DNA from: an uncultured delta proteobacterium | Lineage (GTDB): Bacteria; Desulfobacterota; Binatia; UBA9968 | Direction of reading: 5' to 3' | Length of the DNA: 64,000 bases | Assembly (NCBI GenBank): GCA_963816145.1 | Contig: CAWFJP010000003.1 | Span: 736,001-800,000, forward strand | Shown here: positions 1-64,000 of the stretch, in pieces | Layout: each line of letters begins with the position of its first letter | Numbering within the stretch: position 1 is the stretch's first letter | The notes under the pieces: generated by a model | Seen by the model: only the letters and a program-made list of their open reading frames with translations | What the model was told of the DNA's origin: nothing | The model's database searches: none | Translations under genes and position numbers: made by a program

Positions 1-798
1 CTTTTTATAAATCGGATTGATGCCGCCCTCTTTCGTCACTAAGAAAGTCGTGCCGCACCAAACACCGACCGCGCCGAGAGCCAGTGCCGCCGCGACGCCG
101 CGGCCATCGGAAATTCCGCCGGCGGCGACCACCGGCTTCGGCCGCACGGCATCGACGATCTGCGGAATCAATGGGAAGTTGCCGATGGTGCCGGTATGTC
201 CGCCCGCCTCGTAACCTTGAGCGATAATTACGTCGGCGCCCTTGCGCGCATGGCTGAGCGCATGCTTGACCGCGCCGGCGAGCGCCATGACTTTGATGCC
301 GCGCTCGTGCGCCAAAGGCACGACTTCAGCGGTGTCGCCCAAACCGATGATGAGAATCGGCACTTTTTCCTCGAGAATGACTCTCAACTGCTCGCGTGTC
401 GCGGCGGGAGTTTTTACCCAGCTCTTGCGATCCGGCGGCTGCGGCGTCAAGCCGAGACGTGGAATCAACTCGTCATTGAACTTGGCGTGCTTGGGAAATT
501 TCTCTTGGATCTCTTTGCGCACTTCGTCAGGGTCGGGAATTTTGACATCCTCCATCTTCGGCAAAGTGATATCAACGCCGAACGGCTTGTCGGTCAGTTG
601 CCGCACCGCGCGGATCCGTTCGCGAATGACTTCGGGACGAATCGAGCTACCACCGATGCAACCCAAACCGCCCGCGTTCGACACCGCAGCCACCAGCTCC
701 GGCGGCGTGGTCAACCCTTCCTTGTCCCAGCCCATGCCGGCCTGAATGATCGGATATTTGATATTCAACAAATCGCATAACGGTGTATGTAAAGACAT
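1..798 (-). CDS. Nitronate monooxygenase / 2-nitropropane dioxygenase family flavoprotein (3' end runs off window)
   Basis: Manual translation from ATG at 798 (GGAGGAG RBS upstream): MSLHTPLCDLLNIKYPIIQAGMG...AAVSNAGGLG...IAQGYEAGGHTG...VAAGGISDGRGVAAALALGA. Missing from the ORF track because it is open at the window edge. Confidence 0.9.
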   Translation of the reverse strand, partial: MSLHTPLCDLLNIKYPIIQAGMGWDKEGLTTPPELVAAVSNAGGLGCIGGSSIRPEVIRERIRAVRQLTDKPFGVDITLPKMEDVKIPDPDEVRKEIQEKFPKHAKFNDELIPRLGLTPQPPDRKSWVKTPAATREQLRVILEEKVPILIIGLGDTAEVVPLAHERGIKVMALAGAVKHALSHARKGADVIIAQGYEAGGHTGTIGNFPLIPQIVDAVRPKPVVAAGGISDGRGVAAALALGAVGVWCGTTFLVTKEGGINPIYKK

Positions 799-864
799 AA
801 AAACTCCTCCAAAAAGCTGCGCTGAGCGAACCTATTAGCGTGTTTGGTTCCGATCCGAAAGACC

Positions 865-893
865 TTGAACTTTTGAACCTTGAACCCTTGAAC
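865..893. repeat. Free (TTGAAC)n arm of the GTTCAA/TTGAAC palindromic repeat family
   Basis: TTGAACTTTTGAACCTTGAACCCTTGAAC, nearly identical to the right arm inside tctC signal peptides. Confidence 0.8.
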
Positions 894-897
894 GAAA

Positions 898-1716
898 TTA
901 CTTCTTCCGATCCTCCGGCTTCACATACTTCACCGTGCCGCCGCCCTTTTGCGAGTGCAAATAACCTTCGACATCGTTGAGCGGATTGGTGTAATAGCGC
1001 ATGCGGTGCGACACCAAGTCATCGGTCTTGAGCGCGGTAAGAAAATCCATGTCCTTCATCATGTAAGCGGCGATCTTGGCGCTCTCCAGCGTTACCGCGT
1101 TGCGGCTGCCAAGCTCCTTCGATAGCTGCTCGACGTTCGCCAGCAACTGGTCGTCCGGCACCACTTCGGAAATGAGACCCACCCGTTCGGCATCGGCCGC
1201 AGTCAAATTACGCCCGGTGAGTTGAATATAAAAGGCTTTCTTCACCGGCAGACCGCTGTGGAACAGCGTCGAAGTCGCCACCGCGCCATAACTGCCGCGG
1301 ATCACCTCCGGCATGCCGAACTTCGCCGACGCCCCGGCGATGCAGAGATCATGGCCGTTGATCAAAGCCAGCCCGCCGCCAAGACACCAACCGCGCACCG
1401 CCGCCACCGTCACTTGCGGCATGGCGCGCAACAGGCGCACGATCTCGTAAGTCGATCCCGCGTGATCCCAAGCGCGCTTGCGCTTCCACGATTCGCGCAG
1501 ATCGTAAAGATCGAGCCCCGACGAATAAGAATCACCCGAGCCCATGGTCACGACACATTTGATCTTGTCGTTTTCGGCGATATCTTTCAGAGCCTTGATC
1601 AATTCCGCCATGAACTTCTGGCTCATGGCGTTCTTCTTCTCCGGCCGGTTAAAGGTCAGCCAAGCGACCCCGGTTTCTTCATCGATTTTTTGCAGAACCG
1701 TCGTTAGTTCAGCCAT
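898..1716 (-). CDS. Enoyl-CoA hydratase/isomerase family, hydroxycinnamoyl-CoA hydratase-lyase-like
   Basis: NRPEKKNAMS, SSGLDL, RGWCLGGG, FGMPE; only the second catalytic Glu is present; GGAGG RBS. Confidence 0.85.
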   Translation of the reverse strand: MAELTTVLQKIDEETGVAWLTFNRPEKKNAMSQKFMAELIKALKDIAENDKIKCVVTMGSGDSYSSGLDLYDLRESWKRKRAWDHAGSTYEIVRLLRAMPQVTVAAVRGWCLGGGLALINGHDLCIAGASAKFGMPEVIRGSYGAVATSTLFHSGLPVKKAFYIQLTGRNLTAADAERVGLISEVVPDDQLLANVEQLSKELGSRNAVTLESAKIAAYMMKDMDFLTALKTDDLVSHRMRYYTNPLNDVEGYLHSQKGGGTVKYVKPEDRKK

Positions 1717-1799
1717 TTCTTACCTCCAAATTTACACATCGATCATTGGCGCTTAACACAGAAAACAAACATCTCACAACCTTAGGAGGAACATTTCCG

Positions 1800-2534
1800 C
1801 TACAATCGCGCCCCATGGAATTTGGCAAACGCGATAGCATGGGCAGTAAGAGATGTAGCGAAGTTTCTAAAACTAATCTCATCGGCGGGTTCGGTATACT
1901 CGCCGCGTAGGCCCTTTGTCGGATCGGAGAGAATCAAACAAGCCGCATCATATAGCCGTTCCCGCACCAACTTCTGACAAAAGATCCGATAACGGTCCGC
2001 GTAAGATGACAAGCGGAATTCCGGAAAAACAGCGAAATGAGGTTCACGGATATCCACAGGGCTTCTGGAGCCTGGCGAATCTTCAAGCAGCATGAAATAG
2101 CCACACCACGGCCGCTGCGATAGCTTGAAGGCTCCTTCACGATAAGCGGTTTGAATATCGGTGGCGTTGCCGATCGCCTCTTCGGTTCGATTATTGAAGT
2201 TGTTGCCGAAGGAGCCCACCTGCGACTTGAACTCAACAACCGCCAGGAGAGCACCATCGACCACCGCGACAATGTCCCACTCCTTGGTAGGACGGAACCA
2301 GCCTGGTATCACAACTTGCTTCTTTTCTATATGCACATGCTGTTTGGAGATCCCGCTTTCGATCAGGAGATCAGCCATCAAAGCAATGAAGCCGTCGATT
2401 TGTTTGCCGCCGGTAACCGCACTTCGGCTGCCGTAGTCCTTCTTTCCAGTCGCGCGGCCTTGATTTTTCGCCTGTCGTCGCCGGGTACGCCAAAACTGAC
2501 TCACTGCAACTCTTAAGCGACTCTCCAACTCCAT
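1800..2534 (-). CDS. Type II restriction endonuclease, XhoI/PaeR7I family
   Basis: RSAVTGGKQIDGF, IPGWFRPTKEWD, EFKSQVGSFGNNFNNRTEEAIG, LVRERLYDAAC. Confidence 0.88.
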   Translation of the reverse strand: MELESRLRVAVSQFWRTRRRQAKNQGRATGKKDYGSRSAVTGGKQIDGFIALMADLLIESGISKQHVHIEKKQVVIPGWFRPTKEWDIVAVVDGALLAVVEFKSQVGSFGNNFNNRTEEAIGNATDIQTAYREGAFKLSQRPWCGYFMLLEDSPGSRSPVDIREPHFAVFPEFRLSSYADRYRIFCQKLVRERLYDAACLILSDPTKGLRGEYTEPADEISFRNFATSLTAHAIAFAKFHGARL

Positions 2535-2550
2535 AACTGGAAGCCGGCAA

Positions 2551-3615
2551 CTAACGGTGGTCGACTATCGAAACCTGGGAAAAAAGATCCCGCGATTTTT
2601 CGACAATCGATGTGTAGGCAAGCTCGAAGTAGTGCGGATCGATCTCGACGCCAATACTATTTCGCCCGCAACGAGCCGCAGCGATGCTCGTCGACCCGGT
2701 TCCCATGAATGGATCGAGGATCGTATCGCCGGCGAAACTAAACATGCGAATTAACCGTTCCGCGAGGTCGACTGGATAGGGCGCTGGGTGCTGCTTGGTG
2801 GAAGCTCCTGGCAAATCATCCCAAGTGATGCGGAACCATTTTTGGTAGTTTTCTTCCGATATCACGCTCATGATACGTGTTGCCACCGACGGGCTGCGAT
2901 ATCCGCCCGGCTTACGTTGCATAAGAATGTATTCCACGTCGTTTTTGATGACGGCATTAGGTTCGTAAGGCTTACCTAGAAAACCGGAACCATTATCAAC
3001 TTCGTATGCTGCGTTGGCGATCTTTAGCCATAGGATCCCCTGAACATTATCGAAACCGAGCTTCCGGCAGCGATCTTGTATCGACGCGTGAAGAGGCACA
3101 ACGGTGTGTCTCCCGTTGTTTTTTCGCCGCGACAAGCAAACGTCACCGACAACCACGATCAGGCGTCCCCCCGGCACCAACGCGCGATGGCAGTGCGCCC
3201 AGACCTTATCGAGCTCAGTGAGAAATTTCTCGTAATCTTCAACGTAGCCTAGTTGGCCGGTCGTCTTGCGGTATTCTTTCAAAGTCCAATAGGGCGGCGA
3301 GCAAATGACGAGATGGACGCATGACGGCGCGAGAAATTCCATGCTTGTTGCGTCACTTAGATATACATCGTGCCTCGTCGGCACCCGTCGCAATGCGTCG
3401 TTGATAAGTCGAGTGAGCTTCGGGTCTTTGGCGATTCGCGGTAGCGCTGTTTGATGATCGGCGCCTACGTTTCCTACCTCCGGTGGAACATAAACGCTCA
3501 CATCGATGTTTGCCGGCTGAGGTGGGGTTTTGGGCTCCACTAAGTCCATAGCATGAGCCACACTGCGGGCTTTTCGCTGCTTTCGCTCAACAACTGGATC
3601 TGTTTGTGGCTTCAT
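2551..3615 (-). CDS. Site-specific DNA methyltransferase, N6/N4 family, beta order (probably m4C); start uncertain
   Basis: SPPY catalytic motif precedes HPAPYP and ILDPFMGTGST; adjacent to the endonuclease. Confidence 0.9.
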   Translation of the reverse strand: MKPQTDPVVERKQRKARSVAHAMDLVEPKTPPQPANIDVSVYVPPEVGNVGADHQTALPRIAKDPKLTRLINDALRRVPTRHDVYLSDATSMEFLAPSCVHLVICSPPYWTLKEYRKTTGQLGYVEDYEKFLTELDKVWAHCHRALVPGGRLIVVVGDVCLSRRKNNGRHTVVPLHASIQDRCRKLGFDNVQGILWLKIANAAYEVDNGSGFLGKPYEPNAVIKNDVEYILMQRKPGGYRSPSVATRIMSVISEENYQKWFRITWDDLPGASTKQHPAPYPVDLAERLIRMFSFAGDTILDPFMGTGSTSIAAARCGRNSIGVEIDPHYFELAYTSIVEKSRDLFSQVSIVDHR

Positions 3616-3705
3616 CGAATAGAATCGCTAACTGACAGGAAAACTCTCGGCAAGCACCATAAAACTACGAATGAACCGTTTAAGCAATCTACGGATGGTC
3701 GACAG

Positions 3706-4164
3706 TTAGCGTTTCACGATGTTCGGATAGTCCACCATGTCGCGCTGGCCGCTGTTGCGGTACAGCCGCTTGCCGGCGCGCGGGTAGTCGACGACATCTT
3801 GCGCCAGGCGCAAGCCGATGACGAGACAAACCAGCGGCTCGCTGCCGTCGTTGATGGTCTCGTGGGCGGGACCGCCGCCGGGGAAACCGAGGAAATCGCC
3901 GGGAGCGATTTTGAACGATTCTTCGCCGATCACCGCCGTGCCCCGGCCGGATAGAACATAGATCGCTTCGTCTTCAAACTTGTGGCTGTGATACTCCGAC
4001 GAGCGATTCCCCGGCGCCACCGTCATCATATGAACACCGAGATTTTTCAGACCAGCGGCGTCGCCCAACGATTTGTTGATGCGCTTAGCCGCGGGGTTGA
4101 CGAAATGAATTCGCTGCTCGCCTTGCATAGCGGCGATTTTATCAGCGGATAAGTACATAGGCAC
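3706..4164 (-). CDS. Cupin domain protein
   Basis: SLGDAAGLKNLGVH, SSEYHSHKFEDEAIYVLSG, GFPGGGPAH, VVDYP. Confidence 0.85.
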   Translation of the reverse strand: MPMYLSADKIAAMQGEQRIHFVNPAAKRINKSLGDAAGLKNLGVHMMTVAPGNRSSEYHSHKFEDEAIYVLSGRGTAVIGEESFKIAPGDFLGFPGGGPAHETINDGSEPLVCLVIGLRLAQDVVDYPRAGKRLYRNSGQRDMVDYPNIVKR

Positions 4165-4180
4165 CTCGACACAAAAATTT

Positions 4181-4288
4181 GTTCAAATCGTTCAAGCCCC
4201 CTCCTTCATCCTCCCCCGCGACGCGGGGGAGGAAAGAGGTAGGGGATTGAACGGCGCGAAGCGGTTGAACGACTTGAACGGTTTGAAC
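4181..4288. repeat. Nested palindrome: GTTCAA...TTGAAC arms around a CCCCCTCC...GGGGGAGG...AGGGG hairpin
   Basis: GTTCAAATCGTTCAAG at left, (TTGAACNNN)n at right, inner CCTCCCCCGCGACGCGGGGGAGG. Confidence 0.8.
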
Positions 4289-4296
4289 ACCCATTC

Positions 4297-5280
4297 TCAC
4301 TCGGCGAGTAAGAATGGCACGACAATTTCCGCCAACTCGACCGGCTTCTCATGCGGAATATGATGCCCCGCCCCTTCGATGGGGACAATCTTCGCATTGG
4401 GAAACAGTTGGGCGCGGTGACCGCGCACCGACTTCATGAAATCGCTCTCGGTGCCGTAGACGAACAAGATCGGACACTTGAGCCGGCGAATGAACGCTTC
4501 GATCTGCTTCTCGGACATCGCCGTGGTCGTTCGGTAACGCAGGATCGGATCATGCTTCCAGCGATAACGCCCCCCTTTGGTATGCGTGCCATGCTTGGCC
4601 ATATGGAGCGCGGCGCGGTCGGGAATCAACGGAAAAGTTTTCTGGATCGCCTTGGCGGCCGCCTCCAAGGATTCGTGGGGGAACGGGATCTCGACGTAGT
4701 TTCGCCCCTTCAAGCGTTCGGCCATGATTTCCGGCACTTCCTCGTCCGCGCGCGCAAAGGGCCCGAGGGATTCGAGCAGCACCATGCGCTTGACCCGTTC
4801 CGGGAACGTGCCGGCATAAAGCAAACACATGCTGCCGCCCAGGGAATGGCCGATGATCGTCACCGGCTCCTTGTCCAAGTGTTTCAACAGCCCGGCGAGG
4901 TCGGTGAGAAAATCTTCGTGCGCGTAGCCGCGGCTGGTGCTCGGCCAGTCGCTGTCGCCATGACCGCGCAGGTCGAGAGCGACCGCATGCTTGATCGGCA
5001 CGCCGCGGCTGATCAGCTCATCGAGAAAATGATCCCAACTGCGCCCCTGGTCGCGCACGCCATGAACAAAGACGTAAGTCTCCTCCCGCGGATCGCCCCA
5101 CTCCCAGTAATGCAGCCGCAACCCGTCATGTTCGAAGTAACGCCGGCGCGGTTCTTGATCCTTGGCGTGCGCGATTTTCTTGGCCTGTTTCGCGCCCCGG
5201 AGAGCGGCTTTTTCTGCGCGAATCTTGGTTTTTGCTTTGGTTTTGACGACTCTCTTTTTAACACTCTTCTTCATGGACAT
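4297..5280 (-). CDS. Alpha/beta hydrolase with Lys-rich N-terminal extension
   Basis: FVHG, DLRGHGDS, GHSLGG nucleophile elbow, AGHHIPHE. Confidence 0.9.
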   Translation of the reverse strand: MSMKKSVKKRVVKTKAKTKIRAEKAALRGAKQAKKIAHAKDQEPRRRYFEHDGLRLHYWEWGDPREETYVFVHGVRDQGRSWDHFLDELISRGVPIKHAVALDLRGHGDSDWPSTSRGYAHEDFLTDLAGLLKHLDKEPVTIIGHSLGGSMCLLYAGTFPERVKRMVLLESLGPFARADEEVPEIMAERLKGRNYVEIPFPHESLEAAAKAIQKTFPLIPDRAALHMAKHGTHTKGGRYRWKHDPILRYRTTTAMSEKQIEAFIRRLKCPILFVYGTESDFMKSVRGHRAQLFPNAKIVPIEGAGHHIPHEKPVELAEIVVPFLLAE

Positions 5281-5610
5281 TCCTTAGCTGTGGTTCAATG
5301 GATTCAAACTAGCGACTAAGAGCGGCTGCGCATCGGGTTCGTCATAGCTCTGCCGCATATAAACACGGCCAAAACAATTCTTGCAAGCCGCGAGACGCTC
5401 GGCGTTAGCGTTGACCACCCACGCCAGCACCGACTTCCGCGCTTGCGTCAAAATGCCGCCGGTGCCTTTGATGCAAATCCCGCGCGCTTTGATCACCCTA
5501 CACTTCGCGCGCTCTGCGCGCAAAGAAACCATCGGCATGACACGCCGACCAGGCCTACGTAATGAATTTAATCCGGTAATCGTTAAAGGATACTGTCAGC
5601 AGCCAAGATC

Positions 5611-6588
5611 CTACCGTCTGCCCAATTCCTTCAAGGCCTCCTCGGCATAGCTATGGTCCAAGTATTTCGACGGCGGCGGCAAGGCGCCGCCTTTGAACAC
5701 ACCGCGTTCGCCTGAAATCTGAATGACCGTGCGCACCCCTTCGACGTTGGTTTCCGCGTTGGGATTCCAGATCTTGTTCTCCGTGTAATACTCCCAGCCG
5801 CGGCGCGCTTGTTCCGGTTTGAGCTGCATCTCCTTCGATAAAAACTCGATCGCCGGTTCCTTATTGTCATGCATCCAGCGCATCGCCAGGACCAGCCCTT
5901 TCATGAAACGCACCGTCAAGCCCCGGTTTTTCTCCGCCCACGCGCGCTTAACCGTCACTTCCGTCAACTGATAATTGGGAATGTAGTCGACGACCTTGGC
6001 GATAATCGGATGGCCCATTTGCGCCGCTTCATAATTGAGCGGCACAGCGATAATCGCGGCGTCGATCCGACCCGCCGTCAAGGAAATAAACGCCTGGGCC
6101 GAGCCGCCGACATTGATCAGGTTGTAATCGCGCGGATATTCTAGACCTTTCGCCTTCAGTACCCGGCGCAACACAAACGCGGTACCCGAAGTGAGTCCTG
6201 ACGAGCCGATATTCGCCCCTTTGAGATCTTCAAAGCTTTTGAATTTTTTGCCGCCCATAATGTAGTGCGTCAATCCGTTGATCACACCGCCGATGCTGAC
6301 CAGATCGGCGCCCTGCTCCACTGCCGCGATCACCGTATCGGTGCCGCCGCTGGACACGTTTACCGATCCTCCGACCAGCGCCATCGTCGATTTATCAGCG
6401 CCGGATACCAATACCAGCTGCGTATCCAGTCCCTGCTTGTCGAAAAACCCCAGCTTGCTGGCCACCCACATTGGGCTGTAGCCGAGCGTCTTGGACGAAG
6501 CGCTTATGGGGAACTTTATTTTCTCCTGCGCCACGCTGGAAGCCGCCACCGCCACCAGACAGAACAATTGCAACAATATAGTCATCAT
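5611..6588 (-). CDS. ABC transporter substrate-binding protein, NMT1/THI5/SsuA-like
   Basis: Signal peptide ending SVAQ; GFFDKQGLD, DLKGANIG, VRFMKGLV. Confidence 0.85.
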   Translation of the reverse strand: MMTILLQLFCLVAVAASSVAQEKIKFPISASSKTLGYSPMWVASKLGFFDKQGLDTQLVLVSGADKSTMALVGGSVNVSSGGTDTVIAAVEQGADLVSIGGVINGLTHYIMGGKKFKSFEDLKGANIGSSGLTSGTAFVLRRVLKAKGLEYPRDYNLINVGGSAQAFISLTAGRIDAAIIAVPLNYEAAQMGHPIIAKVVDYIPNYQLTEVTVKRAWAEKNRGLTVRFMKGLVLAMRWMHDNKEPAIEFLSKEMQLKPEQARRGWEYYTENKIWNPNAETNVEGVRTVIQISGERGVFKGGALPPPSKYLDHSYAEEALKELGRR

Positions 6589-6666
6589 TTGCCGGCTCCC
6601 TAGAGTGTCGGGCCTATCCGTCCGCGCTTCTTGAAAAAAGCGTCCGCTATACGCTGCGCTAGTCAT

Positions 6667-7746
6667 TTACTTCCTCGCCTCCTCAACATACTTCTGGACA
6701 AACTCGACGACCTCCTTCGGTGCCCTCAGCACTTTTTCTCGCAGTTTCTCGCCATTCTCGCCGATCTCAAAGCGCGGTTGAAAGCGCATGATCTTTTTCG
6801 CTTCGGCGATGAACTCTTCATCCTTGGCGAGCTGGGTGAAGGCCTGGCGCATGGTCAGCACCGCTTCATTGGGCGAGCCTGGCGGCAAGAGCGCAACACG
6901 GTTGAGATTCTGGCTCGCCATATTGGCAGCCTTCAGCGCCTCATATTTCATCCCGCTCGGCGCCTTGCCGTGGATTTGGGTGTATATTTCAGTGAAGGAG
7001 CTGAGCTCAGGATAATCCAGGCTCTTTCGCATGTTGCCGTCGGGCGCGATCACGTCATGATAGTAAAGCGGTGTTACCATGCCGGTCTTGACCATTTGCG
7101 GCTCGACCACGCCGCGGTACCCCGGGATGTTTTCGTCATGGTATTGAATCTCATTGCGCTGCACCGCGAGTCGCGCGTCGTTGCTGCTGTTGTAGCCGGT
7201 GACGTAATCGTACTTGACGCCAAGCACGTCGAAGGCCAAGCGAAAGCGCAAGTCCTTATTGCTATCGAACGACAAACCGCCGGCGCGAAAACGTTCGGCC
7301 TTGATAATATCAGTCGGCTTCTTGATACCCGGCGCGACATCGGAGCGAATGTAGCACACCGTGACACCTTCCACTGACGCGATATAGGGCACCTTCATCA
7401 GGTCGACGCGCAGGGTCGAGCTCTTCATCATCTGGTGATTATACGGTCCGGTGAAATAACCCAGCGTCAGACCGTCCGGCTTGGCCTTTTCGCCAAGAAA
7501 GTTGATGCCCGTTACGCCGCCGCCACCGGACATATTCTGCACGACGATCGTCGGACTACCGGGAATAAAGCGCGCCAAATGCCGGGCAACAATGCGGCCT
7601 TCGATGTCGGTCGGGCCACCGGCGCTGAAGTTGATAAAAAAGGTGACGGTTTTGCCTTGATAAAAAGGACGCTCCGCCGTGTGAGACCGCACGGGCACAA
7701 GCATCGAGATGAACGCGATAACCGCAACTCGTACCATCCAATTCAT
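6667..7746 (-). CDS. tctC: Orphan TctC/Bug-family tripartite tricarboxylate transporter substrate-binding protein
   Basis: FYQGKTV, SAGGPTD, IPGSPTIVVQNMSGGGG, AKPDGLTLG, LAVQRNE; lacks the Cys pair seen in the array copies. Confidence 0.8.
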   Translation of the reverse strand: MNWMVRVAVIAFISMLVPVRSHTAERPFYQGKTVTFFINFSAGGPTDIEGRIVARHLARFIPGSPTIVVQNMSGGGGVTGINFLGEKAKPDGLTLGYFTGPYNHQMMKSSTLRVDLMKVPYIASVEGVTVCYIRSDVAPGIKKPTDIIKAERFRAGGLSFDSNKDLRFRLAFDVLGVKYDYVTGYNSSNDARLAVQRNEIQYHDENIPGYRGVVEPQMVKTGMVTPLYYHDVIAPDGNMRKSLDYPELSSFTEIYTQIHGKAPSGMKYEALKAANMASQNLNRVALLPPGSPNEAVLTMRQAFTQLAKDEEFIAEAKKIMRFQPRFEIGENGEKLREKVLRAPKEVVEFVQKYVEEARK

Positions 7747-7764
7747 GTTCCTTCCTCCTTGGGG

Positions 7765-8760
7765 TCAACGACCGCCTAGTTCTTTCAACGCCTCTTTTTG
7801 ATAACTCTGATCGATATATTTTTGCGGGCCGGGCACGGGTCCTTTCGCCTGTGACGATTCCCAGAAGATCTGCGTCGCCACATTCATGCCCTCGACATTG
7901 ACGCCGGCGTCGATCGGCCAGATCTTGTTCTCGATATAATACTCCCAGCCGCGCCGCGCGTAATCCGGCGTCAGATCCAATTCCTTCGCCATGAACGCCA
8001 CTGCCGCTTCTTTATTGGCATAAAACCAGCGGTGCACCGCGATCATGGCGCGCATGAAACGCACCATCAACGGGCGATTCTTCTCCGCCACCGCACGAGA
8101 AACAGTGAACGCGCCGAACTGATAGCTTGGGATCACGTCGATGATGCGCCCCACCGGATGAAAGCCTTGATCGGCGGCGACAAAATTCAATGGCACGCCG
8201 AGCGCCGCCGCGTGCACCTGCCCGGCAGCCAGTGCCGCCAGCGTCGGTCCGGCGCTGCCGGTGGCCAAAATCTGATAGTCGCGGCCGTATTCGAAGCTCT
8301 TGGCTTTGAAATAACGCCGCAAAGCGAAACCCAAGCCCGAGGTTGCGCTGGTGGCGCCAATGATCTTGCCGCGCAGGTCGTTGAGGGTTTGAATGTTCTT
8401 CGTCGTCATCAGCACCTGGGACAACCCGTTGATGGTGCCGCCGATCATGACGACGTCGATGCCGCGCTCCACCGCGGCGATATGCGCGTCCGATCCCGAC
8501 GCCGAGACATAGACGGAACCGCTCAGCACCGCCGCCAGCGACTTATCCGCACCGCGCACATATACCAACTGCGGCTCGAAATCCTCGCGCTCCATGAAGC
8601 CCAGCTTCGCCGATGCCAACATCGGTCCATAGCCGAGGCTCTTGCTGGTAATGCTGTAGGGAAACTTGACCTTGGATTGAGCGAAGCTCGGCCAAGGCGC
8701 GATCAATACCAGCGACGTGAAAAAGTATGCAACTCTCTTGGCCAGTATGATCAGTTTCAT
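7765..8760 (-). CDS. ABC transporter substrate-binding protein, NMT1/THI5-like; paralog of 5611-6588
   Basis: Shares SKxLGYxPM, GADKS, INGL and ARRGWEYYxENKIW with 5611-6588. Confidence 0.85.
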   Translation of the reverse strand: MKLIILAKRVAYFFTSLVLIAPWPSFAQSKVKFPYSITSKSLGYGPMLASAKLGFMEREDFEPQLVYVRGADKSLAAVLSGSVYVSASGSDAHIAAVERGIDVVMIGGTINGLSQVLMTTKNIQTLNDLRGKIIGATSATSGLGFALRRYFKAKSFEYGRDYQILATGSAGPTLAALAAGQVHAAALGVPLNFVAADQGFHPVGRIIDVIPSYQFGAFTVSRAVAEKNRPLMVRFMRAMIAVHRWFYANKEAAVAFMAKELDLTPDYARRGWEYYIENKIWPIDAGVNVEGMNVATQIFWESSQAKGPVPGPQKYIDQSYQKEALKELGGR

Positions 8761-8885
8761 CAGTTTATCCCGCCGCTGACGACTTCTAATGTAGAATCCA
8801 CCGTTCCAAGAGGAGTACATCGGGAACGGTTTTAACGTCAAGCTAGATCGAGAAAGAGTAATCGCTTGCTAAGGGTTAAAGAGAA

Positions 8886-8952
8886 AGATTTCTCGCTCCG
8901 CTCGAAATGACAAGGTGTGCATGGTTGTCATCCCGAACAAAGAGAGGGATCT
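8886..8952. repeat. REP-like palindromic units (AGATTTCTCG...CGAAATGAC and GTCATCCCG...GGGATCT)
   Basis: Same unit type occurs inside the 132-bp elements at 51801 and 61924. Confidence 0.7.
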
Positions 8953-9014
8953 TGACCGAAGATCCCCCTGTTACGTGGAGTATTTTCCGAGCTTCGTGGC
9001 CTTCGTGTCCTCCT

Positions 9015-9217
9015 TAGAAAATACAGGTGCAGGTATGATCCGGGCGACAAATTGGCACGCGGTTTCCGTCATACCGGCGAAAGCCGGTATCCATCCCCTC
9101 CCTCCCCTGGATGCCGGCCTTCGCCGGCATGACGAATCAGGGGAAGAACCATGTGGTGCTGAGGGCTGCAATTTCATACTCTGTAGACGAGCGCAAGCTC
9201 ATGGACACTTCGTGATG
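9015..9217. mobile_element. ~200-bp non-coding MITE-like element, copy 1, inserted in a CTTCGTG repeat arm
   Basis: Closely similar to 45173-45377; contains GTCATACCGGCGAAAGCCGGTATCCA...TGGATGCCGGCCTTCGCCGGCATGAC. Confidence 0.75.
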
Positions 9218-9263
9218 TAATATAGTTCCGCAATCATTTCGAAAAATCGACAAGAGGTACGCC

Positions 9264-10250
9264 ATGACACAGATAAAATTCGGCGTCGGCATCTACGGCA
9301 CGGACAATGCCCGCGAAGCCATCGCGCTGGCGCGCACCGCCGAAGTACTTGGCTACGACCGATTCTGGATCGGCGATTCGCATATGATCTGGCGCGAGCT
9401 TTACGTCCTCGCCGGAGCGATTGCCATGGTGACGAAGAAACTCGCCATCGGTCCCGGCGTTACCCATCTGGCAGGGCGTCATATCACCGTCACCGCCAGT
9501 GCCATGGCAACCCTGCATGAATTGACCGGCGGCCGGGTGTTTTTCGGCTTTGGCGTCGGCGCTAGCGGGCCCGGCAATATCGGCATGAAACGAGCTAGCG
9601 CAGAGGAGCTTGAAGAATATATCGAAATCGTGAAAAAACTCTGGCGCGGCGACAGCGTTACAATCGCCGGCAAAGAAGTCCGCTGTCTATTTCCCTGTGG
9701 CTCGATGCCGATCTTCATCGGCACCCGCGCGCCCCGAGTCATGAAGATGGCGTGTCGGATCGCCGACGGTATCATTCATGCCGGCGCCATCGATGGACTC
9801 GAAGAATTCGTCCGACGTTTTCGGAATTACGCTGTCGAAGCCGGCCGCGCGCCGGAATCGGTCCAGTTTATCTCCCGACTTCCCTGTGCCATCGACGCCG
9901 ACGCGGGCGCCGCTCGGGAACAGGTCAAAGGCGTCATCGCCCGCACCGCCATGACCCAACTCGGCCGCCTTTACGATCGCGGCCAATTGAATGACGAGCA
10001 CGATCGCCAAGCCGTCGAGCGCATGCGCCAAGAATACGATACCTACCATCACATGGACGCCGCCCATAGTTATCTAGTGCGCGACGAATGGGTCGAGCGC
10101 TTTGCCATCGCCGGCACGGCGGATCAGGTGAGAGCGCGGGTGCGTCGAATCGTCGCTGCCGGCGTCGACGAGCTGACGATCATCCCCCGCGGCGCTTCGA
10201 AACAGACCACACTAGAAACCTTTGCGCGGGAAGTTATGGAACAGCTCTGA
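9264..10250 (+). CDS. LLM-class flavin-dependent oxidoreductase (Mer/luciferase-like)
   Basis: AEVLGYDRFWIGDSH, IGPGVT, TLHELTGGR, IADG, AIAGT. Confidence 0.88.
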   Translation: MTQIKFGVGIYGTDNAREAIALARTAEVLGYDRFWIGDSHMIWRELYVLAGAIAMVTKKLAIGPGVTHLAGRHITVTASAMATLHELTGGRVFFGFGVGASGPGNIGMKRASAEELEEYIEIVKKLWRGDSVTIAGKEVRCLFPCGSMPIFIGTRAPRVMKMACRIADGIIHAGAIDGLEEFVRRFRNYAVEAGRAPESVQFISRLPCAIDADAGAAREQVKGVIARTAMTQLGRLYDRGQLNDEHDRQAVERMRQEYDTYHHMDAAHSYLVRDEWVERFAIAGTADQVRARVRRIVAAGVDELTIIPRGASKQTTLETFAREVMEQL

Positions 10251-10311
10251 GCCGAATTGTTATCTCTCTCGGAGGTGCTGTACCCGCTCACATTCAGTCA
10301 AGCCCAAAGCC

Positions 10312-10386
10312 GTCATTCCCGTGAAAACGGGAATCCAGGCCCGAGTTCATCGGCACAACCTAGATTCCCGCCTGCGCGGGAATGAC
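10312..10386. repeat. REP-like inverted pair between convergent genes
   Basis: GTCATTCCCGTGAAAACGGGAATCCA...TAGATTCCCGCCTGCGCGGGAATGAC. Confidence 0.8.
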
Positions 10387-10490
10387 GAGGATGAACGAAT
10401 CGACTTCGACTCGACGATATCAGAATCGCGCAACTTCTGGCCTATGGGGTTAAGATCGACAATTGGTGTAGCTCTGATGGATCACACGGG

Positions 10491-12017
10491 CTATCCGGCG
10501 TCCGCCAAGATGATTTCTTTAAGTTTCACCTTGTTGACCTTGCCGACTTCGGTGTGTGGTAACGAATCGCGGAACTCAACCGACTTGGGAACTTTGTAGG
10601 CCGACAAGCGCTCCTTGCAGTAGCTGACCAGCTCGCCGCTTTGTATCTTGGCGCCTGGCTTGAGCACGATCACCGCCTTCAACGCCTCGCCCCACTGCGG
10701 ATCGGGCACGCCGATGACAGCGGCTTCGAGAATATCGGGATGGCTGTAAATCACGCTTTCGATCTCCAGCGGATAGATGCTGATGCCACCGCTCTTGACC
10801 ATGTCTTTCTTGCGGCCCGACACGTACAGATAACCCTCTTCGTCGAAGTAGCCGAGATCGCCGGTGTAAAACCAGCCGTCGCGAAATGATGCGTTGGTCG
10901 CTTCGGGATTTTTATAATAGCCATGGGTCGCCAGCGGGCTTTGGCAGATGATCTCGCCGACTTCGCCGACTTTAACCGGCTTGCCGGCATCATCGACGAT
11001 GCGCAAGTCGACGCACCAAACCGGCCGCCCCGCCGAGTTCGCCTTGGACGCCGCGTCGCCAGGTTTCGAGATCGCCATCTGGCCGGAATCGGTCGACGCG
11101 TAGGTCCGGTAGATATTCGGCGTCAAATTCCTTTGCAGCGACTCGAGCACGGCCGGATGCACCTTGCCGCCGGTGATCGCCAGACAGCGCAGCGAGCTGG
11201 TGTCGTACTTCTTGGTTTCGAGAACATGGAGCATGCGTTCGCACATCACCGGCACCGCGCCAACGTAGGTGACTTTCTCGCGCTCGATGGTTCTCAGTAC
11301 TTCCTCGGCATCGAAGCGCTCGTGCAGAATCATCGTGCCGCCGAAGTAAATGATCCCGAGGGTGAACGAACGCCCGGCGTTGAAGTAAATCGGCGACGAT
11401 AAAATCGCCTTGTCATGGGCGCCGAGACCTTTTTCGATGGCGTTGTTGATGCAGTGAAAAACAAAAGTCCGCTGCGTCGCTAGACAGCCCTTGGGAAAGC
11501 CAGTGGTACCAGAAGTCAGCATGACTGCGAACGGATCGTCTTCGCTGATTTCGACATCCGGCTCGTCTGCGTTCTGCCCATTGAGCAAGCGGCTGTAGCT
11601 CAAATCGGCCGACAGCGAGATCGCTGTGATCGAGCTGAGATTCTTTAACTCGTTGGCCCTGGCAAACTCCTCGACGCAGTCTTCCTGCAGAATGATGAAG
11701 CGCGGCTCCAGGGCGGCGACCACCGAACCAAGCTCCAGCGCCTTCCATTTGACATCGAGCGGGATCGCCAGCGCACCGATCTTGGCCGTGGCGAAAACGA
11801 TCTCAAGATGCTCGATGCGATTGCCCACCGACAACGCCACGCCGTCGCCGCGCTTGACGCCGACGGAAAGCAACCCATGCGCGAGCCGATTGACTCGTGC
11901 ATTGAGCTCGGCATAAGTGGTCTCGCGAAACCTGTCCCGCGCGGCGATCTTGAGCGGAAACTTCCAAGCGTTACGGCGCAAGCCGTCGCCCATTAACATT
12001 GGAATGCTGGTGCCCAT
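10491..12017 (-). CDS. Acyl-CoA synthetase (AMP-forming)
   Basis: TSGTTGFPKG, YASTD, TGDLG, GRKKDMVKSGG, YKVPK, GKVNK. Confidence 0.92.
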   Translation of the reverse strand: MGTSIPMLMGDGLRRNAWKFPLKIAARDRFRETTYAELNARVNRLAHGLLSVGVKRGDGVALSVGNRIEHLEIVFATAKIGALAIPLDVKWKALELGSVVAALEPRFIILQEDCVEEFARANELKNLSSITAISLSADLSYSRLLNGQNADEPDVEISEDDPFAVMLTSGTTGFPKGCLATQRTFVFHCINNAIEKGLGAHDKAILSSPIYFNAGRSFTLGIIYFGGTMILHERFDAEEVLRTIEREKVTYVGAVPVMCERMLHVLETKKYDTSSLRCLAITGGKVHPAVLESLQRNLTPNIYRTYASTDSGQMAISKPGDAASKANSAGRPVWCVDLRIVDDAGKPVKVGEVGEIICQSPLATHGYYKNPEATNASFRDGWFYTGDLGYFDEEGYLYVSGRKKDMVKSGGISIYPLEIESVIYSHPDILEAAVIGVPDPQWGEALKAVIVLKPGAKIQSGELVSYCKERLSAYKVPKSVEFRDSLPHTEVGKVNKVKLKEIILADAG

Positions 12018-12073
12018 GGTTCTTTATTGTTCAGCCTCACAGTACATGAGTCGATTAGGCTTTGTTTGGACGG

Positions 12074-12155
12074 GGCGTGAGGCTTGAGGCACGAGGCGTG
12101 AGTCAGAGATCGGATCAGATATCTTACTCGCGCCTCAAGCCTCGTGCCTCATGCC
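12074..12155. repeat. Heptamer palindromic element (GGCNTGA)n...(GCCTCNN)n
   Basis: GGCGTGAGGCTTGAGGCACGAGGCG / CGCCTCAAGCCTCGTGCCTCATGCC. Confidence 0.8.
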
Positions 12156-12970
12156 TATCTGCCCTTCCAATTCGCCGGCCGTTTTTCGACGAACGCGCGC
12201 GGCCCTTCCTTGGCGTCTTCGGTTTGCATGATCATGCTTTGCAAATCCGATTCGTAGCGAATCCCTTGTTCGAGCGGCATGTCCATACCTTTGTAGATCG
12301 CTTCCTTGATATAGCGCAGCGCCAGCGGCGCGCCTTTGAGAAATGACTGGGCCATTTTTTCGCCGGCAGGGATCAGATAATTGTATGGAACCAGTTGATT
12401 GACCAGGCCGATGCGGTAGCACTCCGCCGCGTCGTACAATTCGCCGGAAAGGCATATCTCCAGCGCTTTGGGCAAACCGACCAAGCGCGGCAAGCGCTGC
12501 GTGCCCCCTGAACCCGACATAAACCCGAGCCGAACTTCGCTTACGCCGAGTCTCGCGCCTTCGGCCGCGATGCGAATGTCGCAAGCCAAGCTCATCAACA
12601 GCCCGGTGCCTACGGTGTAGCCATGCAATAACGCGATGGTGATCTTGTTCATCGCCGCAATCGCCGGCGCCGGCGTGCCGGGGATCGCATTGTGCTTCTC
12701 CTGGCGCGCCATCAGCGGCGACGCCGGCTCCACCGTTCCGGCCTCATTGGCGCGCGCCCGGTCTTTGATATCGCCGCCGACCGAAAACGCCCGCTCGCCG
12801 TTGGCCTTGAAGATCACCACTTGAACGTCGGGATCCTCCTCGGCGGCGCGGCAATAACCGACAATCGACTTCACCATGTCGCGATTCACCGCGTTCAACG
12901 ACTCCGGCCGGTTAAGCGTGATCCAGGCAATCTTGTCTTTTACTTCATAGAGAATTTTTTCGTCTGCCAT
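12155..12970 (-). CDS. Enoyl-CoA hydratase/isomerase family protein
   Basis: LNRPESLNA, FSVGGDI, LACDIRIA, GGTQRLPRLVG; first catalytic Glu replaced (GTGLLM). Confidence 0.9.
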   Translation of the reverse strand: MADEKILYEVKDKIAWITLNRPESLNAVNRDMVKSIVGYCRAAEEDPDVQVVIFKANGERAFSVGGDIKDRARANEAGTVEPASPLMARQEKHNAIPGTPAPAIAAMNKITIALLHGYTVGTGLLMSLACDIRIAAEGARLGVSEVRLGFMSGSGGTQRLPRLVGLPKALEICLSGELYDAAECYRIGLVNQLVPYNYLIPAGEKMAQSFLKGAPLALRYIKEAIYKGMDMPLEQGIRYESDLQSMIMQTEDAKEGPRAFVEKRPANWKGR

Positions 12971-13029
12971 TGATTACCTCGATGTAGTTCATTGCTTAAA
13001 ATAATATTTGCCGATACTTCACACTACCT

Positions 13030-13155
13030 AGGCGTGAGGCATGAGGCATGAGGCCCGAGTAAGAAATCAGCGAGCGTCCCCCAACTGATGCCTATTGCCT
13101 GATGCCTATTGCCTCTCAGCCATTTTACTCAGGCCTCAAGCCTCGCGCCTCATGC
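13030..13155. repeat. Heptamer GAGGC/GCCTC palindrome with an internal TGCCTAT repeat arm
   Basis: AGGCGTGAGGCATGAGGCATGAGG...TGCCTATTGCCTGATGCCTATTGCC...GCCTCAAGCCTCGCGCCTCATGC. Confidence 0.75.
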
Positions 13156-13953
13156 TTATTTCCCCTTCCACACCGGCGCGCGTTTCTCGGCAAACGCCCG
13201 CGGCCCTTCTTTGCTGTCTTCCGTAGTTCCGACTAACGCGGATAGATCCGACTCCAAGCGAAATCCTTCGTCAATCGACAGCTGCACACCTTTGGTGATC
13301 GCTTCTTTGATAAACATCACCGACATCGGCGCGCCTTTGAGAATGCGATTGGCCAGGTCTTCCGCCGCCTTCATGACGTCGGCGGCTGGCACCGCGTGGT
13401 TGACCAGGCCCAGTTTCTCCGCTTCCGTGCCGCTCACCGTGTCGCCGGTCATACAGATTTCCAGCGCTTTCGCGACGCCCACGGTGCGCGCCAGACGCTG
13501 CGTCCCGCCGGCGCCAGGAATAATCCCGCGCTTCACTTCGGCAAGGCCCAACTTGGCGTCTTCCGCGGCGATGCGCATGTCGCAAGCTAAAGCGAACTCG
13601 AGTCCGCCGCCGACGCAGTAACCGCGGATGGCTGCAATCGTCGGTTTGGTGAGCGCCGCCACAGCGCGGCTCTGAGAGTTAATTGTAATGCCCGAAAGCT
13701 TGGCGGCGCGCCTTTCAATCGGCGACACAGCGCTCTCCGCCCGCTCTTTCAGATCCATGCCGGCCGAAAAAGCTTTGTCGCCAGCGCCGGTGAAAATCGC
13801 GATACGAATGCCGGGATCGTTTTCAATCTGCGCGCAGGCGTCGACCAACTCCTTCGCCATCAGTCGATTGACCGCGTTCATCGACTCGGGCCGGTTAAAC
13901 GTCACGTAGGCGATCTGATTGCGCACATCGAATAAGACATGTTCAAAAGCCAT
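13156..13953 (-). CDS. Enoyl-CoA hydratase (crotonase)
   Basis: FSAGMDL, GGGLEFALACD, LAEVKRGIIPGAGGTQRL; both catalytic Glu present. Confidence 0.92.
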   Translation of the reverse strand: MAFEHVLFDVRNQIAYVTFNRPESMNAVNRLMAKELVDACAQIENDPGIRIAIFTGAGDKAFSAGMDLKERAESAVSPIERRAAKLSGITINSQSRAVAALTKPTIAAIRGYCVGGGLEFALACDMRIAAEDAKLGLAEVKRGIIPGAGGTQRLARTVGVAKALEICMTGDTVSGTEAEKLGLVNHAVPAADVMKAAEDLANRILKGAPMSVMFIKEAITKGVQLSIDEGFRLESDLSALVGTTEDSKEGPRAFAEKRAPVWKGK

Positions 13954-13972
13954 CACTGTTTCCTTTCCAATC

Positions 13973-14974
13973 TTAGCGTTTCGCTTTGCGCTCCTGGGCG
14001 AGCTGCTCCAGGAACGACAAATCCAACAGTTCGTTCACGTTTAGTTTCATCCCGACCAAATTTTTGTCGTTGGCCATCACGTTCTCCATGGCCTTGGCGG
14101 TGATAAGCGGCAGGCCGGGGGTAACCTGACTATAGGTTCGCCGGGTTTCTTCGAGTTCTTCGATGACATTCGAGCGATAGTATTCGCCGAGAAACTTATG
14201 CACTTGATCTTTGTTATTTTCATCGCGATAAAAATCCATGCCGTCCGCCAGCCCGCGCATGAAGTTCATAACCGTCTCTCTATCGGTTCGGATGAAGGAT
14301 CGCGTGGTCACCGGTCCTGCAACCGTGTACTCGAAATCCTCCTTGGAAAAATCGATAAACGTGGGGTAACCCGCTTTGCGCGCCTTTAAGGTGAACGGGG
14401 ATTGAAACAAGCTGGCTTGAACCTGTCCGGCGGTGAGCGCGGTCCATCGGTCGCCCTGGCCGCCAATGCCGACAATCTGCACGTCCTTCTCAGGATTGAG
14501 CCCAAGCCGTCGAACGGCCACCCGGGCGATGAAATCAGTGCTTGACCCGAGTTGGCTGACCCCGATTCGCTTTCCCTTGAGATCTTCGGGCCGTTTGATA
14601 GACGGATGCGCCGCCAAAATGTAGTCCAGACGATTACCTACTGCGCCGATAAATTGAAACTCCTTGGCGCCCTGTGCCCACGCCGCCACCACCGTCGAAG
14701 CGCCTTGCAATTGTAAAGGCAGAGCGCCGGATAGCGCCGCTTGGATTCCCATCAGCCCGCCGCGGATGTAGATCGGTTCTAGCTTCAGCCCGTGCTTTTC
14801 AAAGGACCCCGAACGATACGCAACCCAAAAGTAGCTCGAAGAACCGCCCAGTGGATAGCCGACTTTGATCTCTCTCAGAGGTTTGGCTTGAGCGAAAACG
14901 ATCGCCGGGAGCAGAATTAGTACCAAACAAATAACCATTCGTAACATCCGAGCAATTGGATTCATTAGCGGCAC
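13973..14974 (-). CDS. ABC transporter substrate-binding protein, NMT1/THI5-like
   Basis: Signal peptide; FEKHGL, DLKGKRIGVSQLGSSTD, GLNPEKDV; GGAGG before GTG. Confidence 0.85.
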   Translation of the reverse strand: MPLMNPIARMLRMVICLVLILLPAIVFAQAKPLREIKVGYPLGGSSSYFWVAYRSGSFEKHGLKLEPIYIRGGLMGIQAALSGALPLQLQGASTVVAAWAQGAKEFQFIGAVGNRLDYILAAHPSIKRPEDLKGKRIGVSQLGSSTDFIARVAVRRLGLNPEKDVQIVGIGGQGDRWTALTAGQVQASLFQSPFTLKARKAGYPTFIDFSKEDFEYTVAGPVTTRSFIRTDRETVMNFMRGLADGMDFYRDENNKDQVHKFLGEYYRSNVIEELEETRRTYSQVTPGLPLITAKAMENVMANDKNLVGMKLNVNELLDLSFLEQLAQERKAKR

Positions 14975-15099
14975 CTCCGTTAGCTAACGTTGTTCACTAT
15001 GAAACCAAAAATTCTTTACCCCTGCACGCGGGCGATCGAACTCTGAGTCGAACTATTATTTCTGACTATTGCCTAATGCCTGTTGCCTAGTGCCTATTC

Positions 15100-16143
15100 T
15101 CATCTGATCAGCTTACTCGCCCGCGCGAGCACGTCCGGCGGAATCGTCAGACCGATCTGCTTCGCGGTTTTGAGATTGATCACGAACTCAAACTTCGTCG
15201 GTTGCTCGACGGGCAGCTCGGCAGGCTTGGCACCCTTCAGGATCTTGTCCACGTAGGTGGCGGCACGGCGAAACTGCTCGGAAAAATCCGGCGCATATGA
15301 CATGAGCCCGCCGGCTTCCACTGTCTCCGGGTTCGTATAAATCGCCGGTAGCCGGTTTTTTGCGACGAATTGTAAGATCCGTGCTCGATTAGTATTGATG
15401 ACTGGTTGTGGTGCTGTAATGAGACCATGAGCCCCTTCCCTTACTGCTGCAGCGAATGCGCCATCGAAATCATTGAGACTACGTACTTCTAAGTATTGAA
15501 TGTGTAACCCGAGTCCGTGTGCTGCTGTTTCCATTTCTTTCAAAAGGATCGAACTGCTTTCACCCGACGGGTTGAAAAGGAAAGCCACCCGAGTGATCTT
15601 GGGAGAGGTCTCCTTGAGTAGTTCCAGCCGCTTCCCGCCTAGCTCCGGAGCAAGAACAGTCAGCCCGGTAAGGTTTCCACCCGGCCGCGCCAGGCTGTCG
15701 ACAATTCCCTGCGCGACCGGGTCGGCAATGGCAGCAAAGACGATTGGGATCGTCTTGGTCGCGTTCTTCGCGGCCGAGGCGTTAGGGGTAGTAACGATAA
15801 TATCAACCTTGAGACTGACCAGCTCGGCGGCGAGCTCAGGTAGCCAATCGCTCTTTCCGTCCGCAAATCGATACTCAATGGCAATGGTTTTGCCCTCTAC
15901 ATAACCTAACTCACGCAAACCCTGCCGGAATGTCTCGATCCGCGCGGAGTGGAAAGAAGCGGAGCTTGCTCCTAAAAAACCTATCCGCGGGACTTTCTTC
16001 GACTGCTGCGCCTCGGCCCTCGCCCCGACCAACGTGAGCGCGAGGACGATTGCAAAAAGCCCCGCCCATTTTCGATTTTCGATTTTAGATTTTAGATTGT
16101 CGGACCAAGAATCGGAAACTCGCTTCGAAGAAATTAGCTTCAT
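15100..16143 (-). CDS. ABC transporter substrate-binding protein (ABC_sub_bind type)
   Basis: AQQSKKVPRIGFL, LRELGYVEGK, DSLARPGGNLTG, GGLMSY, VEQPTKFEFVINLKTAK. Confidence 0.9.
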   Translation of the reverse strand: MKLISSKRVSDSWSDNLKSKIENRKWAGLFAIVLALTLVGARAEAQQSKKVPRIGFLGASSASFHSARIETFRQGLRELGYVEGKTIAIEYRFADGKSDWLPELAAELVSLKVDIIVTTPNASAAKNATKTIPIVFAAIADPVAQGIVDSLARPGGNLTGLTVLAPELGGKRLELLKETSPKITRVAFLFNPSGESSSILLKEMETAAHGLGLHIQYLEVRSLNDFDGAFAAAVREGAHGLITAPQPVINTNRARILQFVAKNRLPAIYTNPETVEAGGLMSYAPDFSEQFRRAATYVDKILKGAKPAELPVEQPTKFEFVINLKTAKQIGLTIPPDVLARASKLIR

Positions 16144-16189
16144 ACGTCTTATCCCCTAATCCAAAATCCAAAATCGGCAATCCAAAATT
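16068..16189. repeat. Heptamer palindrome (ATTTTNG)n...(AATCCAA)n straddling the start codon of 15100-16143
   Basis: One arm is upstream of the ATG; the other encodes NLKSKIENRK. Confidence 0.8.
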
Positions 16190-16192
16190 GTT

Positions 16193-16609
16193 CTAGGCCA
16201 GCTCAAAGCACGGCAGCTTGATCTCCGGATTGTGCGTCTGTTCGTAGCGCACCTTGACGCGATCGCCCATTTTGACCTTTTCCTTGTTGTCACCGAGCAG
16301 TCGGCTTTCGATGATGACGCCTTCGTCGAGAATTACGTTGATGTAGTAGATCGGCGCTTCTTCTTTGAACGCTGGGTTGCGCGGCACCCGCACCAGCGTG
16401 AAGCTGTGAATCTTGCCGGTGCCTTTGGCTTCGAAAAAGCTCACCTCGCCGAAACAGTCGACACAGGCGACCCGCGGGAAGAATTGCACCTTGCCGCAGC
16501 TGTTGCACTTTTGCAGCAGAAACTTGTTGTTGCGCGCCCCTTCCCAAAACGGCCGGTCGACGGGGTTGATCTTCGGTAAACTTTTTTGCGGTGCTCTTGC
16601 CTCGGCCAT
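16193..16609 (-). CDS. DUF35-type Zn-ribbon/OB-fold protein
   Basis: PFWEG, CNSCG..FFPR..CVDC, GKIHSFT; stop/start overlap with the thiolase-fold gene. Confidence 0.9.
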   Translation of the reverse strand: MAEARAPQKSLPKINPVDRPFWEGARNNKFLLQKCNSCGKVQFFPRVACVDCFGEVSFFEAKGTGKIHSFTLVRVPRNPAFKEEAPIYYINVILDEGVIIESRLLGDNKEKVKMGDRVKVRYEQTHNPEIKLPCFELA

Positions 16610-17760
16610 TACTTTCTCCTTTCCATGACCAGCGCACTGGTGGTTCCGAGATTGCGCCCGTAGTTGAGCCAGCCGATGCCGGTGACCAATGCCCGTTCGG
16701 CTTTCGCCACTTGATGGCCGTCGGCTTCGCCGCGCAGTTGGCGCAGCGCCTCGACGACATGGAGAAACCCTCCGGCGAGACCCGCCTGACCGACAGACAG
16801 TTCGCCGCCGCCGGTGTTGACCGGGAAGTCGCCCTTGTAGGTAAGATCGTGGGCGTCGACGAACTTGCCGCCGTCGCCTTTCTTGCAGTAACCGAAGTCC
16901 TCGATTTGAATCATCACCGCGATCGGATAATCGTCGTAGATTTCGAACAGGTCGATATCCTCGCGCTTCACCTCAGAGAATATCTTTTCACCCACCAGTT
17001 TCATGCCGAAAGTGGTTTTCTCCGGCAGCATATTAGCGACCTGATAGTGAACCTTTTCGGCGTCGGTGACGAGATAGACCATTTTGTCGGTTAGCTGCCT
17101 GGCCTTCTCCTCTGAAGCCAGGATGATGCATTCCGCGCCCGAGCAAGGCATGACGCAGTCGAACAAGCGCACTGGATCGGAGATCATTCGCGAGTTCAAA
17201 TAATCCTGCATCGACATTGGCTCGCGAAAAAGCGCCTGGGGATTGTTGATCGCGTTGAAACGCTGGGCCACGGCGATCTTGCCGACCTGTTCCAAAGTCG
17301 TGCCGAAGTTCTCCATGTGCAGCCGTTGGATCAGGGCCATTAATGAATTCGGCCCGCCGTAGCCGTAGACATCGACGAAGTTGCCGCGCTGATACTCCAA
17401 TTGCCGTTGGTGCGCGACGCTGCGGTCGAAGGAGTTGCCGGCCAGCAGCAAGGCTATATCGAGATGGCCGCATTCGATGGCGTCTGCCGCCCGGCTGACG
17501 GCACCGACGCCGCTGGCGCCGCCATAGTCGGCGTTCAAAACCCAATCCAACTCAAAGCCCAACTGTTCCGCCACATGGGGCGCCGTATCCGGACTCGCCT
17601 GCGTCGTGACCGATAAACCGTTGATGTCTTTCTTCTTGAGTCCGGTCTGATTGAGCGCCGCGCGGATCGCGATGGCGTACTGCCCAAGCAACGACTCCTC
17701 CGATTTGCGCGAATACTCCGTCGATCCATAGCCGACAAAACAAACTTTCTTACGTCTCAT
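16609..17760 (-). CDS. Thiolase-superfamily (SCP-x/Ltp2-like) protein lacking the catalytic Cys
   Basis: DYGGASG, NPQA, SRMISDPVRLFDC, EIYDDY, VNTGGGELS, EALRQLRG; AAGGAG RBS. Confidence 0.88.
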   Translation of the reverse strand: MRRKKVCFVGYGSTEYSRKSEESLLGQYAIAIRAALNQTGLKKKDINGLSVTTQASPDTAPHVAEQLGFELDWVLNADYGGASGVGAVSRAADAIECGHLDIALLLAGNSFDRSVAHQRQLEYQRGNFVDVYGYGGPNSLMALIQRLHMENFGTTLEQVGKIAVAQRFNAINNPQALFREPMSMQDYLNSRMISDPVRLFDCVMPCSGAECIILASEEKARQLTDKMVYLVTDAEKVHYQVANMLPEKTTFGMKLVGEKIFSEVKREDIDLFEIYDDYPIAVMIQIEDFGYCKKGDGGKFVDAHDLTYKGDFPVNTGGGELSVGQAGLAGGFLHVVEALRQLRGEADGHQVAKAERALVTGIGWLNYGRNLGTTSALVMERRK

Positions 17761-17788
17761 TCTTTGCTCGCTCCTTTCAGTCGCTTCG

Positions 17789-17874
17789 AGGCAATAGGCA
17801 TTAGGCAACAGGCATTAGTAAGACCGATCCGGTCCGAGATTCCTACTATTGCCTAGTGCCTGTTGCCTATTGCC
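17789..17874. repeat. Heptamer palindrome (GGCAATA)n...(TATTGCC)n; single arms also near 15066-15098 and 35917-35940
   Basis: GGCAATAGGCATTAGGCAACAGGCATTAG / CTATTGCCTAGTGCCTGTTGCCTATTGCC. Confidence 0.8.
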
Positions 17875-18988
17875 TTAAAAACCTCTCCCCCACCGCCCGA
17901 TTCATCTCTTCTTCGCGGCCGTAGAGTAGGCGCATCAAGCGCGCCTCGCGATAAAAACCTTCGAAGGGAAACTCTTTGCAGACGCCGTAACCGCCGTGAA
18001 TCTGAATCGCGCTGTCGGCGGCTTGGAACGCCATGCGCGCGGCGCGTTTCTTGGCTAATGCAGCCTCATCGAAATAGGGCAAATCGTTATCGGCGCGCCA
18101 GGCGGCTTCCAGGGTGAGCCAAGTCGTCGTGCGAATCTCGATGGACAGGTCGGCCAACATCCATTGAATCGCTTGGCGCTCAGCCAGCCGCCGGCCGAAG
18201 GTCACGCGATTCTTCGCGTGTTCAATAGACGCCGCCAGACAGCGCATGCCGATACCGAGAGAACGGGCTGCGATGCGCAGTTGCTCGGCGGCAATGATCG
18301 CACCCGCTTCATATTCATATCCGAGCAGTTGCTCGTTGGCGAGGCGGCAATGGCGCAACGAAAGCCGGGCCACGGTAGCGTCGGTGGTAAGATCGCCTTC
18401 ATCGACAATGTTGACTCCTGGCGCGTCGCGTTCGATCACGAAAAGTCCCAAACGCTGCGTGCCCTGCTCGCGCGCCGGAAATAGAAACAGATCGGCTCGG
18501 GGCGTGTACAGATCCATGCGCGAGTCTTGCAGGATCGCCCCTTCGGGCTCCTGGCGGTAAAGCGTGCGCAACTGGGACAAGCTGCCGGTCTTATGCGCCT
18601 CGTCGAAAGCTAAAGCCAGCGATAACTCGCCGGCGGCGAGCGCTTGGCCGTATTTGGTCTCGAACATGAAAGCCGGAATCGTCGCCGGCGCAAACGGCAA
18701 CACCGAGCGGCCAAACTCGCGGTGAATCAACACCTGGGCAATAGGCCCCATGGCCGGCCCGCCCATCGCTTCCGGCAGATCCAATGCCCACAGACCGACT
18801 TCGCGCGCCTTGTTGGTAAGCTCGGTGACGATCCCGGCATCGAGCTCGCGCCGCTCCGGCGCCCCCGGCGGCAAAAACGGCTGCGCTTGTTTCAAATACG
18901 CCCCTTCGCGGGCGATCAATTCCTTGTCAACGAATTGCGCAGCGGTCTCTTTGATCAGCTTTTCTTCGTCAGTCAGTTGTAAATCCAT
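17867..18988 (-). CDS. Acyl-CoA dehydrogenase-like subunit, probably non-catalytic partner
   Basis: Keeps RVTFGRRLAERQAIQW and QIHGGYG; lacks the SEP..GSD and EG..E motifs. Confidence 0.85.
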   Translation of the reverse strand: MDLQLTDEEKLIKETAAQFVDKELIAREGAYLKQAQPFLPPGAPERRELDAGIVTELTNKAREVGLWALDLPEAMGGPAMGPIAQVLIHREFGRSVLPFAPATIPAFMFETKYGQALAAGELSLALAFDEAHKTGSLSQLRTLYRQEPEGAILQDSRMDLYTPRADLFLFPAREQGTQRLGLFVIERDAPGVNIVDEGDLTTDATVARLSLRHCRLANEQLLGYEYEAGAIIAAEQLRIAARSLGIGMRCLAASIEHAKNRVTFGRRLAERQAIQWMLADLSIEIRTTTWLTLEAAWRADNDLPYFDEAALAKKRAARMAFQAADSAIQIHGGYGVCKEFPFEGFYREARLMRLLYGREEEMNRAVGERFLRQ

Positions 18989-19000
18989 AAACGTTGCTCA

Positions 19001-19080
19001 TCACCACGAAGACACGAAGAGCACGAAGTTCGGAAGAATTATTCTCCGAAACCTTCGTGTCCTTCGCGCCTTCGTGGTGA
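19001..19080. repeat. 9-bp-period palindrome (CACGAAG)n...(CTTCGTG)n
   Basis: TCACCACGAAGACACGAAGAGCACGAAGTTCGG...CTTCGTGTCCTTCGCGCCTTCGTGGTGA. Confidence 0.85.
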
Positions 19081-19109
19081 ATACGATCCTTGCATCTTGA
19101 CAGCCTAGG

Positions 19110-20306
19110 CTACTGTAATTCCAACAGTGACGTTCCCTGGCGAAACAGTTCGCGTTGAATAATATGGCGCTGCACTTCCGACGGCCCCTCGATGATGCGC
19201 CGCGCCCGCGCGTGGCGGAAGGCGCGCGCGATCACATGCTCTTTGCGCATGGCCGATGGCCCCACCGCTTCAAGAGCGAAGTCGATAACTTTATGCGCCA
19301 GCTCCGTGCCAAATAACTTTACTTTCGCCGCGTCGACGCGCACGTCCATCTTCTGATCGGCGCGCCAGGACGCCGAATAAGTGAGCGCCTTGAGCGCTTC
19401 CAACTCACCCAGGAAATGACCGATGATACCGGCGTACTTATCGCCCTCTTTGGCGTCTTGGCGCAACACCTGGGCGACGGCATTGAGCACCCGCCGCGCC
19501 ATGCCATGGGCGCGGATACCGACCTGGAAACGGCGCGCACCGAGCCAAGCTTGATTGAGCGCCCAACCGTTGCCCACTTCGCCCAACACTTGCGACCTGT
19601 GCACCCGGCAGTCTTCAAACACCAACTCGCAAGGCTCGGTGCCGGCAATGGTCGCGATGCTGCGCGCCACCCGATAACCCGGTGTGCCGGTGTCGATGAG
19701 AAAACAGGTCACGCCTTCGCGCCCCTTGGTTCCCGGTAAGCGAGCGAAAAGTTGGACGAAGTCGGCGACATCGGCAAAGGTCGGAAACATCTTCGTGCCG
19801 TTGATCTCGAAATAGTCGCCGTCGGGCGTCGCCGTGGTTTGCATCATTGACGGGTCCGCCCCCGAAGCCGGCTCGCTCAGACCAAAGGCAGAAGTTTTCT
19901 CGCCGCGGATGCAGGGCCAGAGATATTTATCGATCTGGTCGCCTTGGCAGTTATACAAAATGTTCGAGACATGATTGCCGAACTCGAACGGGATCGAACT
20001 TTTCTCCAACTCCTCGGTAACCGCGATCATGACGACGTTGCTGACCTCCATGCCGCCATAGGCTTTGGGCACGTCGAGATGCCACAGCCCATTGGCTTCG
20101 GCGCGCTTCTCCAACCCTTCCATGATTTCCAAATAGCGACGAACCTCTGGGTCGGCGCTCGACTTCACCCGGCTCTTCCATCGGCTTCCTTCGAAAATGT
20201 CGGGCGCATAGGCGAACTCGGATTCCAGCGGTGCAAGTTCGGTGCGAACAAACTCCGCGACCGACTCGCGCAAACTCTCTTCTTCATCGGTCAAATGAAA
20301 ATTCAT
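19110..20306 (-). CDS. Acyl-CoA dehydrogenase, probably catalytic subunit
   Basis: AFGLSEPASGAD, INGTKMFPT, LGEVGNGW, RIIEGPSEVQR. Confidence 0.88.
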   Translation of the reverse strand: MNFHLTDEEESLRESVAEFVRTELAPLESEFAYAPDIFEGSRWKSRVKSSADPEVRRYLEIMEGLEKRAEANGLWHLDVPKAYGGMEVSNVVMIAVTEELEKSSIPFEFGNHVSNILYNCQGDQIDKYLWPCIRGEKTSAFGLSEPASGADPSMMQTTATPDGDYFEINGTKMFPTFADVADFVQLFARLPGTKGREGVTCFLIDTGTPGYRVARSIATIAGTEPCELVFEDCRVHRSQVLGEVGNGWALNQAWLGARRFQVGIRAHGMARRVLNAVAQVLRQDAKEGDKYAGIIGHFLGELEALKALTYSASWRADQKMDVRVDAAKVKLFGTELAHKVIDFALEAVGPSAMRKEHVIARAFRHARARRIIEGPSEVQRHIIQRELFRQGTSLLELQ

Positions 20307-20458
20307 GACGTAACTAATTCCCCCACAGCCCCTTTATCACAGCTTGCTCCGACAAAAAAAGCGAATTCAACCATTGACCGCCGAATCCCGCGTATGTTAA
20401 TCCGATCAGCTATCCAAATGTCGCAAGCAATCGCTGCGAAGAACGCTCCGGAGGTCCG

Positions 20459-21481
20459 ATGTCCGCTGTAAATCTGGCCAACGTCAACATTATCGACGCC
20501 GATGGCCATGTGCTCGACCGCGACGCCAATCTACGCAAGTTCATCCCCGAGCCCTACTGCCGGCGCCGCGGCTCACTTTTGCCGAGCGATGTTTGGGATT
20601 CCAGCATGTATGGCAAGCTCGACACGCCGAATCCAGACCTCGCGACCCGGTTGCGCGATATGGACACCGAACATATCGACATTTCCGTGCTGTTTCCCAC
20701 CGGCGGCTTCAGCGTCACCCAGTTACCGGAAAAAGATTACGCCGCGGCTTTCTGCCGCGGCTACAACGACTGGATCGCCAGTGTCTGCGCCGAGAGCCCC
20801 CGGCTCAAGGGAGTCGCGCTCGTGCCGTTTCAAGATGTCGATGCCGCAGCCAAGGAAACCCAGCGCGCCATCGGCGAACTCGGCCTCGCCGGCGTCGCCG
20901 TCGGCACCTTCGGCATGAAAGAACACCTCGGCCAACCGATGTACTGGCCGATCTACGAGCAACTGGAAAAGTTCAACGTCCCACTGCTGGTGCACAACTC
21001 GCGGCAGGGACCAGCCGGCGAAATCCGCTTCGACACGTTCTTATTTCGCCATACTATTGGACGGCCGTTTGAAACTTTGCTAGATTGCGCCGCACTGGTT
21101 TATGGCGGCGTGCCGGAAAGGTTCCCGAAATTGCGCATCGCCTTTCTCGAATGCGGCTGCGGTTGGGTGCCCTACTGGATGGATCGCATGGACGAAGAAT
21201 GGGAGAAGCGCAAAGCGGAAGCGCCGCTCTTGAAGAAAAAACCCAGCGAGTATATCACCGCAGGCAACTGGTTTTTCGCCGCCGAACCGGAAGAAAGCAC
21301 GGTGCCTTTTTGTTTGGAAAAGATCGGTGAGGATGTCATTTTATTCGCATCGGACTATCCCCACTGGGACGGCGGTTTTCCCTATATGACAGCGACCGTC
21401 AAGGGGCGAAAAGATATTAGCGAACCGCAAAAGCGCAAAATCATGCGCGATAATGCGGCGCGGCTTTACGGTTGGCATTGA
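20459..21481 (+). CDS. Amidohydrolase_2 family protein
   Basis: IDADGH, VLFPT, YNDW, LLVH, AFLECGCGW, FASDYPHWD. Confidence 0.9.
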   Translation: MSAVNLANVNIIDADGHVLDRDANLRKFIPEPYCRRRGSLLPSDVWDSSMYGKLDTPNPDLATRLRDMDTEHIDISVLFPTGGFSVTQLPEKDYAAAFCRGYNDWIASVCAESPRLKGVALVPFQDVDAAAKETQRAIGELGLAGVAVGTFGMKEHLGQPMYWPIYEQLEKFNVPLLVHNSRQGPAGEIRFDTFLFRHTIGRPFETLLDCAALVYGGVPERFPKLRIAFLECGCGWVPYWMDRMDEEWEKRKAEAPLLKKKPSEYITAGNWFFAAEPEESTVPFCLEKIGEDVILFASDYPHWDGGFPYMTATVKGRKDISEPQKRKIMRDNAARLYGWH

Positions 21482-21496
21482 GCAAAGGAGTCTCAC

Positions 21497-21988
21497 TTGA
21501 AAATTAAACCGGCGGCATTGTTTAGCCTAGTCGTGCTGATTTTTTTCTGCGTGTTTGTGTATGAAGCCAAAGACTGGCGCATGCAGGCGCGGCTCTATCC
21601 CTGGGCCATCGGCATACCGATGCTGATCTGCGCGATTGTCCAGCTCATCTTGGATCTCAAAGGGGTCAAGGCCAAGCAGTCATCGGACGGCGCGCCGATG
21701 GATTTTCAGTTTCAACAGACCGACGTGTCCCCCGAGGACGTCCGCAAACGAACCATCACGATGTTCGCCTGGATGTTTGGGTTTTTTGCCATGATCTGGC
21801 TTGTCGGATACGTGGTTGCGATTCCGCTGATGGTATTTGGCTACCTCAAGTTCCAGTCGAACGAAGCCTGGGGACTCTCGATCACGCTTACGGTAATCGC
21901 CTTCATATTTTTCTATGCCCTGTTCGTCAGGTTGCTCAATCTGCCGTTTCCCGATGGCGCCGCGCAGACCATGCTCGGCCTAGTCTAG
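21497..21988 (+). CDS. tctB: TctB-family small transmembrane subunit
   Basis: Four hydrophobic segments, ARLYP, FVRLLNLPFPDG; AAGGAG before TTG. Confidence 0.8.
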   Translation: MKIKPAALFSLVVLIFFCVFVYEAKDWRMQARLYPWAIGIPMLICAIVQLILDLKGVKAKQSSDGAPMDFQFQQTDVSPEDVRKRTITMFAWMFGFFAMIWLVGYVVAIPLMVFGYLKFQSNEAWGLSITLTVIAFIFFYALFVRLLNLPFPDGAAQTMLGLV

Positions 21989-22112
21989 AGTTTATTTGCC
22001 CGTACCGTCACTTAGAAATTTGCCCCGGCGCCGGAAATAATTCCGGCGCCGAGATTGCCTCATACTCAAAGCGATTAAATTGACGGAACCCCGCTGCGGG
22101 AGGGAAAATTCC

Positions 22113-23177
22113 ATGGGAATATTTGAGCGCTCACCGTGTCGCCGATTTCTCGCCGCCGGGCTCTTTGCGATGCTGGTTTTTGCGATCAGCAGCAATGCCC
22201 AAGCCCAAACCGAAAGCTTTTACAGCGGCAAGACTGTACGAATCCTAGTCGGCGCAACGCCCGGCGGTTTTTACGACCGTTGGGCCCGGCTGCTCGCGCG
22301 TTACATTCCCAAATACATCGCCGGCAATCCTAACTTCGTCGTGCAAAACATGCCAGGGGCCGGCTCCGTGGTGGTGGCCAACTACACTTACAATATGGCG
22401 AAGCCTGACGGACTAACGCTGGTGATGCCGCTCAACAGCTTACACCTCGACCAGATCGTCGGCCGGCCCGAAGTAAAGTACGATTTGCGCAAATTCGAAT
22501 ATATCGGCAGCCAAGAAAAAACCCCGACCATGATGTATTTCCGCGCCGACAGCCCGATCAAGACGCTCGGCGATATCATTGCGGCCAAGGAACCGCCCAA
22601 GTGCGGATCAAGCGGCACAACCAGCACGGCCTACACCGTGTCGAAGCTTTTGAACGAAGCCTTCAAGGCCAAAACCATCAGCATCAGCGGCTACCAGGGT
22701 GGCAGCGAGATCGACCTGGCCGTCGAGCGCGGCGAAATCGTTTGCCGTCAAATGGATGTGCCGCCGCACTTTGGGCGGGAACCCTTCGACGGTTGGCACA
22801 AGCGAAACTTCGACCGTCATATATTTCAAGGCGGCCCCAAGCGCGATGCGCGTTTGGCCGAGGTGCCGACGCTGTTCGAGCTGCTCGACCAATATAAAGC
22901 GCCGGCGATCATGCGCAGCCTGACCCGCATCATACTCGCCAGCGGTGAACTGGGCCGGCCCATGATGGCCGGTCCCGGTGTGCCAGCGGAACGGGTCAAA
23001 GCGTTACGGGAAGCCTACGCCAGAGCAATGCGCGACCCAGGCCTGATCGAAGAAGCCAAGAAAGGCCAGATGGACCTGGAACATACTTCCGGTGAAGAAC
23101 TGCAAGAACAGATTAAAGAGATCATGAGTCAACCGCGCGAAGTGATCGATCTGGTTAAAAAAGTGTTGGCGGATTGA
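22113..23177 (+). CDS. tctC: TctC/Bug substrate-binding protein (array 1, group A)
   Basis: FYSGKTV, TPGGFYDRWAR, VQNMPGAG, KPDGLT, GYQGGSEIDLAVERGE. Confidence 0.88.
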   Translation: MGIFERSPCRRFLAAGLFAMLVFAISSNAQAQTESFYSGKTVRILVGATPGGFYDRWARLLARYIPKYIAGNPNFVVQNMPGAGSVVVANYTYNMAKPDGLTLVMPLNSLHLDQIVGRPEVKYDLRKFEYIGSQEKTPTMMYFRADSPIKTLGDIIAAKEPPKCGSSGTTSTAYTVSKLLNEAFKAKTISISGYQGGSEIDLAVERGEIVCRQMDVPPHFGREPFDGWHKRNFDRHIFQGGPKRDARLAEVPTLFELLDQYKAPAIMRSLTRIILASGELGRPMMAGPGVPAERVKALREAYARAMRDPGLIEEAKKGQMDLEHTSGEELQEQIKEIMSQPREVIDLVKKVLAD

Positions 23178-23184
23178 GGTAGTT

Positions 23185-24282
23185 ATGAAACATAAATTCA
23201 CAATTCCGTTTAAGAACTCAAAGGTTCAAGGGTTCAATCGGATCTTGTTCGGCGCGCTCTTTCTAACCCTTGAATTCTTGAACCCCTTGAACCTTGAACC
23301 AGCGGCGGCGCAGACGCCGCCTTTTTATCAAGACAAGACCGTCCGCATCGTTGTCGGCTTCACCCCCGGCGGCTTCTACGACCGTTGGGCGCGGCTCCTG
23401 TCGCGCTACATGCCCAAATATATTCCCGGCAATCCTAACTTCGTCGTCCAGAACATGCCCGGCGCCAGCTCGGTGATCGCCGCCAATTATGTTTACAATT
23501 TGTCCAAGGCCGACGGCCTGACGCTGCTGGTGCCGATCAACAGTCTCTATCTCGATCAAGTGGTTGGACGCCAAGAAGTGAAGTTCGACGTGGGCAAATT
23601 CGAATTCATCGGCACTCAAGAGAAGGCGCCGACATTATTGTATTTTCGCGCCGACAGCCCGTTCAAAACCCTGAACGATATTATCAACGCCAAGGAACCG
23701 CCGAAATGCGGCTCGACCGGCACGGCGAGCACCGGCTACCTGCTCGCCAAGATCATGGACGAAGCCTTCAAGGCGAGAATGGCCACGGTCACCGGCTATC
23801 AGGGCGGCAGTGAGATCGACATCGCCGTCGAACGCGGCGAAATCGTCTGCCGCGGCATGGACATTCCGCCGCACTTCGGTCGCGAGCCATTTGACAGCTG
23901 GCACAAGAAGGGCTTTGACCGTCACATTCTCCAAAGCGGGCCCAAGAAAGACCCGCGCATGGGTGACGCGCCGACGCTCTTTGAGTTCATGGATCAATTT
24001 AAGACGCCCGATGTCGTCCGCCGCGCCGCCCGCGTGATTATGGCGAGCGGTGATTTCGGCCGGCCCATGGTCGCCGGCCCCGGCAATCCGCCCGACCGCA
24101 TCAAGATCCTGCGCGATGCCTACGCCAAAGCGATGCGCGATCCGGGGCTCATCGAAGAAGCCAAGAAAAGCCAGATGGACATGGAATATACCTCCGGCGA
24201 AGACCTCCAAACACTGATGAAAGAGCTGATGAATCAGCCGCACGAAGCGATCGAACGGGTGAAAAAAATCCTCGCAGACTGA
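23185..24282 (+). CDS. tctC: TctC/Bug substrate-binding protein (array 2, group A, hairpin leader at 23208-23299)
   Basis: TctC motifs; leader FKNSKVQGFN...LEFLNPLNLEPAAAQ. Confidence 0.88.
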   Translation: MKHKFTIPFKNSKVQGFNRILFGALFLTLEFLNPLNLEPAAAQTPPFYQDKTVRIVVGFTPGGFYDRWARLLSRYMPKYIPGNPNFVVQNMPGASSVIAANYVYNLSKADGLTLLVPINSLYLDQVVGRQEVKFDVGKFEFIGTQEKAPTLLYFRADSPFKTLNDIINAKEPPKCGSTGTASTGYLLAKIMDEAFKARMATVTGYQGGSEIDIAVERGEIVCRGMDIPPHFGREPFDSWHKKGFDRHILQSGPKKDPRMGDAPTLFEFMDQFKTPDVVRRAARVIMASGDFGRPMVAGPGNPPDRIKILRDAYAKAMRDPGLIEEAKKSQMDMEYTSGEDLQTLMKELMNQPHEAIERVKKILAD

Positions 24283-24289
24283 GGTGCTT

Positions 24290-25375
24290 ATGAAATTCAC
24301 AAACCAGTTCAAAGGTTCAACAGTTCAAAGGTTCAAAGTTCTCGGATTTTTAATCTTCTTTGTCGTTGAACTTTTGAACCTTTTGAACCTTGAACCAGCG
24401 TCTGCGCAGCAGACGCCGTTCTATCAAGGTAAAACCATTCGCATCATCGTAGGTCTGACGCCGGGCGGCTTCTACGATCGCTGGGCGCGCCTACTCGCCC
24501 GCTTCATGCCGCTTTATATACCGGGCAATCCCAGCTTCATCGTGCAGAACATGCCGGGCGCGGGATCGATGATCGCAATGAATCATGTCTTCGGCGTCGC
24601 CAAGCCGGATGGGCTCACCGTGGTCATGCCCAACTACGGCGTCTATCTCGATCAGTTAGCAGGACGGAAAGAAGTCCGTTTCGACATCACCAAGGGCTAT
24701 TACATCGGCTCGCCGGAGAAAAGCGATATCGTTCTCTACGCCCGGGCCGACGCCCCATTCAAATCAGTTCAGGACATGAGAAAGCTCGCCGAGCCTGCGA
24801 AGTGCGGCGCCACCGGCACCGCCGGCGCGGATTACCTGATTGCCAAAGTTCTCGACGACACACTTGGCGTGAAAATCAATTCGGTGCTTGGCTATGCCGG
24901 CGGCAGCGAGATCGACATCGCCGTGGAGAAAGGAGAAGTGCTCTGCCGCGGCATGACCATCGCGCCCCATTTCGGCCGCGAGCCTTTCGATAGCTGGCAT
25001 AAGAAGGGCTTCGATCAGCATATCGTTCAAACCGCGGAGAAGCGCGATGGCCGCATCGCTGACGTGCCAACGCTTTACGAAATCTTCGACAAAGAAAACA
25101 CCGCCGATGAGAGCCGGCGGGTCGCCGATGTTATTTTGCGCGGCGGCGACTTTGGCCGCCCCATGCTGGCCGGCCCCGGCACGCCCCTCGACCGCGTGAA
25201 GATACTGCGCGAGGCCTACGTCAAATCAATTAGCAATCCGGAGCTTCTCGCCGAAGCCAAGAAGGCCCGTATGGATGTGGAACCGGTTACTGGCGAACAG
25301 CTGGATGCACTGGCGAAACGAGTCATGAACCAGCCTGCCGGAGTCATCAACAGGGTAAAAAAGATTTTGGAGTAA
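24290..25375 (+). CDS. tctC: TctC/Bug substrate-binding protein (array 3, group A, hairpin leader at 24307-24395)
   Basis: TctC motifs; GAGG RBS; leader FKGSTVQRFK...VELLNLLNLEPASAQ. Confidence 0.88.
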   Translation: MKFTNQFKGSTVQRFKVLGFLIFFVVELLNLLNLEPASAQQTPFYQGKTIRIIVGLTPGGFYDRWARLLARFMPLYIPGNPSFIVQNMPGAGSMIAMNHVFGVAKPDGLTVVMPNYGVYLDQLAGRKEVRFDITKGYYIGSPEKSDIVLYARADAPFKSVQDMRKLAEPAKCGATGTAGADYLIAKVLDDTLGVKINSVLGYAGGSEIDIAVEKGEVLCRGMTIAPHFGREPFDSWHKKGFDQHIVQTAEKRDGRIADVPTLYEIFDKENTADESRRVADVILRGGDFGRPMLAGPGTPLDRVKILREAYVKSISNPELLAEAKKARMDVEPVTGEQLDALAKRVMNQPAGVINRVKKILE

Positions 25376-25411
25376 GCGCTGGAAATCCATCAGCCGTAGG
25401 AACAATGAGTT

Positions 25412-25728
25412 ATGATGAGAGTTGCTCTGTTCGCGGTGTGTTTGTTTCTGCTTTGCGCGTCGAAGGTGCCGGCCCAGACACCCTCTACCAAGGCAAACAA
25501 ATTAAAGTCGTCGTTGGTTTCACCACCGGCGGTTTTTACGATCGCTGGGCCAGGCTGCTGTCCCGATACATGCCGAAACATATCCCGGGTAGCCCTGAGA
25601 GCGGCGAGAATCTGGAAAAGCTCGTCAGCAAGACTATGAACCAACCTGCCGACGTTATTGCGCGGGTCAAGAAACTTCTGGGCAATCAGTTGATTAAACC
25701 ATTTTCGATGGTAATTTTCGCGTTATAA
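25412..25728 (+). pseudogene. tctC remnant (array 4): frameshift after the signal peptide and a large internal deletion
   Basis: Signal MMRVALFAV...AQTP is out of frame with YQGKQIK...GGFYDRWAR...HIPG, which joins directly to the C-terminal SGENLEKL...RVKKLLG. Confidence 0.8.
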
Positions 25729-25752
25729 AAAATTTAGGAGGTTAGAAGCTAG

Positions 25753-26781
25753 ATGTTAAGAGTCTTAGTTATTTTATCGATCCTGATGATTGGCCAAGCG
25801 GCTCACGCCCAGACCCCGTTTTATCAAGGAAAAACCATTACGATCATTGTCGGCACCAAGGCGGGCGACGCCTATGATTTATATCCGCGCATGCTCGCCG
25901 AGTTCATGCCCAAATACATTCCCGGCAACCCCAACATCATTATTCAGAACGTCCCAGGGGCGGCGTCGATGATCGCCGCTAATCAAGTTTATAATATTGC
26001 CAAACCGGACGGCCTGACCCTCGGCGCGATCTATCCGGCGCTCTATTTCGAGCAACTCACGAAAAAGCCCGAGGTAAAATTCGACTGGACCAAATTCGGT
26101 TGGATCGGCAATCCAGTGACATCGAATCATCTCCTCTACATGCGCTCGGATGCGCCGTACAAGTCGATGGACGATATCAAGAACGCCAAGGAGGCTCCGA
26201 AGTGCGGCTCCAACGGCATCACCTCGACGGGCTACTACCTGCCCAAGCTCATGGAGGAAGCCCTCGGCACGAAATTTGACATCGTGTTAGGCTATCAGTC
26301 CGGCCAGGACGTCGACCTTGCCGTCGAGCGCGGCGAGATCGTCTGCCGCGCCTTTACGATCACCGCCTACTTCGCCCGCGAGCCGTTCATTTCCTGGCGC
26401 AAGCGCGGCTTCGTCAACACGCTGATGCAGAGCGGCGCAAAGCGCGATTCTCGCCTCAAAGATGCGCCGACGATCTATGAGCTCATGGATAAATACAAGA
26501 CCAACGCCGCCGGCCGAAGTCTGGCTAAGGTAGTCCTGTCCGCCGGCGAATTTGGCCGCCCCCTTGTCACACCTCCAGGGTTACCCGCGGACCGGCTAAA
26601 GATCTTGCGCGATGCCTTCGATAAAGCGGTCAAAGATCCCGAGCTCTTGGCGACCGCGGAAAAACGGCGCCTGGAAATGGATCCGGAGAACGGCGCGGAA
26701 ATGGAAGCCCTGTCGAAAGAAGTGATGGCAGCGACCCCCGACGTCATCCAGCGCATGCAGAAACTATTAGGCGGTAAGTAG
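25753..26781 (+). CDS. tctC: TctC/Bug substrate-binding protein (array 5, group B)
   Basis: KAGDAYDLYPR, PKCG, AVERGEIVCR; ordinary short signal peptide. Confidence 0.88.
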   Translation: MLRVLVILSILMIGQAAHAQTPFYQGKTITIIVGTKAGDAYDLYPRMLAEFMPKYIPGNPNIIIQNVPGAASMIAANQVYNIAKPDGLTLGAIYPALYFEQLTKKPEVKFDWTKFGWIGNPVTSNHLLYMRSDAPYKSMDDIKNAKEAPKCGSNGITSTGYYLPKLMEEALGTKFDIVLGYQSGQDVDLAVERGEIVCRAFTITAYFAREPFISWRKRGFVNTLMQSGAKRDSRLKDAPTIYELMDKYKTNAAGRSLAKVVLSAGEFGRPLVTPPGLPADRLKILRDAFDKAVKDPELLATAEKRRLEMDPENGAEMEALSKEVMAATPDVIQRMQKLLGGK

Positions 26782-26875
26782 AAATTAACCGCCGGGCGAT
26801 CCCTCAAGGCGGTTGCATCGCAGCAGCCTTGAGGGATATGCTCCGGCCAATTTATCGGCGGGAAGGAGAAACCTT

Positions 26876-27901
26876 ATGTTTTCAACTCTCGTTGTTTTGG
26901 CCGTTCTTGCCTGGAGCTCGACGCTTTTCGCGCAAGCGCCCTTCTACCAAGGTAAGACCATCACCATCGCCGCCGGCACCAAAGCGGGCGATGTCTACGA
27001 TCTCTATCCGCGACTGCTTGCGGAATACATGCCCAAGCATATCCCGGGCAGCCCCAACATCATTGTGCAAAACATCCCGGGCGCGGCTTCGTTGATCGCC
27101 GCCAACCAAGTCTATAATACCGGTAAACCTGACGGATTGTCTCTGGCGGCGATCTATCCGGCGCTCTATTTCGATCAGCTGATCAAGCGACCGGAAGTGA
27201 AATACGACTGGGCAAAATGGCAGTGGCTTGGCAGCCCGGTAAAATCGAACCAGCTGCTCTACATGCGCGCCGACACCCCATACAAATCGATGGATGACAT
27301 CCGCAAAGCGGCGACGGCGCCCAAGTGCGGCTCCACCGGTATCGCTTCTGCAGGCTACTACATACCCAAGCTCTTGGAGGAAGTGCTCGGCACCAAGTTC
27401 GATGTCGTGTCGGGCTACCAATCCGGGCAAGATATCGATCTGGCGGTGGAACGGGGCGAGCTCCAGTGCCGGGCGTTTACCATCACCGCTTACTATGCCC
27501 GGGAGCCGTTTATCTCCTGGCGCAAACGGAATTTCACCAATGTGTTGGTCCAAACCGGCAGCCAGCGCGACGCGCGAATCAAGGACTCGCCGACGATTTA
27601 TGAGTTGATGGATCGATACAAAACCAGCGGGACGGGACGAACCCTGGCGAAAGTAATCCTGGCTTCGGGAGATTTGGGACGCCCCATCGTCGCGCCGCCG
27701 GGTGTGCCGGCGGATCGGATCAAAATGCTGCGAGACGGCTTCGATAAGACTGTCGCCGACCCGGCGTTCCTTGCGGAAGCGGAAAAGCGCCGGCTCGAAA
27801 TCGATCCGACCAAATGGGATGAAATGGAGACGCTGGCAAAAGAAGTCATGACCACACCCGCGGATGTGGTGGCGCGCATGCGCAAGCTCTTGGGCGACTA
27901 A
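26876..27901 (+). CDS. tctC: TctC/Bug substrate-binding protein (array 6, group B)
   Basis: KAGDVYDLYPR; AAGGAG RBS; hairpin ATCCCTCAAGGC...GCCTTGAGGGAT upstream at 26791-26847. Confidence 0.88.
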   Translation: MFSTLVVLAVLAWSSTLFAQAPFYQGKTITIAAGTKAGDVYDLYPRLLAEYMPKHIPGSPNIIVQNIPGAASLIAANQVYNTGKPDGLSLAAIYPALYFDQLIKRPEVKYDWAKWQWLGSPVKSNQLLYMRADTPYKSMDDIRKAATAPKCGSTGIASAGYYIPKLLEEVLGTKFDVVSGYQSGQDIDLAVERGELQCRAFTITAYYAREPFISWRKRNFTNVLVQTGSQRDARIKDSPTIYELMDRYKTSGTGRTLAKVILASGDLGRPIVAPPGVPADRIKMLRDGFDKTVADPAFLAEAEKRRLEIDPTKWDEMETLAKEVMTTPADVVARMRKLLGD

Positions 27902-28005
27902 CGGGCAATCGATCTCGTAGTCACGGGCCTAGCCCGTGGATCTGGCTCGTGTTGCGATTCGCCGCCGGCGATTGTACACGGGAAATAAATAACGGAGGCC
28001 GTTGC

Positions 28006-29308
28006 ATGGTGCCAAGTCGTCTTGATTTTACTCTCTGTGCTGGCTTGCTGGCTCGTTACTGGGTTGGGCGGGGATTACGCATCCAGACTACCTCTTTTAC
28101 AAAGACAGAGACCATCAGACTCGTCGCCGGCACGCCCCGGCGGGGAGCGTCTACGTCTCGAGCGCCGCTATGGTCGCCCAGTTCATCGGCAAATACCACC
28201 GGCGCGCTGAGCGGCGCCTACCTCGCCGGCCTGATCAACCATCGCTGGCTGTTTGTTATTCCTGGCATCGCCATGGGCTACTCTGCGCAGATCATGTTCC
28301 GGAAACGCCTCCAGGTCGCCAATGATATCTATACCATGGCCAAGCCCGACGGTTTGACCATCGGCTCGATCCAACCCGCCCTCTATTTCGATCAATTGGT
28401 CGGCCGCAAGGAAGTGCAGTTCGACTGGAAAAAGTTCACCTGGATCGGCAACACCACGGTGTCCGACTATCTGCTCTACATGCGCAGCGATACGCCATAC
28501 AAAATCCGTCGAAGATATTCGCAAGGCCGCCGTACCGCCCAAATGCGGCGCCGAAGGGACCGGTTCGTCGGCCTACTACCTACCTAGACTGCTGGAAGAA
28601 ACCATCGGCGCGAAGTTCACCGTCGTCACCGGCTACAACTGGCCGGCACCGATGTCGACCTGGCGGATTGGAGCGCGGCGAGGTGCAATGCCGCGCCTTT
28701 ACCATCGCTGCTTTCTTCGCCCGAGAGCCCTTCGTCTCTGCGCAGAGGGAAAGGTTTCGTCCATGTCATCGTACAGATCCGGCAAAAAGCGCGACGCTAA
28801 GCTGCCAGACACGCCGACGTTCGCCAAATCGAATTGCTATAAGCAACTTACTGCGCGGTAGCGTGGTGTTAAGCCTGGTGGTCATCGTCATCGGCACGGT
28901 CGTGACCTTTGTCGATCATCCGGAGTTTCTCTCATCGCCTAGCGCTCTGGGACTACTGATCAACCCGGGCACAACCCTACCACATACTCTCGACGCCGTG
29001 GCCCGCGGCCTCCAAGCGCTGCAAGGCGATGCCATTGTCACTCTCGGTCTGCTCCTACTTATTGCGACGCCGGTGATGCGCGTCGGTATTTCGATCCTCG
29101 CCTTTGTCTACGAACGCGACGCGTTTATACCTTCAACACGGTCACAGTTTTTTGCCTGCGGATCCTTTCTTTCTTCCTCGGCAAAGTCGAAAAGCGTAGC
29201 GCCTCGATCGGCGGTCTCCGGCGAAGCATTCGGAAAAGCTCGGCAATGAGATCAATGGCGCAACCGCCGGACGTCATCGAGCGCATGAAAAAATTATTGG
29301 GAACTTGA
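28006..29308 (+). pseudogene. Frameshifted tctC (array 7) interleaved with TauE/SafE-like and DUF1634-like segments
   Basis: tctC pieces (AKPDGLTIG, ERGEVQCRAF, QPPDVIERMKKLLG) alternate with TTGALSGAYLAG...MGYSA at ~28195-28310 and ISNLLRG...GLLLLIATPVMRV...ERD at ~28825-29197. Confidence 0.75.
28825..29197 (+). pseudogene. DUF1634-like membrane protein segment embedded in array slot 7
   Basis: ISNLLRG-VVLS, AIVTLGLLLLIATPVMRVGISILAFVYERD; no clean start; frameshifted near its end. Confidence 0.65.
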
Positions 29309-29349
29309 AAGATCGGCAACGTCGCCAAAGATTAAAGGAGGTGACCAAT

Positions 29350-30415
29350 ATGAGGATCAAGGACCGTTCGCAAATCTTCGTTGCCGTACGATAGCGCTAT
29401 GGTGGCGCTATGCTAGTCTCTAGCCGGCGTCGAATCTGCATGCCCAGACGCCATTTCTACCAGGGCAAGACGATCACCATCATCGTCAGCACTAAAGCAG
29501 GCGATGTTTACGATCTTTATCCTCGGCTCGTGGCCGAATTCATGCCCAAACATATTCCCGGCAATCCGAATATCATCGTCCAAAACGTGCCCGGCGCCGC
29601 CGGCTTGATCGGCACCAATCAGATCTACAACGTGGCGAAACCGGACGGCCTGACCTTCGGCGCGACCTATCCCGCGCTTTATTTCGAACAGTTGGTCAAG
29701 CGTCCTGAAGCCAAATTCGACTGGAACAAATTCATCTGGATCGGCAGCACGATCAACTCGAACAGTCTCATGTATATGCGCGCCGATACCCCGTATAAGA
29801 CCATCGAAGATGTCCGCACCGCATCGACCCCGCCCAAATGCGGCGCCACCGGCGTTACTTCGTCCGCCTATTACATGCCAAAACTCCTTGGAGTCGGCAT
29901 TTGGCACGAAATTCGAGGTCGTATCGGGATATGTCGCCGGGCAGGATATTGACTTGGCGGTGGAACGCGGCGAAGTTCAGTGCCGAGCTTTTACGGTCAA
30001 CGCGTTTTTCGCCCGCGAGCCGTTCATCACCTGGCGCAAGAAGAATTTCGTTAACGTGCTCTATCAGACCGGCAGCAAGCGCGATGAAAGAATCAAGAAT
30101 GTGCCGTTGTTCAGTGAATTGGCGGATAAATACAAAACGTCGGAAGAAACCAAGAAGCTGGCCAAAGTCGTTCTCGCTTCTGATGAATTCGGCCGTCCCC
30201 TGGTCTTCCCTCCCGGAGTCCCGGCGGACCGGGTTAAGATCATTCGCGACGCTTTTAATAAGACCATCAACGACCCGGAATTACTGGCCGAGGCGAAGAA
30301 ACGCCGACTCGACATCGATCCGGCCACCGGCGAGGAATTGCAGGCTCTCGCCAAGGAAGTCATGACCGCGACCCCGGACATCGTCGAGAAAGTGAAAGGG
30401 TTGATCGGAAAGTGA
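29350..30415 (+). pseudogene. tctC (array 8, group B) with several frameshifts, possibly sequencing errors
   Basis: Halves 29410-29952 and 29810-30415 join at CTTGGAG (one extra G); extra T in CCATTTCTAC; AAGGAGGT RBS before ATG 29350. Confidence 0.75.
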
Positions 30416-30422
30416 CGAAGGG

Positions 30423-31509
30423 ATGGCAATGACGTTCAAAAATTCAAGGGTTCAAAGGTTCAATCGGATTGTTCTTGGATGTTCTTTTTCTGACCCTTGA
30501 ACTTTTGAACCCCTTGAACCTTGAACGGGCGTCTGCGCAGCAGACGCCCTTCTATCAAGGCAAAACGATTCGCATCGTCATCGGCTCGTCCACCGGCGGC
30601 GGTTACGATCTCTGGGCGCGGGTCTTGGCGCGCCACTACGGCAAGTATATTCCAGGTAATCCGACAATTATTGTGCAGAACATGCCAGGCGCGGCATCGA
30701 TCGTCGCGACCAATTATCTTTACAACGTTGCCAAACCCGACGGTTTGACTCTGGGCGCCCTCCTGCCGGCGATCTATTTCGACCAACTCGTCGGTCGCAA
30801 AGAAGTGCAGTTCGATTTCGCCAAGATTCCCTGGATCGGCTCGCCCGAGCAAAACGAAATCATCCACTACATGCGCGCCGATTCACCGTACAAGTCCATC
30901 GAAGATATCCGCAAAGCCAAAGATCCGCCGCGTTGCGGCAGTTCCGGCACCGGCACCACCGGCTTTTATATTCCGCGCCTGCTCGACGAAGTCCTGGGGA
31001 CGAAACACACCGTGGTCGCTGGTTATCCCGGCGGCTCGGAAATCGACTTGGCGGTTGAGCGCGGCGAGGTGCACTGCTGGTCGCCTCTGGTGGCGACCTA
31101 CTTCGGCCGCGAGCCCTACATCAGTTGGCAGAAGAAGGGATTCGTGCGCGTCGTCGTGCAATTCGGCACCAAGCGCGACCCGCGCCTGGCCGACGTACCG
31201 ACGATTTATGAACTCTTGGATCAATACAAAACCCCCGACGCCGGCAAACGGCTCACCCGGGTGATTCTGGTCGCCGCGACCCTCGGCCGGCCCATCGCGG
31301 TAACCCCGGGCACACCGCCCGACCGCATCAAAATGCTGCGCGAGGCCTATCAAAAAACTCTAAAAGATCCCGAGCTCATCACCGAGACCAAACGCCAGCG
31401 CTGGGACATCAATCCGCTGACCGGCGAGGAGATGGAGTCACTGGCCAAAGAAGTTATGGCGCAGCCGAAGGAAGTCATCGAGAGAATGAAATGGGTGTTG
31501 GGGAACTGA
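30423..31509 (+). CDS. tctC: TctC/Bug substrate-binding protein (array 9, group C); +1 frameshift in the hairpin leader (30434-30526), body intact from TTG 30469
   Basis: ATG 30423 frame reads MAMTFKNSRVQRFNRIVLG and then shifts relative to the 36027 leader; STGGGYDLWAR. Confidence 0.8.
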
Positions 31510-31514
31510 ATCAA

Positions 31515-32639
31515 ATGGATTTTGGATTTTCGTCTACGGGGCCGCTTTTGGATTTTCGATTCCGGAACAAAGCGCACGGAAGACGGTGTCACGCAGTAAC
31601 TTTGTTGCTGCTTGTCCTGGCCCTTGAACTTCTGAACCCCTTGAACCTTGAACGGGCGTCAGCGCAGCAGACGCCCTTCTACAAAGGTAAAACCATTACC
31701 ATGGTCGTCTCGTCCACCGCCGGCGGCGGTTACGATCTGTGGGCGCGGCTGGCGGCGCGCTATCTAGGGAAATACATTCCAGGGAATCCGACTATCGTTG
31801 TGCAAAACATGCCGGGCGCGGGCAACATCATCGGCGCCAACTACGTTTACGGCGTCGCCAAGCCCGACGGTTTGACGCTCGGTGCGGTGAACCCAGCGCT
31901 TTATTTCGATCAACTGGTCGGACGATCGGAGGTTAAATTCGATTGGGCCAAGTTCAACTGGATCGGCTCGCCGGAAAAAAACGACATCGTTTCCTACATG
32001 CGCGCCGACACTCCGATCAAAAACATTGATGACTGGCGCAATGCCAAGGAGCCGCCCAAATGCGGCAGCACCGGCACTGGCAGCACCGGCCATTACATCC
32101 CGCGCCTACTCGAAGAAACCCTCGGCATCAAGACCCAGATCGTCAGTGGCTATCCCGGTGCGCCGGACATCGAGCTGGCCATCGAGCGCGGCGAAGTGTT
32201 TTGCTGGTCACCGCTCAAGGCCACCTACTTCGGCCGCGAGCCCTATCGGCGCTGGCATAAAACCGGTTACGTGCGGGTTCTGGTCCAAACCGGCGCCAAG
32301 CGCGATCCACGGCTGAAGGACACGCCGACGCTGGATGAATTGATGCAGCAATACAAATCTCCCGAGCCGGCCCGCCGGCTCGCCAAGGTGATTCTCACCG
32401 CCGCCACCTTGGGCCGTCCCGTCGGCACCGCGCCAGGCGTTCCGGCGGATCGGGTAAAGATCCTGCGCGACGCCTACGCCAAAGCCATCGCCGATCCCGA
32501 GCTGCTCGCCGAAGCCGCCAAACAAAACTGGGAAGTCGACGCTACCCACGGCGACGAGCTGCAAGCGTTGTCGAAAGAAGTCATGGCTCAGCCCAAAGAA
32601 ATCATCGAGCGCATGAAGTGGGTGCTCGGGCGGGAATGA
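31515..32639 (+). CDS. tctC: TctC/Bug substrate-binding protein (array 10, group C); start uncertain
   Basis: TAGGGYDLWAR; leader contains TTTTGGA repeats (MDFGF...LDFRF) and the TTGAAC arm (LELLNPLNLER). Confidence 0.85.
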   Translation: MDFGFSSTGPLLDFRFRNKAHGRRCHAVTLLLLVLALELLNPLNLERASAQQTPFYKGKTITMVVSSTAGGGYDLWARLAARYLGKYIPGNPTIVVQNMPGAGNIIGANYVYGVAKPDGLTLGAVNPALYFDQLVGRSEVKFDWAKFNWIGSPEKNDIVSYMRADTPIKNIDDWRNAKEPPKCGSTGTGSTGHYIPRLLEETLGIKTQIVSGYPGAPDIELAIERGEVFCWSPLKATYFGREPYRRWHKTGYVRVLVQTGAKRDPRLKDTPTLDELMQQYKSPEPARRLAKVILTAATLGRPVGTAPGVPADRVKILRDAYAKAIADPELLAEAAKQNWEVDATHGDELQALSKEVMAQPKEIIERMKWVLGRE

Positions 32640-32685
32640 TATCAATTTTGGATTCTCGATTTTAGATTTTGGATTGACGGGCTCC

Positions 32686-33763
32686 ATGCATCGACTATTG
32701 CTCTTGACGACAAAGTTTTTCGCATTCTTCTTCGTCCTGACCCTCGAATTCTTGAACCCCTTGAACCTTGAACCGGCGGCGGCGCAAACGCCGCCCTTCT
32801 ATCAAGGCAAAACACTCAAGATCGTGGTCGGCTCGGCATCCGGGGGCGGTTACGATCTTTGGGCGCGTTTACTGGCGCTCCATATCGGCAAACATATTCC
32901 CGGCCACCCGACCGTGGTCGTGCAGAATCTGCCGGGAGCCGGCGGTTTGGTTGCCGGGAATTTTGTTTATGGTCTAGCCAAGCCTGACGGCCTGACCATC
33001 GGTGCGTTCAACCCGGCGCTCTATTTCGAACAACTGGTCGGCAAGCCGGAGAGCAAGTTTGATTGGACCAAGTTCAGCTGGATCGGCTCGCCCGAGAAAA
33101 ACGACGCTTTGCATTACATCCGCGCCGACTCGCCGTATAAAACCATCGACGATTTGCGCAATGCCAAGGAGCCGGCCAAATGCGGCAGCACCGGCGGCGG
33201 CACCACCGCCCACTATTTTCCCCGGCTGCTCGAAGACACCCTGGGCATCAAAACCACCCAGGTCACCGGCTATCAGGGCGGGTCGGAAATCGATCTCGCC
33301 GTCGAACGCAACGAAATCATCTGCTGGACGCCGCTGATCGCGACCTACTTCGGCCGCGAGCCTTACAAGCGCTGGCACAAGACCGGTTTCGTTCGCGTCG
33401 TCGTCCAGACCGGCGACAAACGCGACGAGCGCTTGAAGGATGTACCAACGCTCACCGAACTGATGCAGCAGTACAAAACTCCAGAGGCCAGCCGCCGGCT
33501 CGCCAAAGTGGTCTTGACCGCCGCCAACCTCGGCCGCCCCATCGCCGGCCCGCCGCGCCTACCGGCGGAACTGCTAAAAACTTTACGCGACGCCTACGCC
33601 AAATCGATGAAAGACCCCGAGCTCCTCGCCGAAGCCGCCAAGCGCGGCTGGGAAGTCGACCCCCATACCGGCGCCGAACTCGAGACGTTGGCGAAGGAAG
33701 TCATCAACCAGCCCAAGGAAGTGATTGAGCATTGAGCGGATGAAATGGGTGCTGGGAAACTAG
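32686..33763 (+). CDS. tctC: TctC/Bug substrate-binding protein (array 11, group C); a 7-bp duplication truncates the last ~8 codons
   Basis: ASGGGYDLWAR; ATTGAGC-ATTGAGC gives a stop at 33735, and the original tail RMKWVLGN* ends at 33763. Confidence 0.82.
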
Positions 33764-33770
33764 AGCCGCC

Positions 33771-33903
33771 AATTTTGGATTTTAGATTTTGGATTTTGGA
33801 TTAGGGGAAAAGAGCGTGAAGAAAAGATCTTGGATGCGATGGCTAGATTCTTCTTCCGATAATCCAAAATCGAAAATCCAAAAGCAGCCCCGCGGACCAA
33901 AAT
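33771..33903. repeat. Heptamer palindrome (ATTTTGG)n...(AATCCAA)n straddling the start of the 33816 gene
   Basis: AATTTTGGATTTTAGATTTTGGATTTTGGATTAGGGGA...AATCCAAAATCGAAAATCCAAAA. Confidence 0.8.
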
Positions 33904-34876
33904 GGGGATGGCTTGTTGCCCTCGGCGTCGCGTTCGCAATGGGTGGCGCCGTAGGCGACGCGCAGCAGCAGGCAAAGGTGTTTAAGATTGGCTGGCTCGC
34001 TATCGGTAGCGCCACTTCAATCTCCAGGTATCAGGCGTTCCGGCGTAGCCTCCCTGATCTCGGCTACGTTGAGGGCAAGAATATCTCATTCGAGTTTCGA
34101 TCGGCAGACAACAAGCTCGCCTCGCTTCCCGCGCTAGCTGATGAGTTGGCCCGTCTCAATGTTGACGTAATCGTCACACGCGGCACGCCTGAAGCCCTAG
34201 CTCTCAAAAACGCTACCAGGACAATCCCCATCGTTTTTTACGATGTGACGGATCCAATAGCGGCGGGGCTGGTTGACAGCTTGGCCCGGCCTGGTGGAAA
34301 CATCACGGGGTTTTCCGGCATGGAGGCAGTGTTGGCGGGCAAACGATTGGAGTTACTCAAGGACACCCTTCCAAAACTCTCCCGCGTTGCGGTGCTGTGG
34401 AATCCGCAGGATCTTAGCTCCGCGCAACAATGGAAAGAAAGCCAACTGCCGGCACGAGCACTGGGGCTGCAACTTCATTCCATGGAAGTAAGCAGCGCCG
34501 ATAAATACGAGAACGCGTTCAGAGAGGCAATGAAAGCGCGGAGTGGCGCTCTCGCTGTGATAGCTGGAGCGGCTGGAAGACTCTAACGGACAGAAGATCG
34601 CAGATCTGGCAACAAAAACTCGGCTGCCAGCGATATACCCTCGTACTACTTTTATCGACAGCGGCGGGTTGATGTCCTACGGACGCGACCGAGAAGAGGG
34701 CTGTCAAGCGGGTACCCATTATGGTCGACAAGATTCTCAAGGGAACCAAGCCCGCCGACATTCCTGTCGAGCAGCCAATGAAGTTTGATTTGCCAATTAA
34801 TCTAAAAACCGCCAAGGCACTTGGACTGACGATTCCACCGCTTGTGCTCACGCGGGCGACGAAGGTGATCAAGTAG
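33816..34876 (+). pseudogene. ABC_sub_bind substrate-binding protein, frameshifted near 34570 and 34700
   Basis: DSLARPGGNITG in the 5' ORF; GGLMSYG and [17 protein letters not shown] continue in shifted frames to TAG 34876. Confidence 0.8.
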
Positions 34877-34899
34877 GCGCGAGGCTTGAGGCGAAAGGC

Positions 34900-35906
34900 G
34901 TGAGCAAGATGATGAGAGGAAAGCCGATGATAAGCAGAATCGCCTGCCGACTGTTGGCTGCTTCCATTCCGCTTTTTGTTTCTCAAACCGACGCACAGCA
35001 GCCGGCAAAGGTTGCAAAGATTGGCTGGCTCGCCGTGCGGCCGGCGTCTGCTGCTTTCGCGATCGAGTCATTTCAGCGAGAATTCGGCAAACTCGGCTAT
35101 GTTGACGGGAAGAACATAGTTTTCGAGTATCGATACGCTGAGGGTAATCTCGACCGACTCCCTGCGCTAGCTGACGAACTTGTTCGTCTTAAAGTTGATG
35201 TGCTCATCGCGCCCAATACTCCGGCCGCGTTAGCCGCTAAGAACGCTACCAGATCTATCCCCATCGTTTTTATAGACGTAACCGACCCCATCGCGGCTGG
35301 GCTGATCGATAGCCTGGCGCGGCCTGGCGGGAATATCACGGGGTTTACTACCATTTGAGCAGTGCTGGCCGGCAAAAGACTTGAGTTGCTAAAAGAAACC
35401 GTTCCCAAGCTCTCCCGCGTCGGGGTGCTGTGGGATCCACAAGGACCAAGCTCTGGGCAGGTTGGAAAGAAAGCCAACTGCCGGCAAGAGCTCTGGGCTT
35501 GCAACTTCATTCCATGGAAGTCAGCAGCGCTGACAAATACGATGCAGTGTTCAAGGAGGCAATGAAAGCGCGCGTCGGCGCTGTCGCCTGGATGGCGTCC
35601 CCGCTGGGCGACCTAAATCAAAGGGATACGGTCGAACTAGCGAAGAGATATCGCCTGCCGACAATTTATAGTCGGCAACCGGTTGTCGAAAATGGCGGCC
35701 TGATGTCTTACGGTCCCGACCGGGACGAACCCTTCAGGCGCACCGCCGTTTTTGTCGACAAGATTTTGAAGGGAACTCATCCATCCGACATACCAGTCGA
35801 GCAGCCAACCAAGTTCGAATTGGCGATCAATTTAAAAACTGCCAAAACACTCGGCCTGACTATTCCACCGCTCATGCTCACGCGGGCGACGAAGGTGATC
35901 AAGTAA
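34900..35906 (+). pseudogene. ABC_sub_bind substrate-binding protein with an in-frame TGA (35356) and a frameshift (~35460)
   Basis: ORFs 34900-35358, 35362- and 35430-35906 reconstruct one tandem paralog of 33816-34876. Confidence 0.8.
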
Positions 35907-36026
35907 ATGCAGACAACAGGCACACAGGCAATAGGCAATAGTTAGAACTTCTCATTGCACTCAGCCCAGACTCCACGGTATTCATAACCCGCGCGATTGC
36001 TCAAAATAACCATGAGGTGATTCTGG

Positions 36027-37121
36027 ATGCGTGGAATAAAAGATTTGTTCAAGAGTTCAAAAGTTCAAGGGTTCAATCGGATTCTTCTCGGTATTCTTTT
36101 TCTGACCCTTGAACTTTTGAACCCTTTGAACCTTGAACCGGCGTCTGCGCAGCAGACGCCCTTCTACCAAGGCAAAACCATCACATGGATCGTCGGCAGC
36201 AAGGCGGGCGATGCTTATGATCTTTATCCGCGCCTGCTGGCCGAGTATCTGCCCAAGTATATTCCCGGCAATCCCAATATTATCATTCAGAACGTCGGCG
36301 GCGCGGCCTCGCTGATCGCGGCCAACCAAGTGTACAGCGTCGCCAAGCCCGACGGATTGACTCTCGGCGCGATCTATCCGGCGCTTTATTTCGATCAACT
36401 GGTGAAACGGCCGGAAGTAAAATACGACTGGAATAAATTTTCCTGGATCGGCAGCCCGGTGAGTTCCAACCACATGATGTACATGCGCGCGGATACACCC
36501 TTTAAAACCATCGACGACCTGCGCACCGCCGCGCAGCCGCCGAAATGCGGCTCCAGCGGGGTCAATTCGACCGGCTACTACATTCCCAAACTGATGGAAG
36601 AAGCGATCGGCGCCAAGATCGAAATGGTCGCCGGCTATCCGGGTGGCCAGGATATCGAACTTGCGGTCGAGCGCGGCGAATTAGTGTGCCGATCGTTTAC
36701 GATCACAACGTTCCATAGCCGCGAGCCGTTTTTTACCTGGCGCAAGAAAAACTTCGTCCGCGTGCTCTACCAAACTGGCACCAAGCGAGACCCGCGCTTG
36801 AAAGACGTGCCGACAATGTATGAGATAATGGATCGCTACAAGACACCGGAATCGGTGCGCAAGCTCGCCAAGGTAATCCTGATCGCCAGTGATTTGGGCC
36901 GGCCTATCGTGGCGCCGCCGGGCGTGCCTCCAGCGCGCTTGAAAACCATCCGCGAGGCCTTCAACAAAGCGGTCGCTGACCCGGCCTTCTTAGCCGACGC
37001 GGACAAGCGCAAGCTTGAAATCGATCCATCGTCTTGGGAAGAGATGGAATCCTTGGCCAAGGAGGCGATGGCGACGCCGCCTGATGTTGTCGATAGAATG
37101 AAAAAGATTCTCGGCATGTGA
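36027..37121 (+). CDS. tctC: TctC/Bug substrate-binding protein (array 12, group B, hairpin leader at 36047-36138)
   Basis: KAGDAYDLYPR; leader FKSSKVQGFNRILLG...LELLNPLNLEPASAQ. Confidence 0.88.
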   Translation: MRGIKDLFKSSKVQGFNRILLGILFLTLELLNPLNLEPASAQQTPFYQGKTITWIVGSKAGDAYDLYPRLLAEYLPKYIPGNPNIIIQNVGGAASLIAANQVYSVAKPDGLTLGAIYPALYFDQLVKRPEVKYDWNKFSWIGSPVSSNHMMYMRADTPFKTIDDLRTAAQPPKCGSSGVNSTGYYIPKLMEEAIGAKIEMVAGYPGGQDIELAVERGELVCRSFTITTFHSREPFFTWRKKNFVRVLYQTGTKRDPRLKDVPTMYEIMDRYKTPESVRKLAKVILIASDLGRPIVAPPGVPPARLKTIREAFNKAVADPAFLADADKRKLEIDPSSWEEMESLAKEAMATPPDVVDRMKKILGM

Positions 37122-37145
37122 CGTAATCCAAAAATGAGGTCTTTC

Positions 37146-38243
37146 ATGACGCAACGAACGAAACATCCGTTCAAAAGTTCAAACGTTCAAACGCTCAAGG
37201 TTCTCGGGCTCGTGATTTTTTCCGTCGTTGAACTTTTGAATCCTTTGAACCTTGAACGGGCGTCTGCCCAGCAGACGCCTTTCTATCAAGGCAAAACCAT
37301 CCGGATCATCGTCGGCAATCTGCCGGGCGACACCCATGACATCTTCGCCCGCGCTTACTCGCGCCACATGGGCAAACATATTCCCGGCTTCCCTAACATT
37401 GTCGTGCAAAACATGCCCGGAGCCGGCGGCATGATCGCGGCCAACCATGTCTACAACGTCGCGAAACCGGATGGACTGACACTCGGCTCCCCGTCCCCGG
37501 CGCTTTATTACGCGCAACTGGTTGGCCGGAAAGAGGTCAAATTCGATTGGCCCAAGTTCAACTTCATCGGTTCGCCGGAGCGCAATGGTCACTTGTTATT
37601 CATGCGCTCAGACTCGCCCTACAAAACTCTCGACGACATCCGGAAAGCCAAGGAGCCGCCCAAGTGTGCCGCTACGGGAGTTGGCACCAGCGGCCACGAC
37701 GTGCCCAAACTGTTCGACGAGATGATCGGCTTGAAGTTCAACCTGATCACCGGCTATCCCGGCGGCGCCGAAATGGATTTGGCCATCGAACGTGGGGAAG
37801 CGGTATGCCGCGCCATTACCGTGGCGGCGTTCTTCGCCCGAGAGCCATTTGTCACCTGGTACAAAACCGGTGTCGTGCGTGTGCTTCTGCAAACCTCGCG
37901 GCAGAGAAATCCGAAAATTCCCGATGTGCCGACTTTGTTCGAGCTCATGGAGCAGTACAAAACGCCGGAGATCAAGCGCCGCCAGGTGCTAGTCTATCTC
38001 GGCGTCGGCGGCTTCGGCGCCTGGCCGATTCTCTCCACACCCGGAATACCCGCGGAGCGCGTGACGACTCTCCGCGAAGGGTTCAGCAAAACCATGAAAG
38101 ATCCGGATTTCTTGGCGGAAGCGAAAAAAGCCGGTTGGGAGATCCGCCCCACCAGCGGCGAAGATTTGCAAGCGCTAGCGAAGGAAGTCATCGACCAGCC
38201 ACCGGAAGTGGTCGAGTGGCTAAAAAAATTATTGGCGAAATAA
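37146..38243 (+). CDS. tctC: TctC/Bug substrate-binding protein (array 13, group D, hairpin leader at 37169-37257)
   Basis: LPGDTHD; GAGGT RBS before ATG 37146. Confidence 0.88.
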   Translation: MTQRTKHPFKSSNVQTLKVLGLVIFSVVELLNPLNLERASAQQTPFYQGKTIRIIVGNLPGDTHDIFARAYSRHMGKHIPGFPNIVVQNMPGAGGMIAANHVYNVAKPDGLTLGSPSPALYYAQLVGRKEVKFDWPKFNFIGSPERNGHLLFMRSDSPYKTLDDIRKAKEPPKCAATGVGTSGHDVPKLFDEMIGLKFNLITGYPGGAEMDLAIERGEAVCRAITVAAFFAREPFVTWYKTGVVRVLLQTSRQRNPKIPDVPTLFELMEQYKTPEIKRRQVLVYLGVGGFGAWPILSTPGIPAERVTTLREGFSKTMKDPDFLAEAKKAGWEIRPTSGEDLQALAKEVIDQPPEVVEWLKKLLAK

Positions 38244-38262
38244 ATTTACTGAGAGAGGCTCT

Positions 38263-39360
38263 ATGGCACTTCAATTAATCACGTCGTTCAAAAATTCAAA
38301 GGTTCAAACGTTCAATTTTCTCGGATTCTTGCTCCTCTCCGTCGTTGAGCTTTTGAACCCCTTGAACCTTGAACGGGCGTCTGCCCAGCAGGCGCCTTAT
38401 TATCAAGGCAAAACCATCCGCGTCGTCGTCGGCTATCAGGCCGGCGACTCGCACGACCAGTGGGCGCGCACCTACACGCGTTATCTCGGCAAATTCATTC
38501 CAGGCAACCCCACCTTCCTGGTGCAAAACATGCCCGGCGCCGGCGGCATGATCGCCGCCAACTACATCTTCAACGTCGCCAAGCAGGATGGCTTGACCAT
38601 GGGCACCATCGGCGGCGCGCTTTACTTCGCCCAATTGATTGGCCGCAGCGAAGCAAAATACGACTGGAACAAATTCACCTGGATCGGCACGCCGGAGAAA
38701 AGCGGCTTTCTCGTCTTTATGCGCACCGACGCGCCCTATAAGACTCTCGACGACCTGCGCACTACCAACGATCCGCCGCGCTGCTCGGCCACCGGCGTCG
38801 GCAGCAGCGGTTACGACATTCCGCGCGTTCTGGAAGACACGGTCGGAATGAAGTTTAAAGTCATCAGCGGTTACCCCGGCGGTGCCGATCAAGATTTGGC
38901 AATGGAGCGCGGCGAAGTGCAATGCCGAGCATTTACCATCGACGCTTTCTTTGGCCGCGAACCCTTTCCCACCTGGGTGAAAAAGGGCTTTGTCCGCGTC
39001 ATCATACAGATGGAACGCAAGCGCCACCCCAAGCTGCAGGACGTGCCGACGCTCTGGGAGCTGATGGATCAATACAAAGTGCCGGAAGCGAAGCGGCGGC
39101 TCGCCACGGTTTATTTGAACAGCGGCCTGTTCGGTTCTCGCCCCATCGTCTCGACACCCGGCCTCACCGCGGAGCAAGCGAAAATTCTCCGCGAAGCCTA
39201 CGTCAAGACGCTCAAAGATCCGGAATTCCTGGACGAGATCACCAAGCGCGGTTGGACGGTCGATGCCGTGAGCGGCGAAGATCTGCAGGTTCTAGCTAAG
39301 GAAGTCACGACCCAGCCGCCGGAAGTCATCGATTGGCTGAAAAAACTGTTGACCAAATAA
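38263..39360 (+). CDS. tctC: TctC/Bug substrate-binding protein (array 14, group D, hairpin leader at 38286-38374)
   Basis: QAGDSHDQWAR, PRCSATG, AMERGEVQCR. Confidence 0.88.
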   Translation: MALQLITSFKNSKVQTFNFLGFLLLSVVELLNPLNLERASAQQAPYYQGKTIRVVVGYQAGDSHDQWARTYTRYLGKFIPGNPTFLVQNMPGAGGMIAANYIFNVAKQDGLTMGTIGGALYFAQLIGRSEAKYDWNKFTWIGTPEKSGFLVFMRTDAPYKTLDDLRTTNDPPRCSATGVGSSGYDIPRVLEDTVGMKFKVISGYPGGADQDLAMERGEVQCRAFTIDAFFGREPFPTWVKKGFVRVIIQMERKRHPKLQDVPTLWELMDQYKVPEAKRRLATVYLNSGLFGSRPIVSTPGLTAEQAKILREAYVKTLKDPEFLDEITKRGWTVDAVSGEDLQVLAKEVTTQPPEVIDWLKKLLTK

Positions 39361-39390
39361 GCCGAAGTAAGAAGGCGAACGAGGTCGGTC

Positions 39391-40476
39391 TTGAAAATCA
39401 TTTTGGTCAAAAGTCCAAAGGTTCAAAGGTTCAACGTTCTCGGGTTCTTGATCCTCTCCGTGCTTGAACTTTTGCACCCTTTGAACCTTGAACGAGCGTC
39501 AGCACAGACGCCCTACTATCAAGGCAAAACCATCCGGTTCATCGTCGGCTACCAACCCGGTGACAATCACGACCAGTGGTCGCGCGCCTATGCGCGCTTC
39601 ATGGGCAAGTATCTTCCCGGCAATCCCAACTTTCTCGTGCAAAATATGCCGGGCGCCGGCGCGATGATCGCGGCCAATCATATCTACAACATGACCAAGC
39701 CGGACGGCTTGACGCTCGGCACCCTCGGCGGCGCCTTGATCATGGCGCAGATCACCGGCCGCAAGGAAGTGCAATTCGATTGGTCTAAGTTCGGTTGGAT
39801 CGGCACGCCGTACCGCGCCGGTCATGTGCTGTTCATGCGCAGCGATACGCCGGTCAAGACCTTGGAGCAACTGCGCCAGACCAACGACCCGCCGCGCTGT
39901 TCCGCCACCGGCGTTGGCAGCACCGGCTATGACATTCCGCGCTTGCTCGAAGACGCCTTCGGCTTCAAATTCAAAGTCATCAGCGGCTACCCAGGTGGCG
40001 CCGATCAAGACCTGGCGATGGAAAGAAACGAAGTGCAGTGCCGCGCCATCACCACCGACGGTTTCTTCGGCCGCGAGCCGTTTATTACATGGTACAAGAA
40101 AGGCTTTGTGCGTATCTGGCTGCAAACCGAAAAGCAGCGCCACCCCAAAGCCGCTGACGCGCCGACGATTTTCGAGTTAATGGATCAATTCAAGATCGCC
40201 GATACCAAGCGGCGCTTGGTGCATACTTACTTGGGCTTGTGGGGCTTTGGCTCGATGCCGGTGATCACTTCGCCAGGATTACCCGCCGAGCGCCTGACGA
40301 TGCTGCGCGACGCTTGGGCCAAGACCTTCGCCGATGCGGAATTTCAAGAGGACCTCGCCAAGCGAAACTGGGAAGCCCGGCCGGTATTCGGTGAAGAACT
40401 GCAAAATCTCGCCAAAGATGTAGTCAATCAGCCGCCGGAAGTCGCCAGCGCGCTGAAACGAATTCTCGGTCAATAA
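39391..40476 (+). CDS. tctC: TctC/Bug substrate-binding protein (array 15, group D, hairpin leader at 39405-39493)
   Basis: QPGDNHDQWSR; GAGGT before TTG. Confidence 0.88.
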   Translation: MKIILVKSPKVQRFNVLGFLILSVLELLHPLNLERASAQTPYYQGKTIRFIVGYQPGDNHDQWSRAYARFMGKYLPGNPNFLVQNMPGAGAMIAANHIYNMTKPDGLTLGTLGGALIMAQITGRKEVQFDWSKFGWIGTPYRAGHVLFMRSDTPVKTLEQLRQTNDPPRCSATGVGSTGYDIPRLLEDAFGFKFKVISGYPGGADQDLAMERNEVQCRAITTDGFFGREPFITWYKKGFVRIWLQTEKQRHPKAADAPTIFELMDQFKIADTKRRLVHTYLGLWGFGSMPVITSPGLPAERLTMLRDAWAKTFADAEFQEDLAKRNWEARPVFGEELQNLAKDVVNQPPEVASALKRILGQ

Positions 40477-40513
40477 TATAGACTCGGTAAATCAAGTTTT
40501 GCGGCTAATTCTG

Positions 40514-40542
40514 TTGACGGTCATCGCTAGATGCGATAAGCA
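40514..40542 (+). promoter_or_regulatory. Possible sigma70 promoter for tctA
   Basis: TTGACG-17 bp-TAAGCA; weak -10. Confidence 0.3.
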
Positions 40543-40580
40543 GCATGAGCCGCTAACATACGCGGCATCAGGAGACTTTC

Positions 40581-42080
40581 ATGCTTGACGCTTTTATCAG
40601 TGGATTTTGGCAAACCGTCGCATGGCCGGCCTTCGGCTACATGCTGATCGGTATCTCCATCGGCTTTTTCGTCGGCCTGCTACCGGGTATCGGCGGCTTA
40701 TCGACGCTCGCGCTCATGCTGCCATTTTCCTACTCGATTAAGGAGCCCATCGCAGCCTTCGCCTTTCTGCTTGGCATGTTGGCCGTCACCGGCACCACCG
40801 GCGATTTGACTTCGATCTTGTTCGGGATCCCTGGGGAGGGGTCCTCCGCCGCCTTGATACTCGACGGCTACCCAATGTCAAAAAACGGTGAGGCCGGCCG
40901 CGCCTTGGGTGCGGCGATCATGAGTTCAGTCCTCGGCTCAGTCATTGGCGCCCTGTCGCTGGCGTTATCGATCCCGATCATGCGGCCGTTGGTACTGCTG
41001 TTCGGCTCGCCGGAACTGTTCATCATCGCCATCATGGGTATCACCTTCATCGGCACATTGGCCGGACCGTCGCTCATCAAGGGGCTGCTCGCCGGCGGTA
41101 TCGGCCTCATGCTCGCCTCAATCGGCGTCGACCCGCAAACCGGCTCGTTACGATACACCTTCGGCACGCTCTATCTTTGGGATCGGCTTGATCTCATCCC
41201 GGTGGTTGTCGGCATGTTCGCGATCCCCGAGATCGTCGATCTCGCGGTGCGCGGCACCAGTATCGCCAGTGACAAACAAGAAAAGCTCCACGGCGTCATG
41301 GAAGGCGTCAAAGACACCTTCGTCCACTTCTGGTTGGTGGTGCGATGCAGCTTGATCGGCGTCTATTTCGGCGTCCTACCGGTGCTCGGCGCCAACGTCG
41401 CCCAATGGATATCCTATGCGCACGCAGTGCAAGGCTTGAAAGACAAGTCGCGCGCCGGTAAAGGCGCCATCGAAGGCCTTCTTGGCCCCGGCGCGGCTAA
41501 TAATTCGACACGTGGCGGTGATCTGATCCCAACGATAGCATTCGGCATACCGGGAAGCGGAGCAATGGCTTTGCTGCTCGGAGCGATGTTGATCGTCGGC
41601 TTGAATCCCGGCCCGGAGATGCTCAAGTCCCGTCTCGATGTCACATTCTCGATGGTCTGGGTACTAATCCTCGCCAACATCATCGTCGCGGCACTGTGTT
41701 TCTTGATCTTGAACCACTTGGCTGCGCTGACGTTTATCCGCGGCGCATTATTGATCCCGTTCCTGTTGTTCTTGGTATTCATCGGATCGTTCACCGCTAA
41801 TAACGACCTCGCCGACATCGTCGTCACGCTGCTCTTCGGGATCATTGGCTACTGCATGGTCAAATTCGGTTGGCCGCGGCCGCCGCTCATCCTCGGCCTT
41901 ACCCTCGGGAAAATTGCCGAAAACTATTTGTGGATCTCCACGGCAGCTTACGGCGCCAAATGGCTGCTCTTCCCGACCGTAATGGGCCTCATCGCCCTCA
42001 CCATATTCACCGTTGCCTACCCGACCATCAAAGAACGCATGGGCAAAGCGAAGTACGAACGGCCAGAGGACGCGGTGTAG
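40581..42080 (+). CDS. tctA: TctA-family large transmembrane subunit
   Basis: VGLLPGIG, ILFGIPG, DGYPM..GEAGRAL, AANNS, IPTIAFGIPG, GLNPGP, PPLILGL. Confidence 0.92.
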   Translation: MLDAFISGFWQTVAWPAFGYMLIGISIGFFVGLLPGIGGLSTLALMLPFSYSIKEPIAAFAFLLGMLAVTGTTGDLTSILFGIPGEGSSAALILDGYPMSKNGEAGRALGAAIMSSVLGSVIGALSLALSIPIMRPLVLLFGSPELFIIAIMGITFIGTLAGPSLIKGLLAGGIGLMLASIGVDPQTGSLRYTFGTLYLWDRLDLIPVVVGMFAIPEIVDLAVRGTSIASDKQEKLHGVMEGVKDTFVHFWLVVRCSLIGVYFGVLPVLGANVAQWISYAHAVQGLKDKSRAGKGAIEGLLGPGAANNSTRGGDLIPTIAFGIPGSGAMALLLGAMLIVGLNPGPEMLKSRLDVTFSMVWVLILANIIVAALCFLILNHLAALTFIRGALLIPFLLFLVFIGSFTANNDLADIVVTLLFGIIGYCMVKFGWPRPPLILGLTLGKIAENYLWISTAAYGAKWLLFPTVMGLIALTIFTVAYPTIKERMGKAKYERPEDAV

Positions 42081-42269
42081 GCCGCGTCCGGCAGTCACGG
42101 GTTACGAGTCTCGGGTTTCGTGTTAAAACGGTACCCGAGATTTTTTTTGTCCAGTTCGATCATTGCATGATCAATCTAGAACCCGGAGCCGCTTCATAGC
42201 AGTTGACAGCGACTTGCTTTCAGTGGGATAAGCAAAGCATCTGACAGATCCAAGGGAGGACATCCAATT

Positions 42270-43934
42270 ATGGCTCATGATGTAGTCATTAAGAACGGCA
42301 ACGTCATCGACGGTAGCGGCAGTCCGGCTTTCCAAGCGGATGTTGCCATCGATGGCGACAAAATCACCGCCATCGGTAAAAATCTCGGCGGCGGCTCGAA
42401 GGAGATCGACGCCAAAGGGCATGTCGTCGCGCCCGGTTTCATCGATTCGCATACCCACATGGATGCGTTCGTCGTCCAGTACCCCAACGGCAACCCGGTA
42501 GTGAACTATGGCGTCACCAGCATCGTCATCGGCGACTGCGGCGCCTCCTGCGCGCCGGTGCCGCCCAAGCCCGAGCCGCGCAAAGTTTTGGTCGAATACC
42601 TGCGCCGCGTGCTCGACAAATATGTCGACGACAAAGATTGGCGCTGGAATACTTTCGGCGAATATTTGAACTATCTTGAAGGCAAGATCGCCATCAACTG
42701 TTTGCCGCTCATGCCCCACTCTCCAGTCCGGTTAACTGTCATGGGCGAAGCCGCCTACCAGCGCGCCGCCAATCCCGAAGAGCTAAACGCCATGAAGGCG
42801 ATGGTGCGCGAAGGCATGGAATTGGGCGCCATTGGCTTCTCCACCAGCCCGCGCGGCGGCCCGGCAATTCACGCCGGCACACCGAGCACCTTTGCCGAGC
42901 ATCAAGAGATCATCGAACTCGCCAATGTCGCCGCCGAGTACAAGGGCTGTTTTCAATTCAACGGCTTCCAGATGGTCCTGCAACCGGAGTCCGGCGTGCC
43001 GGAGATGCTGACCAAAATCAAAGCGCTGCAGATCGGCAACGAGTTCCGTGTCCGGCCCGGCGCCAAAGCCGCAGGCATGGAATCGATTAGATACATGGAA
43101 GAAGCGCAAAAGCGCGGCCAAGATATTTACGGCGTCGTCATTCCGTACCAGCATATTCGGCGATTTAACCTGGATGACTGCTTCCTATTCAACGGCCTGC
43201 CGACCTGGGAGGCGATTAAGAACTCCAATGATCTCAAAGCCAAGTTGAGCGACAAAGACACCCGCCGTAAGATCGAACAAGAGCGCATCGCCTGCCAAGG
43301 CAAGCTCGAGTTTCCCGAATGGCATGGCTGGGACCGCGTCGTGTTCGAGCATCTGGAAAAACCGGAACTCAAGAAACTCGAACAGAAGAACATGGCTGAA
43401 GTCGCCCGCCTCACCGAGAAACAACCGGTGGACGCCTTCTTTGACATCTGGATCGAGGACAACTTCAACTCGCAGATTCTCTATCACGGCCTCGCCAACG
43501 CGCATCCCGAACTGCTCGCCGAGATGATCAAGTCCGACACCAGCTTGATCGGCACCGACGTCGGCGCCCATCTCGACCGCTTCTTCTGGCATGGCGCGCC
43601 AACCAAGATCCTGGGCTACTGGCGCCGCGAGAAACATCTCATGAGCTTGGAAGCCGCCGTGCACAAACTTACAGGCTATCCGGCGAAAAAACTGCGCCTC
43701 AACCGGGGATTGGTGCGAGAAGGAATGCCGGCCGACGTGACGGTGTTCGACGCCGACAAGATCGACGATTTGGTCAGCAAAAAACTCCCCGACATGGTCG
43801 ACGCTCAGGAAGTGCAACGCCACCCGCCCGGAATGAAAGCCGTGCTGGTTAACGGCGCCACCGTCGTCGAAGACGGTCACTGCCTCGACGTTTTCCCCGG
43901 CAAAGTGCGCCGTCAGCAACTCTGCCTGAACTAA
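42270..43934 (+). CDS. N-acyl-D-amino-acid deacylase-like amidohydrolase
   Basis: VIDGSG, APGFIDSHTHMD, GVTSIVIGDCG, GTDVGAH, EAAVHKLT, ADVTVFD. Confidence 0.88.
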   Translation: MAHDVVIKNGNVIDGSGSPAFQADVAIDGDKITAIGKNLGGGSKEIDAKGHVVAPGFIDSHTHMDAFVVQYPNGNPVVNYGVTSIVIGDCGASCAPVPPKPEPRKVLVEYLRRVLDKYVDDKDWRWNTFGEYLNYLEGKIAINCLPLMPHSPVRLTVMGEAAYQRAANPEELNAMKAMVREGMELGAIGFSTSPRGGPAIHAGTPSTFAEHQEIIELANVAAEYKGCFQFNGFQMVLQPESGVPEMLTKIKALQIGNEFRVRPGAKAAGMESIRYMEEAQKRGQDIYGVVIPYQHIRRFNLDDCFLFNGLPTWEAIKNSNDLKAKLSDKDTRRKIEQERIACQGKLEFPEWHGWDRVVFEHLEKPELKKLEQKNMAEVARLTEKQPVDAFFDIWIEDNFNSQILYHGLANAHPELLAEMIKSDTSLIGTDVGAHLDRFFWHGAPTKILGYWRREKHLMSLEAAVHKLTGYPAKKLRLNRGLVREGMPADVTVFDADKIDDLVSKKLPDMVDAQEVQRHPPGMKAVLVNGATVVEDGHCLDVFPGKVRRQQLCLN

Positions 43935-43966
43935 GACGTTTTACTGACCGTTTTCCCTTCCCTTCT

Positions 43967-44006
43967 CCTCACCCTCTCCCGTTCCGGGAGAGGGTTGGGG
44001 TAAGGG
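43967..44006. repeat. CCCTCTCCC...GGGAGAGGG palindromic element (possible terminator or stabiliser)
   Basis: CCTCACCCTCTCCCGTTCCGGGAGAGGGTTGGGGTAAGGG. Confidence 0.65.
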
Positions 44007-44042
44007 ATTTTTAATTTCATCTAAAGAAGGATTACGACAACC

Positions 44043-45041
44043 ATGAAAGCCTGTGCCATCGATGTTCATCACCACTATGTGCCGGAGAGTCTACTGGAAG
44101 AGGCGAAAAAACGCGGCCAACACCTGGGCGTCACCTTGACCGAGAAAGACGGCAATCGCTCGCTCTCCTTCGCCGGCGGACCGCCGTTTCTCCTGCATCC
44201 GGAATTGCCGGCCATCGATCAGCGGCTCAAGATGATGGAGGACTCCAGACTCGCCATGGCGGCCCTGGAAGCGCACACGGCGACTTTAGGATACCGGCTC
44301 ACCGGCGAGCAGGGCGAGAACTGGTGCAATGTCTACAATGACGGCATCGCCGAGTTGGTAAAAAAATATCCCGACCGTTTCGTCGGCATGGCCTCAGTGC
44401 CGCTGCAAGATCCGGCGCGTGCTGCGAAAGTGTTGGAGCGCGCGGTGCGCGATTTGAACTTTCGCGGCGGTTATATCGGCACCAACGTCAACGGCAATTA
44501 CTACAACAGCGACGAATTCGATCCGTTCTGGGCCAAAGCCCAGGATCTCGGCGTCATGGTGGTCATGCACCCCGAAGATGTCGCCGGTTCTGAAAAGATG
44601 AATCCCTTCGGGTTAAAATTAATCTGCGGCAACCCTGCCGACAGCGCGCTCTGCTTCGGCATGATGACGTACAGCGGTGTGTTCGACCGTTTCCCCAATC
44701 TCAAACTTTGCATCCTTCACGGCGGCGGCTTCTTCCCCTACCATCTCGGCCGCTTCGACCAAGGCTGGGCCGTCCGGGCCGGTCCCCGCGCCGCCAAGGC
44801 GAAGATGGCGCCGAGTTCCTATTTAAAAAATATTTACTACGACAACATGATCTACCGCCTCGACACGATCAAATACCTGATCGGACTCGGCGGCATCGAT
44901 CACATCATGGTCGGCACCGATTACCCTTACGATCTCGGCGACTGGGATGCGGCTAAGAAAGTCGAACAACTGGACATTCCAGAAGCCGACAAGATGCTGA
45001 TGCTGGAAGGCAACGCTAAACAGCTTCTACGGATCAAATAG
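44043..45041 (+). CDS. Amidohydrolase_2 family, ACMSD-like
   Basis: IDVHHH, VPLQDP, IGTNVNG, VMHP, LHGGGFFPY, GTDYPYDLG. Confidence 0.88.
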   Translation: MKACAIDVHHHYVPESLLEEAKKRGQHLGVTLTEKDGNRSLSFAGGPPFLLHPELPAIDQRLKMMEDSRLAMAALEAHTATLGYRLTGEQGENWCNVYNDGIAELVKKYPDRFVGMASVPLQDPARAAKVLERAVRDLNFRGGYIGTNVNGNYYNSDEFDPFWAKAQDLGVMVVMHPEDVAGSEKMNPFGLKLICGNPADSALCFGMMTYSGVFDRFPNLKLCILHGGGFFPYHLGRFDQGWAVRAGPRAAKAKMAPSSYLKNIYYDNMIYRLDTIKYLIGLGGIDHIMVGTDYPYDLGDWDAAKKVEQLDIPEADKMLMLEGNAKQLLRIK

Positions 45042-45101
45042 CGGCGTTCGCGACGCCGTTAACGCGTCGGTTTAATCAGTCCCCAAGACTGAATCATCGG
45101 C

Positions 45102-45377
45102 TCACCACGAAGTCACGAAGAGCACGAAGTTCGGAAAAATTGTCCGAACCCTTCGTGTCCTTCGTGCCTCCATAGAAAATACCTGTGCAGGTATGATCCG
45201 GGCGACGAATTGGTACGAGGTTTCCGTCATACCGGCGAAAGCCGGTATCCATCCCCTCCCGCCCCTGGATGCCGGCCTTCGCCGGCATGACGAGTGAAGG
45301 AAAGAACGATGTGGAGGGGGGTTCCTTGCAATTTCATCCTCAGTTGACGAGCGTAAGCTAATGAACACTTCGTGATG
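45102..45377. mobile_element. CACGAAG palindrome carrying copy 2 of the ~200-bp element (45173-45377)
   Basis: Complete left arm; right arm interrupted after CTTCGTGCCTCC and resuming at CTTCGTGATG, as at 9015-9217. Confidence 0.75.
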
Positions 45378-45385
45378 AACAAGCC

Positions 45386-46237
45386 TTAACGTGAAACTAG
45401 AGTACCGCGAAATTTGCTATCCACTCCCGACTTCCGCGCGAAACCTTCAATCACAGCGCCATCCACTATACCGGTGTATTGCATGCCGCCAGCGGCAAAC
45501 GCAATCTGATCGCCGCGCAGTCTCCCGGATACCGGCACGGTAGTGCCGCCGCTCGTCAAGGTCCCAGAAAAGCTTTGGTAGCTCTGCTTGATGACCAGCT
45601 CGCCTTGGAGTAGCTTCCACCGGCCGGAAACTTTAGCCGGCACGATCCACAAACGGCCGGAGCAGAATTTTTCACAGCCAGCCTCAGACGAGAAACTCTC
45701 ATCGGGATTCCAGTCGCCAATGGCGAAGGTGTTGGCGACTACACGGGCGCCCGGCTTGAGCGCGAGAAGTTTAGGCCGCAGGCGGATATTCATCTCCGGG
45801 GTCAGAAATAATACCACCACGGTCGCTTTCGAAAAATCCGCTGCGAATACATCGCCGCGCTCGAATGTCGCGCGGTCGCTGACCCGCTCTTTGGCCGCCA
45901 AGCTCTTCGACAACTCGACCAGCTCGCCATTGTACTCGATGCCATGGGCGCGCGCGCCGCGCTTGGCCGCCGCAATGACGTTGCGCCCGTCGCCGGAACC
46001 GAGATCGACCACGAAGTCCTGCGGCGTCACTGCGGCGACATCGAGCATTTTCTGCACCATCGCCTCGGGGTTACCGACCCAAACGACATCTTTACCGAGC
46101 TGCCCGGACTTGGGCTGGTAAATTTCACCCGCGTGGGCGAGCGAACCGGCCGCTAAGATCATGATGCATGCGCTGGCAAAGGCGCGAACTCGCCATCGTC
46201 GATCCTCAATCATCGATTTTGGATTTCCCGCGACCAA
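45386..46237 (-). CDS. Class I SAM-dependent methyltransferase with signal peptide (tandem 3); start may be ATG 46213
   Basis: GQLGKDVVWV, VDLGSGDGR, GIEYN. Confidence 0.85.
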   Translation of the reverse strand: MVAGNPKSMIEDRRWRVRAFASACIMILAAGSLAHAGEIYQPKSGQLGKDVVWVGNPEAMVQKMLDVAAVTPQDFVVDLGSGDGRNVIAAAKRGARAHGIEYNGELVELSKSLAAKERVSDRATFERGDVFAADFSKATVVVLFLTPEMNIRLRPKLLALKPGARVVANTFAIGDWNPDESFSSEAGCEKFCSGRLWIVPAKVSGRWKLLQGELVIKQSYQSFSGTLTSGGTTVPVSGRLRGDQIAFAAGGMQYTGIVDGAVIEGFARKSGVDSKFRGTLVSR

Positions 46238-46238
46238 C

Positions 46239-47060
46239 CTACTTGGCTTGCGTTGCCGTCCAGGTACCGCCGGAACTCAGAGTCCCTTCCATGCTGTTGC
46301 CGCTGACCTGGCCGACATAAACCACGCCGGCGGCGTTGAACAGGATCTGATCGCCTTTGAGTTTGCCGTTGGCGATTGGCGTGACCTCGTTGCCGCTTTT
46401 CAGCGTGCCGGTAATGAACTGATAACTCTGCTGTAACGTTAATTCGCCCTGCGGCAACTTCCATGTGCCGTCGACCTTCGCCGGCACGATCCATAAGAGC
46501 GCTGTGCACCAGTTGATGCATTCGCTATCGAGAGTATCGCTGCCATCTTCGTGCCACTCGCCCATGGTGAACGTGTTCGACACGATGCGCGTGCCCGGTT
46601 TCAAGTCGAGGATTTTCGGCCGCAATTTGAGATTGATCTGCGGCAGGAGAAACATCGTGATCACCGAAGCCTTGGAAAAATCGCTCTCGAACAAATCTTC
46701 CTTGGCGAAGGTCGCCCGCTCGCTCACTCTGGCGGCAGCGGCGTTGCGCTTGGATAGCTCGACCATTTCCGGATTGTATTCGATGCCGTGGGCGCGGGCG
46801 CCGCGCTTGGCGGCCATGATGACCGTGCGGCCATCGCCGGAACCGAGATCGATCAGGTAATCGCTCGCCGTGACGTTGCCCAGGTTGAGCATCTTTTCGA
46901 CCAGCTCATCGGGTGTCGGCACCCACACCACATCTTTCCCCGGCTGACCGACGCGTGGTTCAAACCCGCGCGCAGGCTGAGCATGAGCCGGTGACGCTGC
47001 TAACGAAGCGGCGATAAGGAAAGCGAGCTGCCACGCCAAAATCATTTTTCTCACCCGCAT
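46239..47060 (-). CDS. Class I SAM-dependent methyltransferase with signal peptide (tandem 2)
   Basis: AHA cleavage site, GQPGKDVVWVPTP, IDLGSGDGR, LKPGTRIVSN. Confidence 0.88.
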   Translation of the reverse strand: MRVRKMILAWQLAFLIAASLAASPAHAQPARGFEPRVGQPGKDVVWVPTPDELVEKMLNLGNVTASDYLIDLGSGDGRTVIMAAKRGARAHGIEYNPEMVELSKRNAAAARVSERATFAKEDLFESDFSKASVITMFLLPQINLKLRPKILDLKPGTRIVSNTFTMGEWHEDGSDTLDSECINWCTALLWIVPAKVDGTWKLPQGELTLQQSYQFITGTLKSGNEVTPIANGKLKGDQILFNAAGVVYVGQVSGNSMEGTLSSGGTWTATQAK

Positions 47061-47134
47061 GTTCGTCTCCTGGCTCAACCGCACGCAATCCCGAGAGCTG
47101 CAGACTCTATCAACTGGGAGTCCAATCTTACTCC

Positions 47135-47246
47135 GTCACCCCGGTGAAAACCGGGGTCCATCTCCATCTCCTTAACCTGGATACCGTTCTTCAACGGTAT
47201 GACGGACGCTGTCCGTCACCTGGATGCCGGTTTTCACCGGCATGAC
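47135..47246. repeat. REP-like cluster of three hairpin units
   Basis: GTCACCCCGGTGAAAACCGGGGTCCA, TGGATACCGTTCTTCAACGGTATGAC, TGGATGCCGGTTTTCACCGGCATGAC. Confidence 0.8.
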
Positions 47247-47310
47247 GGATTTACGTTGGCTCGCACGCGATGGAATCGACCGCCCTTTTGCGAGCTGTTT
47301 TTTTGCACGA

Positions 47311-48123
47311 CTATTTCCCCGCCCGCGTCGCCTTCCAATTGCTGCTCGACTTGGCCTGTCCTTCGATTGAATTACCGCTGACCCGGCCAGAGTATTCGAC
47401 CCCGCCGGCGCTAAACGTGATTTGGTCGCCGTTGAGTTTGCCGTTGGCGATCGCCGCGCTGCTATTGCCGGACTTCAGCGTACCGGACAGCATCTGATAG
47501 GTCTGTTTCAGCGTCAGCTCGCCCTGGGGCGTCTGCCATATGCCATCGACCTTGGCCGGCACGATCCACAGGTGAGCCGTGCAATATGAGACGCATCCCT
47601 CCTTGACGGTTGCGGTTTCGTCGGCGCTCCAATCGCCCATGGTGAACGAATTGGAAACGATGCGCGTCCCGGGCTTTAAATCGAGAATCTTCGGACGCAG
47701 GCGGATATTGATATCCGGCAACAAGAACATCGTGATCACTTGCGCCTGGGAGAAATCGCTCTCGAACAAATCGGCTTTCATAAAGCTCGCTTTGTCGCTG
47801 ACGCCTTCCTTGGCGGCGTTGCGTTTGGACAGCTCGACCATGTCGGGATTGTACTCGATGCCAAGCGCTTTGGCGCCGCGCTTGGCGGCCGTTATCACCG
47901 TGCGGCCGTCGCCGGAGCCAAGATCGATGACATAGTCGTTCGCCGTCACCTTGGCCATGTCGAGCATCTTGTCGACCAGCGCCTGCGGTGTCGGCACCCA
48001 GATGACGTCCTTACCCTCCTGGCCCACCTGCGGTTGGAATTCCTGCCCGGCTTGGCCGGCGGAGGAGCTGCTGGCAAGGCAGAATAGAATCGCGAAAGTG
48101 GCCCACATCGTCGTGCGTTTCAT
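47311..48123 (-). CDS. Class I SAM-dependent methyltransferase with signal peptide (tandem 1)
   Basis: GQEGKDVIWVPTP, IDLGSGDGR; AAGGAG RBS. Confidence 0.88.
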   Translation of the reverse strand: MKRTTMWATFAILFCLASSSSAGQAGQEFQPQVGQEGKDVIWVPTPQALVDKMLDMAKVTANDYVIDLGSGDGRTVITAAKRGAKALGIEYNPDMVELSKRNAAKEGVSDKASFMKADLFESDFSQAQVITMFLLPDINIRLRPKILDLKPGTRIVSNSFTMGDWSADETATVKEGCVSYCTAHLWIVPAKVDGIWQTPQGELTLKQTYQMLSGTLKSGNSSAAIANGKLNGDQITFSAGGVEYSGRVSGNSIEGQAKSSSNWKATRAGK

Positions 48124-48313
48124 TTGCACTCCTTAAATAAACAAATGGTTGTTTCAAACGTCTCACGGCGTAAACAAAATGTCCAGTAAAACGCCCTCTC
48201 GGAGCCGCGACATCGTTGGTTTGCTTCGCCATCTCCATCGATGATAAAAAATGACGCAACGCACGCGGCAGCGCGTCGTACCAAATCATTTCAACTGAAT
48301 AGGAGACCGTTTC

Positions 48314-49468
48314 ATGCGCCGCCGAGCCGACTACCCGACCTTTCCCGACGAAGAACTCAACCGGCGCCACCAGGCTTTCCACGGCTTAATGGAGCAGGAA
48401 GGGGTCGATGCTGCGCTCATTTACGGCAGCGGCCGCTATTCATCGGATATTTATTGGCTGAGCGATTGGCCGAGCAGTCGCGAAGCCTATCTGCTTATGC
48501 AAACCGGTAAAGACCCGGTGATCTTGATGCAATTGTTCAACCACTACCCGATGGCCCGGGTGATGTCGTGGATCAAGGATCTGCGTTGGGCCGGTGCCAA
48601 TACCACCAACAGCGTCGTCGATCTATTTGCCGAGCGTGGCTTGGAGTCGAGGAAGATCGGCCTGGTGGGCGCGATTTCCTATCAAGTCTACAACCGGCTG
48701 CGCGATAAATATCCCAACGCCAGTTTCGTCGATCTTGGCGGCAAACTGCGCATGATGCGGACGATCAAGAGCCCGGCCGAAATCGAACGTATTCATCTCG
48801 CCTCCAAGCTCACCGATCAATCGATCCAGGCGATGGCCGAAGGGCTACGCGAAGGCATGCGCGAAGACGAGATCCCCGCGCTCATCGAGCCGGTCTATCT
48901 CAAAGCCGGCGGCTACGCCGGCATTCACTTCATGAGCAGCATGCCCATGCGCAGCCCCGACTTCTGCGTGCCGTCGCAGTTTCATTCGAATCGAAAGCTG
49001 CAAAAGGGCGACGCCATTATCAGCGAGATTAGCGGAGCTTACTCGGGTTACAGCGGGCAGATCCACCGCACCTTCTCCATCGGCCAAGGTCCGACACCGG
49101 AGTGGCAGAAAATGCATGACGCGGCCATGGAGGCTTTCGATATTTTGTCGAAGGTCATCAAAGACGGCGCGACGACCACTGAAGCGGAAGAAGCCGCCGA
49201 GATCATCCACCAGCGCGGCTACAGCACCTACGACGATCTCGTCCACGGCGTCAATCAGTATCCGCCGATCTTCCAAACCAAAACGCGCAAGCGCCACGAC
49301 TCCCGCGAAATCACCTTTCGCGAAAACATGGTCATCGTCATCCAGCCCAATCTGATGACCTACGACGAGAAGATGGGCTTACAGTTCGGCGAGACTTTGG
49401 TAGTGAAGCGGAACGGCTGCGAGAGTTTGAATGCCTATCCGCGGCAGTGGGTGACCTGCCAAGGATGA
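48314..49468 (+). CDS. M24 peptidase / creatinase-fold protein
   Basis: RTIKSPAEIE, EISGAYSGYSGQIHRTF, LVHG, IQPN; several metal ligands degenerate. Confidence 0.8.
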   Translation: MRRRADYPTFPDEELNRRHQAFHGLMEQEGVDAALIYGSGRYSSDIYWLSDWPSSREAYLLMQTGKDPVILMQLFNHYPMARVMSWIKDLRWAGANTTNSVVDLFAERGLESRKIGLVGAISYQVYNRLRDKYPNASFVDLGGKLRMMRTIKSPAEIERIHLASKLTDQSIQAMAEGLREGMREDEIPALIEPVYLKAGGYAGIHFMSSMPMRSPDFCVPSQFHSNRKLQKGDAIISEISGAYSGYSGQIHRTFSIGQGPTPEWQKMHDAAMEAFDILSKVIKDGATTTEAEEAAEIIHQRGYSTYDDLVHGVNQYPPIFQTKTRKRHDSREITFRENMVIVIQPNLMTYDEKMGLQFGETLVVKRNGCESLNAYPRQWVTCQG

Positions 49469-49599
49469 GATTACCGATATATTAGTCCGATTTCGGAATA
49501 GACCTTGCCAAGACATAGAGACCTTTGTTCATCCCATCCGACCTGGGAGACCTAATGGCAAGTCGTGTGTGCGAAGGCTGTCTTATGATTGCAACGGGC

Positions 49600-50607
49600 T
49601 TAATCCGGTGGAATATACCAGAGCATCGCATGAACGCCGCCGCTAGCCGAACAAGCATATCCACCGACATAGGTTGCAGCTCCCCCCACACGCCAGATAG
49701 AACTGGCGTAACTGCATGATGAGTATTGGGATGGCGGCAAAATGTTGTGAAGATCTGTAAATGTTCCGGTCGCAAGATCCCAGACGCCGGCGCGAGAATA
49801 CCCATTGGAATCGATTACGTATCCGGAGGCCCAGCCCTGACTGACTCCCGTGAGAATCGACTCGTTGTGCTGGGCGGGATGAAGGTCGGTAAAACTGCCA
49901 GTTGCGAGATCCCAAGCGGCTGCATGGTTAATCGGCGGCACAATTATACTCGCCAAACTCGCAACACCGACGGCCATATTGCCATGCAATCCGTAAATCG
50001 CCGACCCCCAATAAACTGCAGGGTGTCTGTCGACATATGAACTCGACGACCCGTTCCAGGTAGCGGCACGTCCATCGACAACTCCCGCCTGCGTCTTGGA
50101 ATACATGGCGTAGACACTGGAAGAATTATAACCCGATGGATGAATAATTTTTGCGCTACTAGTAACGCTTGACCAGTAGGCTGCTTTGGCTGCTCCGCCA
50201 ATTACAGTTTCGCCTCCGAAGGCGCTGTTCCACAAGGCCCTCGCAACGGAACCGGTTGCTTTCGCTGGAAGCTGAAGCGGCGTTGCGGTTTTTGGATTGC
50301 CGCTCCAAGCGGTAGCGACATTAAGAGTCTTATACGGGGCAGACCCAGCCTGATTAACACCATCGGTGGCGTAAATAAGTCCTGAATACGGCACCACCGA
50401 GCCAGGACTTCCTTGCCAGCGAGCTCCGATGTCAGACAGATATCCATCCGATGTCATACCCACTTGATCAGTGGCGGAAACTCCCCGTAAGTATGACCCC
50501 GCCAATGCCTTGGGGGGATTCAGATCCCTATAGTGCCATTGCGCATGGACCAAGGTTGCCGACAACAAAGAAGCAGCGACGAAGAGCCAACTCAGAAATC
50601 GATTCAT
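49600..50607 (-). CDS. Secreted hypothetical protein with repeated LHP...S...G...VG...HA..W units (HAF-repeat-like)
   Basis: Signal peptide ending VHA; GAGGAGG RBS; repeated WDLATG.FTDLH; codon usage unlike neighbours. Confidence 0.65.
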   Translation of the reverse strand: MNRFLSWLFVAASLLSATLVHAQWHYRDLNPPKALAGSYLRGVSATDQVGMTSDGYLSDIGARWQGSPGSVVPYSGLIYATDGVNQAGSAPYKTLNVATAWSGNPKTATPLQLPAKATGSVARALWNSAFGGETVIGGAAKAAYWSSVTSSAKIIHPSGYNSSSVYAMYSKTQAGVVDGRAATWNGSSSSYVDRHPAVYWGSAIYGLHGNMAVGVASLASIIVPPINHAAAWDLATGSFTDLHPAQHNESILTGVSQGWASGYVIDSNGYSRAGVWDLATGTFTDLHNILPPSQYSSCSYASSIWRVGGAATYVGGYACSASGGVHAMLWYIPPD

Positions 50608-50648
50608 AATTGACCTCCTCGGAGAGCAGGCGGATTGAATATGGAACA

Positions 50649-50678
50649 TTTGTAGCAAAATCGGTTTTCAACCGTCAA
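50649..50678 (-). promoter_or_regulatory. Possible sigma70 promoter of the 50607 gene
   Basis: TTGACG-18 bp-TACAAA on the minus strand. Confidence 0.35.
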
Positions 50679-50752
50679 CAACAAATTTTCCGGCATCTCA
50701 ATCGACCTCCGTAAATCTATTACGAGTCATTATGCCCGCTCGTTGCCGGTCC

Positions 50753-51628
50753 TTACCCGGCCAGCGATATCACCACAGTCCCGGACACTACAGCGACCGC
50801 ACCGGCGACCGTGCGCCAGTTGAGCCGCTCGACGTCGCGGAGAAACAGCCAGGTTCCCAAGACGATCCACAGCGGGCTCGTCGCGACGATGGGCGAGACG
50901 ACAACGACATGCCCGACGCTCAGCGCGACGATCACCAGCAGAATTCCCAACGTCTCGAAAGTTCCGGCCAGGAGAAACGGTCCCAACGCACGCCGATCCC
51001 ATACCGGCTTTTGTTTTTGTCCGGGCAGCAACGTCGCGCTCGCCAACCAAGGCAACGCGACGATGCCAATCACTGCGGCGAGATAGAGCGGCTCGTTGGC
51101 GAGACCGAGCGTGTAGCGGCGCAGCGGATGGCTGACACCGGCGAGCACGGCGGCCCCCAACGGATAAGCCAGATGCCACCAGCGAAACGATGGCGCCCGG
51201 TTATCGCTCTGCCAAGAGATCAGCGTTACGCCGGCGACGATGAGAATAGTTCCGGCGATCACCGGCAGATTGAGCGGCTCGCCAAGAAATAAGATCGCCA
51301 GCGACGTGCTGAACAGCGGATGGGAACCGCGCAAAGTCATTCCCGCCGCCGCGCCGACGAGATGAATGCCGGCGTAGGTGAGAAACCGCAGCACCGGCTG
51401 CAGCAAACCGCTCAGGAAAAACAAGAACAGCACCCACCAAGAAACTTCGGGAACGCCGCGAAAAATCAGCAATGCAATCCACAACGCCACGGCATGAATC
51501 GCCACCGAAACCAGCGTGACAGTGATCGGCGTCGAGTAACGCAACCCACGCTTGGCTGCGATCCCAGAAATTGCGTATGACAGCGCGGCGCAGAGTGCGA
51601 TCAATTGCGGCGGGATGTCGGGCAGCAT
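50753..51628 (-). CDS. DMT/EamA family transporter
   Basis: Two EamA-like halves; LFLGE, SPIVATSPL. Confidence 0.85.
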   Translation of the reverse strand: MLPDIPPQLIALCAALSYAISGIAAKRGLRYSTPITVTLVSVAIHAVALWIALLIFRGVPEVSWWVLFLFFLSGLLQPVLRFLTYAGIHLVGAAAGMTLRGSHPLFSTSLAILFLGEPLNLPVIAGTILIVAGVTLISWQSDNRAPSFRWWHLAYPLGAAVLAGVSHPLRRYTLGLANEPLYLAAVIGIVALPWLASATLLPGQKQKPVWDRRALGPFLLAGTFETLGILLVIVALSVGHVVVVSPIVATSPLWIVLGTWLFLRDVERLNWRTVAGAVAVVSGTVVISLAG

Positions 51629-51800
51629 CGCGATGATTGGGTCGAGAGATGGAACGATATTTTTGTGACGCGCACCCGTCGGTTATATCTGAACCGCAGC
51701 GATATGCCACATGAGTTGTTGGGTTAAGCTAAGCTGCGCGAAAACAAACCACGGGGCTCCATCGGTCATACCGGCGTAGGCCGGTATCCATCTTCGCCTA

Positions 51801-51932
51801 GAGGCTGTGTCGCAACTGTCATTTCGAGGTGAAGCCGAGAAATCTTTTTTTCGTATGTGGCTGAAAACACGAGATCCCTCGCTGCGCTCGGGATGACAGA
51901 TGTGGGGCATTTGCGCATTACGACACAGCCTC
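51801..51932. mobile_element. 132-bp MITE with terminal inverted repeats, copy 1, inside a REP-like pair (51765-51947)
   Basis: GAGGCTGTGTCGCAA...TTACGACACAGCCTC; near-identical to 61924-62055. Confidence 0.82.
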
Positions 51933-52027
51933 CTGCGCCGGAATGACAAAAAGATAGGCCAGCATCGAAAGGAGAAATTCCAAACTTAAAGAATTGAGTT
52001 CCGACACGCCAAATTTCGCCAACTGCG

Positions 52028-52057
52028 TTGACAGACTTCGACTCACTCAGATAGGTT
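52028..52057 (+). promoter_or_regulatory. Possible sigma70 promoter of the MFS gene
   Basis: TTGACA-18 bp-TAGGTT. Confidence 0.45.
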
Positions 52058-52102
52058 GAAACCCATTCGCCCTACCGCAACTCTCACGACCCCCATGCAC
52101 CG

Positions 52103-53380
52103 ATGATCGGCAAACTCAAAGGACATCTTAACGGTCTATTTTACGGCTGGCGCATGATCGGCGTCAGCTGCGCGATCCGCGTCCTCGGCGGAGGGCTGCA
52201 CGCCTACGGACTATCGGTTTTCTTTCTCCCGGTGACTCAAGAACTGGGGCTGACGCGCACGGCGACCTCGCTGGTGTTTTCCTTGGCGCGCGCCCAGGGC
52301 GCCATCGAAGGACCCATCGCCGGTTACTGCATTGATCGCTTCGGCCCGCGTCCGGTCATTGCCATCGCCGTGGCGCTGGCCGGCATCGGCTATCTCCTGC
52401 TCGCCGGCGTGCACAGCTACGCCATGTTGCTGATCGTCTACATGGGCATCATCTCGCTGTCGTACCAAGCCGGTTTCATGGACGCGACGATGGCGGTGGC
52501 CAACACCTGGTTCATCCGCAAGCGCGCCCTGGCGATGTCAATCACCAGCGGCTCAATTGCTCTAGGCGGCGCGTTGCTCACCCCATTTCTCGCCTACGCC
52601 GTGCATACCTGGGGCTGGCGCATCGCCTCGATCGGCTCTGGCATCGCTTTTTTGCTCGCGGGCATGCCGCTGTCGCTGCTGATTCGACGCTCGCCGGAAA
52701 GTATCGGCCTATTGCCCGACGGCGCGCCGCTCGAAGCGAAGACCGCCAGCAACAATGAAACCAGAGTCGCAAGGCAGACGGCGATCGCAAGGGAATACAC
52801 GTTGCACGAGACATTGCGCACACATCAATTTTGGCTGCTCACGTTCGCCACCAGTTTTCGCGCGATCTGTTCCAGCGCCGTGCTGGTTCACTTCGTGCCG
52901 ATCCTGGTGTGGAAAGGTTACAGCGAAACCCAAGGAGCATTCTATCTAGGCGTCATCGCATTTTGCGGTATGCCGACACATTTACTCATCGGTTGGTTGG
53001 GTGACCGTTTATACAAGCCCCGTCTCATGGCCGGCTTCATGCTGCTCGGTAGTCTGTCGGTCTATTTATTATTTCACGGCCGGCAAACCTGGCAGCTGTG
53101 GCTCGCCGTGTTGCTCTTCAGCGTCTTCGAGGGGCTGTTTCCGGTCACGTGGGCCACCGTTGGAGATTTTTTTGGCCGAACAAACTTCGCCAAGATTCGC
53201 GGCAGCATGAGCTTTCTCTACACCTGGGGCAGCGTCCTTGGTCCGGTGATCGCCGGATCGATCTACGACCGCACGAAAAGTTATGCCGCACTGTTCTGGG
53301 TTCTATTGATCATGTGCGGGGTCACCGCGGCGCTTTACGCCATGATGTTCCAACCCAAACCCCGCGCCATGCGCAATTGA
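52103..53380 (+). CDS. MFS transporter (OFA/MCT-like)
   Basis: FYGW, GYCIDRFGPR, WFIRKRALA, GWLGDRL; about 12 hydrophobic segments. Confidence 0.9.
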   Translation: MIGKLKGHLNGLFYGWRMIGVSCAIRVLGGGLHAYGLSVFFLPVTQELGLTRTATSLVFSLARAQGAIEGPIAGYCIDRFGPRPVIAIAVALAGIGYLLLAGVHSYAMLLIVYMGIISLSYQAGFMDATMAVANTWFIRKRALAMSITSGSIALGGALLTPFLAYAVHTWGWRIASIGSGIAFLLAGMPLSLLIRRSPESIGLLPDGAPLEAKTASNNETRVARQTAIAREYTLHETLRTHQFWLLTFATSFRAICSSAVLVHFVPILVWKGYSETQGAFYLGVIAFCGMPTHLLIGWLGDRLYKPRLMAGFMLLGSLSVYLLFHGRQTWQLWLAVLLFSVFEGLFPVTWATVGDFFGRTNFAKIRGSMSFLYTWGSVLGPVIAGSIYDRTKSYAALFWVLLIMCGVTAALYAMMFQPKPRAMRN

Positions 53381-53389
53381 GCGAATCCA

Positions 53390-53872
53390 GTGAAGCAAAG
53401 TTTTTTCCGCGTCGGCAAAACCTGGGCGCCGGTCGTCATCTGGATGGCGCTGATATTTACTTTCTCCACCGACTGGTTCGCCGCCCCCAACACTTCATCG
53501 TTCTTCGGACCGCTGTTGTCCTGGCTGATTCCGGGAATTGCAGCCGAGAAAATTCAGATCATTCACGCCGCGCTACGCAAGCTCGGCCATTGGACCGAGT
53601 ATTTCATTTTGGCAACCTTCTTGGCGGCCGCGTGCCAAACCCAATGGCCGAAGCAAACCCGGCAAAGCCGCTTTACCGCTAGCGTGATGATTGCCACGCT
53701 CTATGCAATCAGCGATGAATGGCACCAATCCTTCGTGCCCAACCGCAGCGCTAGCGCCATCGATGTAACGATCGATGCCTGCGGCGCAATCTGTGGAGCA
53801 TTTTGGGCTCGGTACTGCGACCGAATTCCTGCGAAGCGCGACAAAGCCCAACAAGATGCGAAAAAACCTTGA
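53390..53872 (+). CDS. VanZ family protein
   Basis: WMALIFTFS, RKLGHWTEY, YAISDEWHQSFVPNR..S..DV..D. Confidence 0.88.
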   Translation: MKQSFFRVGKTWAPVVIWMALIFTFSTDWFAAPNTSSFFGPLLSWLIPGIAAEKIQIIHAALRKLGHWTEYFILATFLAAACQTQWPKQTRQSRFTASVMIATLYAISDEWHQSFVPNRSASAIDVTIDACGAICGAFWARYCDRIPAKRDKAQQDAKKP

Positions 53873-53909
53873 CAACTTCGGCGCAAATCGCGAGGATAGA
53901 ACCACGTTA

Positions 53910-54497
53910 ATGCACCGATTCACGCCATTGAAAACAGTCTCAGAACAGCAAATTCACCGCGCGACAACTTTCACCGTCCTGCTGGTCATCATGCTGCTTG
54001 GCTACGGCTGCAAATCGTCGGAACCGATCACAGCCGGAATGTTTTCGCCGCCGCAGTCCCTCAGCGGCACGGCGACTCCCGCGGCGGCCCGTTCGCTTTC
54101 CTCGATGGAAGCGATCAGCCGCGGTGTCGCCGCCGTCACTCCGCCGGGAGCGGCATTGAAGGATGTCTACTATCAATTCGATAGCGTCGAACTGGAAGGC
54201 GACGCGGTCGAGATCTTGAAGAAAAACGCCGAGTGGTTGAAAGCCAACCCCAAGGTGCGCGTCGAAGTCGAAGGCCACTGCGACGATATCGGTTCAGCCG
54301 AATACAATCTTGCCCTCGGCGCCAAACGCGCACAATCCGCCAAGGATTTTCTCGTCAGCCAAGGCATCGCCGCCGAACGCTTGGTGACGATCAGCTACGG
54401 CAAAGAAGCCCCTGCCTGTTTTGAACTCACCGAAGAATGCCGCGTGCACAACCGCCGCGCCCGCTTTGTCATGTTCACCGAAGTGCCGACCTCATAA
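53910..54497 (+). CDS. pal: Peptidoglycan-associated lipoprotein (OmpA domain)
   Basis: Lipobox-like LLGYGC; EGHCDDIGSAEYNLALGAKRA, TISYGKE, NRRA. Confidence 0.8.
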   Translation: MHRFTPLKTVSEQQIHRATTFTVLLVIMLLGYGCKSSEPITAGMFSPPQSLSGTATPAAARSLSSMEAISRGVAAVTPPGAALKDVYYQFDSVELEGDAVEILKKNAEWLKANPKVRVEVEGHCDDIGSAEYNLALGAKRAQSAKDFLVSQGIAAERLVTISYGKEAPACFELTEECRVHNRRARFVMFTEVPTS

Positions 54498-54508
54498 AAG
54501 AACAACCC

Positions 54509-54624
54509 GTTCTAATCGTTTCAACCGTTCAAGCCGTTTCGAACCGCTTCCGGAAAAAGACTGCACAAGCCCAAAATTCGGATAATTGTTTTTTGAACGG
54601 CTTGAACATTTAGAACCACTTGAC
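54509..54624. repeat. GTTCAA/TTGAAC palindrome (9-bp period) between convergent genes
   Basis: GTTCTAATCGTTTCAACCGTTCAAGCCG...TTGAACGGCTTGAACATTTAGAAC. Confidence 0.75.
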
Positions 54625-54635
54625 CTCGCTTATTC

Positions 54636-57218
54636 TCATTCATACCCGATCGCCGTGACCACGGGTGTCGCTGCGGCCTTTTTAGCTGGTCCATAACCGG
54701 CCAGGAGACAGAGTACAACCGTGGCACTGACGACCAGACCGGCTACGTCGTAGGGGTAGTAGAACTGGAACGTCCATCCGGTAAGCAGTTTAGTGTTGAA
54801 AACCACATGGTGATACGCCATCACACTGCCGGCGAACAGACCAAGGAGTCCGCCGATCAGGCCCATCCAGCCGGCTTCCATTACAATGATACGACGTATT
54901 TGGGACTGGGTCGCGCCGATGGCGCGTAGGACGCCGATCTCGCGGGTCCGGTCGAGAATCGACGCGAGCAGCGTGTTGATCACGCTGAAGATCGCCACCA
55001 CCAAGGCGACGATTTCCACGGCATAATTCACCACGAAGGACTGCTCCATGATCCGCAACACGGCGTCCTTCAGTTCGCGGTGCGTGCTGATAAAGAGCTG
55101 ATACTTCTCTCCATAGCCTTCTTTGATCTTTTGAATCAGCGCCGCCATGTCGACACCAGGCTCCAACCAGAGATCGAAGGCATCGACCAGTTGGTCGCGC
55201 CAATACTTCTTATAGAGCGCGCGATCGATCAGCACGCTGCCGATGTCGGACGAATAGTCGATATAAATGCCCAGCACTTTGAAAGTCACCGGCCCTGAAG
55301 GCGTAACGAGCTCGAAGCTATCGCCCACCTGCTTGCCGAAGCGGGTTTGAAAACTTTCGCTAACCACAGCGCCCTTGCCTTCGCCCATTTCACGCAGCGC
55401 GCGAGCGCCATCGCCTTGCGCCATCGGCAAGGTGCGCACGCGCGCCGATTCGACGGCGGAAAACGACTCGACGACGATCGGCCGTCCTTGATAATTCGCT
55501 CGGACCAGACGGTATAGATCGACAATTTTCACGCCCGGCAGCCCGCGCAGCCCGGCCGCCGGCTCTTCGCGCAACGAAACATTCCGCGGGCCGGCAGTGC
55601 GCGCGCCGGAGCTAATGATTATATCGGCGGTCACCATTTGATCGACCCACGCGAGCAGCGACCCACGCACGCTGTTGACGAAGGCGGCGATGGTGAAAAT
55701 GGCGGCCAGGCTGACAATCATCGTCGCCACCGTGATTCCTGAACGCAATGGATTACGCCGCAGACTGTCCGAAGCCAAACGCGTCTCTACCCATGACACG
55801 CCCGGCAGCGACAGCGTCGATCGCCATAGTATTTGCGCTACCTGACGGACGATGAGCGGCGCGAAAAAAGCCAGGCCGAGGAGAAAGATCAACATGCCGA
55901 CGACACCGACGCTGAATTGGCGCACCGATCCCGTGAGTCGCGGCGCTAGAACAATCATCACCGGCGCGATTGCCATAGAGAATATCCCAAGCCGGGTTGC
56001 CCAGGATTTCCTGGCGGCAAACACCGGCCGCCACACGGCTTGGCGGGCATTCTCCAACGGGCTGATGCGCAGCGCTTCGATGGCCGGATGGCAAGCCGCC
56101 AACAAGGCGACCCCGACGGCACTGGCAAGGGCGATGCCGAGCTCGCGCGGCGACAAACTAGTTCCTTCCAAGCCAATGGACGAATATAGATTGCGCACGG
56201 TTTCGCCGACGGCCAACAACGCCCCTTGGGCCAGAGCCCAACCGATCAGACAGCCGATGATCGCGCCGACGAGCGCCAGAATCAGCGCCTCGGCGACGAT
56301 CAGCCGCAACAGTTCGAAGCGGCGCATGCCCAGGCAGCGCAGGGTGCCGATCTCGCGCCTGCGTTGCACGATGGAGACCGAAACCGTGTTGTAGATGAGA
56401 AAAAAGCCGACGAACAGGGCGATCAAACTGACGAAGAAAAGACCGACGCGAAACGATGTCAGCAACGACTCGATTTGCTCGCCGCGTTTTTTCGGCCGCT
56501 CGACCTCGGCCGCGCCGGCCAACCGCTGGCGCAGTCTGGTTTGGACCGTTTCGACGCTCGTTCCAGTTTCGACGGTCAGATCGATGATATCGAGTTTGCC
56601 TTCCTTGCCGAAGGCGAGCTGCGCGACCGGCAAGTCCATCAAAGCAAAGTTGCCGCCGAAAACACGCGCCGTCCCCTCTTCTTTGAGCAAAGCGCTAACT
56701 CTATAGTTCTGCTTGCCCTGGCTCGTGTTGAGCTCCAAGGCCGAGCCGATGGATAATCCCAAGCGCCGGGCAAATGACTCAGTGACGGCGATGGAGTCCG
56801 GCCGGGCGATGAAATCGAGAGCTTTGTCGAAACCAAAACCATCGCCGGCAAACTGATGGTCGCGCATGGTGAAATCGGTCAGCAGGTCGACGCCGTAAAT
56901 ATACAGCCGTTCGGCGCGCACACCGCTCACCGGGAGAAAACCGTCGACCGCGGCAGCGACTTCAAGAACTCCCTCAGTGTCGCGCACCAGCGGCAGCAGC
57001 GCCTCAGCCATTCCGCTTTCGCTATTGGAGACTTGCAGCACCGCCTTACCGGCGATCTGCTCGATTGTCGATTGAAACGAAGTCGTCAACGCGCGATTGA
57101 CCAGCGCGATCGCGACAATCACCGCGACACCCAACGCCATACCCAAGAAAGTCAAGAACGTGCGCAGCCGATGATGCCGCACATGGCGCCAGGAGATGGT
57201 CTTGATGAGTCGAAACAT
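54636..57218 (-). CDS. ABC transporter permease, duplicated FtsX/MacB-like
   Basis: RTFLTFLGMALGVA; RRREIGTLRCLG and RTREIGVLRAIGAT. Confidence 0.9.
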   Translation of the reverse strand: MFRLIKTISWRHVRHHRLRTFLTFLGMALGVAVIVAIALVNRALTTSFQSTIEQIAGKAVLQVSNSESGMAEALLPLVRDTEGVLEVAAAVDGFLPVSGVRAERLYIYGVDLLTDFTMRDHQFAGDGFGFDKALDFIARPDSIAVTESFARRLGLSIGSALELNTSQGKQNYRVSALLKEEGTARVFGGNFALMDLPVAQLAFGKEGKLDIIDLTVETGTSVETVQTRLRQRLAGAAEVERPKKRGEQIESLLTSFRVGLFFVSLIALFVGFFLIYNTVSVSIVQRRREIGTLRCLGMRRFELLRLIVAEALILALVGAIIGCLIGWALAQGALLAVGETVRNLYSSIGLEGTSLSPRELGIALASAVGVALLAACHPAIEALRISPLENARQAVWRPVFAARKSWATRLGIFSMAIAPVMIVLAPRLTGSVRQFSVGVVGMLIFLLGLAFFAPLIVRQVAQILWRSTLSLPGVSWVETRLASDSLRRNPLRSGITVATMIVSLAAIFTIAAFVNSVRGSLLAWVDQMVTADIIISSGARTAGPRNVSLREEPAAGLRGLPGVKIVDLYRLVRANYQGRPIVVESFSAVESARVRTLPMAQGDGARALREMGEGKGAVVSESFQTRFGKQVGDSFELVTPSGPVTFKVLGIYIDYSSDIGSVLIDRALYKKYWRDQLVDAFDLWLEPGVDMAALIQKIKEGYGEKYQLFISTHRELKDAVLRIMEQSFVVNYAVEIVALVVAIFSVINTLLASILDRTREIGVLRAIGATQSQIRRIIVMEAGWMGLIGGLLGLFAGSVMAYHHVVFNTKLLTGWTFQFYYPYDVAGLVVSATVVLCLLAGYGPAKKAAATPVVTAIGYE

Positions 57219-57268
57219 GACTTGATGATCAGTTGAGCCGCAAACCGTTGCCCGCACCACCCTGTTTC

Positions 57269-57341
57269 GTAAGGCGTCAAAGGTGAAGGGTAAGGCATTT
57301 CTGATTCACAACGCTTCACCCCTTACCCCTGGCCCTTTACG
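57269..57341. repeat. Heptamer palindrome (GTAAGG/GTGAAG)n...(CTTCAC/CCTTAC)n
   Basis: GTAAGGCGTCAAAGGTGAAGGGTAAGG...CTTCACCCCTTACCCCTGGCCCTTTAC. Confidence 0.55.
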
Positions 57342-58005
57342 CTTCTTCGACTCGCCCATCGCGCAAATAAATCTTCCGGTCGGCATACCCTGCCGCCTCC
57401 TCGCTATGGGTCACCATGACGATGGTGCAACCGTCTTGCTGATTGACCTGGCGCAATAGGTCGAGAATCGCTAGACCGTTTTTGGAGTCGAGGTTACCGG
57501 TGGGCTCGTCGGCGAGCAGGATCGGCGGGTTGAAGGCTAGTGCCCGGGCGATCGCCACCCGCTGGATCTCGCCGCCGGAAAGCTCTTCCGGAAGATGCTG
57601 CTGGCGATGCTGCAATCCGACCTTGGCGAGTAGCGCCGCGGCGCGTTCATCCGCCTCGCTCTTACCGCGGCCGTCAAGCACGAAGGGCAAGGCGATATTT
57701 TCCGCCGCGGACAACGTCGGCAGGAGATTGAAAAATTGAAAGATAAAGCCGATCTTACTGCGGCGAAACAAAGTCACGTGATCGTCCGACATTTGGCCGA
57801 TCAAGCGGTCGTCCACCAGCAACTCGCCGCTAGTGGGCCGGTCCAAGCCGCCGATCACATGAAGCAGAGTGCTTTTCCCAGAGCCGCTCTCGCCCATCAC
57901 GGCAGCGAACGCACTTCGGGGAATCTCCAGTGACACGCCGGCGAGCGCCGTGATCTGGTTGTCACCCTGCTGGTAGACCTTGCAAACGTCGGTGCAGCGA
58001 ATCAT
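57337..58005 (-). CDS. ABC transporter ATP-binding protein (LolD/MacB-like)
   Basis: GESGSGKST, LSGGE, LLADEPTGNLD, VTH. Confidence 0.95.
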   Translation of the reverse strand: MIRCTDVCKVYQQGDNQITALAGVSLEIPRSAFAAVMGESGSGKSTLLHVIGGLDRPTSGELLVDDRLIGQMSDDHVTLFRRSKIGFIFQFFNLLPTLSAAENIALPFVLDGRGKSEADERAAALLAKVGLQHRQQHLPEELSGGEIQRVAIARALAFNPPILLADEPTGNLDSKNGLAILDLLRQVNQQDGCTIVMVTHSEEAAGYADRKIYLRDGRVEEA

Positions 58006-58017
58006 GCGGTGCGGCAG

Positions 58018-58383
58018 TTAGCAGAACAGCTGGATTGTCGGCACACCCAAAGCAGTAACAGTTTTACGTTGATCTTTTTCTAGCGCCGCAAGATTAGCGC
58101 TAACCCCATCCACCAAAGCATCGACGTTAACACCGAGGTATACCGGACTGTAGGCCTGAAGCTTTTCGATTCCCATGCGCCAGAGCTTCAACGCCCCGAC
58201 AGGTACGCCCTGTTCAAGTTTGTAATAGCCGGCGGCGATTTGAATGATGCCCTGGTAAAATTTGCGCTCCTCGCCATGCTCCTCGAGCCAGATCTCTTCG
58301 AGGGTTTCGTGGCACTCGAAATAGAGTCCGCTATTGAACTCTTCAATGCCCTTTATGAATCGCGGATCATCTTGTAGTTCCAT
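58018..58383 (-). CDS. DUF309 domain protein
   Basis: FNSGLYFECHETLEEIW, YQGIIQIAAG. Confidence 0.88.
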   Translation of the reverse strand: MELQDDPRFIKGIEEFNSGLYFECHETLEEIWLEEHGEERKFYQGIIQIAAGYYKLEQGVPVGALKLWRMGIEKLQAYSPVYLGVNVDALVDGVSANLAALEKDQRKTVTALGVPTIQLFC

Positions 58384-58431
58384 AGTCGATTTACCAAGCA
58401 AGCTACGTCGCGTCACTCGTGAAATTCAATC

Positions 58432-58512
58432 TCACCACGAAGGACACGAAGAGCACGAAGTTCGGAATAAAAGTCGTCCCAGCCTTCGTGTCCTTCGTGC
58501 GCTTCGTGGTGA
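58432..58512. repeat. CACGAAG/CTTCGTG palindrome
   Basis: Same family as 19001-19080. Confidence 0.85.
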
Positions 58513-58564
58513 AGCATATTTCGGCATTGCCGCCCCAGTCCCTTTGTGGTTAAGTTGTGACACT

Positions 58565-59869
58565 TTGATTACCGAATTCAATCCACAAACTAACCCGAAA
58601 ACCGAACTAGAACTAGATATCGACAGGCTTTCCTATGGCCCCTACGGCGTCGGCCGCGTGGACGGCAAGGCGATCATGGTTCCCAACAGCGCTCCCGGCG
58701 ACCGCCTGGTCGCCCGGATCATCGAATCGAAAGAGCGCTACGCCATCGGTGAAACCGTCAAAATCGTCACGCCATCGCCGCTGCGCCAGACCCCGCCTTG
58801 CCCCTATGTCGGTGACTGCGGCGGCTGCACCTGGCAACATATCGGTTACCCAGAGCAACTCAAGGCCAAACAGCAGAGTGTCGCCGACGCCCTGCGACGC
58901 ATCGGCAAACTCGACAATTTTGATCTAAGACCGATCATCGCTTCGCCCAGCGCAGAGCATTATCGCCGGCGCATTCGCCTCCAGGTGAGCGCGGTAAAAC
59001 GCCTCGGCTTCTTCAGCACCGCCTCTCACCATATCGTCGAAATAGATAACTGCATGATCGCGGCACATCCCGTGAATGCCGTCATCGCCCGGCTGCGAAC
59101 TTGGCTCGACCAACTGGCTACGACCATCGAGCACATCGAGATCGTCGCCGGCGACGAGCCCGGCCAAACCGTGATTACGGTTGCAGCCACCGACAGCTTA
59201 AATAGTCGCGACGAAGAGCTCTGCGCCCGGCTCGTCGACGCCGGCAATCGGATCGATGGCGTCATCGTCCATGGCAATGATTGGCGCAAGACCTGGGGCA
59301 ATCCATCGATCACCGTCGCGCTGCAAAATGACCTGTCGCTCAAACTCGACGCCGACACCTTCACTCAGATCAACGCCGGCGCGAACCGGCTGATGCTGAA
59401 CCAACTCCTCAAAGCTGGCGCGTTCGACAAACAGGATCGCGTTCTGGAACTCTATGCCGGCGCGGGTAATTTCACCTTGCCGATGGCCAAGCTGGTGCGT
59501 GAAATCACCGCCGTCGAGGGGTTTCGCAATGCTGTCACCAGCGGCAAGCTCAACGGCCAGCGCAACGCCATCGACAACATCCATTGGACCTGCGCCCCGG
59601 TGCCGCGGACCGTGTCCCAGTTAAAAAAACAGCGACTAAACTTCACCAAGATCGTCCTCGACCCGCCCCGTACCGGCGCCAAGGGGATCGAGGCCGACAT
59701 CGCCGCGCTCGGGGCTAGTATGATCCTTTACGTCTCGTGCAATCCCGCCACCTTGGCACGCGATCTCGGCGCGCTAAATCAACAATGCTACAAACTCCAG
59801 TTCGTTCAACCGATTGACTTTTTCCCCCACACCTTTCATGTAGAATCGTTAGCCGTAATGATCCGATGA
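58565..59869 (+). CDS. rlmD: RlmD/TrmA-family RNA uracil-5 methyltransferase with TRAM domain; start uncertain
   Basis: CPYVGDCGGC..QH cluster motif, FTQIN, LYAGAG, LDPPR, YVSCNPATLARD, DFFPHTFHVE. Confidence 0.82.
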   Translation: MITEFNPQTNPKTELELDIDRLSYGPYGVGRVDGKAIMVPNSAPGDRLVARIIESKERYAIGETVKIVTPSPLRQTPPCPYVGDCGGCTWQHIGYPEQLKAKQQSVADALRRIGKLDNFDLRPIIASPSAEHYRRRIRLQVSAVKRLGFFSTASHHIVEIDNCMIAAHPVNAVIARLRTWLDQLATTIEHIEIVAGDEPGQTVITVAATDSLNSRDEELCARLVDAGNRIDGVIVHGNDWRKTWGNPSITVALQNDLSLKLDADTFTQINAGANRLMLNQLLKAGAFDKQDRVLELYAGAGNFTLPMAKLVREITAVEGFRNAVTSGKLNGQRNAIDNIHWTCAPVPRTVSQLKKQRLNFTKIVLDPPRTGAKGIEADIAALGASMILYVSCNPATLARDLGALNQQCYKLQFVQPIDFFPHTFHVESLAVMIR

Positions 59870-59879
59870 GGAGGAACCC

Positions 59880-60866
59880 ATGGCGAAAGTTTGGTTTGTG
59901 CTTCTAACTCTAACTGCCCTTTGCTTAAGCGGTCAAAGTGCCGGCGCCGCTGCGGCGCCGGACCGGCTCGTCGGCTTGCACTCAGCGCAAGTCATGTCGC
60001 AGTCAATGCCCTGGATCGCCCGCGAAGCGGGTTTGTTTCAGAAATATAATCTCGACTTCAATTTAGTTTTCATCCCTTCGTCGCCCGTCGCCACCGCAGC
60101 CACGATCAGCGGCGATGCCGATATCGGCGTTACCGGCGCCGTAGGCAATGTGCGCGCCATCGTGCAAGGCAACAAAGATTTAGTCTTCATCGGCGGTATG
60201 AAGAACTTCTTGACTCATAGCATCATGGGCAAAGCCGACATCAAAAGTCCGCAAGATCTCAAAGGCAAAAAAGTTGCGGTTGGCCGATTCGGCGGCAATA
60301 CGCACTATTTTGTCATCCAGGCACTCAAACGCTTTGGGATGGACGCGGCCAAAGACATCCAGACGATCCAGACCGGCGGCGGGCCGGAGACCGTAGCCGC
60401 GCTACTCGGCGGCACCGTCGATGCCGCGGGGTTGGTAGCTCCCGGAGATTTTCAGGTCGCCTCGCAGGGTTATCGCTACGTCGTCAACGGCTTTGACTTG
60501 AAGATTCCCTACGCAGCGACCTGCATCGTCACCCTGCGCTCCCAAATCAACAAGCGCGGCCTGGTCATCGGCCGCTTCATGCGCGCCATGGCTGAAGCGA
60601 GCAATCTGATGCATAGCGACCGAGCGTTGGTCTATCGAGTGCTTGGCAAATATCTGCGCATCACCGACACGAAAGTCCTCGATGCTGCATACAATTCCGA
60701 AATCGCCGCCATCGAACATAAGTTGGCAATCCACGATGCCGCGCTGCAAGCATCCCTAGACGAGATCGCCCCCATCGACCCGCGCGCTAAGAATATCAAG
60801 ACCACTGACATGATCGATCGGCGCTATCTGGTCGAATTGGACAAGAGCGGGGTGTTTGGTAAATAA
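59880..60866 (+). CDS. ABC transporter substrate-binding protein, NMT1/THI5-like
   Basis: Signal peptide; GLFQKYNLD, DLKGKKVAV, RFMRAM. Confidence 0.85.
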   Translation: MAKVWFVLLTLTALCLSGQSAGAAAAPDRLVGLHSAQVMSQSMPWIAREAGLFQKYNLDFNLVFIPSSPVATAATISGDADIGVTGAVGNVRAIVQGNKDLVFIGGMKNFLTHSIMGKADIKSPQDLKGKKVAVGRFGGNTHYFVIQALKRFGMDAAKDIQTIQTGGGPETVAALLGGTVDAAGLVAPGDFQVASQGYRYVVNGFDLKIPYAATCIVTLRSQINKRGLVIGRFMRAMAEASNLMHSDRALVYRVLGKYLRITDTKVLDAAYNSEIAAIEHKLAIHDAALQASLDEIAPIDPRAKNIKTTDMIDRRYLVELDKSGVFGK

Positions 60867-60900
60867 GCGGAAGGCGCGAGTCCGAAAGAAATCGCTTTCA

Positions 60901-61890
60901 ATGAAGGCCATCGATATCCACCATCACTATGTGCCGAAGCAATTGATCGACGAGTCCAAAAAACATGGCAAGTCGCTTGGGGTAGAAGTTACCGAGGAAA
61001 AAGGCAGCTGGGCGCTGTCCTTCGCCGGCAGCCACCCGCATCGTCTGCAGCCGCCGATCTTCGATGTCGGCGGACATCTCGCGATCATGGAACGAGGACA
61101 AGTCAGCCTAGCCACACTCGAAGCCAACACCAACAGTCTGGGCTATCGCTTGAACGGCGCCCAAGGGGAGGCCTGGTGCAATCTTTACAATGATTGCACC
61201 GATTTATTGGCGAAGCAGCGCCCGGATTGTTTCATCGGCATGGCCGTGGTGCCGCTGCAAGACGGCGCGCGCGCGGCGAAAGTACTGGAGCACGCCATCG
61301 TCGATCTCAAATTTCGCGGCGCCTTCATCGGCACCAACGTCAACGGCCAATATTATAACGTCACCGACTTCGATCCGTTCTGGGCCAAGGCCCAGGAGTT
61401 GGACATCATGATCGTCATGCACCCCGAGCATATCGCCGGCGCCGAACGCATGACCCAGTACGGTTTGAACGCCGTCTGCGGTAATCCCGCCGACTCGACG
61501 TTGTCGCTCGGCTACATGTTCTACAGCGGCCTGTTCGACCGCTTTCCCAATTTGAAGATCTGCGCGTTGCACGGCGGCGGCTTTCTGCCCTTCCATCTCG
61601 GCCGCTTCGACAAAGAATTCGTCACCGGCCAAAAGACCCGGCCGGCGCAGGCAAAAAATCCGCCTAGCGCTTATCTCAAAAATCTCTACTTCGACACGCT
61701 GGTCTACGATGTCGACACGCTGGAATATCTGAAAGCCAAAGTCGGCACCGACAAACTCATGCTCGGCACCGACTACCCCTATACCCTCGGCGACTGGATG
61801 GCGGTGGAAAAAGTCCAGGCGTTACAATGCTCGGACACCGACAAAGACGCGATCTTGGAAGGCAACGCGAAGCGATTGCTGAAGTTGTAA
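60901..61890 (+). CDS. Amidohydrolase_2 family, ACMSD-like; close paralog of 44043-45041
   Basis: IDIHHHYVP, LGYRL.G.QGE.WC, FDPFWAKAQ, GTDYPY.LGDW. Confidence 0.88.
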   Translation: MKAIDIHHHYVPKQLIDESKKHGKSLGVEVTEEKGSWALSFAGSHPHRLQPPIFDVGGHLAIMERGQVSLATLEANTNSLGYRLNGAQGEAWCNLYNDCTDLLAKQRPDCFIGMAVVPLQDGARAAKVLEHAIVDLKFRGAFIGTNVNGQYYNVTDFDPFWAKAQELDIMIVMHPEHIAGAERMTQYGLNAVCGNPADSTLSLGYMFYSGLFDRFPNLKICALHGGGFLPFHLGRFDKEFVTGQKTRPAQAKNPPSAYLKNLYFDTLVYDVDTLEYLKAKVGTDKLMLGTDYPYTLGDWMAVEKVQALQCSDTDKDAILEGNAKRLLKL

Positions 61891-61923
61891 AACACGAGCG
61901 ACCCTTGCCCTAACCCCCACTAC

Positions 61924-62055
61924 GAGACTGTGTCGCAACTGTCATTTCGAGGTGAAGCCGAGAAATCTCTTCTTCGTATGTGGCTGAAAACACGAGATCC
62001 CTCGCTGTGCTCGGGATGACAGACGTGGGGCATTTGCGCATTGTGACACAGGCTC
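61924..62055. mobile_element. 132-bp MITE, copy 2, flanked by TAC direct repeats inside a CCCT...GAGGG palindrome
   Basis: TAC-GAGACTGTGTCGCAA...TTGTGACACAGGCTC-TAC. Confidence 0.82.
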
Positions 62056-62091
62056 TACGCGGGCGAGGGAACCCGACTCAGATCGAAACGA

Positions 62092-62159
62092 TTGGAACTA
62101 CTGGAACCACTATCTCTCTGACGATTTGAACGTTTTGAACGGCTTGAACGTTTTGAACG
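62092..62159. repeat. (TTGAACNNN)n arm
   Basis: TTTGAACGTTTTGAACGGCTTGAACGTTTTGAACGG. Confidence 0.7.
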
Positions 62160-62162
62160 GGC

Positions 62163-63092
62163 TCAGATGTTTAAAAGTTTCTTCGCATTCAAATAATAAA
62201 TCTTCTCCTTATCCGCCTTTGGCACGTCCAACTCGTCCATCGCCTTGAGCGTCATCGGATAAAATTGATCGTCCTGCCCGGCGCGGCCATGGGGGTAATC
62301 GGCGCCGAAGAGAATCTGCCCCGCGCCGACGGTATCGTACACGAGTTTGATGAACGGCGCGCGAATCGGTCCGGCGGTGTCGTAAAAGATTTTCTTGAAG
62401 TATACTTCCGGCTCTTCCTGACATAGCGGATTGCCCTCGCGCCAGTTGAGCCGGTCGAGGTAACAGAGAATCATCCCGCCCAAATGCGACGCGATCAGTT
62501 TCAATTCCGGATAGCGGTCGAACATGCCGGCATAGACGATGCGCGCGATCGCCAGAGTCGAGTCCGTCGGCCAGAGAATTTTTTGGTGCAGCGAGTATTT
62601 GTCCCAGTTGGCCTGGCAGGGCGCGTTGGACGGATGGAGAAACAACGGCTTTCCGCCCGCCGCCAGCGCATCCCAAAACGGTTTGAACTCAGGTTCATCG
62701 ATATACTTGCCGGCGACATTGGTCGGCATGATCACGCCGTCCATGCGTAATTCCTGGTAGCAGCGCGCCAGTTCGGCGACCGCATCGCCGACATCAAGCA
62801 TCGGCAATCTGGCGAAGGAACGAAAACGCTGAGGATATTTAGCTTGGGCGTTAGCGAATTCGTCGTTAGCCACCTGGCAAAGCTCCTTGGCCCGCGAACG
62901 GCTGCCCAACTTTTCCACCCGGCCGGCGGTATTGGACAGCACGCCGATGTCGATGCCGTACTTGTCCATGACATCGAGATACTCGTTGTGATCGAAAGCA
63001 TGCAGGCCGGTGCCGCGTGAATCGTTTTTCGCCTCCGGGAGCAGTTCAAGATATTTTTGCGGAAAGGCGTGAAAGTGCGTGTCGATGATCAT
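62163..63092 (-). CDS. Amidohydrolase_2 family protein (decarboxylase-like)
   Basis: IDTHFH, LFLHP, SHLGG, FYDTA, FGADYPH. Confidence 0.88.
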   Translation of the reverse strand: MIIDTHFHAFPQKYLELLPEAKNDSRGTGLHAFDHNEYLDVMDKYGIDIGVLSNTAGRVEKLGSRSRAKELCQVANDEFANAQAKYPQRFRSFARLPMLDVGDAVAELARCYQELRMDGVIMPTNVAGKYIDEPEFKPFWDALAAGGKPLFLHPSNAPCQANWDKYSLHQKILWPTDSTLAIARIVYAGMFDRYPELKLIASHLGGMILCYLDRLNWREGNPLCQEEPEVYFKKIFYDTAGPIRAPFIKLVYDTVGAGQILFGADYPHGRAGQDDQFYPMTLKAMDELDVPKADKEKIYYLNAKKLLNI

Positions 63093-63148
63093 GGTGCGAT
63101 CCTCCGATATGCGTACCTAGTCGAAGCTGTCAGAAATAAATAACCTTG

Positions 63149-63226
63149 CACCACGAAGACACGAAGAGCACGAAGTTCGGAAATTTTGTAATCTCAACCC
63201 TTCGTGTCCTTCGTGCCTTCGTGGTG
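63149..63226. repeat. CACGAAG/CTTCGTG palindrome
   Basis: Same family as 19001-19080. Confidence 0.85.
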
Positions 63227-63249
63227 AATATCTTTTTCCGATACTACCG

Positions 63250-64000
63250 CTACTTCACCTGGTCGCCATACAGCCGCTTGACGTAGCCGCTCGCCTCGAT
63301 CTCGCGCAGCAATCGGCCATCGACGAACTCGCGCGGATCGACACCGCGCACCTTTGGATTGGTCTCGCTCACCTGAGTGATGCCGAGCTTCATCGCTTCA
63401 AGATCGGGATAGGGAACCCGCTCAAAAGCCGCGGCATAAACTCGCTGAGTCTCCTCCAACATCGAACGGTCGGTGGTATTGGTATATTTGCCAACCACAC
63501 TCATCGCGAAATTGGCGTCGGTCTTGAACCGGTGCGCGGCTTCGATATGGGCTTCGAGCAACCGGCGAACCGCCGATTCCTGAGTGCGCAAGAGCCGCTG
63601 GGTCACGATCACCGACGACAACGGATAGCGATATCCCGCCGTATTGTAATCGACCAACACACGGAAACCCGCCGCCCGCGCGTGTAATACCGCCGGGAAA
63701 CCGAATGTGCCCCCTTCGACTTGCCCGGCTTTAAGCGCGGCAACGATCTCGGGCAATCCACCCGCCTGGCGGATCATGACATCTTTGTCCGGCACGAGAT
63801 TGTTCTGCCGCAGGTATATGCGAGTGAAAAAATCGGTCACCGTGCCGATGCGCGTTACGCCAATGGTCTTGCCGCGCATATCTTCGATGCGTTGGATCTG
63901 CGGCGCGGCCACCGTGAACACCAGCACGCGAGTGACCGGCAAGGCGACGTAAATCGTGTCCGCTCCCGCCAGCCTGGCATCGACCCCAGCCGGACCGCCG
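63250..64000 (-). CDS. ABC transporter substrate-binding protein, NMT1/THI5-like (5' end outside window)
   Basis: DMRGKTIGVTRIGTVTD, PDKDV, EIEASG; frame continues to the window edge. Confidence 0.82.
   Translation of the reverse strand, partial: GGPAGVDARLAGADTIYVALPVTRVLVFTVAAPQIQRIEDMRGKTIGVTRIGTVTDFFTRIYLRQNNLVPDKDVMIRQAGGLPEIVAALKAGQVEGGTFGFPAVLHARAAGFRVLVDYNTAGYRYPLSSVIVTQRLLRTQESAVRRLLEAHIEAAHRFKTDANFAMSVVGKYTNTTDRSMLEETQRVYAAAFERVPYPDLEAMKLGITQVSETNPKVRGVDPREFVDGRLLREIEASGYVKRLYGDQVK

Follow-up and report, generated by a model that had tools for sequence, protein, structure and literature searches.

The window analysed here is a 64,000-nt stretch from a metagenome-assembled genome (MAG) of Candidatus Binatia, an uncultured bacterium, and its positions 22080-40476 are a single transporter locus of the form tctB-(tctC)n-tctA (Table 1). 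Twelve TctC (PF03401) genes in this interval are intact or nearly so and three are decayed, and every full-length array member scanned matched Pfam TctC (12/12). Tct genes usually have the layout tctC-tctB-tctA, or tctC occurs as an orphan gene; unlike these arrangements, the Binatia locus has its two membrane-subunit genes set apart by a dozen diverged paralogs of the binding protein. The Bug/TctC family is expanded in Bordetella and Cupriavidus, and the Binatia genome is like those expansions in having many TctC paralogs (~100), far more than membrane units, but differs from them in that a repeat-encoded leader is common to most paralogs of the array.

Table 1. Features of the tct locus, with the parts of each repeat-encoded leader, in window positions.
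Feature	Position	Strand	Left arm	Right arm	Hairpin 2	Junction	RNA fold z	Remarks
tctB, small membrane subunit	21497..21988	+						PF07331 TctB, E 5e-15; upstream border of array
A22113, tctC paralog, ordinary signal peptide	22113..23177	+					0.70	PF03401; leader MGIFERS...SSNAQA/Q
A23185, tctC paralog, repeat-encoded leader, type I	23185..24282	+	23224-23237	23270-23299	23300-23322	23323	-1.67	cleavage variant AAAQTPP
A24290, tctC paralog, repeat-encoded leader, type II	24290..25375	+	24307-24336	24366-24395	24396-24418	24419	-5.10	variant ASAQQTP
A-type tctC remnant	25405..25728	+						N-terminal GGFYDRW fused to C-terminal end, internal deletion; 107-aa ORF; repeat family D10/D17 copies
B25753, tctC paralog, ordinary signal peptide	25753..26781	+					0.47	PF03401
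B26876, tctC paralog, ordinary signal peptide	26876..27901	+						PF03401
Decayed tctC paralog	27949..29300	+						several frame breaks, broken ORFs; repeat copies D8, D14, D15, D17
B29350, frameshifted tctC pseudogene	29350..30415	+						degenerate non-signal N-terminus; overlapping ORFs 29410-29952, 29810-30415; two tblastn pieces
C30423, tctC paralog, repeat-encoded leader, type I	30423..31509	+	30434-30463	30497-30526	30527-30549	30550		
C31515, tctC paralog, leader of right arm and hairpin 2 only	31515..32639	+		31624-31653	31654-31676			
C32686, tctC paralog, leader of right arm and hairpin 2 only	32686..33735	+		32744-32773	32774-32796			variant AAAQTPP, like A23185; C-terminus ~7 aa short
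Array interruption	33789..35906	+						three ORF pieces, ABC-type binding protein PF04392, E 3e-33, 1e-19, 3e-16; two partly duplicated copies; D19 repeat, 71% identity
B36027, tctC paralog, repeat-encoded leader, type I	36027..37121	+	36047-36076	36109-36138	36139-36161	36162	-4.45	variant ASAQQTP
D37146, tctC paralog, repeat-encoded leader, type II	37146..38243	+	37169-37198	37228-37257	37258-37280	37281	-3.41	
D38263, tctC paralog, repeat-encoded leader, type II	38263..39360	+	38286-38315	38345-38374	38375-38397	38398		
D39391, tctC paralog, repeat-encoded leader, type II	39391..40476	+	39413-39434	39464-39493	39494-39513	39514		TTG start
tctA, large membrane subunit	40581..42080	+						PF01970 TctA, E 2e-118; downstream border of array

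An earlier note on this DNA had sorted the mature domains by motif and the leaders by type, and both sortings are present as it described them. Group A (GGFYDRW) comprises A22113, A23185, A24290 and the fragment at 25405/25412; group B (KAGDxYDLYP) B25753, B26876, the pseudogene B29350 and B36027; group C (GGGYDLW) C30423, C31515 and C32686; and group D (GDxHD) D37146, D38263 and D39391. Type I leaders (FNRI..LFLTLE) are found on A23185, C30423 and B36027, type II leaders (F.VLGF...VVELL) on A24290, D37146, D38263 and D39391, and ordinary short signals on A22113, B25753 and B26876, the leader of B25753 being alike across its orthologs.

In nine genes of the array the leader, 40-50 aa long, comes from a palindromic DNA element that reads (GTTCAARR)2-4, loop, (YYTTGAAC)3-4 and then a GC hairpin of 5-10 bp. 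The A-rich GTTCAA octamers of the left arm encode FKSSKVQ, the T-rich loop encodes the hydrophobic core, the TTGAAC octamers of the right arm encode ELLNPLNLE, and the second short GC hairpin spans the AxA/Q cleavage site. The palindrome lies within leader DNA, and the reading frame of the element is conserved. C31515 and C32686 have only the right half of the element, and in C31515 GGATTTTGGATTTT-type repeat sequence stands in place of the left side. TTGAACCTTGAAC occurs in 10 copies in the window versus 0.07 expected, a pattern that is not due to chance. RNA fold z scores of four repeat leaders ran from -1.67 to -5.10 (Table 1), and three ordinary leaders scored 0.47, -1.70 and 0.70, the last being A22113, which is without a hairpin signal.

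Across seven genomes, the left arm is preceded by an in-frame start codon (ATG, GTG or TTG) in 30 of 38 repeat leaders. Among these 30, the start is ATG in 27 and a Shine-Dalgarno-like motif is present in 28, the n-region has a net charge of +1 to +6, and the best 10-aa hydropathy is 1.9-3.4. AxA before Q ends 35 of the 38 leaders, the exceptions being VFA (one) and LFA (two). From these sequence features we infer translation of the repeat leaders and a role for them as signal peptides. The positively charged n-region (FKSSKVQ.F) would come from the A-rich GTTCAARR units, the hydrophobic core from the T-rich loop together with the beginning of the right arm, NPLNLE from the YYTTGAAC units, and the cleavage site from the second hairpin. 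In eight of the 38 leaders no clean start precedes the left arm, and five have no in-frame start whatever, four of them in genome G019. Among the leaders lacking a clean start are C30423, which is frameshifted (its ATG at 30423 is in a different frame from the mature domain and meets a stop after 25 codons, and TTG 30469 is the sole in-frame start), and C31515 and C32686, whose left arm is lost. Indel errors made by assembly in homopolymer runs may account for some of the start-less or damaged leaders, as may real inactivation.

The earlier note held that leader types cut across mature-domain subfamilies, and trees and tests bear this out. On a careful maximum-likelihood (ML) tree of 43 mature domains the leader state needs six changes, with starred branches forcing at least five changes. 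A single origin of the repeat leader was seen in 0 of 200 bootstrap trees, and the AU test rejects monophyly of the repeat-leader genes (p 0.0026). Repeat-leader A23185 is sister to ordinary-leader A22113 (support 100/99), the sisters of A24290 are the ordinary-leader genes C17_200279 and C2_282649 elsewhere in the genome (98/97), and the nearest relatives of B36027 all have ordinary leaders (C4_247499, 97/95; B25753 and B26876, 100/99). Ordinary signals, themselves diverse, are found in 33 of the 43 subfamily members.

The same uncoupling is seen between species. In a comparison of 38 leaders from seven genomes, one per species and all of them MAGs, mature domains fall into clean, syntenic ortholog groups (amino acid distance 0.104 between orthologs versus 0.448 between paralogs), whereas leaders show no such grouping: leader DNA distance is 0.269 between orthologs, 0.264 between same-genome paralogs and 0.283 between other-genome paralogs. 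The leader alignment has only 102 columns, and because the arms are nearly invariant it is the loop and hairpin 2 that give it resolution. On the tree of the 38 leaders the ortholog-group label takes 28 changes, equal to the shuffled mean of 28.0, and the AU test rejects leader monophyly in all five ortholog groups tested. In related genomes, orthologs that share a syntenic position differ in leader type. Left-loop type is associated with genome (p 0.024) but not with ortholog group (p 0.71), as is the cleavage-site variant (p 0.015 versus 0.37); right-loop type is not associated with genome (p 0.41). All five leaders of G022 are type I, and all seven of G017 and all four of G018 are type II, although the leader tree groups leaders by genome only weakly (22 changes versus 25.2 shuffled, a value as low in 10 of 200 shuffles). 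All eight combinations of loop type and cleavage variant were found, and six leaders have mixed left and right loop halves. Ordinary leaders, taken as a control, keep an orthology signal (0.323 versus 0.435), whereas repeat leaders do not (0.208 versus 0.221). Leader and mature-domain histories are uncoupled both within and between species, and the congruent trees with one gain plus losses that the earlier note had set against its own proposal were not found.

Vertical descent would have the repeat leader gained once in the array ancestor and then lost or replaced, with the likeness among leaders kept by strong nucleotide-level constraint on the hairpin. The arms are indeed nearly invariant (distance 0.11-0.12 in all classes), and the pattern is confined to the genus, being present in 18 of 24 genomes (a count that takes in the unpublished genome G005) versus none of the 16 genomes from two further families of that order. 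Every examined ortholog of the repeat-leader genes in six other species has a repeat leader, and its presence is therefore old. We nevertheless regard vertical descent as very unlikely, since it is at odds with the six changes of leader state, the diverse ordinary signals and the rejected monophyly; moreover, loop columns are 0.50 apart between orthologs, the same as between paralogs, when ordinary ortholog leaders differ by just 0.32, and block-wise type switches among orthologs cannot arise by point substitution.

In 12 of 12 triplets, chosen after the leader types were seen, the leader matches the same-genome paralog and the mature part matches the ortholog (Fisher p 1e-3 to 1e-11). The uncoupled tract, ~110 nt long, begins with the last unit of the left arm and ends at the FYQGKT junction; the earlier note had suggested looking for breakpoints near the AQQTPFYQG junction. 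The ortholog/paralog distance ratio is ~1 across the leader core, drops to 0.66 over the 30 nt that follow the junction and is 0.34-0.62 farther on; upstream, through the 3' end of the previous gene, the spacer and the start region, it is 0.53-0.88 (0.53-0.73 up to the start codon). Because both flanks of the leader core track orthology, the exchanged unit is a short internal tract, indicating conversion and not crossover.

We therefore infer short-tract gene conversion as the mechanism; it fits the data best, better than repeated insertion, vertical descent or misassembly. The leader cassette has probably been passed between paralogs in this way, with mature domains and gene order inherited vertically. 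A copy of a genome-wide palindromic repeat would have moved from between genes into coding sequence and been domesticated as a Sec-type signal peptide in nine paralogs. The cassette, bounded in all copies by near-identical sequence (the repeat arms at one end, the conserved TTCTAYCAAGGCAAAAC (FYQGKT) junction at the other), could then be copied from paralog to paralog by short-tract homologous recombination. The earlier note had the leader moving independently of the binding domain, by gene conversion or by repeated insertion, and of these two the former is favoured.

The leader element is a member of a genome-wide repeat family, in which GTTCAA/TTGAAC arrays form 200 clusters of at least three hexamers, as well as 35 paired palindromes. 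At the centre of the generic copies is a short GGTCGGA..TCCGACC sequence, and both leader types keep remnants of it (TCGGA / CTGACC; CGGA / TCCG). REP/BIME elements of enterobacteria lie between cistrons, for example malE-malF, and REPs are extragenic by definition. The Binatia repeat is like them in being a short GC-stabilised palindrome with hundreds of dispersed copies, typically placed just 3' of a binding-protein gene within a transporter operon; unlike a REP, the leader copy is probably translated. An in-frame repeat inside the leader is found in 10 of 100 full-length TctC matches in the genome, nine in the window and one, C13_67179, on another contig; as the latter lies outside the array, an ectopic event or relocation is needed to account for it. 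Repeat hexamers lie upstream of six further tctC genes, five of which have a stop codon between these hexamers and the signal peptide; the sixth, C30_405212, has just two hexamers, upstream of its start codon.

Repeated independent insertion, in which a MITE- or REP-like mobile repeat landed separately before each mature domain and gave a signal peptide each time, could draw on this dispersed family, on the generic copies directly upstream of other tctC genes (5-6 of 100) and on C13_67179. There is also precedent: Rickettsia RPEs and other in-frame bacterial MITEs are described as dispersed palindromic repeats inside coding genes (PMC2229807; PMC10969869), and the Yersinia YPAL/RU-2 element in one locus as partly forming a predicted signal peptide (Delihas review, PMC2229807). 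The elements described there share with the Binatia leaders a palindrome read in frame and a long nucleic-acid stem-loop, but the Binatia element would make up an entire signal peptide, n-, h- and c-regions alike, in a family of established periplasmic binding proteins; it is fixed at a single codon, is conserved throughout the genus, and has apparently been passed among paralogs by recombination. We consider repeated insertion improbable and favour gene conversion, because all 38 leaders have a T-rich ~30-nt loop in one frame and a second hairpin fused to AxA/Q, features that the generic copies listed do not show. Separate landings would also have to strike the same codon in six lineages, nine of the ten copies sit in one array, and the differing types on orthologs at one position would be left unexplained. 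No target-site duplication is visible at the leader elements, the three small Y1-transposase genes are without flanking GTTCAA repeats, and no cognate transposase or RAYT-type transposase association was found for the repeat; transposition of the leader element is not supported.

Near-identical leader segments in MAGs might instead have produced chimeric joins that mispair leaders with mature domains, and contigs from other loci do cross-map on the right arms, where contig ends hang loose at 30525-30528 and summed depth is high at 30510. Such an artefact is exceedingly unlikely, given that the longest exact match between two window leaders, read from the alignment, is below ~30 nt, that gene order in the array is identical in the seven genomes, and that leader/mature junctions are crossed by contigs that show few differences and come from three independent metagenome runs, belonging to three studies. 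Joins bridged in this way are those of A23185 (independent contig records 9 and 24), A24290, C30423, C31515, C32686, D37146 and D39391, and for B36027 one independent contig runs from the leader right arm into the mature part. Differences numbered eight in record 9 (22158-23789), three in record 25 (23572-24516), three in record 14 (36109-37279) and seven in record 31 (38871-39995).

The array resembles the Staphylococcus aureus lpl genes, a tandem lipoprotein cluster in which the phylogenies of gene parts are incongruent and a conserved internal sequence is the site of recombination (Tsuru and Kobayashi 2008, PMC2568036). Both are tandem sets of exported-protein paralogs whose parts are shuffled by homologous recombination, probably so in the tctC array. 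As described for lpl, there is a single central crossover site, which keeps together as a unit the 3' part, the spacer and the 5' part that comes next (PMC2568036); in the tctC array, by contrast, the unit of exchange is a short internal tract of ~110 nt, derived from a repeat.

The array lies between tctB and tctA and consists of head-to-tail genes for TctC, the periplasmic receptor of tripartite tricarboxylate transporters. In a Pfam profile scan all 12 full-length array genes passed the curated cut-off for TctC (PF03401), scoring 32-71 bits where 27 are needed. The usual operon order is tctC-tctB-tctA; a dozen tctC genes between tctB and tctA is an unusual layout, and it is found again in the six related species examined. 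The interruption of the array consists of three ORF pieces of an ABC-type binding protein, two copies of which are 71% identical over 300 nt. We name paralogs by the group of their mature domain (A-D) and their gene start in the window. The four groups and the two leader types described in the earlier note, I (FNRI..LFLTLE) and II (F.VLGF...VVELL), were located as claimed.

Features of the tctC array and of the repeats in the window
Feature	Position	Remark
Generic copy of the GTTCAA repeat	865-893	
GTTCAAxCC family, first copy	4181-4288	C3:740181-740288 in genome coordinates
tctB	21497-21988	upstream border of the array
tctC array	22080-40476	period about 1.1 kb
Decayed tctC copy	25405	107-aa remnant
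Decayed tctC copy	27949-29300	broken copy
Decayed tctC copy	29350	frameshifted
GGATTTTGGATT repeat, first copy	31515-31570	
GGATTTTGGATT repeat, second copy	32640-32685	
GGATTTTGGATT repeat, third copy	33789-33870	
PF04392 pieces	33789-35906	unrelated to tctC; break the array between 32686 and 36027
tctA	40581-42080	downstream border of the array
GTTCAAxCC family, second copy	62126-62158	C3:798126-798158 in genome coordinates

The DNA of a long leader is composed of four parts. Two to four GTTCAARR units (the left arm) encode FKSSKVQ.F, a T-rich loop of about 30 nt encodes the hydrophobic core, three to four YYTTGAAC units (the right arm) encode ELLNPLNLE, and a GC-rich second hairpin, hairpin 2, encodes A-S-A-Q-Q-T-P, up to the conserved FYQGKT that starts the mature protein. 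As RNA, three of four repeat leaders folded much better than shuffled sequences (z -4.45, -5.10 and -3.41; A23185 reached only -1.67), which was not so for three ordinary leaders (0.47, -1.70 and 0.70). The genes at 31515 and 32686 have the right half of the leader element only, and the ATG at 30423 does not share the reading frame of its mature domain, running into a stop after 25 codons. An arm of the form GAATTCTTGAACCCC together with a GGCGGCG/CGCCGCC hairpin is common to A23185 and C32686, and B36027 and C30423 have another form in common. A second dispersed repeat, made of GGATTTTGGATT units whose two strands translate as DFGFS/ILDFGL and as NPKSKIQ, takes the place of the left arm at the 5' ends of 31515 and 32686 and is also present where the PF04392 fragment starts. 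Contigs of many other loci stop at 33770-33803, which is expected because the GGATTTTGGATT sequence is repetitive.

The source genome (7.8 Mb in 31 contigs) holds 200 clusters of at least three GTTCAA/TTGAAC hexamers and 35 paired palindromes, the generic palindromes being typically centred on a short GGTCGGA..TCCGACC. With its numerous, mostly intergenic imperfect palindromes and a stem-loop that is stable in three of the four leaders folded, the family resembles REP- and MITE-like repeats. The repeat stands in frame inside the leader in only 10 of 100 full-length TctC matches, of which nine belong to the window and the tenth to contig 13, and short, diverse, ordinary signals are found in 33 of the 43 members of the subfamily. 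Six further TctC genes have repeat hexamers upstream; in five of these a stop codon separates the hexamers from the signal peptide, and in the sixth, C30_405212, no more than two hexamers precede the start codon. Outside the tctC arrays, the pattern matches looked at in relatives (L044, L026, L013, L024, L028 and L014) are generic intergenic copies, and a search for repeat leaders on other protein families found no long ORF behind any of these six. Every leader has the T-rich loop and hairpin 2, and the listed generic copies lack both, indicating that the leaders are homologous to one another.

Two related observations concern repeats beyond the array. The sole repeat-type leader outside it (at about 4050-4160 of locus L136, C13:63000-70000) lies downstream of a 562-aa ORF that resembles, by eye, the window ORF 42270-43934 in length and N-terminal residues, and its only in-frame start is a TTG within the loop, leaving it no n-region. 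The GTTCAAxCC family, with 9-nt units translating as RSNRSN/GLNGLN, occurs in the window and on many other contigs, often encloses a CCCCCGCGTCGCGGGGGAGGA core hairpin, and is related to, yet distinct from, the leader family with its 7-8-nt units.

Among 38 repeat leaders from seven genomes, 30 have an in-frame ATG, GTG or TTG upstream of the left arm (27 of them ATG, 28 with a Shine-Dalgarno-like motif), and in these 30 the n-region carries a net charge of +1 to +6 and hydropathy peaks at 1.9-3.4 over 10 residues. The residues before Q are AxA in all of the 38 but three, one of which has VFA and two LFA. The eight irregular leaders comprise five without an in-frame start (four of them in genome G019), the frameshifted C30423 and two without a left arm; indel errors in the homopolymer runs of metagenome-assembled genomes (MAGs) could explain some of them. 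By the composition rules for such signals (positive n-region, hydrophobic core, AxA before Q), the repeat leaders are predicted to be translated as cleaved export signals; TctC proteins have to be exported, and the stretch from the element to the mature domain contains no alternative signal. In one metatranscriptome run from soil (X20), ten short contigs matched parts of the array with identities of 95-99% or above; a 276-nt contig starting at 26867 covers the ordinary leader of B26876, and none of the pieces listed bridges a repeat-type leader. We do not count this run as expression, as its contigs come without ends or strand and DNA carry-over is possible.

The earlier note had claimed that leader types cut across the subfamilies of the mature domain, and an ML tree of 43 mature domains, from which leader columns were left out by construction, bears this out. 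A23185, with a repeat leader, is sister to the ordinary-leader A22113 (branch supports 100/99); A24290 groups with two genes on other contigs (98/97); and B36027 joins C4_247499, a gene on contig 4 (97/95), and then B25753 and B26876 (100/99), all with ordinary leaders. Leader state needs six changes on this tree, and the starred branches require at least five. A single origin of the repeat leader was allowed by none of 200 bootstrap trees, and forcing the ten repeat-leader genes together cost 305 log-likelihood units (AU p = 0.0026). Misassembly is an unlikely source of the mixed genes, since in seven genes the join of leader and mature part is spanned by contigs from three independent runs, and a further contig runs from the right arm of the B36027 leader into the mature part of that gene. 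Rearrangements suggested by contig joints, such as 23465 to 31414, were rejected, their short sides measuring 20-41 nt and belonging to other paralogs or organisms. Elsewhere in the genome, two tctC paralogs on different contigs (C14:230260 and C22:7213) have identical mature domains and identical upstream sequence; the pair arose by duplication in recent times or by duplication in the assembly, for which contamination is given as 6.72%.

The leader pattern occurs in 18 of 24 same-genus genomes, a tally that takes in the unpublished genome G005, versus none of 16 from two other families of the order. In the arrays of six other species, mature domains fall into clean, short-branched ortholog groups in the same gene order, and every ortholog of a repeat-leader gene has a repeat leader, which argues that its presence is old. 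The assignment of leader to gene is not conserved across species. For example, G000 (the source genome) has type I on B36027 and type II on D37146, whose orthologs both have type I in G022 and in G004 and both have type II in G017 and in G018; the D37146 ortholog of G019 has type II.

Distances tell the two parts of the gene apart. Mature-domain amino acid distance is 0.104 between orthologs and 0.448 between paralogs, and repeat-leader DNA distance in the multiple alignment is 0.269 between orthologs, 0.264 between paralogs of the same genome and 0.283 between paralogs of different genomes. Aligned pairwise, repeat leaders differ by 0.208 between orthologs and 0.221 between paralogs, and ordinary leaders, the control, by 0.323 and 0.435. 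When leaders and mature domains were given separate trees, as the earlier note had proposed, the ortholog label required 28 changes on the leader tree against a shuffled mean of 28.0, whereas the mature domains sorted cleanly. AU tests rejected ortholog-group monophyly on the leader tree for all five groups tested (p 0.02 to 2e-72). Clustering of the leaders by genome is weak (22 changes versus 25.2 shuffled, a count as low being reached in 10 of 200 shuffles). Left-loop type shows an association with genome (p = 0.024) but not with ortholog group (p = 0.71), the cleavage-site variant likewise (p = 0.015 and 0.37), and right-loop type with neither (p = 0.41 and 0.14). These values come from MAGs throughout and from short leader alignments, and some of the tests were designed after the data had been seen.

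The pre-tctA gene was readable in 58 relatives, and among these clear repeat leaders occur in close relatives only; the gene contains at least three TTGAA[CT] hexamers in six of the 58. Worn forms of the repeat such as LSLEPLLAQANFYQ are found in some intermediate relatives, and distant Binatia, with TctA 67-69% identical, have ordinary signals throughout. This distribution of sequences fits a gain of the repeat leader in this lineage, after which the DNA repeat would have slowly decayed with the peptide remaining a signal.

To place the breakpoints, we divided ortholog distance by same-genome paralog distance in windows of 20-30 nt. From the 3' end of the previous gene through the spacer into the start region the ratio is 0.53-0.88, with 0.53-0.73 as far as the start codon; it is 1.0-1.1 over the last left-arm unit, loop, right arm and hairpin 2 (with 0.89 in the right-arm window), 0.66 in the first 30 nt past the junction, where the earlier note had suggested looking, and 0.34-0.62 in the remaining mature part. 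With a ratio of about 1 in the core and orthology tracked on both sides, about 110 nt are uncoupled. We also examined triplets of a query, its ortholog and a same-genome paralog of like type, picked after the types had been seen. In all 12, the informative sites of the leader lean more to the paralog, and those of the 600 nt that follow more to the ortholog (Fisher p 1e-3 to 1e-11). Leader sites are outright for the paralog in 11 triplets; in the one with A23185 the ortholog leads by 23 to 17. Loop type and cleavage variant occur in all eight possible combinations and the left and right halves of the loop are mixed in six leaders, suggesting that some exchanges end within the cassette as well, the invariant right arm being the most plausible place.

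The earlier note had offered gene conversion or repeated insertion as the means of movement, and of these the first fares better. Gene conversion between neighbouring paralogs fits the short tract, the near-identical flanks and the conserved synteny; a single unequal crossover does not fit, because the upstream gene would travel along with the leader. One array contains nine of the ten repeat leaders of the source genome, and seven of the nine occupy consecutive tctC genes. The closest relatives of B36027 have ordinary leaders without exception, yet the gene is located among members of groups C and D; in G017, G022 and G003 its sister lineage is placed in that part of the array where leaders are ordinary. 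This clustering in one array, together with the position of B36027, favours a local process. A mobile element inserted again and again explains the pattern less well, as the leaders have features missing from generic copies, the junction falls at the same codon every time, and no target duplication is visible at the leader borders. Nor did a RAYT or transposase link hold up: PF01797 gave seven Y1_Tnp matches in the source genome, and none of the six scanned had a GTTCAA array in its flanks. The three small ones carry other hairpins.

Signal peptides are usually regarded as gene-bound, fast-drifting sequence. In the tctC array, it appears that a dispersed palindrome of selfish aspect was taken into service as a complete export signal and then became an exchangeable module among paralogs, which would make it a case of de novo coding sequence from a repeat and of an evolutionary unit below gene size and independent of the gene. 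In practice, N-termini of the form FKSSKVQ...ELLNPLNLE in Binatia and similar MAGs should not be dropped as repeat-derived mis-annotation, and the leader should be left out of phylogenies for such families. In-frame palindromic repeats are known from the Rickettsia RPEs, and a Yersinia MITE forms part of a predicted signal peptide (PMC2229807, PMC10969869). Tandem paralogs of exported proteins recombine in the S. aureus lpl cluster, where the crossover pattern described carries the upstream gene (PMC2568036), in contrast to the short internal tract of the tctC array. In-frame repeats and paralog recombination were thus already known, and what appears new here is a whole signal peptide derived from a dispersed repeat and swapped as a cassette; in the open-access literature searched, no account turned up of such a repeat providing a binding-protein family with its complete signal peptide and being exchanged in this way.

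All but one of the 38 leaders have hairpin 2. Its sequence takes four forms, each of which folds and encodes AxA followed by Q. The stem GGCGTCTGC/GCAGACGCC goes with the peptide ASAQQTP, GGCGTCTG/CAGACGCC with ASAQTP, GGCGGCG/CGCCGCC with AAAQTPP, and ATTCGC/GCGAAT (variant GTTCGC/GCGAAC) with AFAQAN. Over a 42-nt window at the cleavage site, mean fold z is -2.22 for repeat leaders versus -0.42 for 45 ordinary leaders (Mann-Whitney p 1e-7). The leader would also be a case of hairpin and peptide constraints overlapping on one 110-nt stretch. Mainly because of hairpin 2, which sits exactly on the signal-peptidase site, we keep open a further reading that we consider rather doubtful: that the cassette is under dual selection, both as a complete signal peptide and as a two-hairpin RNA or DNA punctuation after each tctC cistron, which might act in processing, in stability or as a recombination site. 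Gain or loss of units or bases in the 7-8-nt units and homopolymer runs would then turn single binding proteins on and off, and conversion would reshuffle and repair the leaders. The opa genes of Neisseria have repeat tracts within the leader-coding region, and switching of this kind would be analogous to theirs.

Environmental contigs have 1-nt deletions in T- or C-runs of leader right arms at 24381, 36125 and 37241, and also at 30510. These would shift the leader frame if they come from these loci, and may alternatively reflect cross-mapping of repeat copies. The deletion at 30510 was rejected as the cause or repair of the 30423 frameshift, its position being downstream of the stop that closes the frame of that ATG, and the many contigs that carry it mostly depart from the locus at 30525-30528. 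Frame problems despite an intact mature domain are found in six of the 38 leaders.

Follow-up and report, generated by a model that had tools for sequence, protein, structure and literature searches.

A dispersed GTTCAA/TTGAAC repeat in the leaders of a tandem tctC array of a Binatia bacterium and its probable domestication into the 5′ coding region

The tct array and its repeat-bearing leaders

The window, i.e. the whole stretch of 64,000 nucleotides analysed here, originates from a Binatia bacterium of an uncultured soil lineage. It contains a tandem array consisting of tctB, 12 tctC genes and tctA. The tctC product is the solute-binding protein of tripartite tricarboxylate transporters (TTT), and the presence of twelve binding proteins between tctB and tctA makes this an unusual TTT locus. 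PF03401 (TctC / Bug) was reached by all tctC ORFs tested, with 51.5-62.2 bits for five ORFs of the window (Pfam, cut-off 27). Leaders built on arrays of GTTCAA and of the complementary hexamer TTGAAC, with 1-3-nt spacers, were found in 10 of the 100 tctC paralogs of the genome, nine in the window and one on another contig, while the other 90 paralogs are without them. Within the array 9/12 genes but only 1/88 genes elsewhere are carriers of the cassette (p = 1e-9). The features of the array are as follows:

21497..21988, + strand: tctB, head of the array
22080..23177, + strand: tctC paralog with ordinary leader and no repeat, in the same array; sister to the repeat-bearing 23185 gene
23185..23325, + strand: tctC leader cassette starting with ATG 23185 (GAGG 5′ of it); arms at about 23208-23237 (left) and at 23270-23299 (right)
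23304-23321, + strand: cleavage-site hairpin of the 23185 leader; GGCGGCG/CGCCGCC, then TTTTTAT
24290..24420, + strand: tctC leader cassette starting with ATG 24290 (GAGGTG 5′ of it); arms of 4 hexamers each at 24307-24336 (left) and 24366-24395 (right); hairpin 2 at 24398-24416
25753..27901, + strand: two tctC paralogs with ordinary leaders (25753-26781 and 26813-27901)
30420..30552, + strand: tctC leader cassette; left arm 30434-30463, right arm 30497-30526, hairpin 2 just 3′; in-frame start TTG 30469
31491..31681, + strand: tctC leader with hairpin 2 but a single arm, the right one (about 31624-31653)
32674..32801, + strand: tctC leader with hairpin 2 (GGCGGCG/CGCCGCC) but a single arm, the right one (about 32743-32773)
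36027..36166, + strand: tctC leader cassette starting with ATG 36027; arms of 4 hexamers each at 36047-36076 (left) and 36109-36138 (right); hairpin 2 at about 36140-36160
37134..37285, + strand: tctC leader cassette starting with ATG 37134 or 37146; arms at 37169-37198 (left) and 37228-37257 (right); hairpin 2 at about 37258-37279
38263..38402, + strand: tctC leader cassette starting with ATG 38263; arms at 38286-38315 (left) and 38345-38374 (right); hairpin 2 containing one U-G pair
39391..39518, + strand: tctC leader cassette starting with TTG 39391 (GAGG 5′ of it); arms at 39405-39434 (left) and 39464-39493 (right); short hairpin 2
40581..42080, + strand: tctA, end of the array

The original prediction had described hexamer arrays in nine tctC leaders of the window, and these were recovered. 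Exact hexamer arrays comprising left and right arm lie at 23224-23299, 24307-24395, 30450-30526, 36047-36138, 37169-37257, 38302-38374 and 39421-39493; the leaders at 31624 and 32743 keep only the right arm, as had been noted, with exact hexamers at 31641-31653 and 32752-32773. Arms of four hexamers, predicted for seven leaders, are exact (4+4) only at 24307 and 36047, the other leaders having 2-3 exact copies plus degenerate ones. The most degenerate copy is the 39391 leader (fold z -2.0). The orthologues of the 31624 gene in other species possess 4 left hexamers, which indicates loss of the left arm here; the 32743 gene, too, lost its left arm in this lineage. Both genes are still open, their long hairpin is gone as well (z -0.4 and -1.3), and both right arms are largely intact without a pairing partner.

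The left arm is translated as FK.S.VQ.F and the right arm as ELLNPLNLE, followed by A-S/A-A / Q, in agreement with the translations given before. The proposal that the arms are read in frame as n-region and c-region of a signal peptide applies to most leaders: in 35 of 46 unique leaders the left arm is preceded by an in-frame start (33 ATG), and GAGG-type sites are located 3-7 nt 5′ of start codons preceding the left arm. No in-frame start precedes the left arm in 6/46 leaders, and two leaders of this genome carry 1-nt indels. At 30434, where the proposal fails, the ATG-led frame reads MAMTFKNSRVQRFNRIVLG.. and then reaches a stop; the assembled loop thus contains a 1-nt indel, and the left arm is out of frame with the right arm. 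Reads of four DNA runs show a high-depth 1-nt difference at 30510, which stems from other copies of the repeat, and the frameshift is either genuine or an assembly error. The arms of the leader copy at C13:67071 are likewise out of frame due to a 1-nt indel. In the same four DNA runs short-read contigs break at the leaders, as is expected for repeats.

Features of a Sec (SPase I) signal were read from the translations, namely K/R in FK.S.VQ.F(N/K)(R/V), a core (for example ILLGILFLTL), and ASA, AAA or xFA before Q..PFYQGK. The A-x-A / Q.PFYQGK junction is located at the same place as in the 90 ordinary paralogs. Judged from these residues, the leader peptide probably still works as a Sec signal; its unusually long c-region of 13 residues with two Glu counts against this reading. 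A Tat or lipoprotein signal was rejected, as the leaders listed have no RR motif and no junction Cys. Only two further binding-protein genes of the genome, with ambiguous starts, may read an arm as n-region.

The hexamers are spaced 8-8-8 in 32/46 left arms and 8-9-7 in 37/46 right arms, each summing to 24 nt; the spacing of free arms varies. A TTGAAC array at 8-8-8 contains TGA in all three frames. At 8-9-7 exactly one frame is free of TGA, and this is the frame used by the leaders.

A genus-wide hexamer repeat and a single leader module

The pattern GTTCAA-N2-4-GTTCAA occurs 30 times in the window compared to 0.04 expected, and 0/100 shuffles reached 30. In the complete 7.8-Mb genome 280 arms were found, corresponding to 228 elements, with 179 solo arms against 38 elements with paired, inverted arms. 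Arrays are present in 18/18 sampled genomes of the genus, a count that includes the unpublished genome G005 (17/17 without it), which underlies no other claim; the reversed-pattern control for this search gave 0. Outside the genus only 2 single matches were obtained among 12 genomes of other families. The arms thus belong to a dispersed repeat family, as originally stated, and a so far uncharacterised genus-wide repeat system of Binatia is hereby flagged.

According to a crude in-house gene caller, whose starts are over-extended, 169 of the 228 elements are intergenic, with non-coding DNA amounting to about 18%, and free copies are orientation-neutral relative to genes (23:24 and 35:28; downstream gene starts 15 vs 13 and 16 vs 14). 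Irrespective of their orientation, free arrays are located near gene starts. The free elements of the window, listed without strand, are:

865..893: free solo arm, 7-8-nt-period subfamily (4 x TTGAAC), intergenic
4181..4288: free element, 9-nt-period subfamily; two arms flanking a GC-rich palindrome
54509..54625: degenerate free element, 9-nt-period subfamily
62092..62158: free solo arm, 9-nt-period subfamily (4 x TTGAAC), with TGGAAC variants before it

All four had been regarded as copies of the leader motif. This is correct for 865, which is of the 7-8-nt type, while the other three belong to a sister subfamily with the 9-nt-period motif CGTTCAANN. On contig C15 two integrase loci were observed, each with a 23S-rRNA-IVP gene between inverted arrays of the 9-nt-period type; none of the eight other IVP matches adjoins an array of the element list, hence there is no general link between IVP genes and arrays.

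A leader-only search of 5.8 billion proteins returned 23 matches, all of them TctC. The leader pattern was found in 10/30 genomes of the genus and in 2/5 of a second genus, and in 0/87 genomes of 25 other genera of the order. A general link of the repeat with exported-protein genes, which had been put forward, is not supported by these TctC-only matches, and the free copies are mostly intergenic and orientation-neutral. The history of the leader was analysed with a tree of 43 of the 100 paralogs (at least 43% identity, plus 4 outgroups), on which the trait needs 6 changes; a single clade is rejected by the AU test (p = 1e-28). Moreover, a tree of 64 array genes was calculated, restricted to open mature frames of at least 260 residues with exclusion of shorter, frameshifted and edge-cut matches. 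Orthogroups in 6 other species keep their cassette status, and the arrays are collinear across 7 species. Rather than nine independent events, there is one leader module that is confined to TctC, has polyphyletic carriers and is kept among orthologues. The module is older than the species of the genus.

The collinearity also bears on the idea of a recombination joint, for which the polyphyletic carriers provide historical support only. In an integron-like form of this idea the palindrome would be a site for shuffling binding-domain cassettes behind a common leader. The tandem same-strand array with an imperfect palindrome per gene and the discordant histories of leader and mature domain would be in line with it; gene order and cassette status are, however, collinear across the 7 species, and none of the 11 tyrosine-recombinase (PF00589) matches is located on this contig (C3), so that such a joint is extremely improbable.

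Codon use and predicted hairpins of the leaders

Codon use was analysed in 26 leaders ascertained by peptide pattern, bearing in mind that paralogs and orthologues are non-independent samples in the following counts. At hexamer positions CTT (8% of tctC Leu codons) is used 26/26 and 17/22 times, TTG (24% of tctC Leu codons) 25/26 and 26/26 times, GTT (14%) 23/23 times, TCA (6%) 23/24 times and CAA 23/23 times. At spacer-spanning codons the amino acid changes freely. Column identity amounts to 0.9-1.0 in the hexamers versus 0.4-0.6 in spacers and loop. For comparison, 24 orthologue pairs were chosen from the tree of array genes; 1985/3213 four-fold sites are identical and 38% differ, and the identity of the hexamers is therefore not explained by lack of time. 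The leader hexamers are held at the nucleotide level, with rare codons fixed where they form a hexamer, which is the outcome that the original prediction had anticipated at synonymous sites. Selection on the peptide alone, in which FK.S.VQ.F and ELLNPLNLE would be needed, e.g. to direct a special kind of sorting, and the repeat in the DNA would be a by-product, is highly improbable: the motifs are indeed highly conserved across 46 leaders, but rare synonymous codons fixed exactly at the hexamers next to variable spacer amino acids contradict this reading, and the same arrays exist at hundreds of non-coding places.

Folding of the seven two-arm leaders resulted in the long hairpins that had been suggested (predicted -32.6 to -57.2 kcal/mol, z from -2.0 to -8.9). 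Directly 3′ of the right arm a second GC-rich hairpin, absent from the original prediction, covers the A-x-A cleavage site. This hairpin 2 encodes the cleavage site plus the first residues of the mature protein, and the two adjacent hairpins begin 17-35 nt after the start codon. A perfect stem of at least 7 pairs is formed in 7/10 repeat leaders versus 2/90 ordinary paralogs, and a stem of at least 6 pairs in 36/47 unique leaders versus 4% of synonymous recodings (at most 5/47, 200 replicates). Several different palindromes occupy the hairpin-2 site, with compensatory pairs within a class. Due to these palindrome classes lying in different registers, RNAalifold yielded no consensus helix for 49 hairpin-2 segments; the hairpin was scored by stem count against synonymous recoding and not by consensus fold. 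The Rfam search gave two matches only, both far below gathering (25.8 bits vs 55.2; 23.2 vs 65).

One conceivable role of hairpin 2 is that of an intrinsic terminator or attenuator, which together with the T-rich PFY codons would stop transcription unless translated through. The GC-rich stem followed by TTTTTAT at 23304-23331 resembles such an element, and the position of hairpin 2 near the start of every gene in a closely packed tandem array would be in line with it. Only 1/9 window hairpins passes the T-run rule, however, and the region has no excess of terminator-like sites (30 found vs 27.4 expected), which renders this role very improbable.

Sense and antisense strands fold equally well (22/44 each way), and RNA-level and DNA-level roles are thereby indistinguishable by folding. 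Binding sites in DNA would agree with this symmetry, with the conserved hexamers and unconserved spacers, with the free arrays near gene starts in either orientation and with the right arms left largely intact in the two genes that have no pairing partner. A lineage-specific protein, e.g. a regulator or a nucleoid protein, would then bind the arrays, and the leaders would represent two inverted intragenic operator arrays. Conversely, a 7-9-bp period seems tight for repeated binding on one duplex face, no candidate binding protein was found, and hairpin 2 stays palindromic while its sequence changes, which favours pairing over sequence recognition. Taken together, this explanation is considered rather improbable.

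It is unlikely, though to be weighed seriously, that the leaders contain a selfish repeat subject to concerted evolution. A mobile or REP-like remnant would have entered one ancestral leader, and its hexamers would stay intact through gene conversion, both between leaders and with the hundreds of free copies as donors, rather than through a function of the structure, with the peptide tolerating it. This would suit a trait that is polyphyletic, whose carriers with one exception share a single tandem array, where conversion is easy, and whose left arm can be lost without closing the gene; free copies are also numerous, intergenic and orientation-neutral. However, the leader spacings 8-8-8 and 8-9-7 are rare or absent in 27 free four-hexamer arms (2/27 are 8-8-8), and conversion from free copies should consequently break the frame. 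Furthermore, hairpin 2 lies outside the free repeat and is yet kept in several palindromic versions, and the loop diverges freely while the arms do not.

Proposed origin of the cassette and comparison with known systems

The reading preferred here, to which a probability of about 55% is assigned, is that the repeat was domesticated into the tctC 5′ coding region, where it would act as a Sec signal plus a structured 5′ coding element. A GTTCAA/TTGAAC repeat specific to the lineage would have been incorporated there in some of the tctC genes. The left array (8-8-8) would have become the basic n-region FK.S.VQ.F, the loop of ~30 nt the hydrophobic core, the right array (8-9-7) the long c-region ELLNPLNLE, and hairpin 2 the A-x-A site together with the start of the mature protein. 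The cassette would have been passed between diverged paralogs of one tandem array and since then kept at the nucleotide level. The adjacent hairpins would form a structured element, most likely in the mRNA, and might tune translation or transcript stability of individual array genes. Counting against this reading are the two genes that are still open after loss of the left arm and the long hairpin, the leaders with no in-frame start before the left arm or with a 1-nt indel, the equal folding of both strands, and the lack of strand bias of the free copies, which would suit a selfish or DNA-level element.

In a more far-reaching and doubtful version, the hexamer arrays would be recognised, in RNA or DNA, by an array-binding factor specific to the lineage, and the tctC leader cassette would be a dual-coding switch. 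Besides encoding a Sec signal, the cassette would, by its two hairpins and its arrays, tie the expression of a dozen alternative binding proteins sharing one TctBA channel to a regulon that is marked by such arrays at hundreds of further gene starts.

Signal peptides are generally regarded as loosely constrained in sequence. In these leaders a nucleic-acid repeat would determine the n- and c-regions, and a palindrome the cleavage site, with the fixed rare codons and the spacing shifted to dodge TGA as traces of a compromise. The domestication reading would make the locus a natural test case for how far a second code can over-write an export signal, for a selfish or regulatory repeat becoming part of a protein, and for leaders moving as modules among paralogs. 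No description of a repeat-built signal peptide was found in the literature searched, the scope of which was the papers without their supplements.

Rickettsia palindromic elements (RPEs) and other intragenic MITE-type repeats form in-frame fusions, and RPEs are reported inside many unrelated genes, according to the accessible part of a review (PMC10969869). Like the present repeat, RPEs are a dispersed palindromic family that also occurs within ORFs and is translated into protein (accessible part of PMC10969869); in the accessible text of this review 'signal peptide' or 'signal sequence' does not occur. The hexamer repeat differs in being translated with certainty only in leaders of one protein family (TctC) and in supplying a defined functional part, the predicted n- and c-regions, with spacing re-tuned for coding. 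With regard to the MITE criteria, inverted arms are present in 38/228 elements, 179 being solo arms, and a cognate transposase was not identified.

REP / BIME palindromes are short, abundant, mostly intergenic, orientation-neutral and hairpin-forming. The hexamer repeat is equally short, abundant, mostly intergenic, orientation-neutral and hairpin-capable, but its unit is a four-hexamer array with spacers of 1-3 nt, and paired arms are less frequent than solo ones. REP elements with a RAYT have a Y1 transposase flanked by the repeats; of the 7 Y1 (PF01797) matches of the genome, none adjoins an array in the element list.

PARCELs, the palindromic amphipathic repeat coding elements, are described in the available portion of PMC2996958 as long domain repeats arranged in tandem within mature surface proteins. 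PARCELs share with the leaders a coding sequence with dyad symmetry and the question of selection at the DNA/RNA level versus the peptide level; as far as that portion of the paper goes, they are neither a single leader cassette nor a genome-wide intergenic repeat (PMC2996958).

A further comparison is provided by the ordinary TctC/Bug Sec leaders of the 90 other paralogs, which have the same cleavage junction, a basic start and a hydrophobic core. In contrast to these, the repeat leaders are about twice as long (roughly 39-48 versus 20-30 residues in the examples compared), possess a c-region of 13 residues with two Glu, and are encoded by DNA that is fixed at synonymous sites and forms two predicted hairpins.

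Hexamer arms in the tctC array and elsewhere in the genome

The motif GTTCAA-N2-4-GTTCAA occurs in the window in 30 copies against 0.04 expected, and nine of the twelve leaders of the tctC genes, which encode solute-binding proteins of a tripartite tricarboxylate transporter (TTT), carry it. The original prediction of palindromic arms in nine leaders was therefore confirmed, with corrections in detail. In seven leaders a GTTCAA array and a TTGAAC array enclose a loop of about 30 nt, and two (at about 31624 and 32743) have the TTGAAC array only. All twelve tctC genes lie on one strand between tctB and tctA with a few other ORFs interspersed, and PF03401 was reached by all five array ORFs tested against Pfam. 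The TTT locus (21497-42080) is unusual in that the gap of 18.6 kb between tctB and tctA contains twelve tctC paralogs, so that a dozen binding proteins may share one TctB/TctA membrane unit.

Features at the TTT locus (window positions)
20459-21481, 42270-43934, 44043-45041: amidohydrolase genes bordering the locus
21497-21988: tctB, upstream end of the tctC array
33789-35906: three ORFs within the array matching ABC_sub_bind (PF04392); 34900-35358 matches the N-terminal and 35430-35906 the C-terminal half of the profile, hence a split or frameshifted gene
40581-42080: tctA, downstream end of the tctC array

The source genome (7.82 Mb, 31 contigs, G+C 56.4%), in which the window occupies C3:736001-800000, contains 280 arms of at least two hexamers each, which form 228 elements. 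Of these, 92 have GTTCAA arms only and 87 TTGAAC arms only; 38 are inverted pairs and 11 are arranged otherwise. According to our own crude gene caller (6644 genes, 82% coding), 169 of the 228 elements are intergenic. With respect to the adjacent genes, solo arms of this genome favoured neither strand (23:24 and 35:28), and a gene start within 150 nt downstream was equally frequent in both orientations (15 versus 13 of 45; 16 versus 14 of 46). Two subfamilies were distinguished, one with a period of 7-8 nt and purine spacers, which is the type present in the leaders, and one with a period of 9 nt (CGTTCAANN), often around a GC-rich palindrome. Three-hexamer arrays were found in every one of the 18 genomes sampled from the genus (G005 among them is unpublished), whereas from other families of the order 2 of 12 genomes gave a single hit each; a reversed control pattern had zero occurrences in the genomes screened.

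The palindrome often enclosed by 9-nt-period arrays is conserved (CCTCCCCCGCG.CGCGGGGGAGG), giving a composite element unlike the leader type (window 4181-4288 and, on other contigs or elsewhere on contig C3, C3:870142, C5:237769, C8:35157 and C27:39952). Variants exist within the hexamer family, since GTTCCA / TGGAAC arrays adjoin GTTCAA arrays (C1:2880-2920, C18:131590-131630, window 62092-62110). Inverted 9-nt-period arrays also flank the 23S-rRNA-IVP (four-helix-bundle) genes of two loci on contig C15, L132 (183500-188000) and L133 (201000-206500), where each such gene adjoins a tyrosine-recombinase gene (SAM_4 + Phage_integrase); the two units share 85.6% identity along 506 nt, with LexA and an ImuB-like gene adjacent, and none of the other eight 23S-rRNA-IVP matches in the source genome lies beside hexamer arrays. 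Y1-transposase (PF01797) gave seven matches, including C29:53351, C16:103640 and C14:561347; three of the frames are open over about 165 residues and three over about 320-330.

Translation, spacing and synonymous sites of the leader cassette

The dispersed repeat has been domesticated inside the signal-peptide coding region: most copies there are translated, their spacing has been altered to suit coding, and their synonymous positions are conserved. Window leaders whose start codon lies 17-35 nt ahead of the left arm have a GAGG-type site 3-7 nt 5′ of that codon. Of the 46 unique leaders compared across several species, 35 start in frame ahead of the left arm (33 with ATG) and read through to the cleavage site without a stop, which bears out for most leaders the proposal that the arms are read as part of the leader peptide; six of the others have no such start, three run off the locus and two have no left arm. 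The leaders at window 30434 and C13:67071 have a 1-nt indel separating the frame of the left arm, read from its ATG, from that of the right arm; their orthologues are intact.

Frame-breaking 1-nt indels within leaders or at the junction of right arm and mature domain, with the hairpins intact, were noted at window 30434-30526, at C13:67071-67158 and in several leaders of loci L119-L124; all of these may reflect either long-read assembly errors or genuine decay. In four DNA runs from soil or wetland, short-read contigs stop at leader cassettes (window 23207-23271, 24516-24526, 37267-37279, 38325-38382 and 39412-39476), as expected of a multi-copy repeat, and the stretch is present in 20 runs from 18 studies.

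The left arm is spaced 8-8-8 in 32 of the 46 leaders and the right arm 8-9-7 in 37, both totalling 24 nt; free four-hexamer arms (n=27) are mostly spaced 8-7-8, 7-8-8 or 7-8-7. Because one frame of TTGAAC contains TGA, an 8-8-8 TTGAAC array is closed in all three frames. An 8-9-7 array has exactly one open frame, the one used in the leaders; the right arm is re-spaced to permit coding, losing its perfect symmetry with the left. This leader-specific spacing counts against the main rival explanation, still a live one, in which conversion by the many free copies maintains hexamers that have no function.

For the codon test, 26 leaders were collected with a degenerate peptide pattern, so that no nucleotide ascertainment was involved, and the codon usage of 100 tctC mature domains served as reference.

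Codons forming the hexamers (share of the amino acid's codons in tctC; occurrence at hexamer sites)
CTT (Leu): 8%; 26/26 and 17/22
TTG (Leu): 24%; 25/26 and 26/26
GTT (Val): 14%; 23/23
TCA (Ser): 6%; 23/24
CAA (Gln): 42%; 23/23
GAA (Glu): 49%; 26/26 and 25/26

The hexamer-forming codons are near-fixed, so synonymous positions do keep TTGAAC/GTTCAA, and in codons spanning the spacers the amino acid itself varies (S/R/G, K/R/T/N, G/A/T/R/V/K). Identity per alignment column, taken over the 46 leaders, is 0.9-1.0 for hexamers, against 0.4-0.6 for the spacers, the loop and the sequence upstream. Lack of time does not account for this conservation, since in 24 orthologue pairs only 0.62 of the four-fold sites in the mature domain (1985/3213) are identical.

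Predicted hairpins of the leader

A long interrupted hairpin (-32.6 to -57.2 kcal/mol per ~120 nt) was predicted for the RNA of the seven two-arm leaders, with z from -2.0 to -8.9 and six of the seven at -3.85 or below; for the two right-arm-only leaders no long hairpin was obtained (z -0.4 and -1.3). No Rfam family matched at the gathering score.

The repeat is coupled to a second, selected hairpin (hairpin 2), missed in the first reading, which lies directly 3′ of the right arm and spans the cleavage-site codons. A perfect stem of at least 7 pairs occurs in 7 of 10 repeat leaders versus 2 of 90 ordinary paralogs of the source genome, with mean z of -3.2 versus -0.45. When the species are taken together, a perfect stem of at least 6 pairs is present in 36 of 47 unique leaders; after random synonymous recoding of the same peptides the share is 4% (mean 1.9 of 47, maximum 5 in 200 replicates). 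Hairpin 2, too, speaks against functionless conversion. Its palindromes are of several kinds, encoding ASAQQTP, ASAQTP, AAAQTPP or xFAQANFY, and compensatory pairs are present inside single classes; RNAalifold gave no single consensus because the classes are in differing registers. Hairpin 2 thus looks repeatedly re-invented and not like one conserved helix. A terminator role was rejected, with just one of nine hairpins terminator-like. Neither the sense nor the antisense strand folds better than the other (22 of 44 in each direction), so that these data do not separate roles at the RNA level from roles at the DNA level. A protein recognising the arrays in DNA is a second live alternative. Under the domestication reading, the repeat-built peptide would work as a Sec signal, and the predicted leader structure may tune expression of individual genes in the tightly packed tctB-(tctC)12-tctA array.

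Distribution and history of the cassette

The cassette is inherited as a module and limited to TctC in two genera. With the mature TctC domain, tblastn (alignments of at least 200 residues) retrieved 100 paralogs in the source genome, and only ten, the nine in the window and C13:67071, have at least two TTGAAC in the leader; the remaining 90 have ordinary leaders of ~20-30 residues with A-x-A immediately before the same Q.PFYQGK mature start. A search of 5.8 billion proteins with the leader only (residues 1-44) yielded 23 hits, 20 with PF03401 and three without a Pfam entry that still run into the TctC mature N-terminus. The leader nucleotide pattern misses one hairpin-2 class, so its counts are lower bounds: 10 of the 30 other genomes examined from the genus, 2 of 5 from a second genus in the same family, and 0 of 87 from 25 further genera of the order.

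In two other binding-protein genes on contig C29, one NMT1-like and one SBP_bac_6, with ambiguous start codons (L129 182-1282, C29:352181-353281; L131 182-1204, C29:26081-27103), an array directly follows a possible ATG, and its translation would give a basic n-region (GSKRSSRSNRSKR; RSKFKVQGSR) before a hydrophobic core. In three copies of a ~375-residue gene (C19:18462, C20:21119, C30:448608) TTGAAC hexamers encode ..LEPLNLER.. mid-protein.

On a maximum-likelihood tree of mature domains only (43 closest paralogs, 4 outgroups), the ten carriers require 6 changes, and the best tree forcing them together is 346 log-likelihood units worse (AU p = 1e-28); the sisters of several carriers are repeat-free, next door or on other contigs. 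The cassette is present in 9 of 12 array genes versus 1 of 88 elsewhere (Fisher p = 1e-9, the paralogs being non-independent samples). Syntenic arrays from six other species show collinear orthogroups with cassette status retained (40 of 64 genes carriers, again 6 changes), so the transfers between paralogs are older than the species; they were probably made by conversion among neighbours. The suggestion of a recombination joint between leader and binding domain was not upheld for the present: the array is currently unshuffled, and no integrase was found on contig C3. Orthologues of the two right-arm-only genes have four left hexamers, so that these left arms were lost in the source genome.

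In the literature searched, no account was found of a signal peptide whose n- and c-regions are formed by a repeat, or of one whose cleavage site is spanned by a palindrome. Palindromic repeats in frame within genes are already known from RPEs and others (PMC10969869), and palindromes in coding sequence from PARCELs (PMC2996958); the leader cassette resembles RPEs in its in-frame position and PARCELs in its coding palindromes.
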